Below, piece after piece: positions 1 through 64,000 of a stretch of 64,000 nt of DNA (positions are counted from its first letter, which is position 1; the number at the start of each line of letters is the position of its first letter). The notes beneath the pieces are model-generated. The model made no database searches, had not been told where the DNA came from, and saw nothing but the letters and a program-made list of their open reading frames with translations. Position numbers and translations under genes: made by a program. This DNA is from Epithemia pelagica (taxonomy: Eukaryota > Protista > Bacillariophyta): assembly GCA_946965045.2 (NCBI GenBank), contig OX337242.1, positions 62,001 through 126,000 of the forward strand, given 5' to 3'.

Positions 1-610
1 CTCATGGACAATGTCCAATTCAAAGTCGTCCATCACGTGCATATCCGGGAATACAATGCCGATGGCCAATGGCTCAATGACCCCCAAAACCATCCGCAAG
101 GACGAGACGGTCAACAACAACAACAAGAACGACTGGATGGGCCCTTTCACAATGGCGAATCCTTTGTCTATACGTCCGTCATTGCCAATGCGCACATTCC
201 ACGGGGCGGGGGCGTCAATTGGCGAGAAATCCCAGCCAAAATGAAGGTCCAATTGATTGGCATTAATCGATTGAATGATTTGACCGATTTTCATTTCACG
301 CTCTACTTTTCCAACGATTGTCTCTCCTACCCCGTCATTGTCACGGGAGATTACATGGGACCCCTCACAGTGGTACGTAGTATGGACATGCGCGCATGCA
401 TCCTCCAAGGAGGAGGACGTTGGTACTCGCTCGTTCTCCGTAACGTTGTTTTGTGTGGGTCTCACCATTCCAATCTATTTCTCTTGTTCTCTGTTTGACG
501 TTGTTGTGCTTCCTTTTGTCGTTCCCCCTCGTACTCAACCTCTATTACTACGGTAGACGGGTGTTTGGGATCCTCCGTTGGAATTTTGTCCCATGGGACT
601 TCACGATTGA
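1..610 (+). CDS. CACQP-domain family copy 1 (5' truncated by window edge); exons <1..372 and 557..610
   Basis: C-terminal half of the family domain (HIREYN...GPFHNGESFVYTSV...FSNDCLSYPVIVTGDYMGPLTV). GTACGT donor at 373, TAG acceptor at 556. Exon 2 reads TGVWDPPLEFCPMGLHD*. Confidence 0.85.
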
Positions 611-2020
611 GAAAAAGCGAGGATCAATGGACCCTTTACATTGTGCTACTACTCCTGACCATGGGCGCTGGCGCAATTGGTGGTCTGTACTTGTACTAGG
701 CAAAAAAGAACTGGGTGTGGCGGTGGTTGTTGTTGTTGGTGGTGGTGGCGTTCACACTCCTCCATGTTGAGTGCCTGTGTGGGTGTATGTGGTCGGAGGA
801 GTGCAACTCGTGTGTGGGTGTTCTGATTGGTACGACGCATAGGTAGCTGTTCCCGAACAATCGTACAACTACAGGTGGCCAAATGCGGCAGTTGATCTGC
901 TGGTATTCTTGTTGCCACAAGAGCCAGGAAGATCCAGAGGAGCACAACAACAACACTCACAAACGAGGGGACATGATCATCGTCATCATCACGACGAAAC
1001 CAACAACAACACCCACCAAAACTACAACGGAGAGATGAACTGTGCGCAGTTTGTTGGAGGAGACGAATCCATTTTTGCTGTCCAACGATTCGTAGGAGTG
1101 GACCATGTCGTACATCGTTGGACAAGGCGGAGAACAAAGTACAACGGCGCTCGAGCAGGAGGACCACCGGATGCCACACTTGTGTGTACAACGAAGGAGC
1201 AGAAAAAGGAGCAGGATAAACGACATGATGCTCTACAAACATGCACTTTAGTAGTAGATTCATTTTTACAACGGTAGGAGCAGAGTTTGCCGTGTTCGTT
1301 TCAGAAGCATCCTGTAGGGTCGTGAACTGATTCCGTCACAACCCGTGTGTTTGTGCAGAGTCCGATATCGCTTGTGGGTAACCTCGATACACGCACGCCC
1401 CCTCACCACGGAGAGCAATCTAGTGCAATGGTCCTCACTGTAGCAGGGATCCTGCGTTGAGTTCCAAGAGCAGAAGCATCCGTTTCTCCAGATGCCCTGG
1501 GTCCATCCATGCCGCCATGGGCCAAAGAGCTCTCCTCTAATGATATGGTTGCTACCTGCCCTTTTTCTATCGTTCGACAGACAGACGATTGAGGCGTGTC
1601 TCTCTATTTAACAGACGACATATGGTCGTTCGCCATACCTACATCGCATCATCATGATGTTCTATGTCGGGTGGTTTCGACGAACGGCGACATCAAAACC
1701 TGCTGAACGACAAGGAAGAGAAGATGCAGTGCCGGATGTTTGTTCGGATGCGGCTCTGGATCTCCACAAGATACCCCCTTTCTTTAGAATTCTGGGCCAG
1801 CAGAGATTCTCTCTCATCCTGTCTGGTCTGGCACTTTGGAGAAGAGAAGAAGAACTGAGAGCAGCAACCTACGTGCATCATTCTTCTCTTACACGGTGTA
1901 TCCTCCTTGTGTGCCAGCGGAACGATCGACTTTTGCACCTCCGTTGTTGGGAGTTTGTGGATCGACTTTTGCACCTCCATTGTGTGGTTGGGAGTTTTTG
2001 TATACACGGCAGCCAATTGA

Positions 2021-3127
2021 ATGGAATCCAGAACTAGCATGAGGAAAATATCATTGGGTTGGTGTGGAACGTCGGTCGCCATGATGATGGTGTGTTCCGT
2101 CATGCTGTTAGTATTGCTCTACAGTCTCTGGACAACAACTTTCGATACCAAGACGATCCTCATCAAGACAAGGACAACCACCACCCAATCCTTACCCAGC
2201 AGAATACAACATCCATGGTACAACCGCACACGGTTCTTGGAAACATGGTACCTACCCAACAGCACCACCATCAAGAACACTATCACTTCAAGAAATACCA
2301 GAACCATTCAACCAAATACTACTACTACCGAAACGGACCTGGGCGACAAACGCCGGTTTTTGGATTCCGTGTGTGCCTGTCAACCAAGTACGTGGGAATT
2401 TACGTTGGATTTTAGTCGAACGTCGTGTTACGATATTAGTATTCGAACCAAAGGTCAAGGTGTGGCGTGGGTGAGTTGTACCTTTACTCCGTCGCCCTCG
2501 GCCAATCCAGACAATAAGCAACAAGCGCAATTTGACGTGATTCATCAAATTCAAATTCGCGAATACAATACCCATGGCGAATGGCTCAACAATCCCAAAC
2601 CCATTTTTCATGCGCCCCTCTTTCCCAATCAAGATCCCTTCCCGGTACCATTGCACAATGGACAATCCTTCAAGTACACGTCCGTCTTGTGGTATGCCAA
2701 AAAAGATGGACATCGGTACAATGTCAAACATATTCCTTCCAAAATGGAAATCCGATTGATTGGAGAAAATAAATTGAAAGAGCGGACCGAATTTCATTTT
2801 ATCCTCTACTTTTCCAACGATTGCTTTTCCTATCCAGTCGTCGTCCGGGGCGATTATGTCGGACCCGTCATTGTGGTACGTATCATCGAACAACAAGACA
2901 CGAACTGGATGCTCGATTGTATTACCAGACTGGAGTAGGAGTACGGGCCATTCTTGGGGTCTGTTTCTCACTGTGGTGCTGTTTGTTGTTTTCTGGTTGT
3001 GGCTGTTTGTGTGTCATTCTTCTTCTCCTTCTAATGATTGCTATTCTTTGGTGCATGGCTGGTGTATTGGCTGCTCTCTAACGTACAGACGGGTGTTTCG
3101 GACCCACCACTGTCCTTTTGTTACTAA
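2021..3127 (+). CDS. CACQP-domain family copy 2; exons 2021..2875 and 3089..3127
   Basis: N-terminal hydrophobic segment, Thr-rich linker, RRFL, then CACQPSTWEFTLDFSR. Donor GTACGT at 2876; CTAAC..CAG acceptor at 3088. Exon 2 reads TGVSDPPLSFCY*. Confidence 0.88.
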
Positions 3128-4742
3128 ACCAAAACCAAGAAAGAAGAACCATCATATGCATCATCCAGACAAGTCATGGTCCCAGTACGCACCCACCATG
3201 CCGCAGAAGCGAGCGAGCGAGAGAGAGACTTGGGGAGAATGATCGGTTTTTTTGTGAGTGTCTTGAACTTGTGTGCCGGTCCCAGTGGTTGTCGTTTTCG
3301 TCATCCAACGACGTGAGGAGAAGTGTGGAGTCCTTGTCCAAAACAAACAACAAGGAGCGTGTTGGACTAGGCAGGTGGTGTTGGTGGTAGTCGTCGTGTA
3401 ACTCATTGTGAATCGACACTTGAAGTGGGACGTATTAACACAAGGAAACCAAATAGAGCTGGTCGGTAGAACCGCCACAACCACAATCACAACAAGGACG
3501 ACGACGACGACGACGACTCCATGGTGCAACTCATGGAGACACGTGAACGGACACGAAGCAAACTGCAACCAGACACACACGCACTTGGTCGGATGCATGT
3601 ATCCCTTTTTGTGTATGGAGAGGGGAAACGACGGTGTGGCCAGCTGGTTGCGGGATGCTGCCATGGGTTGGACCGAATTGGATTCGATTGCGGGAGTGGT
3701 GGTGTCATGGCAAGGGAATGGTCCGGGTGATGGCGGTGGGGGTCGGCGTGTTTCGTGTCACACACACACACACAGAGGGGGGTCTTTTGGCTCACATGGA
3801 AGAAGAACCATGGGTGTGGCAGTGATCCATCCTTACTAGTTGTAGTAGTTGTATCATTCAGGGGGAACTGAACTGTATAGTTTTGTGTTTGCATAGGATT
3901 CGAAAGTCGAACGGACTACCTATTTGTGCACTACTCTAGACGAACGGAGTGGGGTCCATGTCGTCTTGTCTGTTTCGAGTAGAGCAGGTTTTTTCGGGTG
4001 GGAGAGAGGTCGATTGGAGGAGTAAATAATAATAATACTTGCTCTGTTTCCCTCGGTAGTTTCTATTCCAAGATCTATTGTGCTGTTTGCGGGGTGGCGA
4101 TTCGAACAAAGAAGAAAGGCCATGGTCTGGGTGTTTGGATCTATCAATTTGTGGGACAGCTTCTCGAAGAAGAGTCGACCGACGATACTGTCCCAGGAAC
4201 AGTGGAGAAGTGACGTGGCATGACGAGACAGCGAATGAGAAGGCACAGTGAGTTCTCATTTCTCATGTTGCGAAACACCCGAAACAAACACCAAGCCCCA
4301 CCACACTCCATGGATCCTGACGAGTGCCATTGTGGTGGTGAAGCGCGAGGCGAAAAAAATAATTTTGGTTCCCGACAGGCCAATCGGACGCTCGCATTGC
4401 AGACCCGACGGCAACCAAGACAGACATCAAGCATACATACGTTTGTGCACTAATAGAGAGAGGCGGAGAGTCATTGGCCAAGTCCGGACAGGACGCAAGC
4501 AGAGGGGAACCAGAGGGGGGAGGAAAGAACTAGAGAAACAGACCAAGTCGTCGGTTGTTGCTGCCGCGAGCAGAGATCGAAAAAGATCCATTTGTAGCGT
4601 TCTTGATTCCGATTCGGTGGTGTCTCATTCATCGACATCACCAAGCCGTGTTTTGTGAGTCGAATTGGACATTCTCATCATCCTTCGCATCATCACCCCC
4701 GGTTGAAAGAATCTGGTTGACGATCAATCCAGACGAAGCAGC

Positions 4743-5881
4743 ATGCCTTTGGTACGATCCTGTCGCTGTGGTCCGATTAATCGCGCGACTCATTCGTTGG
4801 TCCTTCTGTGGGCCGTTTTCCAATCCTGGAAATGGGCCGTCGTTGTGGTGGTCGTCGAAGCGGCGGCAAATCCTCCTCGGGGTGGCAATTTCACCAAGGA
4901 AACAACGCTTGTTTCATCATCTTCCTCCTCTGCTTGGCGGTGGTTTCCTCCTGACACCACTGCTGCAACACGGCAGAATGGCACCTCCCACAATCACACC
5001 GTATCGTCGTCGTCCTATCTGCGACCACGACGTCAACAACAACAACAACACGAACTCGAACTGGCTCATAGCGGCGGTGTTCCTCGCTGTGCCTGTCAAC
5101 CGGGTCGTTGGACCTTTGTGTTGGATTTTGCCCGTACTACTTGTGGTCGAATGCAAGTTCAAACGCCCGGCGAAGGCTTGTCGTCGATTGGATGTCGGAT
5201 TGAACCCATGCCGGACAATATGCATGTGCAATTGGGCATTGTGCGCTACATTTACATCAACGAATACAACTCGTACGAACAAACCTTGAACGACCCCACC
5301 TCGGATGCCTCGCCACAATTTGTCAATGAACCCGATATTCCTCAAGATTCCTATGTCAATGGCGATACCTTTACCTATACGAGCGTCTTGGCCAAACCGA
5401 GCTATTATGGTCCCTCGGGCAGTTTGATTCCCCCCAAAGAAAAGGGTCGTCGATGGAAGAAAAAGACCCTCCATGTCCAAGAACGACCCAATGCCAACAA
5501 TGCCTTGCCGCAACGCATGGAAATTACCCTCGACGGAGAAGATAGTTGGGGTGGTGCCATGACCTTTGTCGTGATTTTGGAATTTTCGATGGACTGTTAC
5601 TTGTATCCCATTATTGTACCCGGAGATTATTTTGGACCACTCACCGTGGTACGTTCTTTGTATTGTTGTGGTTGTGGTGGTTTTGTGTGTTGTCCACGAG
5701 AAACACACACGAGCGCACACACACAAACGTTCCCAAGCTTGTCGGTTGTCCTGGTCTGACTCGACTGTTTCCATTCTTGTTCTTGTTGTTCTGGAATTTC
5801 TTGTTTTCTCGTCGTGGAGGACAGAGCCAAGTCCATGCTCCACCCACTCAGTTTTGCCCGGGAATCGGGACCGGGGCATGA
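4743..5881 (+). CDS. CACQP-domain family copy 3; exons 4743..5648 and 5825..5881
   Basis: CACQPGRWTFVLDFAR domain. Donor GTACGT at 5649, CAG acceptor at 5824. Exon 2 reads SQVHAPPTQFCPGIGTGA*. Confidence 0.85.
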
Positions 5882-5979
5882 CGGACGGGCACGCCGTTGG
5901 TTGGCTGGCTGGGTGGGGTGGTTTCATGTTGTGTGTGTGTGTGTGTATGTTTATGGTCATGAATGTAGGAGCAGAGCGT

Positions 5980-7855
5980 CGTGTGGAACGTCGCCTCCAA
6001 CCGTTTCCGCTCCGAACCATTCCGGAAACCAACCACACTCACCATTTTTTGTAGATGTACCATAGTTTGGGAAGGAGAATTGTAACACAAGTAGTAGTAA
6101 GTAGTAGCAGTGAACTGGGACCATTCTACCTTTGTGGGTGGGTCGTCCTCTCGTGCTGGTCTATTTCCCAGTGACCTCCTATGGTAGGCCTCTACTAGAT
6201 ACCGACCGAGGGTAAGGTAGAGAGGATAGCTTGGTTTTAAACTTTTTTGAAACGAGAGACCGTTCCGCGACCCAGTGCCCGCGGGCGGTCCATGTGCGCT
6301 GAAAACGGAAAACGCCGTGTCGCGAACCAAAGAAGCCATTCATTGCCAATTGGCGGGGTGCTTCTCTTTCAAGAAAGGGTTTTGGACCATGATGATGATG
6401 TGGTACTGGGCCACGTTCCTCGTTTTCATTGGAGGAGCCTTGGGGGCCCAACGGAGAAGGAAGAAACCAAAGGCCAAAGACGCACCAGCAGTTGTCGACG
6501 ACGATTTCACTGGGTGTACGTCGACATTTTTTGTGTATTGAGTATTGATTGAGTATTGACCCTATTGACTCGGCTCCGCGTGTCCTCTCTTGCGTGTTGT
6601 TGTCTCTTTTGGGGGAGCGAATCTGGGTCTCCAAAGACTCTGTGTTCCTGTCTCTCGTTGATAGAGATTGTCGTGTGACATGCGAGTGAGACAATTGTTG
6701 AATACCACAAAAGGCAGTAAGTCGCTATCTTCCCTCTCTCTATCGGTAGGCCCTTTTTGTGCTCATCGAGTTGTTGTCAACAGCCAACACGCAACCCACG
6801 CGTCCGACCTTGGCACTTCTTGCGCGTAAAGACTCGTGTGCTTTGTTGTTGTCGCTGTCTCTTGTGTGTTTCGGAATCTTTGGCTGGATTGATTGGGTCC
6901 ATCGATTCTTTTGCTGCGGACGTGTGGAACGTCGCCTCCCACAGGTTTTCTGCTCCAAAGCATTCCGGAAACCAACCACACTCACCATTTTTTGTAGATG
7001 TACCATAGTTTGGGAAGGAGAATTGTAACACAAGTAGTAGTAAGTAGTAGCAGTGAACTGGGACCATTCTACCTTTGTGGGTGGGTCGTCCTCTCTATTT
7101 CCCAGTGACCTCCTATGGTAGGCCTCTACTAGATACCGACCGAGGGTAAGGTAGAGAGGATAGCTTCGTTTTAAGCTTTTTTGAAACGAGAGACCGTTCC
7201 GCGACCCAATGCCCGCGGGCGGTCCATGTGCGCTGAAAAAGGAAAACGCCGTGTCGCGAACCAAAGAAGCCATTCTTTGCCAATTGGCGGGGTGCTTCTC
7301 GTTCAAGAAAGGGTTTTGGACCATGATGATGATGTGGTACTGGGCCCCGTTCCTCGTTTTCATTGGAGGAGCCTTGGGGGCCCAACGGAGAAGGAAGAAA
7401 CCAAAGGCCAAAGACGCACCAGCAGTTGTCGACGACGATTTCACTGGGTGTACGTCGACATTTTTTGTGTATTGAGTATTGATTGAGTTGACCCTATTGA
7501 CTCGGCTCCGCGTGTCCTCTCTTGCGTGTTGTTTTCTCTTTTGGGGGAGCGAATCTGGGTCTCCAAAGACTCTGTGTTCCTGTCTCTCGTTGATAGAGAT
7601 TGTCGTGTGACATGCGAGTGAGACAATTGTTGAATACCACAAAAGGCAGTAAGTCGCTATCTTCCCTCTCTCTATCGGTAGGCCCTTTTTGTGCTCATCG
7701 AGTTGTTGTCAACAGCCAACACACAACCCACGCGTCCGACCTTGGCACTTCTTGCGCGTAAAGACTCGTGCGATCTTGTTGTTGTTGTCTCTCCCTCTTG
7801 TGTGTTTCGGAATCTTTGGCTGGATTGATTGGGTCCATCGATTCTTTTGCTGCGG
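5980..7855. repeat. Tandem direct duplication, ~940-bp unit (5980..6919 and 6921..7855)
   Basis: Both units begin CGTGTGGAACGTCGCCTCC and end GATTCTTTTGCTGCGG, with near-identical sequence and a few indels throughout. This explains the duplicated ORFs in the track. Confidence 0.95.
6389..6541 (+). CDS. Possible small secreted peptide (second copy at 7323..7475); may be exon 1 of a spliced gene
   Basis: MMMMWYWATFLVFIGGALGA resembles a signal peptide and is followed by RRRKKPKAK and DDD. A GTACGT donor lies at 6516 and a polypyrimidine/TAG acceptor at 6749. Confidence 0.35.
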   Translation: MMMMWYWATFLVFIGGALGAQRRRKKPKAKDAPAVVDDDFTGCTSTFFVY

Positions 7856-7920
7856 CTTCGGATTTCACTCTCTTGCATTGTTGCTGCTTGTATTCACACA
7901 AAAAGTAAAATTCATTCTCC

Positions 7921-8949
7921 ATGGCACTCGTATCTCCATTTTGGACATCCAGAACCGGGCCAGCATCAGCTGCTGCTGGATCAGCAACAACAACAATCTA
8001 CAGATGCTCCACCGCCCGGCCAACTTCAACGAGCTCAACCAACACTTGGTTGTTCTTGTTCTCGTCGTCGTTCGAGACGCGTCCTTATTGTCCTTCCCTA
8101 TCGTCTCTGTTTCCACATGGATTCTTAATACGCCTTTGCTTGTCTTGTTTGGTGTTACAATGGTGTCTCTTTTCGCAACACACCAATGATGCTGCTCCTG
8201 CTTCGTTGTTGGTTTCGGCAGTGGTGGCCTCCTCGATCTGTGCCTGTCAACCGTCGGAATGGGAATTCACGCTCGACTTTTCCCGCGTCGATTGTGGCGA
8301 TACCAATGTCCAAGTCGGAATGGGCGTCACGTGGGTGAGTTGTGGGTCCATTCCGAGCTTTTATGACAATCAATTTCGCAAGGTGGAATCGGTGGAAATT
8401 CGCGAATACGATGCCCAAGGACATTTGATTCACAATCAATACAAACAGGCCAGTTTGAATGGACCCTTTACCAATGGACAATCCTTTTCCTATACCAGTG
8501 TCTTGGCCTGGGCCCCCGCCGCCGATTACAACAACCATGTCCAAGTCTTGGAATTGCCGGAAACACTTGAGGTGCAAATTCGAGGGACCAATCAACTGGA
8601 GGAATCCAGTGAATTTCAATTCTACGTGTACTTTTCCAACGATTGCAAAGCCTTTCCCATTATGCAATCGGGAGATTATATCGGACCCGTGACAGTGGTA
8701 CGTGTTGTAATATGGTCCTACCTAGTAGTTTGGGAGTGTGGGAACCCTGTTTCCACGCGTTTGTCGTTGATTGTCATTTGTTTTATTAACCAGTCTCTCT
8801 TGTTGTTGTTGTTGTTGTTGTTGTTTCTTCTTCATTGTGCCGATTGCGATTCTTCTTGGTTGGTTGCTATGTGCGTACAGACACGAGTGAAGGATCCTCC
8901 CCAATCCTTTTGTCCCTTGGCAGGTCAAGCCAAAAAAGATGAAGATTGA
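7921..8949 (+). CDS. CACQP-domain family copy 4; exons 7921..8697 and 8881..8949 (start uncertain)
   Basis: CACQPSEWEFTLDFSR domain. Donor GTACGT at 8698, CAG acceptor at 8880. Exon 2 reads TRVKDPPQSFCPLAGQAKKDED*. The 183-nt intron is in frame and stop-free. Confidence 0.85.
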   Translation: MALVSPFWTSRTGPASAAAGSATTTIYRCSTARPTSTSSTNTWLFLFSSSFETRPYCPSLSSLFPHGFLIRLCLSCLVLQWCLFSQHTNDAAPASLLVSAVVASSICACQPSEWEFTLDFSRVDCGDTNVQVGMGVTWVSCGSIPSFYDNQFRKVESVEIREYDAQGHLIHNQYKQASLNGPFTNGQSFSYTSVLAWAPAADYNNHVQVLELPETLEVQIRGTNQLEESSEFQFYVYFSNDCKAFPIMQSGDYIGPVTVVRVVIWSYLVVWECGNPVSTRLSLIVICFINQSLLLLLLLLLFLLHCADCDSSWLVAMCVQTRVKDPPQSFCPLAGQAKKDED

Positions 8950-10105
8950 CCATCACAATCGTAACCACCACCACCACAACAACAACAACGACAACACCAA
9001 GCCACACAGAGGGAGCCATTCTTGGTTCGACGAGTTCCACGAGTTGCAGCAGCAGCAGCAGTGTTGGGTGGAACCGTTTTTCACGTACACACACACGCAC
9101 ACAACCATGTCGTCGTGGCCAATCGTACCTTGCAACAACAACAAGACAACAACAACCACTATTTCCACCATGCTACAGGATTCCGGTTGTTGGTGGTGGT
9201 GCGAATGGACACACACGGGTCCTATTGTACAACGAGGGCCTGATGTTTTTTCGGAACTGGATCCCCATAAAGAAGGGGATTCCTGTTGTTGTTGTTCCTG
9301 ATTATCGTCGTCGTCGTCGTTGAGTGATGTTGGTTTGGATGGAAACGAGAGAGGGCATGTCGCCGATTCTACATGTTGCACTCCGTTGTGTGTGTTGGAA
9401 CCCGATTAAAAGATGGGTCCCAACCAACACACACACATGACGACGACGACGAAAAGGGGGAAATAGATTGGTTGGACCACTGCGAGAAACAGAGAGAGAG
9501 AGATGGGCACACCCGTCCGTGACGGGTATCGAATCTCTACTAGACTAGCTAGGAGAGAGAGAGAGAGAGTAGCAACGCACGAAAGGATCATTGCTCCTCC
9601 TCGGTGTGTTCCACCACAGGGCCTCTAGGACTATGATAGAGGTCGTTCCACCAACAAAAACTAACGTATTATTATAGGGGAGTATGATAGCTTTGGCATT
9701 TGGCACATAGCAACGACATGTATGCGGCACACACGTCTGAAAAACCAGAACAGATTTCGCGAATGCATTCTGCCCTCTATCTGCGACTGAACATCCGGCC
9801 ACGGAAACTCGCCATCACACAAAAGTGCGAGTCTCGACCAAGGAAGCACATCAACGACAGAAATCCATCGAAGAGAGACGACGACAAGATTCAACAGGTC
9901 AAGAGTCGTCCCTCTCGAAGGAAACAAGCAAGCAAGAGAACCAAGAAACAAAGAAGACGCTCTTCTGGTCCTTGGTGGTGTGGTTGCACGATCGTCTCTC
10001 TCGCCCTTTCGCTCGTTCCATCTCGACCCTGGTTTCTTCGACCCAACAATCGGCGCGAGTGGCCACCGAGTCGTCGTCTCGGGATCACCACCACCACCAA
10101 CAACC

Positions 10106-11062
10106 ATGGCGCTCCGTTGGTTCCTCGTATTCCTCTGCATCCCCCTGGCAGCTTCAATACCACTTCAGAACACTACAACAACAAGGACAACGACAACGAC
10201 GACTACCTCGACGATTGATTTGGGTGGAGGCTCCAATACCACCTTGATTCGAACGACCACCTTGCGCTATTCGACTACTGCAAAACCATCCTCATCGGTC
10301 CATCAAAATTCATGGCAGTACTTGAGGAGAACAAGACACAATCAAACCCAACAGCGGCAGAAGACACATCATCGACAGGCCACGACGACGGATCCTTGGT
10401 ACATGGAGACGACGTCGTCGTCCCGCAAACGCGTGCATCCCTGTGCCTGTCAACCGGTCCGATACGAATTCACCTTTGATTTTTCGCGAACGCTATGCGA
10501 AGAAACCAACATTCCGGAATTGTACGAAAATCGACCCAGTCGGGGCATTGACAAGGTGGAATGTTCCATGTATCCCGTCATTGACGATTACGTCCATGGA
10601 ACATCGTCGTGGAAACGCGTGACACAAATTCAATTGCACGAATTTGGCGATGCCTTGCATTATCATGCCCACCCGTCCACCAACAAACCGGGACCGACGG
10701 TTCATCCCAATCCGACGATCGTGTCAGGTCATTCGCCCTTTAAAAATGGCCAGTACTTTACCTACAATTCCATTCTCTTGTACATGAGTGCCATTCAATG
10801 CACCGCCGCCACCTGTTTGTTGCCGAGTCGCTTGCACATTCACATTTTTGGCGAAACGACCAATCCCTATCATCCCAAACGAGAAATGGAATTGACCTGG
10901 ATCTTTACCAAGGATTGCAATTATGTGCCCACCATTCACAAGGGACAATACGTCGGACCACTCGTCTTGACCAAGGTGGGAGAAGCCTCGGAGGCCTTTT
11001 GTGCCATTGTCGGACAAGAACCATCCAACGATCAAGCCGATGCATCGGTCCATATACCATGA
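10106..11062 (+). CDS. CACQP-domain family copy 5, intronless
   Basis: Signal-like MALRWFLVFLCIPLAASIP, Thr-rich linker, CACQPVRYEFTFDFSR. Reads GPLVL-TKVGEASEAFC straight through the site where the other copies have an intron. Confidence 0.9.
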   Translation: MALRWFLVFLCIPLAASIPLQNTTTTRTTTTTTTSTIDLGGGSNTTLIRTTTLRYSTTAKPSSSVHQNSWQYLRRTRHNQTQQRQKTHHRQATTTDPWYMETTSSSRKRVHPCACQPVRYEFTFDFSRTLCEETNIPELYENRPSRGIDKVECSMYPVIDDYVHGTSSWKRVTQIQLHEFGDALHYHAHPSTNKPGPTVHPNPTIVSGHSPFKNGQYFTYNSILLYMSAIQCTAATCLLPSRLHIHIFGETTNPYHPKREMELTWIFTKDCNYVPTIHKGQYVGPLVLTKVGEASEAFCAIVGQEPSNDQADASVHIP

Positions 11063-11601
11063 CGGACCAGAGAATAATGAGAAGGGGAGGAGGAGCCGAA
11101 ACGAAAGGTGGAGCGATATAAACGAGGATGGACCATATATGTTTGAAGGATTACAATACTACTAGTTACTGGAAGTGGAGACACACACACACAGGAGGTT
11201 CCGTGCGGCTGCTGCTATCGATTGTTGTACGAGCGATTGCGGCAAGTTGGAATGGGAGTGAGGACCACCACACTCATTATTCTCCATGTGGCATGCACGT
11301 TGGACGAATGCCATTGTGGAGAATGATTGTATGGATTTGTGTTTGTGTGGATTCCTGTTCCGGACGTAGCTGCTGTAACTAGTTGATTCATAATATAATT
11401 TAGAGAACGATGCATCCTACGACTCCTTTCACCGCGCATGGCACGATGATCTAGGTCCACAACGATGGTGACGAGGGGTCTATACGATTAGAGAGAGACT
11501 CCGGAAGGTTTGGTTCCATTCCTCGTTGGTCGTTTCTACTACAACAACAAACTGGTACTACTACTACTACTATTACTTCTTGTCTACTACGATCAAATTC
11601 C

Positions 11602-11650
<49 letters not shown>
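11602..11650. repeat. (CAT)n microsatellite, about 16 units
   Basis: Uninterrupted CATCATCAT... run between convergent copies 5 and 6. Confidence 0.95.
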
Positions 11651-11820
11651 GTCACCCAGCAGATTCACACACACATTTTTCCCCTCGGTAGCTTCCCCGC
11701 TACTCTACTAGGGTCTTGTTCTTTCACGTCGTCCACGTCATTTGGGCTTGACATTTTGGTTGTCATTGTCATCATCATCATCTCCAGTGTGTTTTCAGAG
11801 TTGTGTGTGTTCTTTCTATA

Positions 11821-13030
11821 TTATGGAATCGTCACAGAAGAAGACGACGACGACGAAGCATCGGCCGTTCCTACCACGGTACAAAAGGATGGAGAGGGAG
11901 GTCCAACGTTGGTCTGCAAAACAAGTGAGCGGAAGAGAGAAAGAGAACGAGAGAAGAAAACGAAATATACACATATATGACAGATGAGTCCATACTACAG
12001 CAAACCAAGATTGAATCCAACAAACAACCTGCAGGTAACCAAGCAAGCAGCCGGCCAGGCTCTTGGTCTCCATAATAATAACACGTACCAACACGAGAGG
12101 TCCGACGCGTTGTCCGGCAGTCAAAAAGGGTCGATAGGAACAGTCCTTGGTAAAGACAAAGGTCACGAGCAATTCTCGTTGGGGTTCGAGATAGGCCGTC
12201 GTTTGGCCGACAATGCGGACATGCAAACTGTTGGGCAAACTGCACAGTGTGGGAGGACAATTGGTGGAGGGATCCATGGTTGTGATAATGCTGGTATATT
12301 GAAAGGAATGGCCATTCAAATAGTGAGGTTTTCCTTTCAAAATGGTGGGATGGACCAGTTCGTCCTTGTCGGGCAAGCCATCTTGCAGAAATTGATTTTG
12401 ATCCACTTCGTAAATTTCCACCTTGTTAATGTGTTTCCACGGATGAGGAGCGATATCATCTTCCCCAATGGGATGAAGTTCGCAATCGACATAGTCGAGA
12501 CCGTGTTTGTGCACCAATTCTTGTTCGTCTTGTTCATCCGCTTGTTGCGCTTTGAGTGCCGCGGCGGCTACTTCCATTTTGTCTCCATCCGAAAAGACAT
12601 GACCAATGTTGGTCTCGTCACAGGTACTATACGAAAAATCAAAGGTGAAGATGTACGAGCTGGGTTGACAGGCACAGGGTGGAACTGCTTTGGACTCAAT
12701 CGTGGTGGCCAAGGTCCGACGACGAGCCGCTTCTTCTTCTTCTTCTTCTTCTTCTTCTTGTTGTGGTGGTTGTGAAATGGAACCTGTACGGTTGTGGTGG
12801 AGCAGGGTCTTGGAGGACGATCGCAACCTGGTAGAAAGGAAGGAATCCTTTTGTTGCGTCGTCGTCGTTGTCGTCGTTACGGTGCGATTCTTGTGGTCCA
12901 TGGCCGCTGCTGTGGCTCCATTCCCATTGGCCAACAAACTGATCATGACCAAGAGGAGAAGGGACATGTTCCATCCATTCCTTGCGGATGCTGATACGGT
13001 TGAATGTCGAAGCATCATCCTCATCCTCAT
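11821..13030 (-). CDS. CACQP-domain family copy 6; exons 13030..12089 and 11913..11821
   Basis: Hydrophobic SLLLLVMISLLA, poly-Glu, RRRTL, then CACQPSSYIFTFDFS. Minus-strand donor GTACGT at 12088 and CAG acceptor at 11914. Exon 2 reads TNVGPPSPSFCTVVGTADASSSSSSSVTIP*. Confidence 0.88.
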
Positions 13031-13824
13031 GGTCTTTTTTGGTTTGGACGACACACACGGCTCCATCAAAGAGAAGAAGAAGCTCCCGATTTTTGCACTT
13101 TTTCTCTGCAAGATTTTTTTGGAACCACGGAACATTCCGACAGCTGGTGACGGTGACACTGTCAGGATTCAGGATGCATCATCGATGGACCTTGATGGAC
13201 GACGTACGGACGGTTCGAATGATGCATTCGGTCTCCTTTGATTCCACGTGGAGGTTTGTCGATGATGCATTCTTCCGCGGGCGGATGGAGTTTGCGCACT
13301 GCGCACGCTCTCACACACAGAATCTCAATTCCTCATCCAAGGGGCATAAGTTGCGTCGGATTGGGCCCAAGAAAAAAGTGGAGCGCACAGCGGAATTGTC
13401 GGGCATGAGTCCGTATTGTAGTCAACAAAAACAGGTCTATGTGCAACATGCAACATGCAACATGTACCATCAGGACGGCATACTTGGACATAGAGCGCCT
13501 GCCCGTGAAAAAGCTTCCGAGACTTTTTAAGTATCGAATTTTTGGCATTCTCCGTCCATCTCTTTGTATTGCCCCGTGGAATGGCATGCGTTTCCGAGGC
13601 CAAGCCGGAGACATTAGCTGCCACATTATGATTTTTCGCATCAAAGATCAAGAATCCAAGATACCACAGTTGCAGCTTCACCTTGTGTTCCTTCTTCCTT
13701 CTCTCCATCATCATCATCATTCATCATCCTAATATATTGATTGCAAGAGAGGAAGGGAGAGAGTGCTTCGCATCACTCAACAATTAAAAGAAAGAACGCC
13801 CAAGCAAGAGACAACAACAACAAG

Positions 13825-14879
13825 ATGATGCAAAAGGCTCCATGTTTGGTTCCTCTCGTCCTCCTAGTTTGTTGGCTCCTGACGATAAAGACGACTGGAG
13901 CGCGGACCTGGACCAATACAACGACAACGACATCAAGAAGAAGAAGAACTCAAGCCACACTATCACAGCCACAACAATCACCACAAGACCATCGTCGTAC
14001 CACGTTGCGAACTCCTCGAGAACGATGTGCCTGTCAACCGGCCGGATGGGAATTCACCTTTGATTTTTCTCATACGACTTGTACCGATACGAATATTGTC
14101 GGTGTCGCCCCACCGGGCGAAGGCCAATACGGCCACTACAAGCAACCGCCACCGCGGGGAAGTTTTCAACATGTCCTGTGCAAATCCAATCCAGCCTCAT
14201 CGTACGAATCGGTCGATTCCTTGGATGAAGAATTGGAACACATTGTCCAAATTGATATTCGCGAATACAAGGATGCGCAATTGAAACAAGTCTATGTGTT
14301 GGATCCGCCCTTGACTATTTTGGGACCACTCTACAATGGACAAGCCTTTCAATATCATTCCGTCGTCCTCGACATGCCATTGGAAGAATGCGATGTGGCC
14401 CTCTCCACCAGCAAGCCCAGTCATTGCGAATTGCCCTCGGCCTTGACCATTCATTTTACCGGTTTAACGCAAATGAACAATCGCAAAGATTTTGAAATTA
14501 CCTGGATCTTTGCTCATGAATGCTCGGTCTTGCCCATTGTCTATCCCGGAGACTTTATTGGACCACTCACCGTTGTACGTGTGTTTCGTAAGGAGTACCA
14601 CGCTCTCAAGGAGAGAGTGATGGTTTTCTCCTGGCCATTCGTCGAATCGAATGACTCTCTCACACCCACGTTCTGGTGTCTTTTTTTGGTTTGTGTGTGT
14701 GTGCGTATTTTTGTGGTGTATCTCTTGCCGTTCCGGGTGTGTTTGCTGTGCCTTGTGTGTGTGTCTTGGTGTGTATATCGTGCGGCTGGACGAGATAGAC
14801 GCGAGTCGAACAACCACCCAAAGAATTTTGCAGTGAGGTTCGTGGACCACCACCTTCTGGAGAAGAAGGGACAAATTGA
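13825..14879 (+). CDS. CACQP-domain family copy 7; exons 13825..14574 and 14799..14879
   Basis: Signal-like MMQKAPCLVPLVLLVCWLLTIKTTGA, CACQPAGWEFTFDFS. Donor GTACGT at 14575, TAG acceptor at 14798. Exon 2 reads TRVEQPPKEFCSEVRGPPPSGEEGTN*. Confidence 0.88.
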
Positions 14880-15553
14880 GAGAGAGAAAGAGAGAGATCT
14901 AGAGAGAGAGAGGGAGCCACTGTCCGAAACAACAAATGCACCTTGTGTACAAATCCGCTTGGGTTCGTTCTTGTTGCGCTTGTGGTGTGGTTGGAGATGC
15001 TTGTCCCAAAAGCGTCTCGGTGTTGCTGGTTCTTGGGGAAACGACAGCAACAACTCCTCCAATCCACTACACGACAGCACCGTGTGTTTCCGTGGAACCC
15101 CCTGTTATTATTATTATTTTAGACCCCTTTTGCTATTCTAGAGAGACCATCAGATTCTCGTGTTGGCAAACAACGTCCGAGCAACTCCTCCCGTATTAGT
15201 TCCTGAAAGAACAACATTCTGCAATTGGTGTGCCCGCCAAACAAGCATTGTATTTCTATAGAAATAACCTCCGAATGAGGCTCATTTCATTGTTTCGAGA
15301 CTTGACACAGAGCACTCTGTACGGTCGCTGTCAGACGAATTCTGTGCTGGTCCAGAACGGTGATCCTCTGCAAATCTCTCCTGCAGTGTATTTCCTAGAC
15401 AACGTTCCAGCCTCGAGCTTTGCGGATCTACCGCAAACTTCAAGTTTCGCTACTGCCCATGTTTCACACCAAATCCTCAACGAATGGCGGCCCGCACATC
15501 ACACTTAGTCATTCCAGTTCCATTCCCATAGAGAGCCTGTTCACTCCAGCGCC

Positions 15554-16508
15554 ATGTCTGCTGTTTCATCTGAGCCGTCGTTCAAGATTATTTCCTGGAA
15601 CGTCTTGGCGGATCGTTGTGTAAGGAACCATCCCTATGTCAAGTGTAGTCGAGGAGAGCGCCGTGAATTGCAGCGACAAATCTTAAGCGAATATGCCTCG
15701 GAGGGTGTGGACTTTATATGTCTGCAAGAAGTGGATAGTGATTTCATTGCCGAACAAGTCTTGAATGACGACTATGGCGTTTTGAAGACGATCTGGAGCT
15801 TGAGATCCTGCATTTTCTATAAACTTGACACTTGGGATTTGTTGCTTCCGGAAGAGGTGGTCGACTTGGTCGAGCTCTCCGCCGGAGGCTTCGAGGTCTT
15901 GAGTCGCAACAATGAAGGAGTTATGGCCCTGTTCGAGCAGATCGCAACCGGCCAACCACTGTTGGTGTGTACTACGCACTTGTACTGGAACCCAGAGTTT
16001 GAATTTGTGAAATTGTGTCAAGCACATTACCTCATGATTCGAATGTTTTCGTATTTGATGGACAATTGTCCGGATGATTGGAGTTACATACCAATTGTGT
16101 TTTGTGGAGACTTAAATTCCCAACCCGGTAGCCTCGTTCATGAGTGCTTGACCAAGCGTAGGTTCCTCCCACATTTCGAACAGAAGACGAACTCATGGAT
16201 GCCATTCAATGTAATTGGATTGACCCGGAGTGGGAGGTTGGACAATGGATGTTGAATGATCTTCGCTGCCCGCTTCGGTTCAAGTCAGCTTATGCCAACG
16301 AGACCAATGCATCCTTGGAATCCTATCCATTCACGAACGTGACACCTGAATTTCACGGCTTCTTGGATTATGTATTCTATCAGCCTTTCTTCATGGACAA
16401 AACGGCCGTGAACAGTACGGATCACCTTGTTTGCCTTGCCGTCATTGGCCGAGCGACCATCTCGTCGTCGGAGCACACTTTTCCTTCCGTGAGGACACTT
16501 GTACCTGA
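15554..16508 (+). pseudogene. CCR4/nocturnin/angel-like EEP phosphodiesterase, frameshifted copy
   Basis: EEP motifs SWNVLAD, CLQEVD, THLYW, GDLNS, LDYVF and WPSDHL are spread over three frames. Relative to the adjacent paralog there is a 1-nt loss near 16178 and an out-of-frame deletion near 16408. Confidence 0.8.
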
Positions 16509-16838
16509 TAGCATTCACTAACCGAAAGAAGACCGGATAGAGCAAATCATCATTTCTCATCAACTAGATTTGCAGCAATCTAAGAGAACGTTCATTGACT
16601 TTTTCAGGGAAAACATCTCAGTCGATTAGGTAAACATTCAATCGATGTCACTGAAGCATCCTTTCGCTACTAAAGACAAAGGAATCTTGGGATGTTGACC
16701 AGCGACCCCTTTAGCCGCGTCAGGACAAGTGGCCGCTCGCAAGTTTCACACCAAAACCTCAGCAGGTACTTCTTCTCCACATTACGGGTCATTACATCCT
16801 GTTTCTTGGACAAAAGATCTCTTGACTCAAACACCAGC

Positions 16839-17792
16839 ATGTCTGCTGTTTCATCCAAACCGTCGTTCAAGATCATTTCCTGGAACGTCTTGGCGGATCG
16901 TTGTCTAGGGAACTATCCCTATGTATCGTATGGGCCTGGAGAGCGGCGCGAACTGCAGCGAAAAATCTTGAATGAGTATGCGGCGGACGGGGTGGACTTT
17001 ATTTGTCTTCAAGAAGTGGATACTGGATTCATTGCCGAACAAGTCTTGTGCGGCACATACAAGGTTTTGAATACGCACCGGGGATTGGCCTCCTGCATCT
17101 TTTACAAGGTTGATACATGGAGAGTCGTGGGTCCCAAAAAAGTGGTTGCCTTCAACGATCTTGCTAAAGGAACCAATTACTCCCACGCCTTTGATCGCAA
17201 CAACTATGGTGTTTTTGCTTTGTTTCAACGCAAGAAAACGGGTGAACGACTTGTGGTCTGTAACACACACTTGTACTGGGATCCGAACTATGAGTACGTC
17301 AAATTGTGCCGGGCACATTATCTCATGAGAAAGCTGTGGTGCTTTGTGGACGGCAAAGTGGGTGAAGAGGTTCCAGTTGTCTTTTGCGGGGACTTGAATT
17401 CCATGCCCGGTAGCCTGGTTCATAAGTATTTGGTCCACGGAAAAGTTCCTCCCACTTTTTGTATAGAACGCGAACTGGTGCAGGCCATGGGTTGCAAGCG
17501 GATCGATGCCAAATCCAAAGTGAAGAAATGGCTGTTGCAGAAACGTCTCTGTCCTTTTCCCTTCTGCTCCGTCTACCCGGACTCCTATCCATTCACGAAC
17601 GTGACACCTGAGTTTCGTGGCTTGCTGGACTATGTCTTCTTTGATCCTGCCAAGCTTTAGAATACGGGTGTTTATCCTCTTCCGAAATCATTAAACGCCT
17701 TACGCAAGCAGCATGGATCAAAATATTTGCCCTGCCGTCAGTGGCCGAGTGACCATCTCGTCGTTGGTGCTCACTTTTCTTTTGTCGAGTGA
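16839..17792 (+). CDS. CCR4/nocturnin/angel-like EEP phosphodiesterase with an in-frame TAG at 17658..17660
   Basis: Same motif set as the upstream copy. After the TAG the frame stays open for 43 codons (NTGVYPLPKSLNALRKQHGSKYLPCRQWPSDHLVVGAHFSFVE*) and contains the catalytic SDH. Confidence 0.85.
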
Positions 17793-18062
17793 TCCTTCTA
17801 GCAGTTTGTAGTGTAAGTTCTCAAAAACGTAGCAGCTTGTGTATGTAACGATCCCAGTGTTTTGAGATCCCTGCGATCGGCCCGCCATTTCAAGAATCAT
17901 GAAGGTACTTCCGAAATCGCTGTCAACCCCGTAGTCCAGGTGCCCAACAAAACGCACTAAAGTACGGTCGTTGAGCCCCTTTTGTAGTAGTGAGAGATGG
18001 CGGTACAGTTGCGTTAGTCTCTCGTCATGGTTGGTCGGATCACTGCAGGTTCTTGGAGCGGT

Positions 18063-18220
18063 CTCTTGTTGGAGATACTCTTGTCCCAGAGTTGAATTTG
18101 CAAACGGCTCGGCATTCAGCAGGTACGAGGCCGACACTCTGGCAAAATGAATTCCAGTGTCGGCAAATCCGTTTGGCTCGTGGACGTCGAGGCAACGGTC
18201 AAGCCATGTTCGACTTGTTT
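18063..18220 (-). pseudogene. Internal fragment of a CACQP-family gene most similar to copy 13
   Basis: KQVEHGLTVASTSTSQTDLPTLEFILPECRPRTC*MPSRLQIQLWDKS aligns with EQVEQGLAVASASDATSQSELPTPESILQDCRPRTCWMPSRLQIQLFGKS at ~31025-31170. The Trp codon is TGA at 18116..18118. Confidence 0.85.
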
Positions 18221-18365
18221 CGAGGTCGGAAAAAAGACGACAATGGTATGGTGGACATCGTCTCCAGAAAAAAAAGGCACATCGGTGGCCGGATGTTGTG
18301 TGGTTTCTTGCGCACGAGGGCCCAGATCCAACGGCAAGGGCAGACAGTTGTCTTTCAACGTTGGT

Positions 18366-19944
18366 TCATGGGGTATTATTCCTGGAGGAATCTTGGTGCC
18401 GTGTTTGGGAGGACGACGACGAGAAACGAATGCGCAAGGGCTTGTGGTTGTCGTTGTCACGTGATGGAATGGCAGCAGATGCAATAGTACCATCCGTGGA
18501 GGTTTTGGCATCCATGGTGGTGGTAGTGCCATCTTCCAACTCACTCGCCCGAGTGGTGGTCTTGGACTGTGGATTCTGGGTGTCACTGCTTGTGCCCACG
18601 GCCTTGTGGTGGTTGTTCTTGGTACTGCTACTACTACTGCTACGACTGGACAGGTCTTGGACCGTGGGACTGTTGGGAGTTCTGGCATCGGATGTTGTTG
18701 TTTTCTTCTTCTTCTTGTCGGAATCGTGTCGATAGGGTTCCACAACGAGCGGACACAAGGATCGCGGAGGATCGCCAATGCGTGTCTGTGTTTTGAGCAC
18801 CATCCAGAGTGGATGATTGGATCGGAGCAAATCAAAGAACATCGTGTGAGAGGAATTGCTCTAGAACGGCGTCTACTTCCTAGAACATGCGCATCGAACA
18901 CAAACCGTATACAGACAACAAGTATAATATACGTACCACTGTGACGGGTCCAATGTAATCTCCGGGAAAGACAACGGGAAAGGTTTTGCAATCATTGGTA
19001 AATTCCAGCGTGAATTCAAAATCCAACAAGTTTTGACTGGCATCTCGTCCAAACAAGTGGACCGTCAAGGACGTGGGAATGGTACTTTTGCGAAGCAATT
19101 GTTGCATGGAATCGGCCTTGTTGTCATTCTTATTGTTGGTACTGGACGGCGTGTTGGTCATGGTCCGTGTCATGGTGGACACGACGGATGTGTAGGCAAA
19201 GGCTTGGCCATTGCCAAAGGGCCCCTCCAATTCTTCTTGGGGGGTCAAATGTTTGGTTCCGGGCGGCGACGCATATTGATATTCATGATTGAGCCAATCG
19301 TGTTGGGCATTGTATTCTTGAATTTGAACAAATTCAATCATATTCCAATGCAAGGCGTCGACGGTATGGGAGGTGAGGGGCGATCGACTGGCATGACTGG
19401 TGGGGGGAATGGAGACACAGGTGACCGAGGCCAAGCCCGTCCGAACACTGGGATTGAGATTGGTATCGGTACAATCGCCTTTCCGACTAAAATCAAAGGT
19501 AAATTCCCATTTGCCGGGTTGACAGGCACACAAGTTTTGGGGCGTCGTGGTCGTCTTTTTGGTTTTTGTTTGCTTATTGTCGTTGCTAGTCGTTGGATTG
19601 GTGGTGGTGTCGGACGAAGATGTTTGTCGATGCGATTGAACAACTGTGGAGGAGTGGTTGGTCCATTTACGCGGTTGGTCGTTGCTTCGTTTTCGAACGC
19701 GAACCATGGTGCGATTGGCAGCATCCAAAGGAGTGGACCACCACCATGCTGCTGCTGATGTGGAGCTCTTTGGGAGAGTGTTATTCGTCGTATCGACAAG
19801 GTTTTGGAACGGTTGTCGTGTTCGTGTGGTGTTGGTTGCAGCAGCCATCACCGCACCAGAAAAGGAGGAACAGTACCAGACGGTCCACCACCAGCACACG
19901 AGGCAGCAAAGACAACGGCGGCGCCACAGAAAAGACATCATCAT
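18366..19944 (-). CDS. CACQP-domain family copy 8 with long Ser/Thr/Lys tail; exons 19944..18937 and 18785..18366
   Basis: Signal-like MMMSFLWRRRCLCCLVCWWWTVWYC..., CACQPGKWEFTFDFSR. Donor GTACGT at 18936, CAG acceptor at 18786. Exon 2 starts TRIGDPPRSLCPL and runs 139 aa. Confidence 0.87.
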
Positions 19945-22069
19945 GATGGAACGGTCTTTCGCAAATCCAACCAGAACTGGAATAACGGCTAGAACCGACG
20001 TGGTTGGTGCAAGTTTTTGCTTCCTTGCTTGTTTGCTTTTGCCGGTGTTGGTATTAGAGTCTTTTGTGTTTTGTTCTGTCACAGCCTCAATCGCAACAGC
20101 ATCGATTCTCTACTACTGTTCCCCGTCTTGTATGGATTGTTCTCCTACAGACTCGTTTGTTGGATCGCGTAGCTTCTCGGGCAACCAGCAATATACCTAC
20201 TCACAAGGTGGTTGGTTGGTTGGCTCTCCACAAAAGAGAATCTCTCCTCCTCCGTGGCCATGGCCAGAGGTTCTGTTGACATCTGTCGATTCAGAACGCT
20301 TTTTTGTCGTGGGGTGGCATGCCAATTTTCTGCGGTCCAATAAAAACGCGACCGCTTTTTCAGAACCACATACCCGGATGTGACGTACTTCGAGGTAGTC
20401 TCGGGAAGTGGCAATACTGGTTGAAATTGCGCCGATAGTTTGTAGGTTTGCTCGGATCAGATTTGGATCCTGCGACAAAATTTTTTGGATCCCCCTTTTT
20501 GTTTTACGTTCGTTCGTTTTGCGACTTTCAGAAAGACAGGGAGTGGTGCCCAGGTAGCAGCGGTGCTACGAGTTCTTCTGGGAACAACGTGGCGGTCTGG
20601 CATTCGGAGTACCAAGCAGGAACGGAAAAAATCCAAATCGGTCCGATCCAACATAACGGAAAAAATAGGTCATTCATGAAATGGAAACCTATCGCTCCAT
20701 TTCGCGAAATCTCCGATTGAATAATAGTATCCTTTACCCTATGCATGATACTACCTAGGACGAGTAATCCGAAATAGTAGGCCGCTCGGGGGCGCCACAT
20801 GGCAATGGTAGAGTCGTCCCCGGAGAAGCGAACAGAGCGACTTGTGGGAACTCCTTCCGTGCTGGTAACACACTGGAAAAACTGTTGCACGGACACGGTG
20901 AGCTGTCGGTTGTGCTTCCTCTTCAAAAAGGAAACCCTCTCCACAACAACAACAATGACGACGTTGACAGGTATGGACAGTGACTTCTTCTAGAGTCCTG
21001 TGTGCGCCATGTTAGTCTACCAAGGGGCACAACCACTACCGTCGTTTGGAGTGTAACGTGTTTGCCGATTTTTGGTCGCGACGCACTCTATCGATACCAA
21101 TCACCGCCATCTCTCTCCATTCCACGCGACAACTAGAGGCACAGCGTGGCGTTCCAAAACGACCCATCGCGGTAACTACATACTATAGTCTTACACACAC
21201 GTGGCACCACCCTACTATATACTGCAATCTCCAAGTACTACTAGAGGGGAGCTGGCGGACACTATTACTGTGGCCGACCGTCTTGGATTCGCGGGTTCGA
21301 CCACAGTCTGCCTTTGTGATGGGTATCAATGGCCTCTCGCTGGCTGGCTGGCTGGCTGGCTGGCTAGGAGCCAGAGAGAAGTTGGAGCAACATGGTTTCT
21401 CTGGCAACCACCACCACCACGGTTGTTTGTGCGTCCGTCCTGGAGCGAGTGCGAGTATGTGGAGTCAAGTGCAAGTTTGTTGAACCACATGTGTGTGTTA
21501 GAGTGTGTGTACTTTGGTTCCATGGTGGTTGCCATGTAGAACCAAACTGGTTGGGTGATATAGGAGTGGAGGGACCGATCCACTCGGCAGTCCAAGGGTG
21601 TGTGTCGGTACATATGTATGTGTGTGTGCAAGGTTGTCGTACGTGAAATGGTCGGGACCGGATCGATCCAGTCGTCGTGGTTGTATAGCAAAAGGAATGG
21701 TATCGTCGTTGTCATGGGATGAGAGTGATACATGGGATGAGAGTGATACAAAATACACGAAGAGTCGGGGCTGTGCAAACTGTGTTGTGGGTGATGATGG
21801 ATGGTGAAGGTGTTCTTGTGTGAATGGGAGCAACGGTCCGTTGTCGGGGAACGCGACAACCACGTGTGTGGCACGAACCAAAACACAACAACAACAACAA
21901 CAACACAAAGAACGGGGGCCGTCCAGGCAGCGCCGCCTCATTTGTCTCGTCGGTGTCGGTGTTGTTGGTGTCTGACAAGCAGCCGACCATTGTCCAATGC
22001 CAGACCGGTTCTACTACTACTAGAGAGTAGTAGTTGTGCTCGGCTTCTTGTATACCTTCTTCTCTAATA

Positions 22070-22842
22070 CTACTTGCCCACACGGGGACAAAAGCCTCGG
22101 GGTGGACTCTGGACATTAGTCTGGAACAATTCCGGGAGGAGGAGAAGTAATATTCCAGAGAAATACACACACAAGAGAGAAAGAGAGCGAGAGAGAGAGT
22201 GTATGTGTGATATTGATATAGATTGCAGACCCAACCACACGTGTCAGAAACACACAAAGAGTATCGAATAATCCCTGCATGTCTAGATAGATGCAATAGG
22301 ATACGTACCACCGTAACGGGTCCAATGTAATCGCCACTCGACACAATGGGGGAAAACATGCAATTGGTATTGGAAAAGGCCCAGTAAATTTCATATTCTT
22401 GATCGGCGCCTTCATAGGTTTTGCCAAACAAGTGAATGTTGAGCGTGGCGGGCATGAGACAGGTATCGGGCGTACAAGACCAGGCCACTTTGGGATTGAG
22501 GGGCATCATTAAACTGGTATAGGAAAAGGCATGGCCATTGAACAGCGGACCATCAAAGGTCCAGGGATTCATTAACCATTCGTATTCGGAATCGAATTCT
22601 TGGATTTGAATCAAACTCACCATGTGCAATTGCGACGTCGGTGACGGTGGTGTCGCCGTACAGCCCATGGCCTTGAGACCACCGGATTTTTGCAAAAAAG
22701 TGTCGCTGCAATCGAGACGGGCAAAATCCAAGGTAAATTCCCAGGCACCCGGTTGACAGGCACACAACATGGGTTCCGGTGGGGGAGCCGGAACCGGCGC
22801 TTGTGTGTGCTGGATGGGAGGAGTAAAGGGATCGACTTGCAT
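22070..22842 (-). CDS. CACQP-domain family copy 9, no evident signal peptide; exons 22842..22309 and 22120..22070
   Basis: MQVDPFTPPIQHTQAPVPAPPPEPMLCACQPGAWEFTLDF, with an in-frame TAG at 22867..22869 upstream. Donor GTACGT at 22308. Exon 2 reads TNVQSPPRGFCPRVGK*. Confidence 0.85.
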
Positions 22843-23371
22843 GATTGGTGTGGTTTGATTTGGTTTCTAGGGTCGTTTTGTGTTATGGCGGTTTGTTCGT
22901 TCGGCAAAGCAACAAGTGATTCTGGATAGCACTTTTGTCGTCGTCGTCGTCGTCGTCCTGGTTTCACACCATGAACATATTGACTGCGCAAAACCCTGTT
23001 GGAACTCAAAACACAATCACCGAGAGGAATGGAGATCTCCAGCGGGAAGGAGGAGAGAGAGGAGAAGGGGAGATGTTGTTTGCCGAGAGCCGATCGGTTG
23101 GCGAAACGAAGGCTCTCGTAGAGAGTGGGGGCAAAGAAGGCAGCAACCGCAGCCGCAGCAGCAATTGCGCAATCTCTTCGATTCGCGGTTTCTGTGGTTC
23201 ACGATTTGCACTCTTCTTCCTTTCAACCGGCCAGGAAGAAAGCAGCAGCAGCAAAGACACGGCACGCCATGGTGATTCGTCGTGCCGCTCGTTGGCCAAT
23301 TGTTGGCACCCATTTCAACTGCAAGTGCATCCTTCGACGCAGCTGTCGTGTCGCGCTGCGATTGGTGCATC

Positions 23372-23421
23372 GAGTCGCGGTCCGCTCTCCGACTGCAACA
23401 CGTGACATGACGTGTCCTCCC
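23372..23421. promoter_or_regulatory. Conserved upstream block with CACGTG and TGACGT motifs (identical copy at 26013..26062)
   Basis: GAGTCGCGGTCCGCTCTCCGACTGCAACACGTGACATGACGTGTCCTCCC is identical upstream of copies 10 and 11, while the flanks carry many indels. Confidence 0.45.
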
Positions 23422-23568
23422 TTCCAACATCTGTCCGAAAGCGTCTGGCACCGTCCGTTCGTACAGCCAAACACCAAACATACAGAAAACATCCCAAATC
23501 TCTTGTTGTGTCGGTCCAAAATAGATTGCAGAACAACAACACCACCACACAGACCACAGCCAAGCACC

Positions 23569-24740
23569 ATGGCGATCATGCACTATCCAATCGTTCTTGT
23601 ACTCTTGGTACTGGTACTGGCACTGGTACTTGTTTTGGATTTGGTGTCGGCCGATCCAGGCCACGAAAATCACCACCACCACCATGATGGTGACAACAAG
23701 GATGGCAACTCCATGTGTGCCTGTCAACCCTCCACGTGGACCTTGGCCTTGAACATGACCCGTCCGGCCGATTGTCAACATGGCAATTTGCCGACGAATG
23801 GCCAAGTGTTGGTCGGCATTGTCCGCATGTCCTGTGAGTATCAAGCCTTTTCCGAGGACGGCACGCAAGACGTTCCCGCCCAACATATCATGGAACAAGT
23901 CGACTTTGTCCAAATTCACGAATACAATCGCCACGGCACATTGTTGAATGACGACCAAAAACCCCAAAAAGTCTTTGTCGGACCCTACCAACAAGAACAA
24001 GACATTCTACCCAAATTGTCCTACACCTCGGTTGTCCTTCGTATGAGCAAACAACATGACCAATGGATGAACACGCAACAACAACAACAACAACCACCAA
24101 CCGAACAAACCGATCGTACTACCAACAGCGACACGGAGAGTGACAAACAACCAAACGAAAAAGAGCAAGAAAACGAAGAAGACGGAGTCAAGAGTAGCAA
24201 TGGGTTGCGCACGAAACGAAAACAGCCCTCCGGTCCTTGTCATGGTGCCCACGACAAGCCGGATCAAGCCATGCCCATGACGACGTGTTTGCCCACCCAA
24301 TGGAAGGTGGATATTTACGGCAAAAATTACAAACATCAACCCTTGATCATGGAATGGACCATTTTCTTTACCAATGAGTGTCAGGATTATCCGCTGGGAT
24401 TACAACCAGTGACGGAACCGGCCGCCACGCAGTATTATTATTTGGGACCCCTCACCTTGGTAAGTAATACGTAGGACGAGACCGTGTCCATGTGTCACCA
24501 CAGACACTGACGACAACAACAACAACAACAACAACAAAGACTGTGGCGTTGTTGTTGTTATTGTTGTTGGTGGTGGTCAAAACAAACGAGCCATTGATGC
24601 ATCCATCATAACTTTCTCTCTCTCTCTCTCAACCATTGTGTCTGGTTTCGTCACGTCATGTTGTTTTGTTTTGTGTTTAGACCGCCATGGGTCCTCCCAT
24701 GTCCAACTTTTGTCCATTGGCCAAGGATGATTCGCATTAA
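23569..24740 (+). CDS. CACQP-domain family copy 10 (His-rich N-terminus); exons 23569..24459 and 24681..24740
   Basis: Signal MAIMHYPIVLVLLVLVLALVLVLDLVSA, then DPGHENHHHHHDG and CACQPSTWTLALN. Donor GTAAGT at 24460, TAG acceptor at 24680. Exon 2 reads TAMGPPMSNFCPLAKDDSH*. Confidence 0.9.
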
Positions 24741-25220
24741 TAGTCGTGACAAACAACTGTGCATCTCGTGAATGGCAGTGTCGAGAATCTACTGGAAACG
24801 AAGAAGAAGAAGAGGAACCAGACAACCGTGACAGAACAAACAACACTCCTGCCCTCTCAAGCATCATCCACAACCCCCCGAAGAAATAAAAGAATTCGTA
24901 CAACACCGACATTGGCACACATTACGTTTTTAGAGCAGGAGTCGTAGCCCAAACAAGAGCCACGGATTGAAGAAGAAGAAGAGCAACTACACACCATCCA
25001 TGGTATCTATGTGGAAACTCAACCTAGAGTAGTAGTGCACACACTATATTGAGGGAAGCAGTTGTGGGAGGAACGAGGAAACAACTCCATCCAACAAAGT
25101 ACGTATCAACAGACACTCGTTGAGAGACGAGGAACCACACACACACACACACACACACACTGGGAGGACAAGACAACACACAGCGGGCCAATCTTCCACC
25201 GAGTCCCCCCACAGTGTGTG

Positions 25221-25251
<31 letters not shown>

Positions 25252-25499
25252 GTGGTTGTTGTTTGTTGTTGTGGACGCACGCACGCACGCTCGTCCATCG
25301 CCGCCAGAACCCAATCCTAATGAGAATTGGACCATCCGCACACGAACCAAAAAGACCATGAGTCTTTGGGACTGTTCCTGGTCAAGACAACAGTGGAGTA
25401 GTAGTAGTTGTTGTTGTTGTTGTCGTTGTCGTCTCTTTGGACGGGTATCATGACTAGGTGAAAACAATTCATCCATCTCATCGTCTACTCTATATACGA

Positions 25500-25580
25500 C
25501 TAGAGGCCCAAACGAATCGAGAGGTAGGACGGAAGCAATGGTGTGTGCTGGACGGGAGGAGTAAAGGGATCGACTTCCAT
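25500..25580 (-). pseudogene. 5' remnant of a copy-9-like gene inside a segmental duplication
   Basis: MEVDPFTPPVQHT matches MQVDPFTPPIQHT of copy 9, then homology ends and a stop follows after 26 codons. Upstream non-coding sequence also matches ~22845-23420. Confidence 0.75.
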
Positions 25581-26265
25581 GATTGTGGTTTGTTCGTTGC
25601 TTGGTTGTTTTCTAGGGTCGTTGGTGGGTCACTGGTGTTGTTGTGGTGGTGGTGGTTTGTCGTCGTCGTCGTTTGGAGTAGTATGCGGCAAAGGAAGAAA
25701 ATGATTTTGGATGGTACTGTCGTCGTCGTCGTCTCGTCGTTTTCGTCGTGTCCTGGTTTCACACCATGAACATAAACATGTTGACAACCCGTTGTCTGTG
25801 CACGATCTGCTGCTTTTCTCTTATTTCTTTCAGCAACCGAAGCACCAGCAGCAGCAGAAGAAGAAGAAGAAGACACTGCGCAAGTTGCTGTCGGCCATGG
25901 TGATTCGTCGTGCCCTTTGTCTTCTTCCGTGGCCTGATGTTGTTGGTGTGTCGTTTCAACTGCAAGTGCATCCGTCGACGCAGCTGTCGTGTCCCGTTGC
26001 GATTGGTACTTCGAGTCGCGGTCCGCTCTCCGACTGCAACACGTGACATGACGTGTCCTCCCCACAACCATCTGGTTCTTCCCAAACGATTCCTTCTTCC
26101 GTCTGTCACTGTCCGTCAGGGGCATAACCGATAAAAGATCCCAACTCTTTCGTGTCCTATTATTTTATTCTTCTGCTCTCTCATAATTTCTCTTTTGAAC
26201 GCGAAGCAGAACAAACACACCGAGGAAAGGAATCAATCACACAAACACCACAGCAAAGCACAACC

Positions 26266-27320
26266 ATGGCGACCAGGAATTCCCACCTCTTTTTTCTACT
26301 CGCACTCCTCCTTCTTGTTTCGGTTCTCGTCTCAGCCGATCCCGGCCACGATCACCATGACGATGGTGGGGACGACAATGACGGTACACCCATGTGTGCC
26401 TGTCAACCCTCCACCTGGACCTTGGCCTTGAATTTGACCCGTCCGGCCGATTGTCAACATACCAATTTACCCTCGGACGGTCACGTCTTGGTCGGCATTG
26501 CCAGCATGTCGTGCGATTATCAAGCCTTTTCCGATGACGGCACGGACGATCCGGCCGATCACATTATGGAGGAAGTGGACTTTGTCCAAATTCACGAATA
26601 CAATCGCAAGGGCAAACTGTTGAATGACGACAAGAAACCGGAAAAAGTCTTTGTCGGCCCCTATCACAAGCAAGAAGTCGGAGCCCTCTTGTCCTATACG
26701 TCCGTCGTGGTGCGCATGAGCGAACAACATGACGTGTGGATGAAAACGCAACAAGAACAAACGGATAGTGACAAGGAGAAGGACCAAGAGGACGACGAAG
26801 AGGACGATGAGGACGACGCAAGTGACACGGAGGAGGACGTCAAGAGTAGCAATGGCCTTCGCAACAAACGAAAACAGCCGAAACAAAAATTGGGCGGTCC
26901 CTCCTGTCCTTGTCACGGCGCGCACAAGCCCGGTCAAGCCATGCCCATGACGTGTTTGCCGACGAAATGGAAGGTGGACATTTACGGCAAGAATTCCAAG
27001 AAGGAACCCTTGCTCATGGAATGGACCATTTTCTTTACCAATGATTGTAACCATTATCCACTGGGATTGGAAGTCACGGAACCGGCCGCCACGCATTATT
27101 ATTTGGGACCCCTCACGTTGGTACGTAATGGAACAGACGAGACTGTGGTCGAACCGAACCAATCCATCCACTGCTCTGTCGCTCAACCATTGTGTGTTTT
27201 GATTGTTTGTTTGTTGGTTTTGGAATGATTGGGTGTTACTATATACTACTCTTGTATTAGACCGCCATGGGGCCTCCCATGTCCAACTTTTGTCCCTTGG
27301 CCAAGGATGATCCGCAGTAA
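26266..27320 (+). CDS. CACQP-domain family copy 11 (His/acidic-rich, sister of copy 10); exons 26266..27120 and 27261..27320
   Basis: Signal MATRNSHLFFLLALLLLVSVLVSA, then DPGHDHHDDG and a DKEKDQEDDEEDDEDD insert. Donor GTACGT at 27121. Exon 2 reads TAMGPPMSNFCPLAKDDPQ*. Confidence 0.9.
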
Positions 27321-28531
27321 TACACAGTAACAAACCACAACAGGACACCACACCACGGTGGCGCACCAATCGTACCTTGTATATATATAATGGAAAAAGA
27401 AGAGCAATTTGCAACTGAACGAAGAAAAAATAAAAGTCGTGAAACACACACATGGTTAGACCAGGAATCGCAACCAAACACAGATCAGGAAGAAACGAAT
27501 GGCGTCACGAAGAAGAAAAAAAAAGAAGAGCAACCACACCATCATCATCATCATCATCCGGGCCACGACACGGATCCTCTGGCAACACGAGCAATGATGG
27601 GTACGAGTCACATGGTAGTTGTAGGATCATCATATTCTAGCTAGTAGACAACGTTGCAATCCAAAGGAGGATGCTCGTCGTCGTTCTCGATTCCGTTCTC
27701 GTTACTCTCGTAGTAGTAGTAGTAGTAGTAGTAGAGGAATCCTCGTCGCAACTTATAGTAGTTAGGGCACTCTCGAACGACACTTTGGGGGAATTCCCAA
27801 GTTGGAGAACGGACAAACACAAGCGTTGCAGCAGATGTGGATCCGATCGCACCCAAGAAATCGGATTGTGAGTTGTGTTCTTCTCTCTCCAAAATTGGAC
27901 GGCGCACGAGGAGCACTCTCGACTCCCCAAACTCCGACTCTCTCGATCTCGATCTCTAGATATTTATACACCGGAACGCTCGAACGCACACTCACACTCA
28001 CCCCTGCTAATACAATCCATAAACCCATGGATTTCCGACGAACTTACTCGCTTCCAAGCATCGAACTGCCGACCTAGAGAGAGAGAAAAAAAAACAGGAT
28101 GATCTACTCCTAGCTACGTAGAGTAGTAGTCGGTAGGTCCATAGCTCGCACCCGATACCCGCGAGTCAAGAACGACCGATCGGATCTTTGGAGGGACGAC
28201 GTGGTCTGTGGGAATCCATCCAAGATTCGCGTTCTCTCGCACGGTGCATTCTCATTGCAAACCATCTGGACCATGATCCATCACTGACTTCTTGTCGTCC
28301 TTTTGTCTCTGCATCTTCTTCTTCTTGTCATTGAACACGCGTAACCACGCGTTCTTGCTGCTTGGCGTTATGTGAGCGTGGATATCGCAACAGTTTCACA
28401 AGCTGGAGAGGAGTGCCATCAACCGAATTCTGTTCCAAATTCCTGGTTGTGGCAACGCAACATTCCACTTTTATTTGAGATCCAATCCAGAGAAGTGACA
28501 ACCGAATCCTGTTCCTTCTTGTGAACACACA

Positions 28532-29638
28532 ATGACTCGATCTGGAATGGTTGCAAGACAAAATCATCGGTCGGTTGCAATGGCTGTCGTCGTAGTGTCG
28601 CTACTGACGGTGTCGGTGACTCTAGCCATGATTCTTCCCCAACAACCATGGCCACGTTCGCAGGACACACAATCGGAACCCAAGGAACCCATGAGGCCAA
28701 ATGATGCTTCAACAGTGGGAGGAACGACCATCAACGCTTCCCACACACCGTCTCGTGTACCTGCGTCTATGGACGATTCCTTGGATGGATTCAACGCCAC
28801 GGCCTCCACGTTCTCATGGCCTCGGTTTGGTACCACCAATGCGCTTTCCTCTCCCACAAACAGTTCGAGATTCTTGCGGTCCGGTGGTCGTGCGTCGTCG
28901 TCCACGTGCGCGTGTCAACCGGCCGAATGGGAATTTACCTTGCACTTGGCCCGTGGACCGTGTGGCGATACCAATGTTCCGACGGCCCATTCCAAATTGA
29001 GTGGTTTGGCCAGCATTTTGTGTACCACGACGCCCGCCCACGGCGGTCAATTTGAAGTGGTGGATTTTGTCCAAATTCACGAATACAATCGGCACAATCG
29101 ATTGCTCAATCCCAATTCCAAACCCATGCGCTTTACGGGTCCGTACATGGGCGCGACGGGGACGGCCGCCACGATTTATTACGCCAGTGTCTTGTACATG
29201 ACCAATGCCCAGACCGGACATTTGAATTATAAGCATGTGTGCAATTCCCAAGCCGATGGCGGCGATTGTATGCCCACCTCGCTGCAAATTCATTTGTATG
29301 GCAAGAATTATGCCAAGGAAAATTTGCAATTTCAATGGACTCTCACCTTTACCAATGATTGTACCGTCTATCCCGTCGAAATTGTGCCCGGACATTACAT
29401 GGGACCTGTGCAAGTGGTACGTGTCAAACTTGTTGGTGTGTGGATACCAGATAGTGAGAGGCTTTTTTCTAACACTGTCACTCTGCTACTTTTCTTTTTT
29501 TGGTTTGTTTCTTTCGATGGCCTTGGCTTCGTGGCAATCCCAATCTCTGTCGTTCAAACTGTTCTACAGAAACGAGTGGGCAATGCCGTGCCAGCCTTTT
29601 GTCCCAAGGCTCTTAATGTCAAGGGGAATTGGAGATGA
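28532..29638 (+). CDS. CACQP-domain family copy 12; exons 28532..29416 and 29570..29638
   Basis: Hydrophobic VAMAVVVVSLLTVSVTLA, RFL, then CACQPAEWEFTLHLAR. Donor GTACGT at 29417, CAG acceptor at 29569. Exon 2 reads KRVGNAVPAFCPKALNVKGNWR*. The 153-nt intron is in frame and stop-free. Confidence 0.88.
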   Translation: MTRSGMVARQNHRSVAMAVVVVSLLTVSVTLAMILPQQPWPRSQDTQSEPKEPMRPNDASTVGGTTINASHTPSRVPASMDDSLDGFNATASTFSWPRFGTTNALSSPTNSSRFLRSGGRASSSTCACQPAEWEFTLHLARGPCGDTNVPTAHSKLSGLASILCTTTPAHGGQFEVVDFVQIHEYNRHNRLLNPNSKPMRFTGPYMGATGTAATIYYASVLYMTNAQTGHLNYKHVCNSQADGGDCMPTSLQIHLYGKNYAKENLQFQWTLTFTNDCTVYPVEIVPGHYMGPVQVVRVKLVGVWIPDSERLFSNTVTLLLFFFWFVSFDGLGFVAIPISVVQTVLQKRVGNAVPAFCPKALNVKGNWR

Positions 29639-30563
29639 GAGCTGTGCTGCGGCACACAAGACGACGACACTGAAGAAGAAGGAGGACATATGTTGGGTAT
29701 CCCACCAAGTGTCGTACCAGCGATTGGGCTCGTTGGGAATGAATGTCTCGCATTCTTTCAAATCTTTGTCTGTTGGTTGCCAAGGATCACCACCATTGCT
29801 GGTTTCTCTTCGTTGGCTTGCCATGCTGTGTGCGGGTTCTACGAATTGGGGACAAGCGTGGTCTTTTCCAAACTGGTTTATCCCACAAGCTTGGTATCCA
29901 GTCACGGTACACGGCCGTTGGTCGTCCAAAGAAGAATGCGGATTGGGATCTCACACATTGCGGCGGTCGCCGTGATCCTGGTACGAAACTCATATTCAGT
30001 CATCTACTACTACATGTTTGTGGAGGACATTGCCCTGCAGGGCTCCCGAGTGGGTCGCACCTCATTATGGGAAGAAACGGGGACAGACGTATATATATAA
30101 TAGTTAGAAAGAGAGAGAGTCTTGTTCAAAGAGGGGAAGGAGCTCATAGATCATATTTACATTATCAAATCGTTAGTAGGAGTAGAAAGGAAGAAGACTT
30201 TCAGTTGAAAATCGTGATCCTTTCGGAGGGCGATTTGGTTCCACGAGTACTACCACTCAGTGGTCCAATAGCTCCTTTAGCGAGAGCAGGTAGCCATGGT
30301 AGTTGGAAGTGACCGCGTAAGGGCGACTCCAAGCGACCGCCAGAAAGAGTGACGCAGTGCGCCACACACACGCACCAATACGCAGACAGGGACATGCCAA
30401 TGATGATACAACCACAAAAGGGACCACACAGACCATCTGTCCATGGTGTGTTAGTAGACCACATTGCACCTTTTGATTCCTCCCATTCTCATTGTATTGC
30501 AAGAGATTCTTCTTGTCGTTTGGTGTGGAGAACAGTCTTGCATTCAGAGTCTAATCCAACAGA

Positions 30564-31562
30564 ATGACCACCTCTCATCTCAAAGTGGCCTCGTCCCTGC
30601 CCTCGTATGGCTTTTGTGTGTGTCAACCCATGGCGGTCGAATTTACCTTGGACTTTTCGCGAGTTCCTACGGCTGCTACTGCTTCTGCATCATCGTCGTC
30701 GTCGCCTGGTTTGGATTGCAACTTGCCAACCAATTTTGTCACGGGAGAGGACACGGGCATTGCAGAACTCACGTGTGACTCATCCACCGATGATAAAACA
30801 ACCGGATCATCGTCGTCATGGACGAATTGGCAAGTGGTGGATTTTGTCCAAATTACCGAATACGATGACGAACGATTGAATCGAGGGACGAATCCCGAGA
30901 CTTCCAAAACCAAAACAAGCACGACACAAGAAGAACAAGATGCCTTTGCCACGTTGCAATTGGACGGTCCCTTTTACAATGGTCATTCCTTTTCCTATAC
31001 GACCTGGATGTGGCGGAATGCCTTGGAACAAGTCGAACAAGGCTTGGCCGTTGCTTCGGCTTCGGATGCTACCAGTCAATCAGAGTTGCCGACCCCAGAA
31101 TCCATTTTGCAAGACTGTCGGCCTCGGACCTGTTGGATGCCGAGTCGGTTGCAAATTCAACTCTTTGGCAAGAGTTTGCTCCAAGAGGACGAACTGGAAC
31201 AGGAATCCCAATTGCTCATGGATTGGGATGTCACCTGGCGCTTTACCAACGATTGCAATGTCTTTCCCGTCTTGGTGGCCGGTCATTACATTGGACCGCT
31301 CACGTTGGTACGTTCCACAGTGTGTGTGTCTGTCCGTTGCGTTTGCGAGCCGCTGTCGGTCTTTGGAGTGTGGACCTGCCCTGCTGCAAACCAATACGGT
31401 CTGACACACTTGTTGTTTGGATTCTCACAACTCGACTATGTTCTTTTGTATCTATTTCGTTTACAGACTCATGTGTCGGATCCTCCCGAAGCCTTGTGTC
31501 CCTTGGCGGGTGTGGCACCCGAACTTCGACGATCGCCACCTCATTTGCCGTCTGGACCCTAG
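30564..31562 (+). CDS. CACQP-domain family copy 13 (CVCQP variant, 5' end uncertain); exons 30564..31307 and 31467..31562
   Basis: CVCQPMAVEFTLDFSR. Donor GTACGT at 31308, CAG acceptor at 31466. Exon 2 reads THVSDPPEALCPLAG.... No signal peptide in this frame; CTAATCCAACAG just before the ATG may be an acceptor for an upstream exon. Confidence 0.85.
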   Translation: MTTSHLKVASSLPSYGFCVCQPMAVEFTLDFSRVPTAATASASSSSSPGLDCNLPTNFVTGEDTGIAELTCDSSTDDKTTGSSSSWTNWQVVDFVQITEYDDERLNRGTNPETSKTKTSTTQEEQDAFATLQLDGPFYNGHSFSYTTWMWRNALEQVEQGLAVASASDATSQSELPTPESILQDCRPRTCWMPSRLQIQLFGKSLLQEDELEQESQLLMDWDVTWRFTNDCNVFPVLVAGHYIGPLTLVRSTVCVSVRCVCEPLSVFGVWTCPAANQYGLTHLLFGFSQLDYVLLYLFRLQTHVSDPPEALCPLAGVAPELRRSPPHLPSGP

Positions 31563-33603
31563 AGGAGAGTCGTCATTGTCCTTGTCATTGTCATGGAGGA
31601 GGAACAGGTGGTTGTAGTGGTCGAAGAGTCGGAACAATCGTCTTTTGGTGCATTGGCTGGCGGACAAAGAACGACTCTGTGTGGTTGCCTCTGCATTGGT
31701 TTGCGACTTGGAGTAGTATATGTCGACAATGACTCGAAACCTTGGCGGTACAGCAGTCCCGATCGAAACATGTCTCCAACAACAAGAGACCACTCCAAGA
31801 GACTGCGGTGACCCGGCCAACCAAGACCAGACAATACAACAACAACGTTGGGCGTCTGCACTAATACAAGGTGGGCTTCCCTAATAGTACCGACGTATGT
31901 TTGTTGGAACGGTGGGCCAATCGCTGGGATGCATCACTCCAGAGAATGGCTATACAGGGGGGTCGGCACAAGTATAGACGGAGAATCCGTTCCAATCGAG
32001 TGAACGGGAATCTCTCAGAATCACGGCAAACAGAAAAAGTACTTTGCTTTTGTCGTATCCCTCCAACCAATTGTTTCTCAGTATCCTGGTTGGGGTGACC
32101 ACTTGTCGAAGATGCATTCCTACCTGTTCCTTATCGTTGGGATGTGGAATCGAGCGACCGTAGTCTTTGCTGGAGTTGAAACGGTTGGCAAAGCGAGAAT
32201 AGGTCCTCCTCTAATGTTGGGCCATGCAATGAATCGATTGTTTATCAAGTAGTCAAAACATGAGGCTCTTTGGAAATTTTGGCTTTTGTACTAGGTATAT
32301 AGTTGCTCTGTCCAATATCCATAGTAGGTTAGCGATTGGAATGACAGAGCCGCTCGTTCCTTGTCGATCTGATCATGTGTCCCATGTCTTTCCAGTGTGC
32401 CATCTCGTCAACCATAGATCCTGCTATCTTATTACTATGTCCTCGGAAAGTCTCGGGAAGAGTCCCAATCGGTCGGTTCTCGGCAGAAAAAACATGGTTT
32501 GTTTTGTTTTGGGTGATTTTCGACAATTTTCTCTTACATCTTTTTCTGTTTCTTGCTTGAGGGAGATGTCCCTAATCCCTTTTGATATCACCATACAGCG
32601 CTGCCGAAGCTGAACCGTCCATGAGTCAACCGAGTTGTTTCGAGGATTCGCAACCTTGTAGCAGAAACGAAAATCGTAAAAAGGATAAAAATTTATCACA
32701 GAAAATAAATATGAATTCCCGTAATTATTACATCGAGTTTCGGATTCCAGCCTTTGGGGAAACTTCCAACGAAATTAGTTATCCTGAACCCTATCTGACA
32801 TAATAGGATGGCTATCTGTCTATTAACCTCGGTTCGTCTCGTGTCATCGCCCTATTATCTTGATAGTTCTACCTCTAGGTAGATGCGTTTCGGTCTCTAG
32901 AGATTACAAGATGGGATGGATGGATGGCTTGTCACTTGTCATGGTACCCGTCCAAAGAGACTATACTACGAATTGTTGTCTGTAGACAATGTCTGTAGAC
33001 AAGGAACAGGCCCAACGACTCATCGTTTTGCGGTTCAAGTGTCTTATTGATAGCGTTTTTTTACAAATCTACCGTGCGCGCGGTTGTTGCTGGATTGTGT
33101 CAACCACAAAGAGAGAGAGATTCGACCAAAGATCAGGCCACCGTGCTGTCCTCGCTTCTTGTGTGGTTTCTCTTTTGGCGCATGTATCCGTTTTTTTTTC
33201 TGGGTTTCGTTCGTCTCATCCCACACAACTACAATGGTTTCCTCTCTTCCATGCGTTCTTTTATATGGAGTTTCTCCATGCGTCGTACCAAGTGGTCCTG
33301 GTATGGTTTGGATCCATTGTTGCTGTTGAGTGGAAGTTTCTGTTTCATTTCCGGACGGTTATCTTGTATTGTATCGTGGTCGTCATTCATGTTTTTTTTC
33401 TAAAAAAAGGCAAGTGCTGATTCGTCGTCGTCATTTCTCTTTTGGTTCTAAAAAGTGGGGATACAGCACGAAAAAAGTGCTGATTCGTCGTCGTCGTCGT
33501 CGTAATCGTGAGTGTCGTACAATGTTCTTGTTTCTCTTTGTGGTCCAATACTTTTGGTGTTTCCCAGGATGTCCCATGTGTGTGTCCATATTCGGAAAGA
33601 GTG

Positions 33604-35047
33604 CTACCTCGAATTGTTCTCGTCGTCCTCCACATGCACTGACTTGTACAAGGGACAAAAGGTGGAGGAGGGCGGTGACACTCGAGTCTGTGTGTAGTCG
33701 ACAACCATCACCATTTCACAACCAGGATCCGTATCCAACAAATCATGACACAAACAATAGAAACAGCAACAACAACAAGAGAAGTGAGACCAGGGGCATT
33801 CCAATCTTCTCCACAAGAACCAATACAATAACAACGACCACGAACGAACGAAGAAGCCACGAATCCGTCACGACACATACACACAATCCATCCATCCATA
33901 TATATATATATATCTCTCTCTCGCTCTGCTATACTCTTCTACAAGTCCTACGTACCACCACAATGGGACCGACAAAGTCGCCGCGCCGTAAGACGGGAAA
34001 GGCGTGACAGTCGTTCGAAAAATTGAGCGTCACGTGCAATTCGACCAATTCATCGTGTCGATTTTGTCCAAACAAGTGAATTTGCAAGCTGCTGGGCAAT
34101 TGTTGGGAGGCATCCAAATCGGCATTGTGTTGAGGATCATCTTCGGGTTGTGGTGGTGGTGGTTGTTGTGGTTGTGATTCGTCGTCGGGTGGCGGCCGCC
34201 ACGGATGGGGGCGTGGTGGGTCCATTCGAGTGGTAAGGGTGGTCGTGACTTGTTGTTGCGCAATGAGACTGGTATAGGCAAAGGAATTGCCATTGTAAAA
34301 GGGACCGTCCAAATTGGGATGATTGTCCCAATGGGCTTGAATGTCGCTGGTTTCTTGGTCAATGTCGGGATTGTTGAGCCAGAGTCCCCACATGTTGTAT
34401 TCGCGCATTTGGACGAAGGAAACCGTCGTCAATTGCAATTCGTGTTTTGGCGGCAATTCTTGGCGCAATTCGGTGCGTTCGCCAGCCGCCGTAGCGGCGG
34501 CTTGGGCCTTGGCCGAGACGGGTATCCATTCGCAATGGACACTGTCCAATCCCATATTGGCTTGAATCGTTTCCCGACGCAAATTGGTTTCGTGACAGGA
34601 AATGCGCGAAAAATCCAACGTGAATTCGTATTCGACGGGTTGACAGGCACAGACGGACGAGACACTCGACACTAAACCACGAGAAGAAGGACGAAGACGA
34701 ACCACATTATCGACCGTATCCACCGTATCTTGTTGGTGGTGGTGGTGATTAAAGAACCGGTTGGGGGATCGTTGTTGTTGGTGGTGAAGTTCTTTTCCTG
34801 ATTGTGGCCCTGTATGAATGATTTCCGTAATGGACACGCCCTGTTGCCGTGTCGACGTCAACCAGGAGGAGGGCCAGGGCACCAACAGGGACGACAATGA
34901 GGTTCTTATTGTGGGTGTCCACCACCACAAGACACAGGGCAGGAGCATGAGGGATCCAATCACAAACAGCATTCTTGGTGGTGTCATAATGGTGGTCATA
35001 GTCCACCGGTAATAGTCATGCGGTCGTTGTGGTTGCATTCTTGCCAT
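33604..35047 (-). CDS. CACQP-domain family copy 14; exons 35047..33956 and 33687..33604
   Basis: TM-like MLFVIGSLMLLPCVLWWW, RGL, then CACQPVEYEFTLDFSR. Donor GTACGT at 33955, CAG acceptor at 33688. Exon 2 reads TRVSPPSSTFCPLYKSVHVEDDENNSR*. Confidence 0.88.
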
Positions 35048-35587
35048 TATGATTGTTTGCTCTCTTTCTCTCTCTCTTGGTTCCAAGTTCCCCAACTTCC
35101 AACACCTCTCCCCAAAGATTCGGATTCTGTAATTGTATTCGGTTGTCGTCTTGTCGTTGTCGTGGTGGGGAAAAGAGTGGGGACGCTGTTGATGTTTGGG
35201 CTGCAACTGACACTTAGGACATTCGTCTCTCTTCGTTGCGAACCCGAAGAAATCGTTCGGGTTCGGGGTCGCCTTTAAAATAGTCGCCTTTCTTCATTTC
35301 AATCGCGGGGAGGTCACTCGTAGTCGCGTTTGTAAACCACGGTATCTTTTTTCGAAACCGGGGTTTTCGGTGGAACCAAGCAACAGGTGTCTCCTCCTTT
35401 CTTTGTTGGTCGATCCATCCTCTGTCGATTTGTTGCGATTTGCGTCATCTTCTCTCCCTGTCCCTCGTTGTGGAACAGACGACCAGAAGGAATCTCTCTC
35501 TCTCTCTCTCTCAAGTCTCAAGGATATCGAAAAACGGTCACCCAAAGCAGCAGAGGAGGAGAACGTACCTAGCTATCTTTTACGAGT

Positions 35588-38500
35588 ATGGCGAGCAGTA
35601 TGGCATGGATGCCATGGACCCGACGAAGGGTGGCATCCCTTTGGACGGTTCGGTGTCGTCCACCCGCAGCCACAGCGACAGTGACAACTCTTTCATCCTC
35701 GTCTTGTCGTTTATCCACAAGAACAACAACAACAAGAAGAACAACAACATTTCGAAGAAGCTGCTTTGGATCCACTCATGGGATTCGTTGGACCAGTCGG
35801 CAATCGTCGTCCTTGGCCGCAAACGCAGCTGCCGAGGATTCCGAATGGAAGAAGGAGACTCTGGATCATTCTCTACTGGAGCCACATGTCGAACCAGCAC
35901 AACAAGAGCAACCACCACAATCACAACCGCAACGACCGTTTTCGGGAGTTTGGAGTGCAGCGGCTCGGTCGCGTCGATCCCAATTGTCCCAAGAGGAATG
36001 GTATCAGGCCTTTGTCGCCTTGCACGAATGGCGACACACAATACGGGCGGAGGACGACGAGGGAAATGACGAACCGACCACCACCACCACCGCTAAAACA
36101 CAATGGATCCGGTCGGCCTTGGAGCTCGTGGATCGCTATGGAGCGCAAACGCAATCCTTGTTGGTGCGACGACACCAACAAGAACAAGAAGAACCAACGG
36201 CACTCGATACGGTTTCGAAACAAGAAAAAGCACAGGATCCATTCGCACTGTCACACGGCGAACCGTTGTGGGAAGCCGACCATGCCAAGGATGACACTCA
36301 GGATCCAAACTACCTCACCAACAACACCAACAACCACATTTACCAAAAAAAGAGAATGGAGGAGGAGGCCGACTTGGCCGCCTTTTGGTCGCAAACACGG
36401 GCGGCCGCCAATGGAGTGCTGCATCAAGCCCTGCACGATTGGCACTACGTGTCTTACCAACAATCACAAGAACAACAACTACAACAAGAAGAACAAGATC
36501 CAACGACATCAGTTGTGCCCTTGCCATCGTTGTGGAATGTCTGGAATCGGTTTGTCGCCCATGCCAATCACGTGCACACCAGCCGTGATCCACAACAAGA
36601 AGAAAAAGACCTTGTTGACGAGTTTGGAACGGTCCACCACCATTCGTATCATGCCATGTTTTTGCAAGCCTTGGTTCATCAACATGCTCTTGAGCAGCAA
36701 CACCACCAAGAACAACCACAAGAACCACCACAACAACGAGAAGAACCAACGGGTGGTGCCACCACGACCGAACCCACCTTTGTCAGTCATCGTCAAGTCT
36801 TTACCAATTCCATTCCCTTGCCGACCCATGAATTTGCCCCAACCATTGTCCACGATTGGATTCAACGCGCCAAACAACAACAACAACCACAAGAGCAGGT
36901 GGTTCCGTCGGAACCCACAACGACGATACGAGGACTTTGGGGGAACAACGACAACAACCTCACCAATGACCCTACCAACCGGATTACCGATCCCACCGAA
37001 TTGCTTTGTACCATGGTGGAATTGGTCGTGGCATCCATGCCACCACCCACCACAACACCACCCACCGCCACCAAACCGGCACGTCGCGGCCCCAACGCTA
37101 CCAACAACCACAACACCAACAAGGAGACACTGGAAACGGTCAAACAATTGGTCCATCTCATCAAGGAAATGAAACGGTTGTTGCATGCGCAACAACAACA
37201 ACAACAACAACAACAACAACTCGAGCCGTCCTTGGGGCAAGGTGACGAATCGTCTGGGACCACGCGTCCCAAGAATAGGAGTGTCTTTTCGACGGACCAA
37301 GCGCATCGCTTGTACCGTGCCTTGATCCAGTGTGGCAAAACCACTGCAAGCGCAAGTACAACGACGACGGCCAACACCACCAAGGGCCATCCACGACCAA
37401 CACAACACCACGAGCAGTATGATCCAGTCGCCGTCAAGGCGGTTCGAAAATTGCTCTTGCAAGATTACAAAAAGGCCAACTCGCATCATTACCAAGCTAA
37501 TAATACAGCCACAAACACCACTACTCCATCCATTCTCGTCATGCCGCCGCCCACCCCACAAGCCTTTGACTTGTTGTTTCAAGCCTATGGACAATTGCCC
37601 AATGTTTCCGAAGCCATGTCCTTGTTGCAAATCTTGGATCCGTCCATGAGTACTAGTAATAGTACGCCAAGCAACAAGGCCAAGAACAAGAAGATGGACG
37701 ACGAGGAACCGTTACAAGTACAAGAGGACAGCGAAACGCGCGTCTGGTCCATGGAACCAACCGCGTCGTCCTGGATGGCACTGGTGGAAGCCCATGCACG
37801 AGCTGGAACATCCGTTTCGACAACAGCGACAACAACATCTCCTGTACACGCAGTGTTGCAACGTTTGGTGCAATATGTCAGCTCCCTACAACAACAGCAA
37901 CAACAACAGCAGCATCCCAAGGACGACACGGCGGTCACGTCCTGCTGGGACGAGGTTCTTTTAGATGGTGTGGCACGAACGCAAGGAGACGCTTCGGCGG
38001 CACCGCACATGGCTCGCCTGTTGCAACAAGTGGTGACATTGGCGATATCCCCAACCACGACGACGACAATGGGAAATGACAGTTCGAGTATTACGGCCGA
38101 GACGATCCACAAAGTGTTGGACTGGTATCTTCGATACGAGCCCAATGTCTGGTTGGGCACAGAATTGGTCCACCAGTGGTTCCAGTGGATACACAACTCG
38201 TCCGACAACAGTACTTTGAAACTCCAGAGTGCAGCCACCTATCAGACTATGATTCAAGCCTTGTGTCGAGTCCAAAAGGCCGAACGTGCCCTCCAAGTGT
38301 GGTCGGAGTATTGCGACTGGGTACTGCAACAACCACTACAACAACATCAAGGTCCGAATAGCACCACTCTCCACGATGACGACGATGACGATGACGACGA
38401 CATGACTTTACTTTCTCGGGTCGATCCTGGACGATTGTGTGAACAAGTCATCTTGTCTTGCCTGCACCCCAAGTCGATTCGCAAAGATGGAGTCCATGCC

Positions 38501-40204
38501 CTTGGACGGGCCATGCATGCCTTGGACTTGCTGGAATCCCTCTCGAATGACATCATGACTGGACATGGAAATACTTCTACGGCATTGGCACCTACAGTCT
38601 CTGTGGCCACGTACAATGCCCTGCTCGCCTCATGGGCCAATGAGTCGTTGGTCCAGCATCAAGATCCAGTGCCTCCCATTCAACTTCTCTTGCAACGCAT
38701 GTTGCGCCAATGGCAAGCTCAGCAACAAGATGAAGTCCATACCATCAACACAGATACCAGCAGTACAGGGACGAAACGGCGATTGCCTCTTCAAATGTTT
38801 GAACCAACGGCGACAACCATTCAAGCGGCACTGTGGGGCATGGCTCGGTCACCCGATCCCCACACATTGGAACAAGCCGAACAATTCTTTCAAAAGTTTA
38901 TAGCCTTGATTGAACACCAGCACTTGCATGTATCCTCACATGGTGAAAATGTCATGGAAACGAAAACTACAACAAGAGCCTTGTCCCGAGCACTGTACGA
39001 GACGCTCATGAAGATTTGGACCAAACACAAACGACCCGAAAAGGTCGAACAGCTGTTTCAAGAATTGCATGTGCAGCTGCATTCGTCTTTGTCCTCCTCG
39101 GAGTCACCCATTGACATGGACGAGGAACGATTGCATGCCACGCGCCTGCAAGCCTGGTCTCATGCCGGGAATCCCGAAATGACACTCTTGGCATTGCATG
39201 AATGGATGTCGCAAGCCGCACAAGCTCAGTCGGAAACCAGCGGCAATGAATCCGATGCAGCACTGCCGCAGGGACCCAACCAATCACAGAAACGACGGTC
39301 CTTGCGTCCTCCAGGTACCTTTGCCTTGAATGCGGTACTAGGAGCGTGGACCAAATCGACTCGATCGGATGCTGCCCAACAAGCCGACCAGTATTTGGAG
39401 CAGCACTTGCAAAATCGAAGCAACGAGGGAAACGATGATAGCGAGACTGACAAGAACCTTTCCTCCTGGTGTGCTCCCAATCTGGCTTCGTATTGTACAG
39501 TGATTTCGGCGCATGCCAAATCCGGCTCCTCCACGGCTGGAACGAGAGCATTGTATTGGCTACGACGAATGCAAAGCGACGCGTGTGGTGCAACAAGAAC
39601 AACAACAGCAATCGAGTCCACAATGGGATCATATGACGACGACGAGATGGATAACATCCAAGGATTAGATTCCAATCACAAGCTCGAGGAGGGACAGAAT
39701 GGCGAAGAAGAAGGACTTCAACCACCAACATCGGAGTCCTTTGCGCTAGAACCAAATTTCCTCATCTATGCTGAAGTGATTACAGCCTTGATTCGATCGT
39801 GCGCCGTTCAACGTAGTCAAATCCATGGTAATCCGGAAGGTGATCGATATCTCTCCGGGTCATCACCCGTACAAGAACCAGAAGAACAGATTCTAGATTT
39901 GTTGCAGGAGATTGTCAATATGGCTGCTAGCGAGGACAGCGACGCTGTAGGAAGGGCCACGACAAGCAAGTTGCAGTCGTTCTTCTGGAACAATGACGCC
40001 AAGGAAAAGAACCCAAAGCAACAGAATGACGATCGTAACATGACACCGCATTTGCTGGCCAAACTTCGCCGTGAGTTGGAGGGACATGCATTTGCATCCT
40101 CGGGTGGCACATCCGTGACACAGCACAAGTTGTTGGAAGCATTAGATCAAGTCCATTGCATGGCCCAGCGCGTCGAACCTCCAGGCAGATACAACTACCG
40201 TTAG
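35588..40204 (+). CDS. Large pentatricopeptide-repeat (PPR)-like protein, probably organelle-targeted
   Basis: Single 1538-aa ORF with an Arg/Ser/Thr-rich N-terminus. Degenerate PPR-like helices: TYQTMIQALCRVQKAERALQVW, TYNALLASWA, ALNAVLGAWTKS, PNLASYCTVISAHAKSG, PNFLIYAEVITALIRS. Confidence 0.8.
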   Translation: MASSMAWMPWTRRRVASLWTVRCRPPAATATVTTLSSSSCRLSTRTTTTRRTTTFRRSCFGSTHGIRWTSRQSSSLAANAAAEDSEWKKETLDHSLLEPHVEPAQQEQPPQSQPQRPFSGVWSAAARSRRSQLSQEEWYQAFVALHEWRHTIRAEDDEGNDEPTTTTTAKTQWIRSALELVDRYGAQTQSLLVRRHQQEQEEPTALDTVSKQEKAQDPFALSHGEPLWEADHAKDDTQDPNYLTNNTNNHIYQKKRMEEEADLAAFWSQTRAAANGVLHQALHDWHYVSYQQSQEQQLQQEEQDPTTSVVPLPSLWNVWNRFVAHANHVHTSRDPQQEEKDLVDEFGTVHHHSYHAMFLQALVHQHALEQQHHQEQPQEPPQQREEPTGGATTTEPTFVSHRQVFTNSIPLPTHEFAPTIVHDWIQRAKQQQQPQEQVVPSEPTTTIRGLWGNNDNNLTNDPTNRITDPTELLCTMVELVVASMPPPTTTPPTATKPARRGPNATNNHNTNKETLETVKQLVHLIKEMKRLLHAQQQQQQQQQQLEPSLGQGDESSGTTRPKNRSVFSTDQAHRLYRALIQCGKTTASASTTTTANTTKGHPRPTQHHEQYDPVAVKAVRKLLLQDYKKANSHHYQANNTATNTTTPSILVMPPPTPQAFDLLFQAYGQLPNVSEAMSLLQILDPSMSTSNSTPSNKAKNKKMDDEEPLQVQEDSETRVWSMEPTASSWMALVEAHARAGTSVSTTATTTSPVHAVLQRLVQYVSSLQQQQQQQQHPKDDTAVTSCWDEVLLDGVARTQGDASAAPHMARLLQQVVTLAISPTTTTTMGNDSSSITAETIHKVLDWYLRYEPNVWLGTELVHQWFQWIHNSSDNSTLKLQSAATYQTMIQALCRVQKAERALQVWSEYCDWVLQQPLQQHQGPNSTTLHDDDDDDDDDMTLLSRVDPGRLCEQVILSCLHPKSIRKDGVHALGRAMHALDLLESLSNDIMTGHGNTSTALAPTVSVATYNALLASWANESLVQHQDPVPPIQLLLQRMLRQWQAQQQDEVHTINTDTSSTGTKRRLPLQMFEPTATTIQAALWGMARSPDPHTLEQAEQFFQKFIALIEHQHLHVSSHGENVMETKTTTRALSRALYETLMKIWTKHKRPEKVEQLFQELHVQLHSSLSSSESPIDMDEERLHATRLQAWSHAGNPEMTLLALHEWMSQAAQAQSETSGNESDAALPQGPNQSQKRRSLRPPGTFALNAVLGAWTKSTRSDAAQQADQYLEQHLQNRSNEGNDDSETDKNLSSWCAPNLASYCTVISAHAKSGSSTAGTRALYWLRRMQSDACGATRTTTAIESTMGSYDDDEMDNIQGLDSNHKLEEGQNGEEEGLQPPTSESFALEPNFLIYAEVITALIRSCAVQRSQIHGNPEGDRYLSGSSPVQEPEEQILDLLQEIVNMAASEDSDAVGRATTSKLQSFFWNNDAKEKNPKQQNDDRNMTPHLLAKLRRELEGHAFASSGGTSVTQHKLLEALDQVHCMAQRVEPPGRYNYR

Positions 40205-40267
40205 AGAACTTAAACTGTCTTTACTCAAATCATCCGACACACATGAGCGTCATAAACTCCTTTTGTA

Positions 40268-40432
40268 GCAGTCCTTTTTTCCGGAACAATGACACCAAGA
40301 AAAAGAATCCAAGACATGTGATTTCCATCGTAACATCGCATTAACATGTGTTGGTGAATCTCGACCTGAACCTTTGCGACCTCTGATGTGAGACGTTGTT
40401 GGAAGCATTGACTCAAGAACCTCCAAGAAGTG
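40268..40432 (+). pseudogene. Degenerate duplicate of the PPR gene 3' end
   Basis: GCAGTC..GGAACAATGACACCAAGAAAAAGAA and GTTGTTGGAAGCATT blocks mirror 39973..40190, with deletions. Confidence 0.7.
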
Positions 40433-40563
40433 GATAGAACTGGTGCCACCCTATGGTACAAAGTCATAGAGCGTTCAAAGTTCAAACCTACTTAATAATT
40501 TACAGAATGGAAGCAGTCAAAAGTGGGCTCATCGAGTCGGACCTTTAGTGTTTGATGTATGAT

Positions 40564-41810
40564 CTAGTATTTCTGTTCGCGATCCATAAGATATATCAAA
40601 AAGATGCTCGAAATGCAAGACATCAATATACAAAAGCTTGACTCTCTGCGATTGGCGTCAAAACGAACAAATACAAAAGAATGCGCATATACGAGAGCAG
40701 GACAACCCAGGAAGGCGATAAGTGCGTTACTGACAATTCCCACAAGAACTTTCCACATATCGCCAGTCGCATTCCATTCGACACATCCGTCATGAATCAA
40801 AACAGAAGCAATCCACAGACCAATTAACGTGTCGTTCAGGTCAAGCAATCTGATTGCACATAAACCCAGAAACATGACAAGCACCTTCTTCACCATGCTC
40901 CGAATAATTTTCCACATGTCATTCGACTCATTCAATTGGAAATATGTGCCAAAGGTTGATTGAGTCGTAGGATTCTCCAGTTTGTTGAGGTCACCTTGTT
41001 CTTCTCTCCATTTTATAGACTCCTCCTGCTGGGCATGCAATGGTTCCTCTTCCCATGTTTCAGACTCCTCCTGCTGGGCATGCAATGGTTCTATCATATT
41101 CAAAATAGCCGCCAACTGTTTTTCAACAGCTCTCCCAACTCCATGTCCCGTTTCCGCTGTGCATCTTCATGCTCCTTGCTCTCCACTTGCCGCTCAAGGT
41201 GACTTTGTAAGTCCGACAAGACCGAAGCTGCCTTTGTCATTTCAGAATCAAAGAGACTATACAAGTCATACACGGTAGCATCCAATGGATAGATCATTTC
41301 CTCCGTTTGAGCGACAAAAGAATCCTCCATATCCTGAAACCGTCCTTCCATCGTCTCGATGTGCCCCTCCAGTTTCGCCATGACAGATGCCATGTTGGCA
41401 ATCTTGGTTTCGGTGCGATAGCGAGAAACAAGAAACACCAGTACAAGGAGCCCCACACAAATCCATTTCATAATCTCTTGTCCACGGTCTTGCTTGACTG
41501 TGGCATCGTTACGCAGGTTCTTGCTTGTTTCCATAGCCGATGGATCTTGATCACTGATCTTACTTGCGTCTGTTACTTGGCTTGGATCTTTTAAAGTATG
41601 AGAACTGGAAGGAGTCCGCGAAGCGTGTTGGAAAGCAGACATGATTACTTCCGGAGGCACATCTTGATCTTTTGGGGCAACATTCGGAACACGCTTTACC
41701 ATGCTTTCTCGAAGCGTGGTACCTTGATGGACCCTCTGAGAGGACTCGAACACCACAGGTGGGGACTCCTCCAACGACGTAGTCTCATTGTCAGAATTAC
41801 AAAGATGCAT
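40564..41810 (-). CDS. Hypothetical membrane/coiled-coil protein A, split by a 1-nt frameshift at ~41119-41123
   Basis: Track ORFs 41100..41810 and 40564..41115 join if one base is added in the A5 run. ELGELLK(N/K)QLAAILNMIEPL then matches paralog B ELGEQLKNQLKTVLNVMEPL. One TM, a coiled coil and several C-terminal TMs. Confidence 0.65.
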
Positions 41811-43057
41811 CGTCGCGAAACAAAAAGGGAGTCTCGAACCTCATGTGAGCGAAACGAATCTGTGTGGGAATTCCGTTCTTCGAAGAGGAGTTCGAGATTT
41901 CCTGTAAACGACCACGTTTGCATGTCCCGATTAAATTTGGACTGAAACAGATGTGTCGTACCGAGAGAAGATCGAAAGTTGGATGTGTCCTGCGATTTTG
42001 CTGTGAAGGAATCACGCTGAGGGAGTTGGAACAACGAACTGTTTGTAGTATTGTGTTGCGAAACGAGTGTCGTCAGTCCCAAGCACTCAAGGAATCAATG
42101 CGTGCCACACCATATTATCATCACACTTCACTGTTGTCTGGAGCCCAAACCTGTGCTGTCTGTCCGATTATGGCCTAGGTAGTCGTCTATTACACAAGTG
42201 AACGTCGTTCGCTTCTTCTCGCGTAGGTCACACTCGTTTTCGATCATCCTTAACCGAGCTGCATGCCCTTTCAGGCAATGGGGAAAGCTCCACAAAGAGT
42301 TGCTTCGGTTTTCACTCCGCCATCTCCTCCGCTTTCAACATCGTCCTTCATTGTCGTCGTGGTGTTGTGTTCCAGCCCGGGTATTGGTCGCAGGTGTGTC
42401 GCCAAGGGATCTGCTGGCTCGCGCGCATGGACCGCCGCCGTTCTCATGTTTTCAAAACCACGCACTTTTGAGTCTCCCGGCACGAAGAGACTGAAGGGCC
42501 ATGGGCCAGAGCAATGAATTGGAACCACAGTTCTTACCAACCAGAACATGATCACCAAGTTGCAAATATGCGTTGCAAATGGCGCGCAAGGAGAGACACT
42601 GGCGTCGTCGACGTTCTCAACAAGTCCTTTCACGCCTATCGAAAACGACCAAGCCTTGGAAGACCGATCCTCTTTTCAACCCAATCAGTTTCAGATGACG
42701 CTCATCCATGGGCGCCTGTTCCGGTCCCTTTGGTGATGTTTGTTGAAACACTGACTTTTTGGTCGGCCCTCCTCTGTGATTCAAGGACCAATAAGGGGTG
42801 TCCTCGGTCCACAACAACTTTGGTCGTGGGAGTACGAATCAAGTATCCATCCAGGACGACAAAACGGGACGACGCCTATCCTTTCTGTCTACAGGCAACC
42901 TCTACAAAGATGAAACATTGGTTACAGGCTGCAGTCTCTGGGTGTCTAGAAGCACGTTACTTGCAATAAGGAAACCTGGCACACGGAATGTCACACACCG
43001 AGAAAGTTGTTCAAGTCTTCCCGACCGAGTGGGTGCTATTCGTTGAGAATGGTGTGG

Positions 43058-44111
43058 CTAATCATCCAGCTCGGTCTCAGCCCCATATTCCTCAAAATAA
43101 AAACCTATCGAACAGGAAGCAAAGACAACAAACAAGACTGCAAAGCAGAAAATCGCAACCTTCGTCTCAGCCTCAAAGGAACTTTCTTCCAACATTTGGG
43201 AAGATATGACAATCCCTCCAATCAAACATGCACTCGAAATCATGACAAACAAAAGATACATCATTTTCAACAAACCGTTCCACACACACATTCCAAGTGC
43301 CACGTTCAGACTTTGAGTTTCCTGGGCCAAGAACCATCTCTTCCTTATGCTGTCCCGCGTCGCAACGTTTCAATCTCCACGCTCCAGACTGTGTAGGCAA
43401 CAAGGGTTCCATCACATTCAAAACAGTCTTCAACTGATTCTTCAACTGCTCTCCCAGCTCCTTGTCTCCTTTCATCGGTGCATCTTCCTGGTCCATGCTC
43501 TTCACATGTCGTTCGAGGTGATTTTGCAAGACAGACAAGACCGAGGCTGTCTGTGTGATTTCGGAATCAAAACGGCTATACAAGTCACAGACCGTACCAT
43601 CCAAGGGATGAATCAGTTCCTCCGATTTACCGAACGAAGAATCTTCTGGATCCGTGTTGCTTGCTTGCTTCGTCTCCAATACGTGCCCCTCGAGCCTTGC
43701 CATGTCCCATTTCATGTCGGCCAACCGTGCTTCCGTATCATGACGACACGCATAAAACACGAGTAGGGCAAAGACAACTTGGAGTACAATATACCCCACG
43801 AAATACCATTTCTTAAGACCAATCTCTTGTAGTAGTCCACGGTACTGCTGGACAGTACGATTGCTCGACACACTCTTGCGTGCTGTCACAACGGATGGGT
43901 TCTGATTCGTGTTTGTTCCTGTGGTTCTTTTCCATGCCTGGTGTGAACCATCAGCCCGAGACGAGGCTGCACTCTCCAAATCAGGAACAGTGTCCTTTGG
44001 GGCATTGGTTTCCGTCCCCGTGGACATTGGAAGCCTGGAATTTGGATTGGCCCTTGGAGCGCGCTTCACCAACCCATTGCGAGAGGACGACAAGTCTTGA
44101 CAAAGTTCCAT
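43058..44111 (-). CDS. Hypothetical membrane/coiled-coil protein B, paralog of A; hydrophobic C-terminal frame at 43058..43330 is offset
   Basis: MARLEGHV..IHPLDGTVCDLYSRFDSEITQTASVLSVLQNHLERHV matches MAKLEGHI..IYPLDATVYDLYSLFDSEMTKAASVLSDLQSHLERQV in A. The main frame stops at 43173; a two-TM frame overlaps in +1. Confidence 0.6.
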
Positions 44112-44476
44112 TTCGCTTTTTATTAGTTTGTTCCGCGCAAGCAAGATGAATTTCCTGGAACGCAATGGACCGTTGCTTGTGGTGAACGGTGGAAAGGACG
44201 ACAAGTGTGAGACTGCGGGACAGGTTTGCCTGTTTCGCGGTGGGAAAGACGGGAATGCTGCGTGCGGACAATTGACGGACGACGCGCGTGCCCGACCCTT
44301 TGCAACCAAGGCGTCACACACACGGAGCCATCAGGAGCGCCACATTCTAGCTGCCGCGATTGCATTTTGCGATTTTTGGAATCTCGTGTTATGTAACCAA
44401 TATAGATAGGGTCCGTTGTGTATAGGGACAACATTCGACCAGGCGTCGGATCCAATGTCGGTTCTGTTTCTTTATG

Positions 44477-46534
44477 TTAGCATTCAAACGGGGGCGGTTC
44501 TTGATCCGACGGTACTTTCCACAATCCATCGGGCAAGTACAAATAATTCGAATAGTCGTCTCGTGGTGGTTCTGGTCCATCATTATGTTGTCGATTATTC
44601 CACCGAGCATGCCGAGTGGCCACGAGTTGCATGGAAAAGCTTGAAACGGGGGTTCCAATAAACATTGCCGCATCCACGCCCAAAAAGTAATCGACAATCG
44701 AAGCCGACAAGATGGCGGCATGTCGCGCATGCCAGGAATGGACCGTCAGAGCCGATTGTCCCGCTTCGTGCACGGGAACCGTGCCATTCCACAAGCCCGT
44801 GTCACGAATGGTATTGAGAAGCTCCAAATTGTCCAGGGCCACGGCAGCCGTGGAGTCGGACGACGAAGCAGAGCCACGCATCCTCAGTGTTTGAACATGT
44901 CGTTCCAACAGGGGTCGATTCAAGACAAGCAAGACTCGATCAATGCCGGGTGGGGGACCCTGGGGGAAGGTCGTGTAGAGGTGTTGCACAATGTCACGCA
45001 ATTGGGTCACCTTGTACTGGGGACAATAGGGATGCACTTGCATATCGGGTTCAATGCGGGCATGCAAACACAGATAACCAGACGACGACGACGACGAAAT
45101 CGATGGAGTGGTTGGTACCATGCCTTGTTTGACCACTTCAATCATGCGTCTCAAGTCGGGATGAGGCTGTAAGGCGCCTTGCAAAATGGCCAAATCGGCC
45201 GCATGTCGTGGAGGGAGTTTTCGTTGCGGTGCTTGTAGGTTCTGTTGTTGTTTGTGTATGGTTTTTTGGGATTGTTCTTGTTCGAGTTGTTCGAGTTGGG
45301 GCCGTCGTCGTTGCTCGAGTTTCGCCGCCCCTTGCACTTGTTTGGTATAGGAACTGTAGCGCAAAAAGTAGACATGTTGCTTTTCCGACGCATAGGGACG
45401 CGTGGCATTGACAATTTGAATCCGTTTGACATGACGTCGTCGTCGATGAGCCGGGGTAATAACGTGTTGGACCGACGTGTGCCACCACAATTCCCCCTCC
45501 GTGCCGTGTCGTGTTTGTGTGGCCAAATGAATCATGCTGGCATCGCGTTGCACCAATTTGGGCAAGACGGGCTGGTCCTGCACCACGGCCGCATGGGTAT
45601 TCCAGTGCACGACATCAAACACTTGTTCATGCGGCCACGTCAAATTGTTGCCGTACAAGTCTTTCCACTGCAAACTGGGCAAGACGAGTTGGGTACAATT
45701 GCGAGTCGTGGCATCCATGACAAGGGCCGTAAAGGCCATGAGTTGATTGACAAAGCCGGCATAAAATTGCATTTGCACATAGGCCAACGTCTTGGCGTTG
45801 GGGTCGCCCACGGTCACGGCCTGAAGTTGATCGGCGTAGGACGAATTGGTGGTGGCAGACACAGTTGTGGCAGTGGTGTTGGTAATGTTGGAGGAGAACG
45901 ACGACGTTGGTGTGGAACGGGAGGAGGAAGAGGAAGAAGAAGAAGAATGACCCAGAGAGAGATTCGATTGCGGCGCCACTCGTTGTTGTGGTATTGTTCT
46001 GATTTCGGGAGAACTACTAGTACTCGTGGTGGTGGTGGACCAGGTGGTGGGCGTCGTTTCTTTCGGTTCTGGATGATGGTGAATCCCATCCGTCGTTGTC
46101 GTCGAAGAGAAGGAGGAGGATTGTGGAGACACCAAGGACGACACCTTGAACGACGAATCGACAGTACCAGCCGACAAGTGTTGTTGTCGTTGTGGTTGTG
46201 GGTTCTCCTCCTCCTCGTTGGCATTCCAACGACCAGTTGTGATGGTTGTGGTGGTTCCGCCACTGCTGGAACGAATCATGGCGGTGGCGATGGTTGAATC
46301 CGGACTCGTCGTCGTTATTGTCGTATTACTCCAAACGAGGGGTCTCCAGAGACAAACGACAAGAATGGCACTGCCCAAGGTCCAATTCAAGACGAGCATA
46401 ATGGTCCACTTCTTCGTTTTGTGCGTTCTCTTGTTGTTCTTGTTGCTGCTGGTCTTCTTCTTTTGTGGAAGAGGCCACCACTGCTTGGTCTTGGCTCGGT
46501 GGTTGTTGTCGTTGTCATTCTCCTCTCGAGTCAT
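44477..46534 (-). CDS. O-fucosyltransferase-like type II membrane glycosyltransferase (ORF open to 46735)
   Basis: N-terminal TM, Ser/Thr stem, then GFVNQLMAF, YLCLHARIEPDM and VDYFLGVDAAMFIGTPVSSFS, which resemble GDP-fucose protein O-fucosyltransferase-fold motifs. Confidence 0.72.
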   Translation of the reverse strand: MTREENDNDNNHRAKTKQWWPLPQKKKTSSNKNNKRTHKTKKWTIMLVLNWTLGSAILVVCLWRPLVWSNTTITTTSPDSTIATAMIRSSSGGTTTTITTGRWNANEEEENPQPQRQQHLSAGTVDSSFKVSSLVSPQSSSFSSTTTTDGIHHHPEPKETTPTTWSTTTTSTSSSPEIRTIPQQRVAPQSNLSLGHSSSSSSSSSRSTPTSSFSSNITNTTATTVSATTNSSYADQLQAVTVGDPNAKTLAYVQMQFYAGFVNQLMAFTALVMDATTRNCTQLVLPSLQWKDLYGNNLTWPHEQVFDVVHWNTHAAVVQDQPVLPKLVQRDASMIHLATQTRHGTEGELWWHTSVQHVITPAHRRRRHVKRIQIVNATRPYASEKQHVYFLRYSSYTKQVQGAAKLEQRRRPQLEQLEQEQSQKTIHKQQQNLQAPQRKLPPRHAADLAILQGALQPHPDLRRMIEVVKQGMVPTTPSISSSSSSGYLCLHARIEPDMQVHPYCPQYKVTQLRDIVQHLYTTFPQGPPPGIDRVLLVLNRPLLERHVQTLRMRGSASSSDSTAAVALDNLELLNTIRDTGLWNGTVPVHEAGQSALTVHSWHARHAAILSASIVDYFLGVDAAMFIGTPVSSFSMQLVATRHARWNNRQHNDGPEPPRDDYSNYLYLPDGLWKVPSDQEPPPFEC

Positions 46535-46986
46535 AGTGGTCGTCCCACCCGCGTTGCTGCTCAACAAAGAGAGACCCAAAGGTCCTTTTTTGGTGCTAGT
46601 AGTCGTAGGGTGATGGTTTCCGCGTGGGAGGCTGGTGGTGGAACGCCGTTGACTCGGTGTCGTCGTTTTTTTCTTTTTTTCCCTTGCGAGCGTGTGTGTT
46701 TGGAACCACTGTGTTTTGTGGTGGTTCGAATTCAAACTCTCTCCTCCTCCATGACGATACTACCACCGCAATGCTGCTGGTAGTTCGTGTTGGATCTCTT
46801 CTGTCGTCAGGGTTGCGTTCCACAAACACGGACAGAACCAATGAGAGTTCGAGAGAGAACCTGTTGTTGTTGCAGACGAAAATGAAATGTCGCTCCCGAG
46901 ATTTTGTGGGGATGGTCCGGACATTTTTGCAAATTGATTGGGGAAAGTGAAAATCCTGGAACGCCGGCGCGTAACCCGAGAGAGGA

Positions 46987-47058
46987 CTGACCACTGACAG
47001 CTGACAGACAGACAGTCTGGCGCTGACCACCGACAGCTGACAGACAGACAGTCTGGCC
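46987..47058. repeat. 36-bp tandem repeat x2
   Basis: CTGACCACTGACAGCTGACAGACAGACAGTCTGGCG followed by CTGACCACCGACAGCTGACAGACAGACAGTCTGGCC, upstream of the O-FucT-like gene. Confidence 0.9.
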
Positions 47059-47496
47059 TTCACATTATTTGCACGACGGACAGACGAACGACACAAACTA
47101 TCCGTCGTCGTGTCCTTCATCCTGCCTACTCCTACCTATCTTGGTAGATCTAGTTTGAATGTGTCGGAACCGCAATGGAAATGGACCGTTCCACTACTAC
47201 CTATCATAGTCTGGGAGGGACAGAGCAGATACTTCTCAAATGCACGGACATGTGGACTAATCATTTATATTCAATCAATTTTTTGTGGTTCTTGGTTGCG
47301 TTGTGGAGTGTGGTACTTGTGTTGGGTGTCTTGGGTTTTTTCCTTGCTTGGGTGGGTATCTCCGGATGGGGTCCCCAAAGAGCCTTGTCGTGCCTGTCTC
47401 TCTTGTGTGTGTGTATGTGCGTGCGTGTGTGTAGTTCCTGGTCATACTACTACGATTTTACGAGGACTCGGTTTCTTCTTCTTCTTTTTTGGTTGT

Positions 47497-47811
47497 TTAT
47501 GCCACATGCTTTTCTCGTTTTTCAAATTGTTTCGTCCCGGCCGTACGACGACGTTGAATTTGGGCAAAATGCTGTTCGCCCCGTGCCTTGCTGGCTCGTG
47601 CTTGAACGGCGGCTCCGGCCGTCATGCCGGAAAAGGCATCGCCCCGCGCCAAACGATCTTGCTTGGATTGGACTTTTTGAACGGCGGCCGAATACTTGAG
47701 ACAGGCCGCGGGCAAATCCGACACGGACGTGAGCAAATTGGCCAACTTGTCACAGGAATCCTGGTCGTAGTCGGGAGCGGGGGCACCTGTATAATATCGA
47801 GAAACAACCAT
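47497..47811 (-). CDS. Small hypothetical protein (~104 aa)
   Basis: MVVSRYYTGAPAPDYDQDSCDKLANLLTSVSDLPAACLKYSAAVQKVQSKQDRLARG... has natural helical composition, with the ATG just after a microsatellite leader. No family recognised. Confidence 0.45.
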   Translation of the reverse strand: MVVSRYYTGAPAPDYDQDSCDKLANLLTSVSDLPAACLKYSAAVQKVQSKQDRLARGDAFSGMTAGAAVQARASKARGEQHFAQIQRRRTAGTKQFEKREKHVA

Positions 47812-47815
47812 GTGC

Positions 47816-47847
<32 letters not shown>

Positions 47848-50479
47848 AAGAACATGGAGTGAGACACAGTGGAGCCGTTGTACGAGGGACGACACGACAC
47901 GACACCCGGGGGCGAATGGGGGATTTTGGCAACCCAACGGCATGAAACAAAGTCGATACAAACGACGGGCTGGTGGTTGTGGGAGGATTGTGCAAAAGAG
48001 TTTGCCACCACTCTCACAACAAACAGAGTCGGGCAACGACTCGATGTGTGTGTGTGTGGCCATGGGCGCCAGAAAGAAGAGGACAGTACCAGGTACCAGG
48101 AATCCATCCACTACAAACCAAGTGTCAACTCATCCATCCTTTGGGCTCGTAGTACTGCAGGCCTTTTTTGTTCTGTCTTGATGTGTGGTGGACCGTCCAT
48201 TCGACGTGACAGCGGAGCACGTGTCGATAGGGACCGTCCGTCGCGCCAACCGAATGGAGAAAACTATGGCACTGTATGTGTACTCCACACGAAAAACCCC
48301 TCCCTCGTTGGCACACTGGCTTGTGTGTTCCAATCCACGGATCGTCTTGGGTGTGTGTTTGTCGAAAAAGACACCAATAGAAGCCATGGTGTGGTTCCAG
48401 GAACCGTTCGTTTGCGCTCCATGGTTGCCATCCTTCATGGCACTCTCTGCTGCTCTTGTTCGATTGAGACACGTCGTCTCCCTCTTGTGTATGGAAAATG
48501 TTTTTGGGGGGTGACCCGTGTGGCGTCGTGGACTGTGTGGTTTGGTTCGTCGTTCGTATCATTCCCTGTGGTACTCCATGGTGGTTTCGTGCGGCTCCAC
48601 CAACTACCACCCAGAGGGGTTCCTCCAACGCCTTTCGATTGGTGTGCACCACACTTCATGGCCGGTCGTCGTGCCAAAAACCAGGAGAGAGACACTCCTG
48701 TCCATTCACCAGACTGTAGTAGCGAGAGAACGAGACTTGCTCACGACAATGGCTTTTGCAAAAAGGGGCCTTGGCTTCCTTCCGTGTCTCGTCGTCGTTT
48801 GGCAAACGATAATCACTGGGACTTTGTTCTCTCTCTCTCTATTCGTAGAGGAATCATCCATCCAATTCGACCGCCACTCCTATACTCTGCCATGAGCCAA
48901 GGAAACCCATGTTGCCGGACTTGGAGTCTCGTATCTCAACTAATGTAGAGTGTGCCTCCTTTTTGGCCCACTCACCACAACGACAACCAGAGAGCAAGAT
49001 CCAGAAGTTCAGGAGCGAACAAGAGTCGGCGTTCGTTTCTCGTTTGGTACCAAACATCCCACCAAAGAAAAGACGACTCGTGCGTCGTCGAATGGAGAGG
49101 GGGCGCGTTGCATTCGGTTGGTCGTTGCACGAGGCGAGACGGAGAGTGGAACCGTCACGAACAAAGACCAGACTCCTCCTCTCTTCTTTGGGACCACGCC
49201 AAGAGCAGTGTTGGGAATCCACACGACAAGCTCGTGTGTGTAGGTCGGTTTCAGTTGGTCTTGTCTTGTTATTTCGTGTTTTCATCTTGAAACAAGGAGA
49301 ACTGGACTCGATCAAACTCCATTTCACCTTCATCATCTTGGTCGAAGGAACCTCCAGATCCACAAGAGCAAACCACGACATCCCCCCTTATGATACTTGA
49401 TCCTACTGGAACGACCCCGCTCGTGTTTGTTGTGGAGATCCAAACTATACAGTTGCGTGTCACCGCCAGCAACACCCAAGAACCATCCTCGCCGTCCAAC
49501 AAACTCCACAACAGCATTCATTCAAACCTACCTTTTGCTGGAACTTTCATCTTTCAATGGTTGTTTCTACTGTCAAGAGATGATGATGATAAGGAAGAGG
49601 AACGAGAGATTGATAGATTGACACACCCTGCTGCTGTTGCTGTATCTTGACGATGATAGTTGGTGTCGTGGTTGAATGAATCCCCCCGACACGATCTTTC
49701 CGAAACGGGATAGGTGTCGTACGGTACGTACGTACCGCTCTCCATGCTCCCGGCTGGGAAGTTCCATGCAGCGCATCTGTCGAACCAACATGGAGAACTC
49801 AGGTAGCAAGCCTAGCTAGCAAGCCGGATGATGCAGCAGTTCGGGTTCGCACGATGACATCGGTCTCGGTGTCCTTGGCAGGTGGCATGGATGTTCTTCC
49901 TTCTTTTGTATGCTACCCCATCGGCGGCTAGCTACCTAGCAAAACAGATGCTCCTCTATTCGACAGACCACACCCGATCGCGCGCGTGCAATCACAACAG
50001 AAAACACTTTACGTGTCTCTCGTGAGCAACAGAGGTGCAAAGGCCATCGTCTCTCTTGGAAGGGTTGTCTATAGTATTGTCATGTCGCCCATGATCCATG
50101 TGCTTCAAGAACGCCTAGTAGGTTAGTAGTAGTAAGTTAATAATACTAGCCATTTTGGTTCGGGTTCCACCCTGTACCTGTTGGTTGGTTGTTCCGGGTC
50201 CAACCCACAAACAAAACCAACCAACCGACCATTCTTATAAAAAATATTGTGAATATAATAGTTGTATGGATCCACACGAGATTGATGATTCTTCATTCCA
50301 CACACAGCGGTTTCATGGTTGTCGCGCATCATTCCATTTGTTGTCGTGTAGTCGTCGCCAGATTGGTTTCGTACCAAACGTTTGTTTCATTCATTCTTTC
50401 TTGTTGTGTTCTTCTTCTTGTAGACTCGTGTGCTTGCTCTCCAGTAGATATCGAATGGTCCCACACCAATGGGTTTCTT

Positions 50480-50740
50480 TTAATTCCACGGGCTGGATTC
50501 GGCGAGTCCAGCGGCGGCTGCCAAACCGTTTCCTCCTTCTTGTTGGTTGTGGTGTTGGGTTTCAGTTTGTTCCTCCCCCGACAAGGGACAAAAGTCCTTG
50601 GGAGGAGCCATGACATGGGTCTATCATTGGTAGGTAGGTTATGAGGTCGTTTGTTGTCGTCGTACGTCGAAGCCAAAATCATGGCCCACCAAACCAACCG
50701 CCAAAAACAACACACAAACAAGACGAGTCATGAGCCATTC

Positions 50741-50772
<32 letters not shown>

Positions 50773-51660
50773 GAGCCACAAAATCAACCAATCATTCCCC
50801 AATCACAACACACACTCCATATATTCTCTCTCTCTCTCTCTCTAGTAGAGAGAGATACGTACCACGGTCAAGGGTCCAATATAGGTTCCCGGTTCCACAA
50901 CGGGATAAACGCTACAATCATTGGTAAAAATCCAGGTAATGTCCCATTCTTGCATGCGTCCATCGCGGCCGGGTCCCGTCATTTGGACATGGAGCGAGGC
51001 GGGCAAGACACAGGTTTCGGGCGAACACTGGTTATTTTGCATGGTCAAGATTACCGATTGGTACCAAAAGCCTTGTCCGCTCGTCAAGGTACCGTACAAG
51101 GTGGTGGGATTGACAATCCATTCGTGGACGGCATCGTATTCTTGCAAGCGAATCAATTCAATCGACAGCAATTCCGGCGTGGATTGATTCCACCGCACAT
51201 TGTTGGGTTTGGTATGCGGATGGGCATCCAGTTTCATGTCCGGCTTGTCATTGTGACGACCTTGTTGTTTGGACGATTGAATCATGCCCTGGCCCGGTTG
51301 GGGAAAGGAGACGCGACAACTCACTTGTTGAATGCCTCGCACCGGAGTAATGGGTTTGTGCACAAAGGCCTGGAGTGGTACATTGGTTTGTTGACAGGAG
51401 GTGCGACTAAAATCCAAGGCAAATTCCCACGCCGCCGGATGACAGGCACATTTTGGCAAGGGCTTGAGCGACCGGTGGGATTCCGTACTGGAAGTGGAGG
51501 CATTCGGGACCGAGTCGGATCGGAATTTGGGAGCACCACGACGCAATAAAGTTTGCGTGTGATTGGTCGTACGGGTGGCCTGACAAGAGGACGACCAGAA
51601 GGACAGCAACAACAAGAAGGAGAAAAGGAAAGAGACGGCACTTGTCGTGCGAGTTGTCAT
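50480..51660 (-). CDS. CACQP-domain family copy 15 (CACHP variant), isolated from the main array; exons 51660..50863 and 50620..50480
   Basis: Signal MTTRTTSAVSFLFSFLLLLSFWSSSCQA, RSL, then CACHPAAWEFALDFSR. Donor GTACGT at 50862, TAG acceptor at 50621. Exon 2 reads THVMAPPKDFCPLSGEEQ...SSPWN*. Confidence 0.88.
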
Positions 51661-52333
51661 GGTTGTTTGCTTGTTTGTTTGTTGGAGGTACGGATATCTT
51701 TGGCTTGTGTGTCACCTCGCAAAACGCTCGTTCGGCTCGTTGTTGTTCCGCAACACAAGACGAAGATGACAGTTGTCGTATTGCATCGACTGTGTTTTAA
51801 GTGGATCGATTCGGTAGAATGCAGGTGATGCCAACAGAAATCTTTTGCCAACAGAGATATCCTCTGTTCGCTCAACAAATTGGAGGATGTTCGACGACAG
51901 ATTGTTGCAGTGTTCTCTTGTTTTTGTTGCGCACTCTCGTCTCTCCTCATTGTCTCTCCCCTCTCCCGGCTTTGGCTTGGACCAATCAAACCGAGACAGA
52001 GCTCTCGCCTCACGGCCACGACCCACGACAGTGTCGTGTCTTTTGGAAGGAACCCGGATGATCTTTTAAGCGACGGTGAAGCGACCACGTTTTGCGAATG
52101 ACAGACAGAAGAGGACAGCCGGCAGACAGACACATCGCTCAGGATCCTTTTGTGGGGTCGCCTTTTGCGCTTTGATGGATCTGTGCTGCTGGACAGCACC
52201 ACCATGGGAAAATAGTCTAATTCCATGCTCTTTCTGTTTGGAAATCGGTAGATCATTCTGTCTCTTTGTCTCTTGGAATACCAACCACAGCAACCAGCCA
52301 AAAAACACTTCTAGTCATAATCCCATCAGCATC

Positions 52334-55300
52334 ATGTTTCGTCGAACGGTCCCCCGGTACGAAATGATTACGACCTGGCACGGCCAACGGCGCGTCTTGA
52401 AACAGCCCATGGACCCGTACACGTACATGAAACGAGGCACAGAAACGGGCGTGTTCAGGACGGGCGATGAAATTGATGCCATGTTGACGCAACGCAAATT
52501 GCAACGCGATCCCGTCAAGCAAGTCATGCGTCGGTTTCGGCAAGACATTGTGCGTGGCGCCTTTATTCACGATTATCCCGATGAATATCGCATTGTTCGA
52601 CAACATCCCCCACCGCCCTTTGCGGGAATCATTTCCAAGGTGCAATTGCGACGCTGGAACCATGAAGAACGACTGCAACAATTGGCGTGGAAGAAACAAT
52701 TGCAAGACATGGAACGATATGGCACGGACGGCCCGTTTGCGCCCGACTGTTATCCACCCCATGCCAGTTACCATGCCACGCAGCAACGGGGGACGCCGCA
52801 ACAACGGGTCAATGACTTGACGCAACAGTACATTCAACGGTATCACGAACAACAAAACGATCCAAATCATACTCATAATCCCACCGTCACGGTCCGTCCC
52901 CATTCCGACAATCCGCACTTGTACAATACCGGTGCCCCGCTGTCGTCGGAAGAATATTATCGACGCTTGTTGGGTGTGCCCAAGGCGAAAACGGCCACAA
53001 CCGGTGTGCATCGCAAGACGCACGGTCATTCCTTGAACCAAGCCACGCGCGATGCCCTGGGCATTCCCTACGATCATCCCAATAGTATCAGTGCCATGAA
53101 GGCCTATCAAGCCGCCTTGATACATTATCAGCTCGAACTTGACCAAGAACGAAAACAAGCGCACGACAAGGACCAGAACAAGAAGGACAAGAACAAACAA
53201 CCAAGTCCGGAACAAGTCGAACAAGCCACCATGCAGCAAGTGGATGACATGCTCGAACAAGCGGCCCAAGAAGAATATCATCAAGCGGCACATGTCTTGA
53301 TGCAAGCACGAGCCCTGCGCCGGCGGCCGCGGAGCAACGATTCCACCGATGATTCGCCATCCATTGCCATTGGACCTCGTACGACCATGGCCGATTTGGT
53401 CCAACAGTATCAAGGTCAAACGCACCAGTCGTGGCGTCGCTTGATGCGCGGCGGTCGCAAAGTACATGCCCAAGAACCGCAAACGGCGGCCGGAGATCCC
53501 GTGGATTGGGGAACCTTGTCGGATCGGACCAATCGATTGTGGCAACGGGTTGTGCAACAAGATTCTCAATTGTCCTCCAAATCACAAGCACCCAAAGATT
53601 ATTTGGGTTCGGTGCCACCCGATCCCACTGGCGAACGGGAACGACAAGTCGTTCTGGAGGAAGCCATGCGTCGTGCCGGAGGACCGCAAGCCGTTTTTGC
53701 AGCGGACGACAAAAAGGACACGCCCCCAACCACGCCATCCGGAACCACCACAGCCTTGGACCATGTCTTTACCAATGTCTTGCACGCGGAACCGCGCGTC
53801 TTGGAGGGCATGATGCGCTGGTCGCAACGCTTGCAGGCCGTGCCGTACTTGCAATGGACGGTGGGAGCTGCCGTCGCCTTGGATCATTGGATTGCCCGGC
53901 AAGTCTTGGGCCTGTCGGAACCCACCTGGCAAGCCGTGTTGCATGGGACGACCGAGGATCCGGCTCTGGCATCGCGCGGGGACCAAATTTTGCAAGCCCG
54001 ACAAGCCCTCTTTCCCGAAACCAGTACCGAACACGAATCGGCCGTGGAACAAGAAGACGGAGATGAAGAAGAACACCAAGACGAGGCGATTGCGAAACGC
54101 ACCGAATTGGAAGCCCAAAAATTGCAAGAACAACAGCAGCAAGAACAACCAGAACAACCACCCGGCATGGAGGGTTCGCCCAATTCAGCCGTGGAGGATT
54201 TGTTGAGTTCCTTGGGCGACTTGGCGCGTCCCAACCACACGAACAAAAACAGCCAGACGACGACGACGACCACTGCTACAACGCCCACTGCTACAACGCC
54301 CACTGCAACAATGCGTCCCCACACACTTCCTGAAGTCAATGCCCAAGTGGATGAAATTATGGATGAATTGCAAGATTGGCGTCGCTTGCATCAATCGGAA
54401 CAACCCTATGACGAATGGGATGCGACCCAACAGAATAAACTCAATGACTGGATCACGTCCAAATTTGTCCCCCTCTGCGGTACCGGGAACCACCAAGCGC
54501 ACGAGGTGGATTTGCCCGCGACCCGCGAGGCCTTGTTGAATGCTCCGCCCATTTCGCGACAAGAATCGCAAGCCTTTTGGTCCAATTTGCAAGACGAACA
54601 AGATGCCGTTGATTTGTTGGAACGCATGCGTCGCGATGGACCGCCTCCCACGGCCCGCAACTTGTTGCAAACGTCGTTTTGGGAATTGAGTCACAAGGAC
54701 CAATTGGATCAATTGCTCAATTTGGGTGCCATTCGACCCCTGCTCGAAGAATATACCAAGGAATCGGATCGACGCGCCTTTTTGCAAAAATATGGCGACA
54801 TTCTCCTGACCGGTGTCCCCTTGGAACATTTGGTCCCCGATCCAGAAGGATCGATTGGATTGGAGGAATTGCAACAAGTCGTCCAAGATCAATATACCCA
54901 AGGTGGGATGGAAGGAGGATTGGATGCCGAATGGATGAAGGAATTGAACAAATTCTTGACCAGTACGAAGACGACTGCTCGTACGTTGAATTCCTCCCGA
55001 TCCTCGTCCCTTCCGACTCGGTTCCGAATCGAACGTATTCCCTACCGCGGAACCCTCGGCGATGCGGACGACGACGATACGAACGACCATAGTTCCAAGG
55101 ATCCCGCCCATTCCGAATTGCTCTTGTCACGAGCCTTGTTCAAGGCCTGGAATACGCACAAGGCGAATCGTGCCCAATACGAAGAAACCTTGTTCCGGGA
55201 ACACCAATTGGGCTTGGACTATGATCACCCCCCTCAAGTCCAGACAGAGGAGGACCTGGCCGACCTGGAAGACGACGATTCAAACAAGAAAAAAAAGAAA

Positions 55301-55432
55301 AAGAAGAGGACGAGAAGGTCGCATGGATCCGTCTTGAATCAATACGAAGTGGAAAAAGTACGAGAATATGAGGCCCGCATGAGCAAACGATTCCCCCTTC
55401 CACCCGGAGCACCCAGTCATTGGTACAAGTAG
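52334..55432 (+). CDS. Large hypothetical protein (~1030 aa), probably mitochondrial
   Basis: Long uninterrupted ORF with an Arg-rich start MFRRTVPRY and mostly helical content. The segment RRFRQDIVRGAFIHDYPDEYRIVRQHPP weakly recalls mitoribosomal mS23 N-termini (unverified). Confidence 0.75.
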   Translation: MFRRTVPRYEMITTWHGQRRVLKQPMDPYTYMKRGTETGVFRTGDEIDAMLTQRKLQRDPVKQVMRRFRQDIVRGAFIHDYPDEYRIVRQHPPPPFAGIISKVQLRRWNHEERLQQLAWKKQLQDMERYGTDGPFAPDCYPPHASYHATQQRGTPQQRVNDLTQQYIQRYHEQQNDPNHTHNPTVTVRPHSDNPHLYNTGAPLSSEEYYRRLLGVPKAKTATTGVHRKTHGHSLNQATRDALGIPYDHPNSISAMKAYQAALIHYQLELDQERKQAHDKDQNKKDKNKQPSPEQVEQATMQQVDDMLEQAAQEEYHQAAHVLMQARALRRRPRSNDSTDDSPSIAIGPRTTMADLVQQYQGQTHQSWRRLMRGGRKVHAQEPQTAAGDPVDWGTLSDRTNRLWQRVVQQDSQLSSKSQAPKDYLGSVPPDPTGERERQVVLEEAMRRAGGPQAVFAADDKKDTPPTTPSGTTTALDHVFTNVLHAEPRVLEGMMRWSQRLQAVPYLQWTVGAAVALDHWIARQVLGLSEPTWQAVLHGTTEDPALASRGDQILQARQALFPETSTEHESAVEQEDGDEEEHQDEAIAKRTELEAQKLQEQQQQEQPEQPPGMEGSPNSAVEDLLSSLGDLARPNHTNKNSQTTTTTTATTPTATTPTATMRPHTLPEVNAQVDEIMDELQDWRRLHQSEQPYDEWDATQQNKLNDWITSKFVPLCGTGNHQAHEVDLPATREALLNAPPISRQESQAFWSNLQDEQDAVDLLERMRRDGPPPTARNLLQTSFWELSHKDQLDQLLNLGAIRPLLEEYTKESDRRAFLQKYGDILLTGVPLEHLVPDPEGSIGLEELQQVVQDQYTQGGMEGGLDAEWMKELNKFLTSTKTTARTLNSSRSSSLPTRFRIERIPYRGTLGDADDDDTNDHSSKDPAHSELLLSRALFKAWNTHKANRAQYEETLFREHQLGLDYDHPPQVQTEEDLADLEDDDSNKKKKKKKRTRRSHGSVLNQYEVEKVREYEARMSKRFPLPPGAPSHWYK

Positions 55433-56249
55433 TAGTAGTAGACGGAGAATCGCAACAAATCAATGACAAGCCATGACACAACAAAGGATAACAAACAACA
55501 AAGCACCCAGAAAAAAGAAGAACCATGGGATTGTAATTGACAAAACAACAACACATTGCCAACTATATCACGGACAACATACCTGCAGCACACACCTCCA
55601 AAACTGATATCCACTACGACTTGTTTCGGAACAAGCCAGAGAAGTAGTAGTACTATTAGAACACTCATTCTATCCGTATTCCAAACTATCTTTGCAGGAT
55701 TGCAAGAAGAAATCGCAGCGGATGGGACAACAAGATGGAACGACACTTCCATATTATGGCACGCAAAAGCACATGGATCATGTGGGCGACACGACAATAC
55801 TATAGGCCGCCCTTCCAAGAAGAGAGACGATAGAGATACAGAGACGACGGCCTTTGCACCTCTGTTGCTGTTCCAGCCTCTCGGCTAGCTCGATGATTCT
55901 CGACCGGCGATCTTGCACGGGCTGGCGTGGTTCATCGAAGCGATCTGGACGCCGTACGTCATGAATCGCCCCATATCATACTTTGATTGGGGAAGGCCCA
56001 ACCAAGATTCTAAAATATGCCAGTCGCATTCGGAACCAGTGCAGGTCATCTTCATCGTTGTGCCATGCTGGGACGAGCAACGGTCATCCATCTCGAGTTT
56101 CCCAACAACGCCGATAGAGGAGGCAAAAAAGTCGTCCACACCCATCATCCAAGTGTCCTTGTCTCTCTTGTCTCTTCTCGGGTGTTGCCATTTGCATCCT
56201 TCTTTCTCTCTACATTGACGACACTACTTCGACTACTCCACATACTGCA

Positions 56250-56564
56250 ATGGGTTGGACGGACATGTTGTTTGCGGCCAAGGCCAAGAATGACATGAAC
56301 AACATGTACAACGACACCAAAGAGGCCTGGAACACGTGGTACAGTGGCGGTGTGACCAAGGAACAACGCAGTGAACGACAAGAACGGACCGAACAATACG
56401 AACAAGCCAAGCAAGAACGGGCCCAACGCAAATCCAAACTCACGGAACAATGGGCGGCCACTCGAGCCGCCAATTCGTCGTCGGGGAACAGCAGTAGCAC
56501 GAAAAGCAGCAGTACCACGACATCGTCGTCCGCCACCAAGAGCAGTGTCGATGATATGGTGTGA
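56250..56564 (+). CDS. Small coiled-coil hypothetical protein (104 aa)
   Basis: ATG start, charged helix EQRSERQERTEQYEQAKQERAQRKSKL and Ser/Thr tail. Confidence 0.6.
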   Translation: MGWTDMLFAAKAKNDMNNMYNDTKEAWNTWYSGGVTKEQRSERQERTEQYEQAKQERAQRKSKLTEQWAATRAANSSSGNSSSTKSSSTTTSSSATKSSVDDMV

Positions 56565-57065
56565 AGGCATGGATTGCTACTAAACAAGAGCTGTGAGAGA
56601 CACACGAATGATTTCCCTTTTATCCTGAAAGCCGTTGTCTGTGGCACTCCAAACCAGACATCATGTGGTACATGTGTGACCAGCACGCTCCATGTGATGC
56701 TTCCTAGAGAGAGCCCAATCAAGGCATAAACTATAAAAACTATAAATGAGGACCACCAAACAAAATGACAGCATAGGATTGAACATAACCTTACCGTTCC
56801 GATTCGTCGTCAACAGGTGAACTGTTGTTTCCCAGGTTTGGTCCACACATGGACTACTTGTACGATATGACTGTCCCACAATGTGAGGTTCTGGAGTGTG
56901 ATGTGGTCGTAGCTTTGGGAGAGCCACGATGCAGAGGAAAAAGGAGAGTAGGTGCTGGGTAGTCGTAAGATGATTTCTCATGTCGTCCACAGCAAGGTTG
57001 ATGTTGCGTGAATGTGAGGAACCTGGTCGTGACAAACGCAGCACCAAGAATCATAACAAGAAAGT

Positions 57066-57178
57066 CAAATTACGCGTGTGATACCAAGTGAAAAACTAAA
57101 ATAGTGAGCATTAAGCTACGCGTCCCTCATGGGTTAGCTACTCGCCCAAAACTCGCTTAATATCAGTCGCCTTTCTTG
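57066..57178 (-). repeat. 3' LTR (113 bp)
   Basis: Base-for-base identical to 63204..63316. Confidence 0.95.
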
Positions 57179-57188
57179 GTCCCCTCAC
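57179..57188 (-). other. Polypurine tract
   Basis: Minus strand GTGAGGGGAC abuts the start of the 3' LTR. Confidence 0.7.
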
Positions 57189-57358
57189 AATTGCTATGTC
57201 GGACCATCACGATATAGTCACATTTTGCCAACTTCAGAATATCACATCAACACATATCTTCTTCCATCTCCTCCACACCTGCTTTTGAGCGCCCCTGTAT
57301 GGCGTGCAGGACGTACCCAGTCCCCTTGGTCGGGCGGGAAACGTACTCAGGGGTTGCA

Positions 57359-60300
57359 TTAGAACAGAATCAATTGTGCCAACCTTGTTCGTTCCGGACC
57401 AGTCTGAATCTTAGTAAGCAAGTCCGCTAGATTCGTCTTGGAAGGCTCAAACACAATCTTGCATGTCCCATTGGCAACGTTCTCACGTACAAAGTGATAC
57501 GCAACTGAATTGGACTTCTTGCGCAATGTCGATTCTGGTAAGGAACTGTTGTAGACGACCGACATGTTGTCTACTCTCACGTGTGCATGTCCATCCAATG
57601 GAATGCCCATCATTCTCAATTTGTACCGTAATCCTTTCAGCATCTCCACACCAACCTTGAGAGCCATAAATTCAGAACCAAAAGTCGAAGTTTCGACACT
57701 GGTTTGCTTCTTGCTGTACCATGAGATCGGTGCTCTATTCAAATAGATAAGCACTCCTGTTCTGGACCGTCGTGTCAAGAGGTCACCTGCATGGTCAGAG
57801 TCGACAAAGACCGTCATCTGGACAGCCTTGCCTAAAGGTTCCGGTGCATCTGGAGGTACTTCTTCCGTGGCTCCAGGATAGAAGCCTGACCAGTCGCTTG
57901 TCGGTTCATCACCAAGTTCAATATACGACGGGTCCATGATCAGCCGTGAACGCTCATGTAGCTTGAGGTATGCAAAGAGGTGCAGCATTGCCTCCACATG
58001 ACCTTCTCTGGAGCCGGCTAAAAATCCAGCCAGCATTGGAACCTCTGCAGCGATGTCAATACGTCCCAATTCAACTAGCCAACGGAGTACGCCCATCTGC
58101 TGCTGGTAGAACGACATTAATTCCGGATCACAATATGGGGTTGTGTCCAACTCAGGACGATATCCACTGGGCAAGACACTTGGAGCTCGTGTTTTCAGTT
58201 TACGATCTCGGTCTTCCAGCCATGATACAACATTCGTTATGGCAGCTTTTGCATATTTCTCTGAACTCAACGCCCAACATCGCTGTGAAGCGTCGTTATT
58301 GATATCAAATGTTTGTACTTGGGATCCCAAATAATACTTCGGAACGCCAATCGAATCCGGTTTCAGTAAGTAATGGTGATCCAGCATTGTGAGCGACTCC
58401 TTTGGTTTGTGAGAGATGATCAATATATCGTCGGTATAGACGAATAGCATTTCATAATAACGCTCTCCATTGCCTTTCGTTGCTTTCCTCAAATAGCAGT
58501 CAGGATCAGCACGGCATGGGAAATAGCCCAAGTCTTCTTGTAGGGTTGTGGACAGGAGATCACGCCAGGCGTAGGCGCTAGTCTTTAGGCCGTAGAGTGC
58601 CTTTGTTATAATCGCAATCCGACCTTGGTACTCGGTGCCGAATTCTAAACCACACCTTGTGCAGACCTTTTCAAGGCATGGAGCATTAAGGTATGCACCA
58701 GCAATATCAGCCGCTTGAATCTCCAATCCATTTAGAGCCGCTAGCATAAATCCAATGCGCACGCTTTCACGACTGACTACGCTTGCGTATGTGGGCGACT
58801 CAGGCTCTTCAGTTTTGTGTCCTCCGGCCACATATCTGGCCTTTCGGGTAAAATCCATCTTGACATCAAAGACGATGTGACAAGGGATTACCTGATACCC
58901 CACTGGTTCATTTACGCCGTCGTCCAAGATATTGACAGCAGGAAAAATCTTCGACATCTCCAGTTTCAAAGCTTTTCGCCAATAGTCCGTGCCAGTTTCA
59001 CGATCAATTTGGAGCGCTCGTTCTACTGTTTTGGGGACCTCAATGCCGTATTTTTGGGATTGACGCATATATCTTGTCATCTTGGCGGCTTTGATCAGCC
59101 TCGTTCTCCTTCGGAGGGTGAATGGTACCCACCATGCGAATGCAGGTTGTTTCTCGATCTTGTTCGCAACCGCATACTCAGCGACTTCAATTGGATACGA
59201 CTCCTTGAGATCCTTCAAGGCTTCCCAACTTGAAGAGCCATCTTTCCATTGCACGCATAAGGACCATCCTCTAGTGGTCTTCTTCTTATGCTTGCGACCA
59301 TTCAAATTGAATTCTCCCTCTGAGAGAGGAACAGCCGTTTTATCAGACTTGTGATCAGTAATCTCTTCAACCATTCGATATAGATTGCCCTCATCATCGA
59401 GCTGTTTGTAAATATTTTCAGCTATAATGTTGGCAGCATAGGATTGCACATGGCCATCATCGAATTCGACTTCGTAAAGTGTTGTGTCCAAGTATGGATT
59501 GGACGATGCGTGTCCAAGGACTCGACCTTCTGCGTCTCGTTTCCGTCTCCGAACAGTCCCCTTTCGTTGATCATCACCTAGGGGCAACATGACTTTTGCA
59601 GAGATGAGTTTATCGTATGCATCTGGTGCATAATCATCTGCTTCCGGCATGCGAACGTCCGGCTGCTCGTCGTCTTCATAAGCTTCGAACGTGGGTGTAT
59701 CCGCATCATGTTCATCATCTGCATCGATCAGAATACCCGCCATTCTGTCACCAAGGGCCGCTTGTAAATTTTCCATATATGTGGTTTGTTGTGCTTTGTG
59801 AGCATCATCCATTTGTAGATCTCTGTTGATTGGCCAGACAGAGGTGCGACGCACGATCTTGCCCTTTTCGGTCAGGACTTTTGCGCACATTGCCTGGCCC
59901 ACCGTATGACTTGGACCCAACCAGCGTCCGAGTTTACGTCCCTCAAAACCAGGGTTACTATACCACACAAAATCGAACCATCGATGCTCCACCAAATGGG
60001 AAATGTCTGGAGTATCTCCAGTGAGTTGCTGAATGGGCGGACCGTTGACATTACTTCCAAAGCTTGTATGGGAGCGTCGCTCCGCCATCAGCATGAGACA
60101 GTGGTCCCAGAGTACTGCTGGCGCATTGCTGCGTCTCATTTCTCTGCGGTAGAGGCGCTTTAATTCTCTAATATTGGCCTCAGCCAGGTTTTGGTTGGGC
60201 GTCCATGCTTCCACTGGTTTTATCCGGCACCCGTACTTGTGGGCTACCTTCCGAAATTCTTGAGAGGTTAGTTCTGGTGCATTGTCTGGAATAATATGGT

Positions 60301-61336
60301 TGAAGATGCCATAGCTGTCAAAGACAGCTGGCAATGTTGTCGGTGCTTCACTTTTCTTTCTCATAGGGATAAAATGCACCCAACCAAAGTCCGTAGCGAA
60401 TATTTGCCCGCATGTATTTTGATCAAGAGACTTAGTCTCTGAGAACAGAGTGTCAGTGTACACGTCTGCTCGTAATCGACGATGTCGCAATTGGTATGCG
60501 GTATGTTTCAAACGTCGACTGCCGCCTCGATCGGTGAATTCACGGACACCAAGTTGTGTCGTCTGATTGAACGTCCGTTCTGCACTGGGGAGTCCAATAT
60601 TCCATCGTTGTGCCAATTCATTCGGACGTACGGTCCCCTTTCGCCTATGTCCAATGTCTGAGACGTGGACATGGATGGCGCGATTGTTGACTCGGAGAGT
60701 CTTGGTCATTGCGAGATTGATCGTCCGCTCACGTGTTGCATTTACTACGTTCGTCTGTATCGATTCCCTGAGTGTTCTTTCATCAACATCTGGTGTTGAG
60801 TCATTCGGTTGCCACTCGGGTCGTTCATTCGTCATGTCAATACGACAGGAAGGATCGATTGAATCAATCTCCTCCTTCGTGGGCTTACGTGTGCGGAATT
60901 GGCTTAAGACGCCGATTAGGTCGAGAGGGATTTGCAATTCTTCCATTTCTGTATCCCTTGCAATGATGCTGTGGGATCTTTCATTTCGGTCCCCTGGTTT
61001 CAAGTACTTCAAAGGGATATCATTGACTTCAATCCCGGCCTCCCGCATTTGATTCGGATTAAGAAGGCACTTGTCTTTTAATTGCGGCAAGTGTAGAGCT
61101 TGGTGGAAATAAAGGAGGAACGTTTGGCCAGTCTCTGGATCATCATATGCTAAAACACCAGTAATGACGCTGGCCTCTTTAATCTTACCCAGACTCTCAA
61201 CAAAACCACTGACATCAGCCGTATCAGTCTGATACAGAACGTAACAGTTGCCCAGACAGCAAGTGTCGGCATGACTGTCGAGCTCACACCGGATTAGGGG
61301 AACCGAAATCTCACGAGAAGTTGTTGCAGACATCAC
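57359..61336 (-). CDS. pol: Copia Pol polyprotein (protease, integrase, reverse transcriptase, RNase H)
   Basis: Protease ELDSHADT; integrase core YTDT..PDNAPE..NQNLAE; RT KARYVAGGH, KALYGLK, YTDD; RNase H VDSDHAGD..EFMALK..ADLLTK. Confidence 0.95.
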   Translation of the reverse strand: MMSATTSREISVPLIRCELDSHADTCCLGNCYVLYQTDTADVSGFVESLGKIKEASVITGVLAYDDPETGQTFLLYFHQALHLPQLKDKCLLNPNQMREAGIEVNDIPLKYLKPGDRNERSHSIIARDTEMEELQIPLDLIGVLSQFRTRKPTKEEIDSIDPSCRIDMTNERPEWQPNDSTPDVDERTLRESIQTNVVNATRERTINLAMTKTLRVNNRAIHVHVSDIGHRRKGTVRPNELAQRWNIGLPSAERTFNQTTQLGVREFTDRGGSRRLKHTAYQLRHRRLRADVYTDTLFSETKSLDQNTCGQIFATDFGWVHFIPMRKKSEAPTTLPAVFDSYGIFNHIIPDNAPELTSQEFRKVAHKYGCRIKPVEAWTPNQNLAEANIRELKRLYRREMRRSNAPAVLWDHCLMLMAERRSHTSFGSNVNGPPIQQLTGDTPDISHLVEHRWFDFVWYSNPGFEGRKLGRWLGPSHTVGQAMCAKVLTEKGKIVRRTSVWPINRDLQMDDAHKAQQTTYMENLQAALGDRMAGILIDADDEHDADTPTFEAYEDDEQPDVRMPEADDYAPDAYDKLISAKVMLPLGDDQRKGTVRRRKRDAEGRVLGHASSNPYLDTTLYEVEFDDGHVQSYAANIIAENIYKQLDDEGNLYRMVEEITDHKSDKTAVPLSEGEFNLNGRKHKKKTTRGWSLCVQWKDGSSSWEALKDLKESYPIEVAEYAVANKIEKQPAFAWWVPFTLRRRTRLIKAAKMTRYMRQSQKYGIEVPKTVERALQIDRETGTDYWRKALKLEMSKIFPAVNILDDGVNEPVGYQVIPCHIVFDVKMDFTRKARYVAGGHKTEEPESPTYASVVSRESVRIGFMLAALNGLEIQAADIAGAYLNAPCLEKVCTRCGLEFGTEYQGRIAIITKALYGLKTSAYAWRDLLSTTLQEDLGYFPCRADPDCYLRKATKGNGERYYEMLFVYTDDILIISHKPKESLTMLDHHYLLKPDSIGVPKYYLGSQVQTFDINNDASQRCWALSSEKYAKAAITNVVSWLEDRDRKLKTRAPSVLPSGYRPELDTTPYCDPELMSFYQQQMGVLRWLVELGRIDIAAEVPMLAGFLAGSREGHVEAMLHLFAYLKLHERSRLIMDPSYIELGDEPTSDWSGFYPGATEEVPPDAPEPLGKAVQMTVFVDSDHAGDLLTRRSRTGVLIYLNRAPISWYSKKQTSVETSTFGSEFMALKVGVEMLKGLRYKLRMMGIPLDGHAHVRVDNMSVVYNSSLPESTLRKKSNSVAYHFVRENVANGTCKIVFEPSKTNLADLLTKIQTGPERTRLAQLILF

Positions 61337-61342
61337 ATTGTG

Positions 61343-62758
61343 TCAAACGCTTCTCTTCTTACGTTGGCTCATGATAGCGCCAACACCCTTTGTGTCGTTA
61401 TCATGACCATCAGACGATTCATCCGAAATGTCGGGTGTTTCGTCTCCATTTGTACGCGGTTTCTTGTTGGATTTGCTTGAGATTGCTCCAACTCCACGCC
61501 TCTTGTCACGCTTCTCTCTTGCGTCTCGTACCCTTTGACGCTCTTCTCCGCTTAACTTAGCCCATTCATTGGGTTTATAATAGCGATCAGTGACTTCTCT
61601 CTCTTTCTTATTTTCATTCTTCTTTCCACTTCCTTTATTCGGTTTAGAAGTCGATACTCCAGAGATTCTTGCTTGTTTCCTACTTGCTGCGCTGTAGGAT
61701 ACCTTGCTGTCCAATACTTCTGCAAGGAAATTAGATGCGTTCTCGAAGGTTGAACGCAAGAATGGCGTCGCCAAGATTTGATTCTTAGCGCTTTCAAGCC
61801 GAGAATCTGAGGTACCAGTCATCAAGATTCTAACTTTTCTTTCTTCACTGACGTTTTCGCCTGTGGATTCGAGATCCGTAAAGGCACGTTGCAATGTTTC
61901 GATATATCGTTCATATGTGAAGTTGCGCTTGGAACCGTCGAAGTAGGTGCTTTCCAAGATCTGATCGGCTTTGGCTCGGAGACGAGACTGAAAGACGTCA
62001 CCTAGGTAGTGCGTCTTAAGGGCCAAGTATGCAGCACGTCCATTGCGGGTGCGGGCGAAGGACATCACCCATCCCCAGCCAGGGCCGTCATGAGTAATAT
62101 GTCGAATTACTTCCCATACGGCAACCATGTCAGTGGTTGCTGTAGGGCCTTGGTGCGATGCGCGCCGAATCATTTCAGCTAAAATGGTTGGGGTGCCAAA
62201 CCCATTTGGATCTGTGGTTTCCGGTTGGACGTCGGGGTTTTCTCTCACATAGGCAGAAAGGGGAATTCCAGTTGCTCCACGCTTGCGTTCCAAATAGTTA
62301 TCCAAATCTTCAAGAACGACTCGAATATTATCAACACTGCTGAGTTTCCCAGGTAGTTCAACTTCGTTGTCATACTCGTCTTCAGCTTCTTTGAACCGAT
62401 ACAACAGGGTCAAGTCATTCATCGTAGGTGGAACTGCAGCGAAAGTGCGATTGATTTTCCCAATGTGAACGATGTAGTAACGGAGCATCTTGAGTTTCTT
62501 TTCAACCAGGTGCCCGATGAGGACTCCTGGATTAGCTATCATTGCTGGTACTCCAGCCGGATCAGGGTTGGGGATGAGGCCACCAGGTTTACGAGCGTTG
62601 GTACAAATTTCGGCGACGTCTGCCTCGCTGAGGGCTTCAAAGTCGTAGACGGAGGTTAGGCCTTGACCATTGAGAGCAGTACGAACTGCTGGATCGTTAA
62701 TCTGCAAGACGACATCCAAATACACGTTCAGTAGTTGCATAGGATTCGGTGCTGCCAT
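61343..62758 (-). CDS. gag: Gag-like protein of the copia element
   Basis: ORF directly upstream of pol in the same frame (MAAPNPMQLL...KKRSV*), with a basic C-terminus and no CCHC knuckle visible. Confidence 0.85.
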   Translation of the reverse strand: MAAPNPMQLLNVYLDVVLQINDPAVRTALNGQGLTSVYDFEALSEADVAEICTNARKPGGLIPNPDPAGVPAMIANPGVLIGHLVEKKLKMLRYYIVHIGKINRTFAAVPPTMNDLTLLYRFKEAEDEYDNEVELPGKLSSVDNIRVVLEDLDNYLERKRGATGIPLSAYVRENPDVQPETTDPNGFGTPTILAEMIRRASHQGPTATTDMVAVWEVIRHITHDGPGWGWVMSFARTRNGRAAYLALKTHYLGDVFQSRLRAKADQILESTYFDGSKRNFTYERYIETLQRAFTDLESTGENVSEERKVRILMTGTSDSRLESAKNQILATPFLRSTFENASNFLAEVLDSKVSYSAASRKQARISGVSTSKPNKGSGKKNENKKEREVTDRYYKPNEWAKLSGEERQRVRDAREKRDKRRGVGAISSKSNKKPRTNGDETPDISDESSDGHDNDTKGVGAIMSQRKKRSV

Positions 62759-63181
62759 GGTTGCGATTGTTCTTCTTCTTTTTCGGACTTGTTCGGACTT
62801 TCCAGCGAAGTGAGCTTCATTTGTTTTGGGGGAATTTTTCACTTCATGGTCTGAATTCTACTTGCGAGCGAGCGGTAGAATCGGAGTTGGAGTGCTTGCA
62901 TAAGGTGCTAGGACGGCGCACGCCATTTAAGTAATGAACATGTCCGTATAGCGGCATCCTTCAACGGCAGGATGTGCGGCGCGTCCACCATTGCCCGGTG
63001 TGTGCGCATACGCTGACCACACACCACAATCATCCATCTCGAGCCCCGTTGCAGGCGAGATATTAGTGAGATGAAAGGGAGTACAGGTATCCAACCTAGG
63101 GCAGTCATTCTTCCAAGCGAATGATCTAGATATTTCGCGACCTTCCCAGGCCATGGTGGTGTGACATCTCCTTCATCGGTT

Positions 63182-63203
63182 GATGCATTTGGGTCTGATA
63201 AAC
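63182..63203 (-). other. Putative primer-binding site, half-tRNA type
   Basis: Minus strand GTTTATCAGACCCAAATGCATC follows the 5' LTR directly. Its complement contains GGT-CTGATAA-AC, resembling a tRNA anticodon arm with GAT. Confidence 0.5.
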
Positions 63204-63316
63204 CAAATTACGCGTGTGATACCAAGTGAAAAACTAAAATAGTGAGCATTAAGCTACGCGTCCCTCATGGGTTAGCTACTCGCCCAAAACTCGCTTAATA
63301 TCAGTCGCCTTTCTTG
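63204..63316 (-). repeat. 5' LTR (113 bp)
   Basis: Identical to 57066..57178. Confidence 0.95.
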
Positions 63317-63529
63317 AAGTGAACCCAACATTTGTTGAGTGGTTTTGGCGAATAAACCACCAGCACCACTTCTCTCCTGATATAGAGACCTCAAAGAAGT
63401 AGTACGTGTCGAACGGTTTGTGTTGAACAAAGGCAGGCCGTGAGGGAAACCCGAACTCTAGGAGATGGTATATATCTGATATATTGGTTCCACAAAGCAA
63501 GCTGCGAATACAACCAGGGCTGTGTGCTG

Positions 63530-64000
63530 TGTAGTACCAAAGTCCCATTTTTGGCATAGTATTGGACTTTGTACTGTACTTTGAGGACTTTGCCAAGTCC
63601 TGAAGTACAGTCCCCCCTTCTCATCCAAGATCCAAGGGACTGTTAGTCTTCTAAGTCTATTCTCCCTCCCTCCATCAACAGACTCGGCCTTAGGCTTCAT
63701 AGTCCCCCCCCCTCTCTAACAAGCGTACTTTTAGTCAGTCAGTCTAGTCCCCCTGTCCTCTATTTGGTACTATTAGTCTCGAGGTCAAGTACCACTCATC
63801 AGCATTATGGACTTTCGGAGTATGCAATAAATGGGGTAGACACGGACTATGGTACTTTAGAGTCCGATTTTTCGTCAAAAAGTACCATAGTATAGGATAG
63901 AAAGTACCAAAGTGCAGCGTACTTTTTAAGTTAGCCATAGTCACTGCAGTCACTAGGTACAGTCTATGGCTATGCGTCTATGGACTTCAGTACTGTGAAA
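63530..64000. other. Non-coding cluster of short inverted repeats built on GTAC/AGTC cores
   Basis: Inverted repeats at 63533-63545/63564-63575, 63585-63600, 63846-63858/63879-63891 (13 bp perfect) and 63901-63925. Confidence 0.6.

Follow-up and report, generated by a model that had tools for sequence, protein, structure and literature searches.

The cysteine-rich genes arrayed along a chromosome segment of the diatom Epithemia pelagica raise the question of whether they constitute a working protein family and, if so, what kind of protein they encode. Our preferred answer, to which we assign a probability of roughly 60%, is that they are functional, transcribed tandem paralogues that form one clade of an unnamed family of pennate diatoms and encode secreted or membrane-anchored stalk-head proteins with a putative binding or structural role. 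A tblastn search of the window (i.e., the whole 64-kb stretch of DNA analyzed here) with one copy recovered 15 domain copies, 10 on the forward and 5 on the reverse strand (Table 1), and an HMM of the family run against every ORF of the window returned the same 15 copies at E-values of 1e-39 to 1e-62 and no further ORF below E = 1, in agreement with the 15 genes on both strands counted by the initial annotation. The domain is 152-250 aa long in these copies, opens with CxC(Q/H)P, and matches the family profile end to end in all of them except g01, which is cut by the window start and whose full domain occupies positions 61866-62372 of contig C18, beginning upstream of the window. The array continues for about 17 kb upstream of the window start, with three more genes, and P0002 represents an allele or strain copy of g04 (99% identical). 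The gene fragments that had also been described come down to a single relic of about 160 nt.

Table 1. Coordinates of the 15 array genes and the relic within the window (intron donor in brackets where read for the individual gene).
Feature	Span	Strand	Exon 1	Domain	Intron	Second exon	Remarks
g01	1-610	+	to 372		373-556 (GTACGT)	557-610 (mini-exon)	5' part cut by window start
g02	2021-3127	+	2021-2875	2372-2875	2876-3088 (GTACGT)	3089-3127 (mini-exon)	
g03	4743-5881	+	4743-5648	5088-5648	5649-5824 (GTACGT)	5825-5881 (mini-exon)	
g04	7921-8949	+	7921-8697	8239-8697	8698-8880 (GTACGT)	8881-8949 (mini-exon)	
g05	10106-11062	+		from 10442			intronless; last Cys in same single exon
g06	11821-13135	-	13135-12089	12676-12089	12088-11914 (GTACGT)	11913-11821 (mini-exon)	
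g07	13825-14879	+	13825-14574	14026-14574	14575-14798 (GTACGT)	14799-14879 (mini-exon)	
g08	18366-19944	-	19944-18937	19530-18937	18936-18786 (GTACGT)	18785-18366	139-aa tail, Ser/Thr/Lys-rich
g09	22070-22842	-	22842-22309	22764-22309	22308-22121 (GTACGT)	22120-22070 (mini-exon)	
g10	23569-24740	+	Met 23569 to 24459	23716-24459	24460-24680 (GTAAGT, sole case)	24681-24740 (mini-exon)	His-rich leader; in-frame Met also upstream, at 23269
g11	26266-27320	+	26266-27120	26395-27120	27121-27260	27261-27320 (mini-exon)	junction seen in run X4
g12	28532-29638	+	28532-29416	28907-29416	29417-29569	29570-29638 (mini-exon)	junction seen in run X4
g13	30564-31562	+	30564-31307 (putative 5' end)	30615-31307	31308-31466	31467-31562 (mini-exon)	junction seen in run X4
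g14	33604-35047	-	35047-33956	34651-33956	33955-33688 (GTACGT)	33687-33604 (mini-exon)	
g15	50480-51660	-	51660-50863	51450-50863	50862-50621 (GTACGT)	50620-50480	outlying copy
Relic	18069-18225	-					resembles part of g13 domain, 79% over 164 nt

The gene models are tied together by a phase-0 intron of 140-268 nt, which interrupts 14 of the 15 copies at the same alignment column. Exon 1 ends in GPxT(V/L) with the donor directly after it, and the acceptor, (C/T)AG, is followed by a short exon that opens with T-x-V and contains PPxx(F/L)C(P) with the last Cys; reading donors and acceptors bore out the earlier account of 13 GTACGT donors and one GTAAGT donor, with every one of the 14 splice-site pairs intact. 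The single intron loss proposed in that account was also recovered, that is, g05 runs straight through (GPLVL-TKVGEASEAFC) and its loss is precise, and the sister of g05 on contig C11 retains the intron. The junction check that had been suggested covered 3 of the 14 introns: contigs of run X4 skip the introns of g11, g12 and g13 to the base, with all three genes transcribed and spliced as predicted, given that X4 is not recorded as RNA and its RNA nature follows from the exact GT..AG skips and the lack of intergenic cover; the same spliced junctions were not found in three DNA-like runs.

The array is, moreover, only a single clade within a very large family of pennate diatoms. The initial annotation was right in seeing a paralogous family, but neither the family nor its shared intron is confined to the array. 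Specifically, the array clade comprises 18 genes on the array chromosome, a further gene from another contig and a single protein of Epithemia clementina, while the E. pelagica genome encodes at least 35 domains of the family and public sequences include 1,107 family clusters at E ≤ 1e-3, whose members, where named, come from pennate diatoms without exception and are labelled "hypothetical" throughout. Reciprocal matches between the window copies and paralogues on contigs C8 and C7, as well as proteins of other diatoms, range from 1e-11 to 1e-136, the lowest values being reached by multi-domain proteins; on C8 (two clusters) and C7, domains are chained within single genes by Pro/Ser/Thr-rich linkers. 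Among the 16 paralogues examined outside the window, 11 have the donor at nucleotide offset 54 (18 codons) after the Cys of N(D/E)C (of the rest, two are intronless and three lack a script-resolved donor), and the intron is likewise 54 nt past this Cys in canonical members of the family; losses were seen in g05, C8e and C8f. On this evidence, the intron position dates back to the common ancestor of the family and is no hallmark of the window array.

Canonical members, such as E. clementina KAL7565202.1, Mayamaea pseudoterrestris GKY96656.1 and MMETSP transcripts of Entomoneis and Grammatophora, share with the array the domain profile, the CxCxP start, the six Cys and the N(D/E)C...PPxxxCP end, the latter segment being contiguous in the relatives from Entomoneis and Grammatophora (transcriptome-derived) and from Mayamaea and Epithemia (gene models). 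Their architecture is nonetheless different: in canonical proteins the domain, often repeated, directly follows the signal peptide and precedes a mucin-like Pro/Ser/Thr stalk and a Lys-rich tail, whereas array-clade proteins run from anchor to stalk to a single C-terminal domain, with no canonical mucin stalk or basic tail after it. The last strand and the donor differ as well (IGWT and GTAAGT in canonical members vs. GP(L/V)TV and GTACGT in the array clade).

At the protein level, alignments together with mini-exon translations reproduced the six-Cys pattern originally reported, including CxC(Q/H)P, a later Cys, the N(D/E)C motif and one Cys in the C-terminal PPxx(F/L)CP segment. The secreted-type leader was found too: 12 of the 14 complete copies combine an N-terminal hydrophobic signal or anchor of 13-32 residues with a Ser/Thr/NxT-rich leader, Ser+Thr making up 21-36% of the leader in 10 of the 14 and NxS/T sequons occurring in 8, while g09 and g13 have no hydrophobic N-terminus in the ORF as defined. 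For the role in metal recognition that had been offered, the single pointer is the His-rich leaders of two copies. The absence of a named domain stood, since Pfam returned nothing for five array members, ten long relatives and 55 domains, and a PDB sequence search with the family gave no match. An AlphaFold2 model of the canonical domain, including the C-terminal Cys segment, reached a pLDDT of 96.4 and a pTM of 0.90 (pLDDT of 80.9 for g05, the intronless window copy) and is an eight-strand beta-sandwich.

These features suggest how the proteins may work. A signal peptide or signal anchor at the N-terminus would direct entry to the secretory pathway; the Ser/Thr-rich leader with its NxT sequons would form a presumably glycosylated stalk; and the C-terminal domain, with about 150 core residues, would fold into the eight-stranded sandwich with its six Cys probably paired in three disulfides, the last Cys, although set apart on a mini-exon by an ancient phase-0 intron, being integral to the confidently modelled fold. 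Because the core is conserved and a few of its loop positions take up large copy-specific insertions, we read the domain as a putative binding or structural head that the stalk would present either on the cell surface or within the organic wall or mucilage matrix. The genes, their splice sites (3 of 14 at the RNA level), purifying selection, the predicted fold and the extent of the family are demonstrated here, whereas we infer secretion, glycosylation, disulfide formation, a place outside the cell and a function in binding or in the matrix. The array products are most likely secreted or membrane-anchored glycoproteins that work at the cell surface or in the wall matrix. Roles in the cell wall or in adhesion are plausible by analogy with the multi-domain, mucin-like relatives, an analogy that is indirect because the array clade lacks their post-domain stalk and tail.

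A parallel within diatoms is offered by the adhesive-trail and mucin-like proteins of Craspedostauros australis (CaFAP1, CaTrailin3/4 and DUF2 of Ca5609), extracellular proteins that alternate between Pro/Thr/Ser-rich regions and six-Cys modules of unknown fold and for which roles in adhesion and matrix mechanics have been proposed (bioRxiv 10.1101/2023.03.06.531300). The Ca5609 DUF2 repeat as printed (206 aa) contains none of the family motifs, and variants of CxCxP are absent throughout the supplement that prints the C. australis trail protein sequences.

Alternatively, the proteins might reside in the lumen of endomembranes (e.g., silica deposition vesicle, vacuole or ER/Golgi), with heads held inside by type II anchors. 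Several leaders carry hydrophobic runs of 22-32 residues that resemble signal anchors more than cleaved signals, and canonical relatives end in Lys-rich tails, which are reminiscent of silica-associated proteins. However, the array clade lacks such tails, apart from a short Lys run in g08, and signal peptides of the classical short type occur in other copies; we regard an endomembrane location as unlikely.

It is also possible, although we consider it distinctly unlikely, that the array is a diversified recognition repertoire expanded in the Epithemia lineage, with variable loops on the sandwich and with bacteria, mates or the compartment of the nitrogen-fixing endosymbiont as partners. The restriction of the clade to E. 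pelagica copies and one E. clementina protein, the loop insertions on a conserved core, and the retention of old, diverged paralogues are all consistent with this hypothesis, as is a published Epithemia-specific orthogroup of domain-less, 23-30 kDa proteins enriched in purified diazoplasts (OG0000250; PNAS 2025, PMC12377750). Compared by mass alone, however, the members of this orthogroup (Ec_g12982, Ec_g13000 and Ec_g24166, with 27.003, 29.941 and 23.256 kDa, respectively) coincide with no family protein examined (P0004, for instance, has 23.622 kDa); a single E. clementina clade member was found; and the one family member identified in the E. clementina proteome, a multi-domain protein matched by its mass of 128.85 kDa, turned up only in whole cells. 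The fuller version of this hypothesis, in which the array encodes lineage-specific surface recognition heads with variable loops on a new disulfide-locked sandwich, for recognizing or managing partners (e.g., the nitrogen-fixing endosymbiont compartment, associated bacteria or mates), strikes us as quite improbable; if true, the repertoire would be functionally comparable to the symbiosis-targeted Cys-rich families of other hosts. Plant DUF26 proteins and legume NCR peptides, which are tandem-arrayed, lineage-specific, Cys-rich secreted families, resemble the array in that they duplicate and diverge within arrays, are targeted to the secretory pathway and vary their surfaces on a conserved Cys scaffold, but share no homology with it; further, the array domain is a 150-residue sandwich rather than a small peptide, and its paralogues are of old date, not the outcome of recent amplification.

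The modelled fold invites yet another reading, namely a divergent member of the C2 superfamily that binds membranes or lipids in a Ca2+-dependent manner, which we judge very improbable. C2 domains (e.g., those of PKC, NEDD4, PI3K and extended synaptotagmin, and the extracellular C2 of Jagged/Delta) are likewise eight-stranded beta-sandwiches of similar size, and, among the family's weak structural matches, they recur most often, accounting for about half of the best VIA-align rows with both models. The resemblance is only weak, however: the best match has a Z-score of 5.5, which falls short of what the tool considers meaningful, at about 4 Å rmsd over 94-116 residues; Foldseek with the family models returned nothing at E ≤ 1e-3 and gave low probabilities; neither the 55 family members nor the window proteins matched C2 (PF00168 and its relatives in Pfam) at E ≤ 1; and the array domain is disulfide-rich and in a secretory setting, unlike cytosolic C2 domains.

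Finally, the genes are under purifying selection. The initial annotation rightly saw an expanded family of paralogues here, and the duplications behind it are old; the copies are mostly 25-50% identical, the closest pairs showing dN/dS of 0.28-0.37 at dS of 0.58-1.3; the segmental duplication noted earlier corresponds to g10 and its closest paralogue, g11 (80-84% nucleotide and 74% amino acid identity). The possibility that the array is a decaying pseudogene field left by earlier duplications, which the divergence of the paralogues, the small relic and the two copies without an evident signal sequence might suggest, is refuted, with a residual probability close to negligible, by first exons that are open in 15/15 copies, the intact splice sites, dN/dS of about 0.3 and correctly spliced transcripts from 3/3 genes tested.

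In conclusion, the surfaces, adhesives and wall matrices of diatoms consist mostly of proteins without recognizable domains, and one such module is now defined by its boundaries, six Cys, conserved intron and a fold that is predicted with confidence and has no solved relative. The family profile provides an annotation handle for a sizeable group of "hypothetical proteins", and the compact domain is open to expression, localization and ligand assays. The array clade has re-engineered the family architecture, from head-stalk-tail to anchor-stalk-head, and about 19 old paralogues of this clade have been kept under selection, which together point to functional diversification.

The Cys-rich array, described in the initial annotation as 15 genes on both strands, was recovered identically by a motif scan, a one-copy tblastn search and an HMM trained on the copies. 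That is, exactly 15 members lie between positions 1 and 51,711, ten on the forward and five on the reverse strand, with HMM E-values of 1e-39 to 1e-62 and an open first exon in every copy. Each copy (g01 to g15, numbered by position) consists of a variable leader and a domain that opens with CxC(Q/H)P and continues, in order, with (W/Y)xFxLDF, two more cysteines, an IxEY(N/D) strand, GPFxNGxxFxYTS, LPxxLxI and F(T/S)N(D/E)C, its exon-1 part closing with G(D/H)Y(I/V)GP(L/V)T(V/L). The copies differ in domain length (152 to 250 residues) through insertions at a small number of fixed sites. Family fragments had also been proposed; a single relic was found, and the HMM searched against all window ORFs gave nothing further below E = 1 beyond the 15 copies. 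A young tandem duplication lies between g03 and g04 (its ORFs are without a Pfam match); Tandem Repeats Finder reported nothing in the window, the duplicated unit being longer than its period limit.

Features of the array and its surroundings, in window coordinates
Feature	Position	Strand	Observation
Tandem duplication	5980-7855		unit ~935 bp; 96.3% identical (946 columns)
Adjacent Endonuclease/Exonuclease/phosphatase ORFs	15554-16252 and 16692-17657	+	E 2.7e-8 and 1.3e-9; 85% identical over 211 nt; inside array, between g07 and g08
Family relic	18069-18225		~160 nt
His-rich leader, g10	23569-23715
His-rich leader, g11	26266-26394
Introns skipped by X4 contigs	27121-27260, 29417-29569, 31308-31466		GT..AG ends
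Intergenic stretch	27783-28343		no X4 cover
Indel region just upstream of g13	30378-30569		34 and 77 nt replaced or skipped; non-GT..AG ends
Long open frame	35588-40201	+	1,538 aa; one PPR repeat match, residues ~882-907
O-fucosyltransferase-like ORF	44480-46735	-	752 aa; E 2.2e-7
Copia-type polyprotein ORF	57362-61336	-	RVT_2 E 6e-15; weak integrase core

The phase-0 intron noted earlier falls in the same alignment column in all 14 intron-bearing copies, with the donor counts as first reported: the donor abuts the last exon-1 codon and reads GTACGT in 13 copies and GTAAGT in one (domain from 23716), followed by 140-268 nt of intron, a (C/T)AG acceptor and a short exon reading T-x-V-x-x-P-P-x-x-(F/L)-C-(P), with a tail of 1-128 residues. 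The remaining copy, g05 (domain from 10442), reads uninterrupted through GPLVL-TKVGEASEAFC and is a precise intron loss, as originally proposed; its sister gene on contig C11 retains the intron. Among 16 paralogues examined outside the window, the donor lies exactly 54 nt past the N(D/E)C cysteine in 11 (donor types: GTAAGT nine times, GTACGT twice, GTACGA once), two lack the intron (L025 and L028, on contig C8 and of the canonical clade described below), and three others were left unscored by the script. By this common donor position, the intron is ancestral to the whole family and was lost at least twice, the losses in L025 and L028 being independent of that in g05.

Four sequencing runs were mapped on positions 26100-31700, a region with three genes; three behave as genomic DNA, and the fourth (X4), which carries no RNA label on record, was treated as transcript-like. 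X4 gave no cover over the intergenic stretch, and its contigs skip exactly the three predicted introns, to the base, while these joints are absent from all DNA-like runs. Therefore, all three genes tested are transcribed and spliced at the junctions predicted from the sequence. Just upstream of g13, contigs of both the DNA-like runs and X4 differ from the assembly, which points to allelic indels in the 5' region of this gene; such indels may explain the missing signal sequence in the g13 ORF of this haplotype.

Alternatively, the array might be a decaying pseudogene field. The closest pairs of copies showed dN/dS of 0.28-0.37 at dS of 0.58-1.3, and all pairs whose dS could be measured had a median of about 0.5, such pairs being near saturation. 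These ratios rule this alternative out, given also that all 15 first exons are open and that the splice sites of all 14 introns are intact. The array genes are real and expressed (RNA for three of three tested). The array duplications are old: most copy pairs have 25-50% of residues in common, and g10/g11 is the sole younger pair (74% amino acid and 80-84% nucleotide identity).

Other elements are interspersed with or flank the array. The pair of Endonuclease/Exonuclease/phosphatase ORFs may represent remnants of LINE-type endonucleases or the two copies of a duplicated gene, and a long open frame carries a PPR repeat match as its one assigned part. A polyprotein ORF agrees with the copia element assigned earlier to 57062-63320.

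Across the genome (60.5 Mb, 23 contigs), we found at least 35 domain matches, 18 of them on this part of C18 (the contig whose positions 62001-126000 form the window), one on C11 and the rest on C8 (two clusters), C7 and C5; the 18 matches on C18 place the beginning of the array some 17 kb upstream of window position 1. In the C8/C7 members the domain follows the signal peptide at once, and several of these genes chain two or more domains by Pro/Ser/Thr-rich linkers, with a domain exon, an intron, and a next exon that encodes DPPxxxCP, the linker and the next domain. Multi-domain examples with (P/S/T)-rich and PSDV-type repeat linkers are L020, L023 and L027 (C8, 1.36-1.40 Mb and 3.46 Mb) and L029 and L030 (C7, 0.89 Mb), and in the C7 genes, as in KAL7565202.1 of E. 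clementina, the first domain is preceded by an additional Cys-rich module (CxxCP...C...C) at the N-terminus. A maximum-likelihood tree unites the C18 array with the C11 gene and a single E. clementina protein in a clade (support 100/99), apart from a canonical clade of C8/C7 genes and relatives from other diatoms.

The size of the family is visible only by exhaustive profile search, which returned 1,107 public clusters (50% identity) at E <= 1e-3 and 771 at E <= 1e-10; word-based protein search yields few relatives. A taxon was given for seven of the 30 clusters looked up, all pennate diatoms, and with P0004 there are eight named members from six species (including Epithemia clementina, two species of Entomoneis, Mayamaea pseudoterrestris and Grammatophora oceanica), all pennate and all annotated as 'hypothetical'; with only eight members named, this does not show absence from centric diatoms. 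In transcriptome-derived proteins the C-terminal PPxxxCP is joined to the last strand, which provides independent support for the splice pattern, and many metagenomic ORFs finish with ...GWTIFVS plus junk, that is, with read-through of a GTnAGT donor.

Searches and folding were performed exon by exon, with the complete domain represented by the intronless copy and by database proteins. The model of g05 reached a pLDDT of 80.9 and a pTM of 0.80, and that of a canonical domain (Mayamaea, residues 41-205; 55-sequence alignment) reached 96.4 and 0.90, respectively. The latter comprises eight strands, and its C-terminal Cys segment is placed with confidence, so the mini-exon is predicted to encode an integral piece of the fold. 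Neither model had a Foldseek match in the PDB at E <= 1e-3, and VIA-align wide against 48,161 chains gave a best Z of 5.5, under the tool's own 'meaningful' level; C2 domains were the commonest rows for both models, at Z of at most 5.5. Pfam had no family for five array proteins and five neighbouring window ORFs, ten long relatives or 55 single domains, PDB sequence profile searches with two family alignments (A1 and A3) gave nothing meaningful, and the ESM Atlas, searched by features and by shape, gave no usable match (TM <= 0.40). The initial failure to name a domain thus holds throughout these resources and, as far as Pfam, the PDB and the searched literature show, the domain is undescribed.

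Two links to known diatom proteins were unsupported. The Epithemia genome paper (PMC12377750) reports that an orthogroup specific to Epithemia, made up of 23-30 kDa proteins without known domains, is enriched in purified diazoplasts, but a mass fingerprint of the array family against these 'import candidates' was without a match, the candidates being compared by mass only; in the databases searched, the array clade had a single E. clementina member. By its average mass of 128.85 kDa, the multi-domain E. clementina relative KAL7565202.1 was matched to proteome entry Ec_g19201 (bioRxiv supplement), which is represented by one peptide in whole-cell samples only, not in diazoplast samples. Similarly, a motif text search and the printed Ca5609 DUF2 repeat (bioRxiv 10.1101/2023.03.06.531300) did not connect the array to adhesive-trail proteins of Craspedostauros australis, whose six-Cys repeats are a functional analogy without the motifs of the array family.

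A hydrophobic start of 13-32 uncharged residues is present in 12 of the 14 complete window genes; the N-termini of g05, g11 and g15 look like classical cleaved signals and those of g02, g08, g12 and g14 like type II anchors. Leader Ser+Thr content is 21-36% in ten of the 14 complete copies vs. 8-12% in g09, g10 and g11, and eight copies have one to four NxS/T sequons in the leader. In g10 and g11, acidic His-rich runs (DPGH..HHHHH..D) directly follow the signal peptide, the array's sole hint of possible metal binding. In the gap that separates the main array from the outlying g15, an ORF has a borderline match to GDP-fucose protein O-fucosyltransferase (31.2 bits vs. a cut-off of 31.5); the proximity of a glycosyltransferase to putative glycoproteins may be a coincidence.

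In the array proteins the domain is C-terminal and is followed by a short tail (except in g08, with 139 residues), whereas canonical relatives have the reverse order, i.e., head, mucin-like stalk and Lys-rich tail. In both layouts the predicted sandwich would be held away from the anchoring end, and we therefore favor the reading of the array proteins as head-on-stalk surface or matrix proteins with a putative binding sandwich, in which copy-specific loop insertions would supply diversity. That these proteins are secreted and glycosylated, contain disulfides and lie at the surface or in the matrix is a prediction. We regard the domain as a new family of extracellular type, and not as a system of a new kind.
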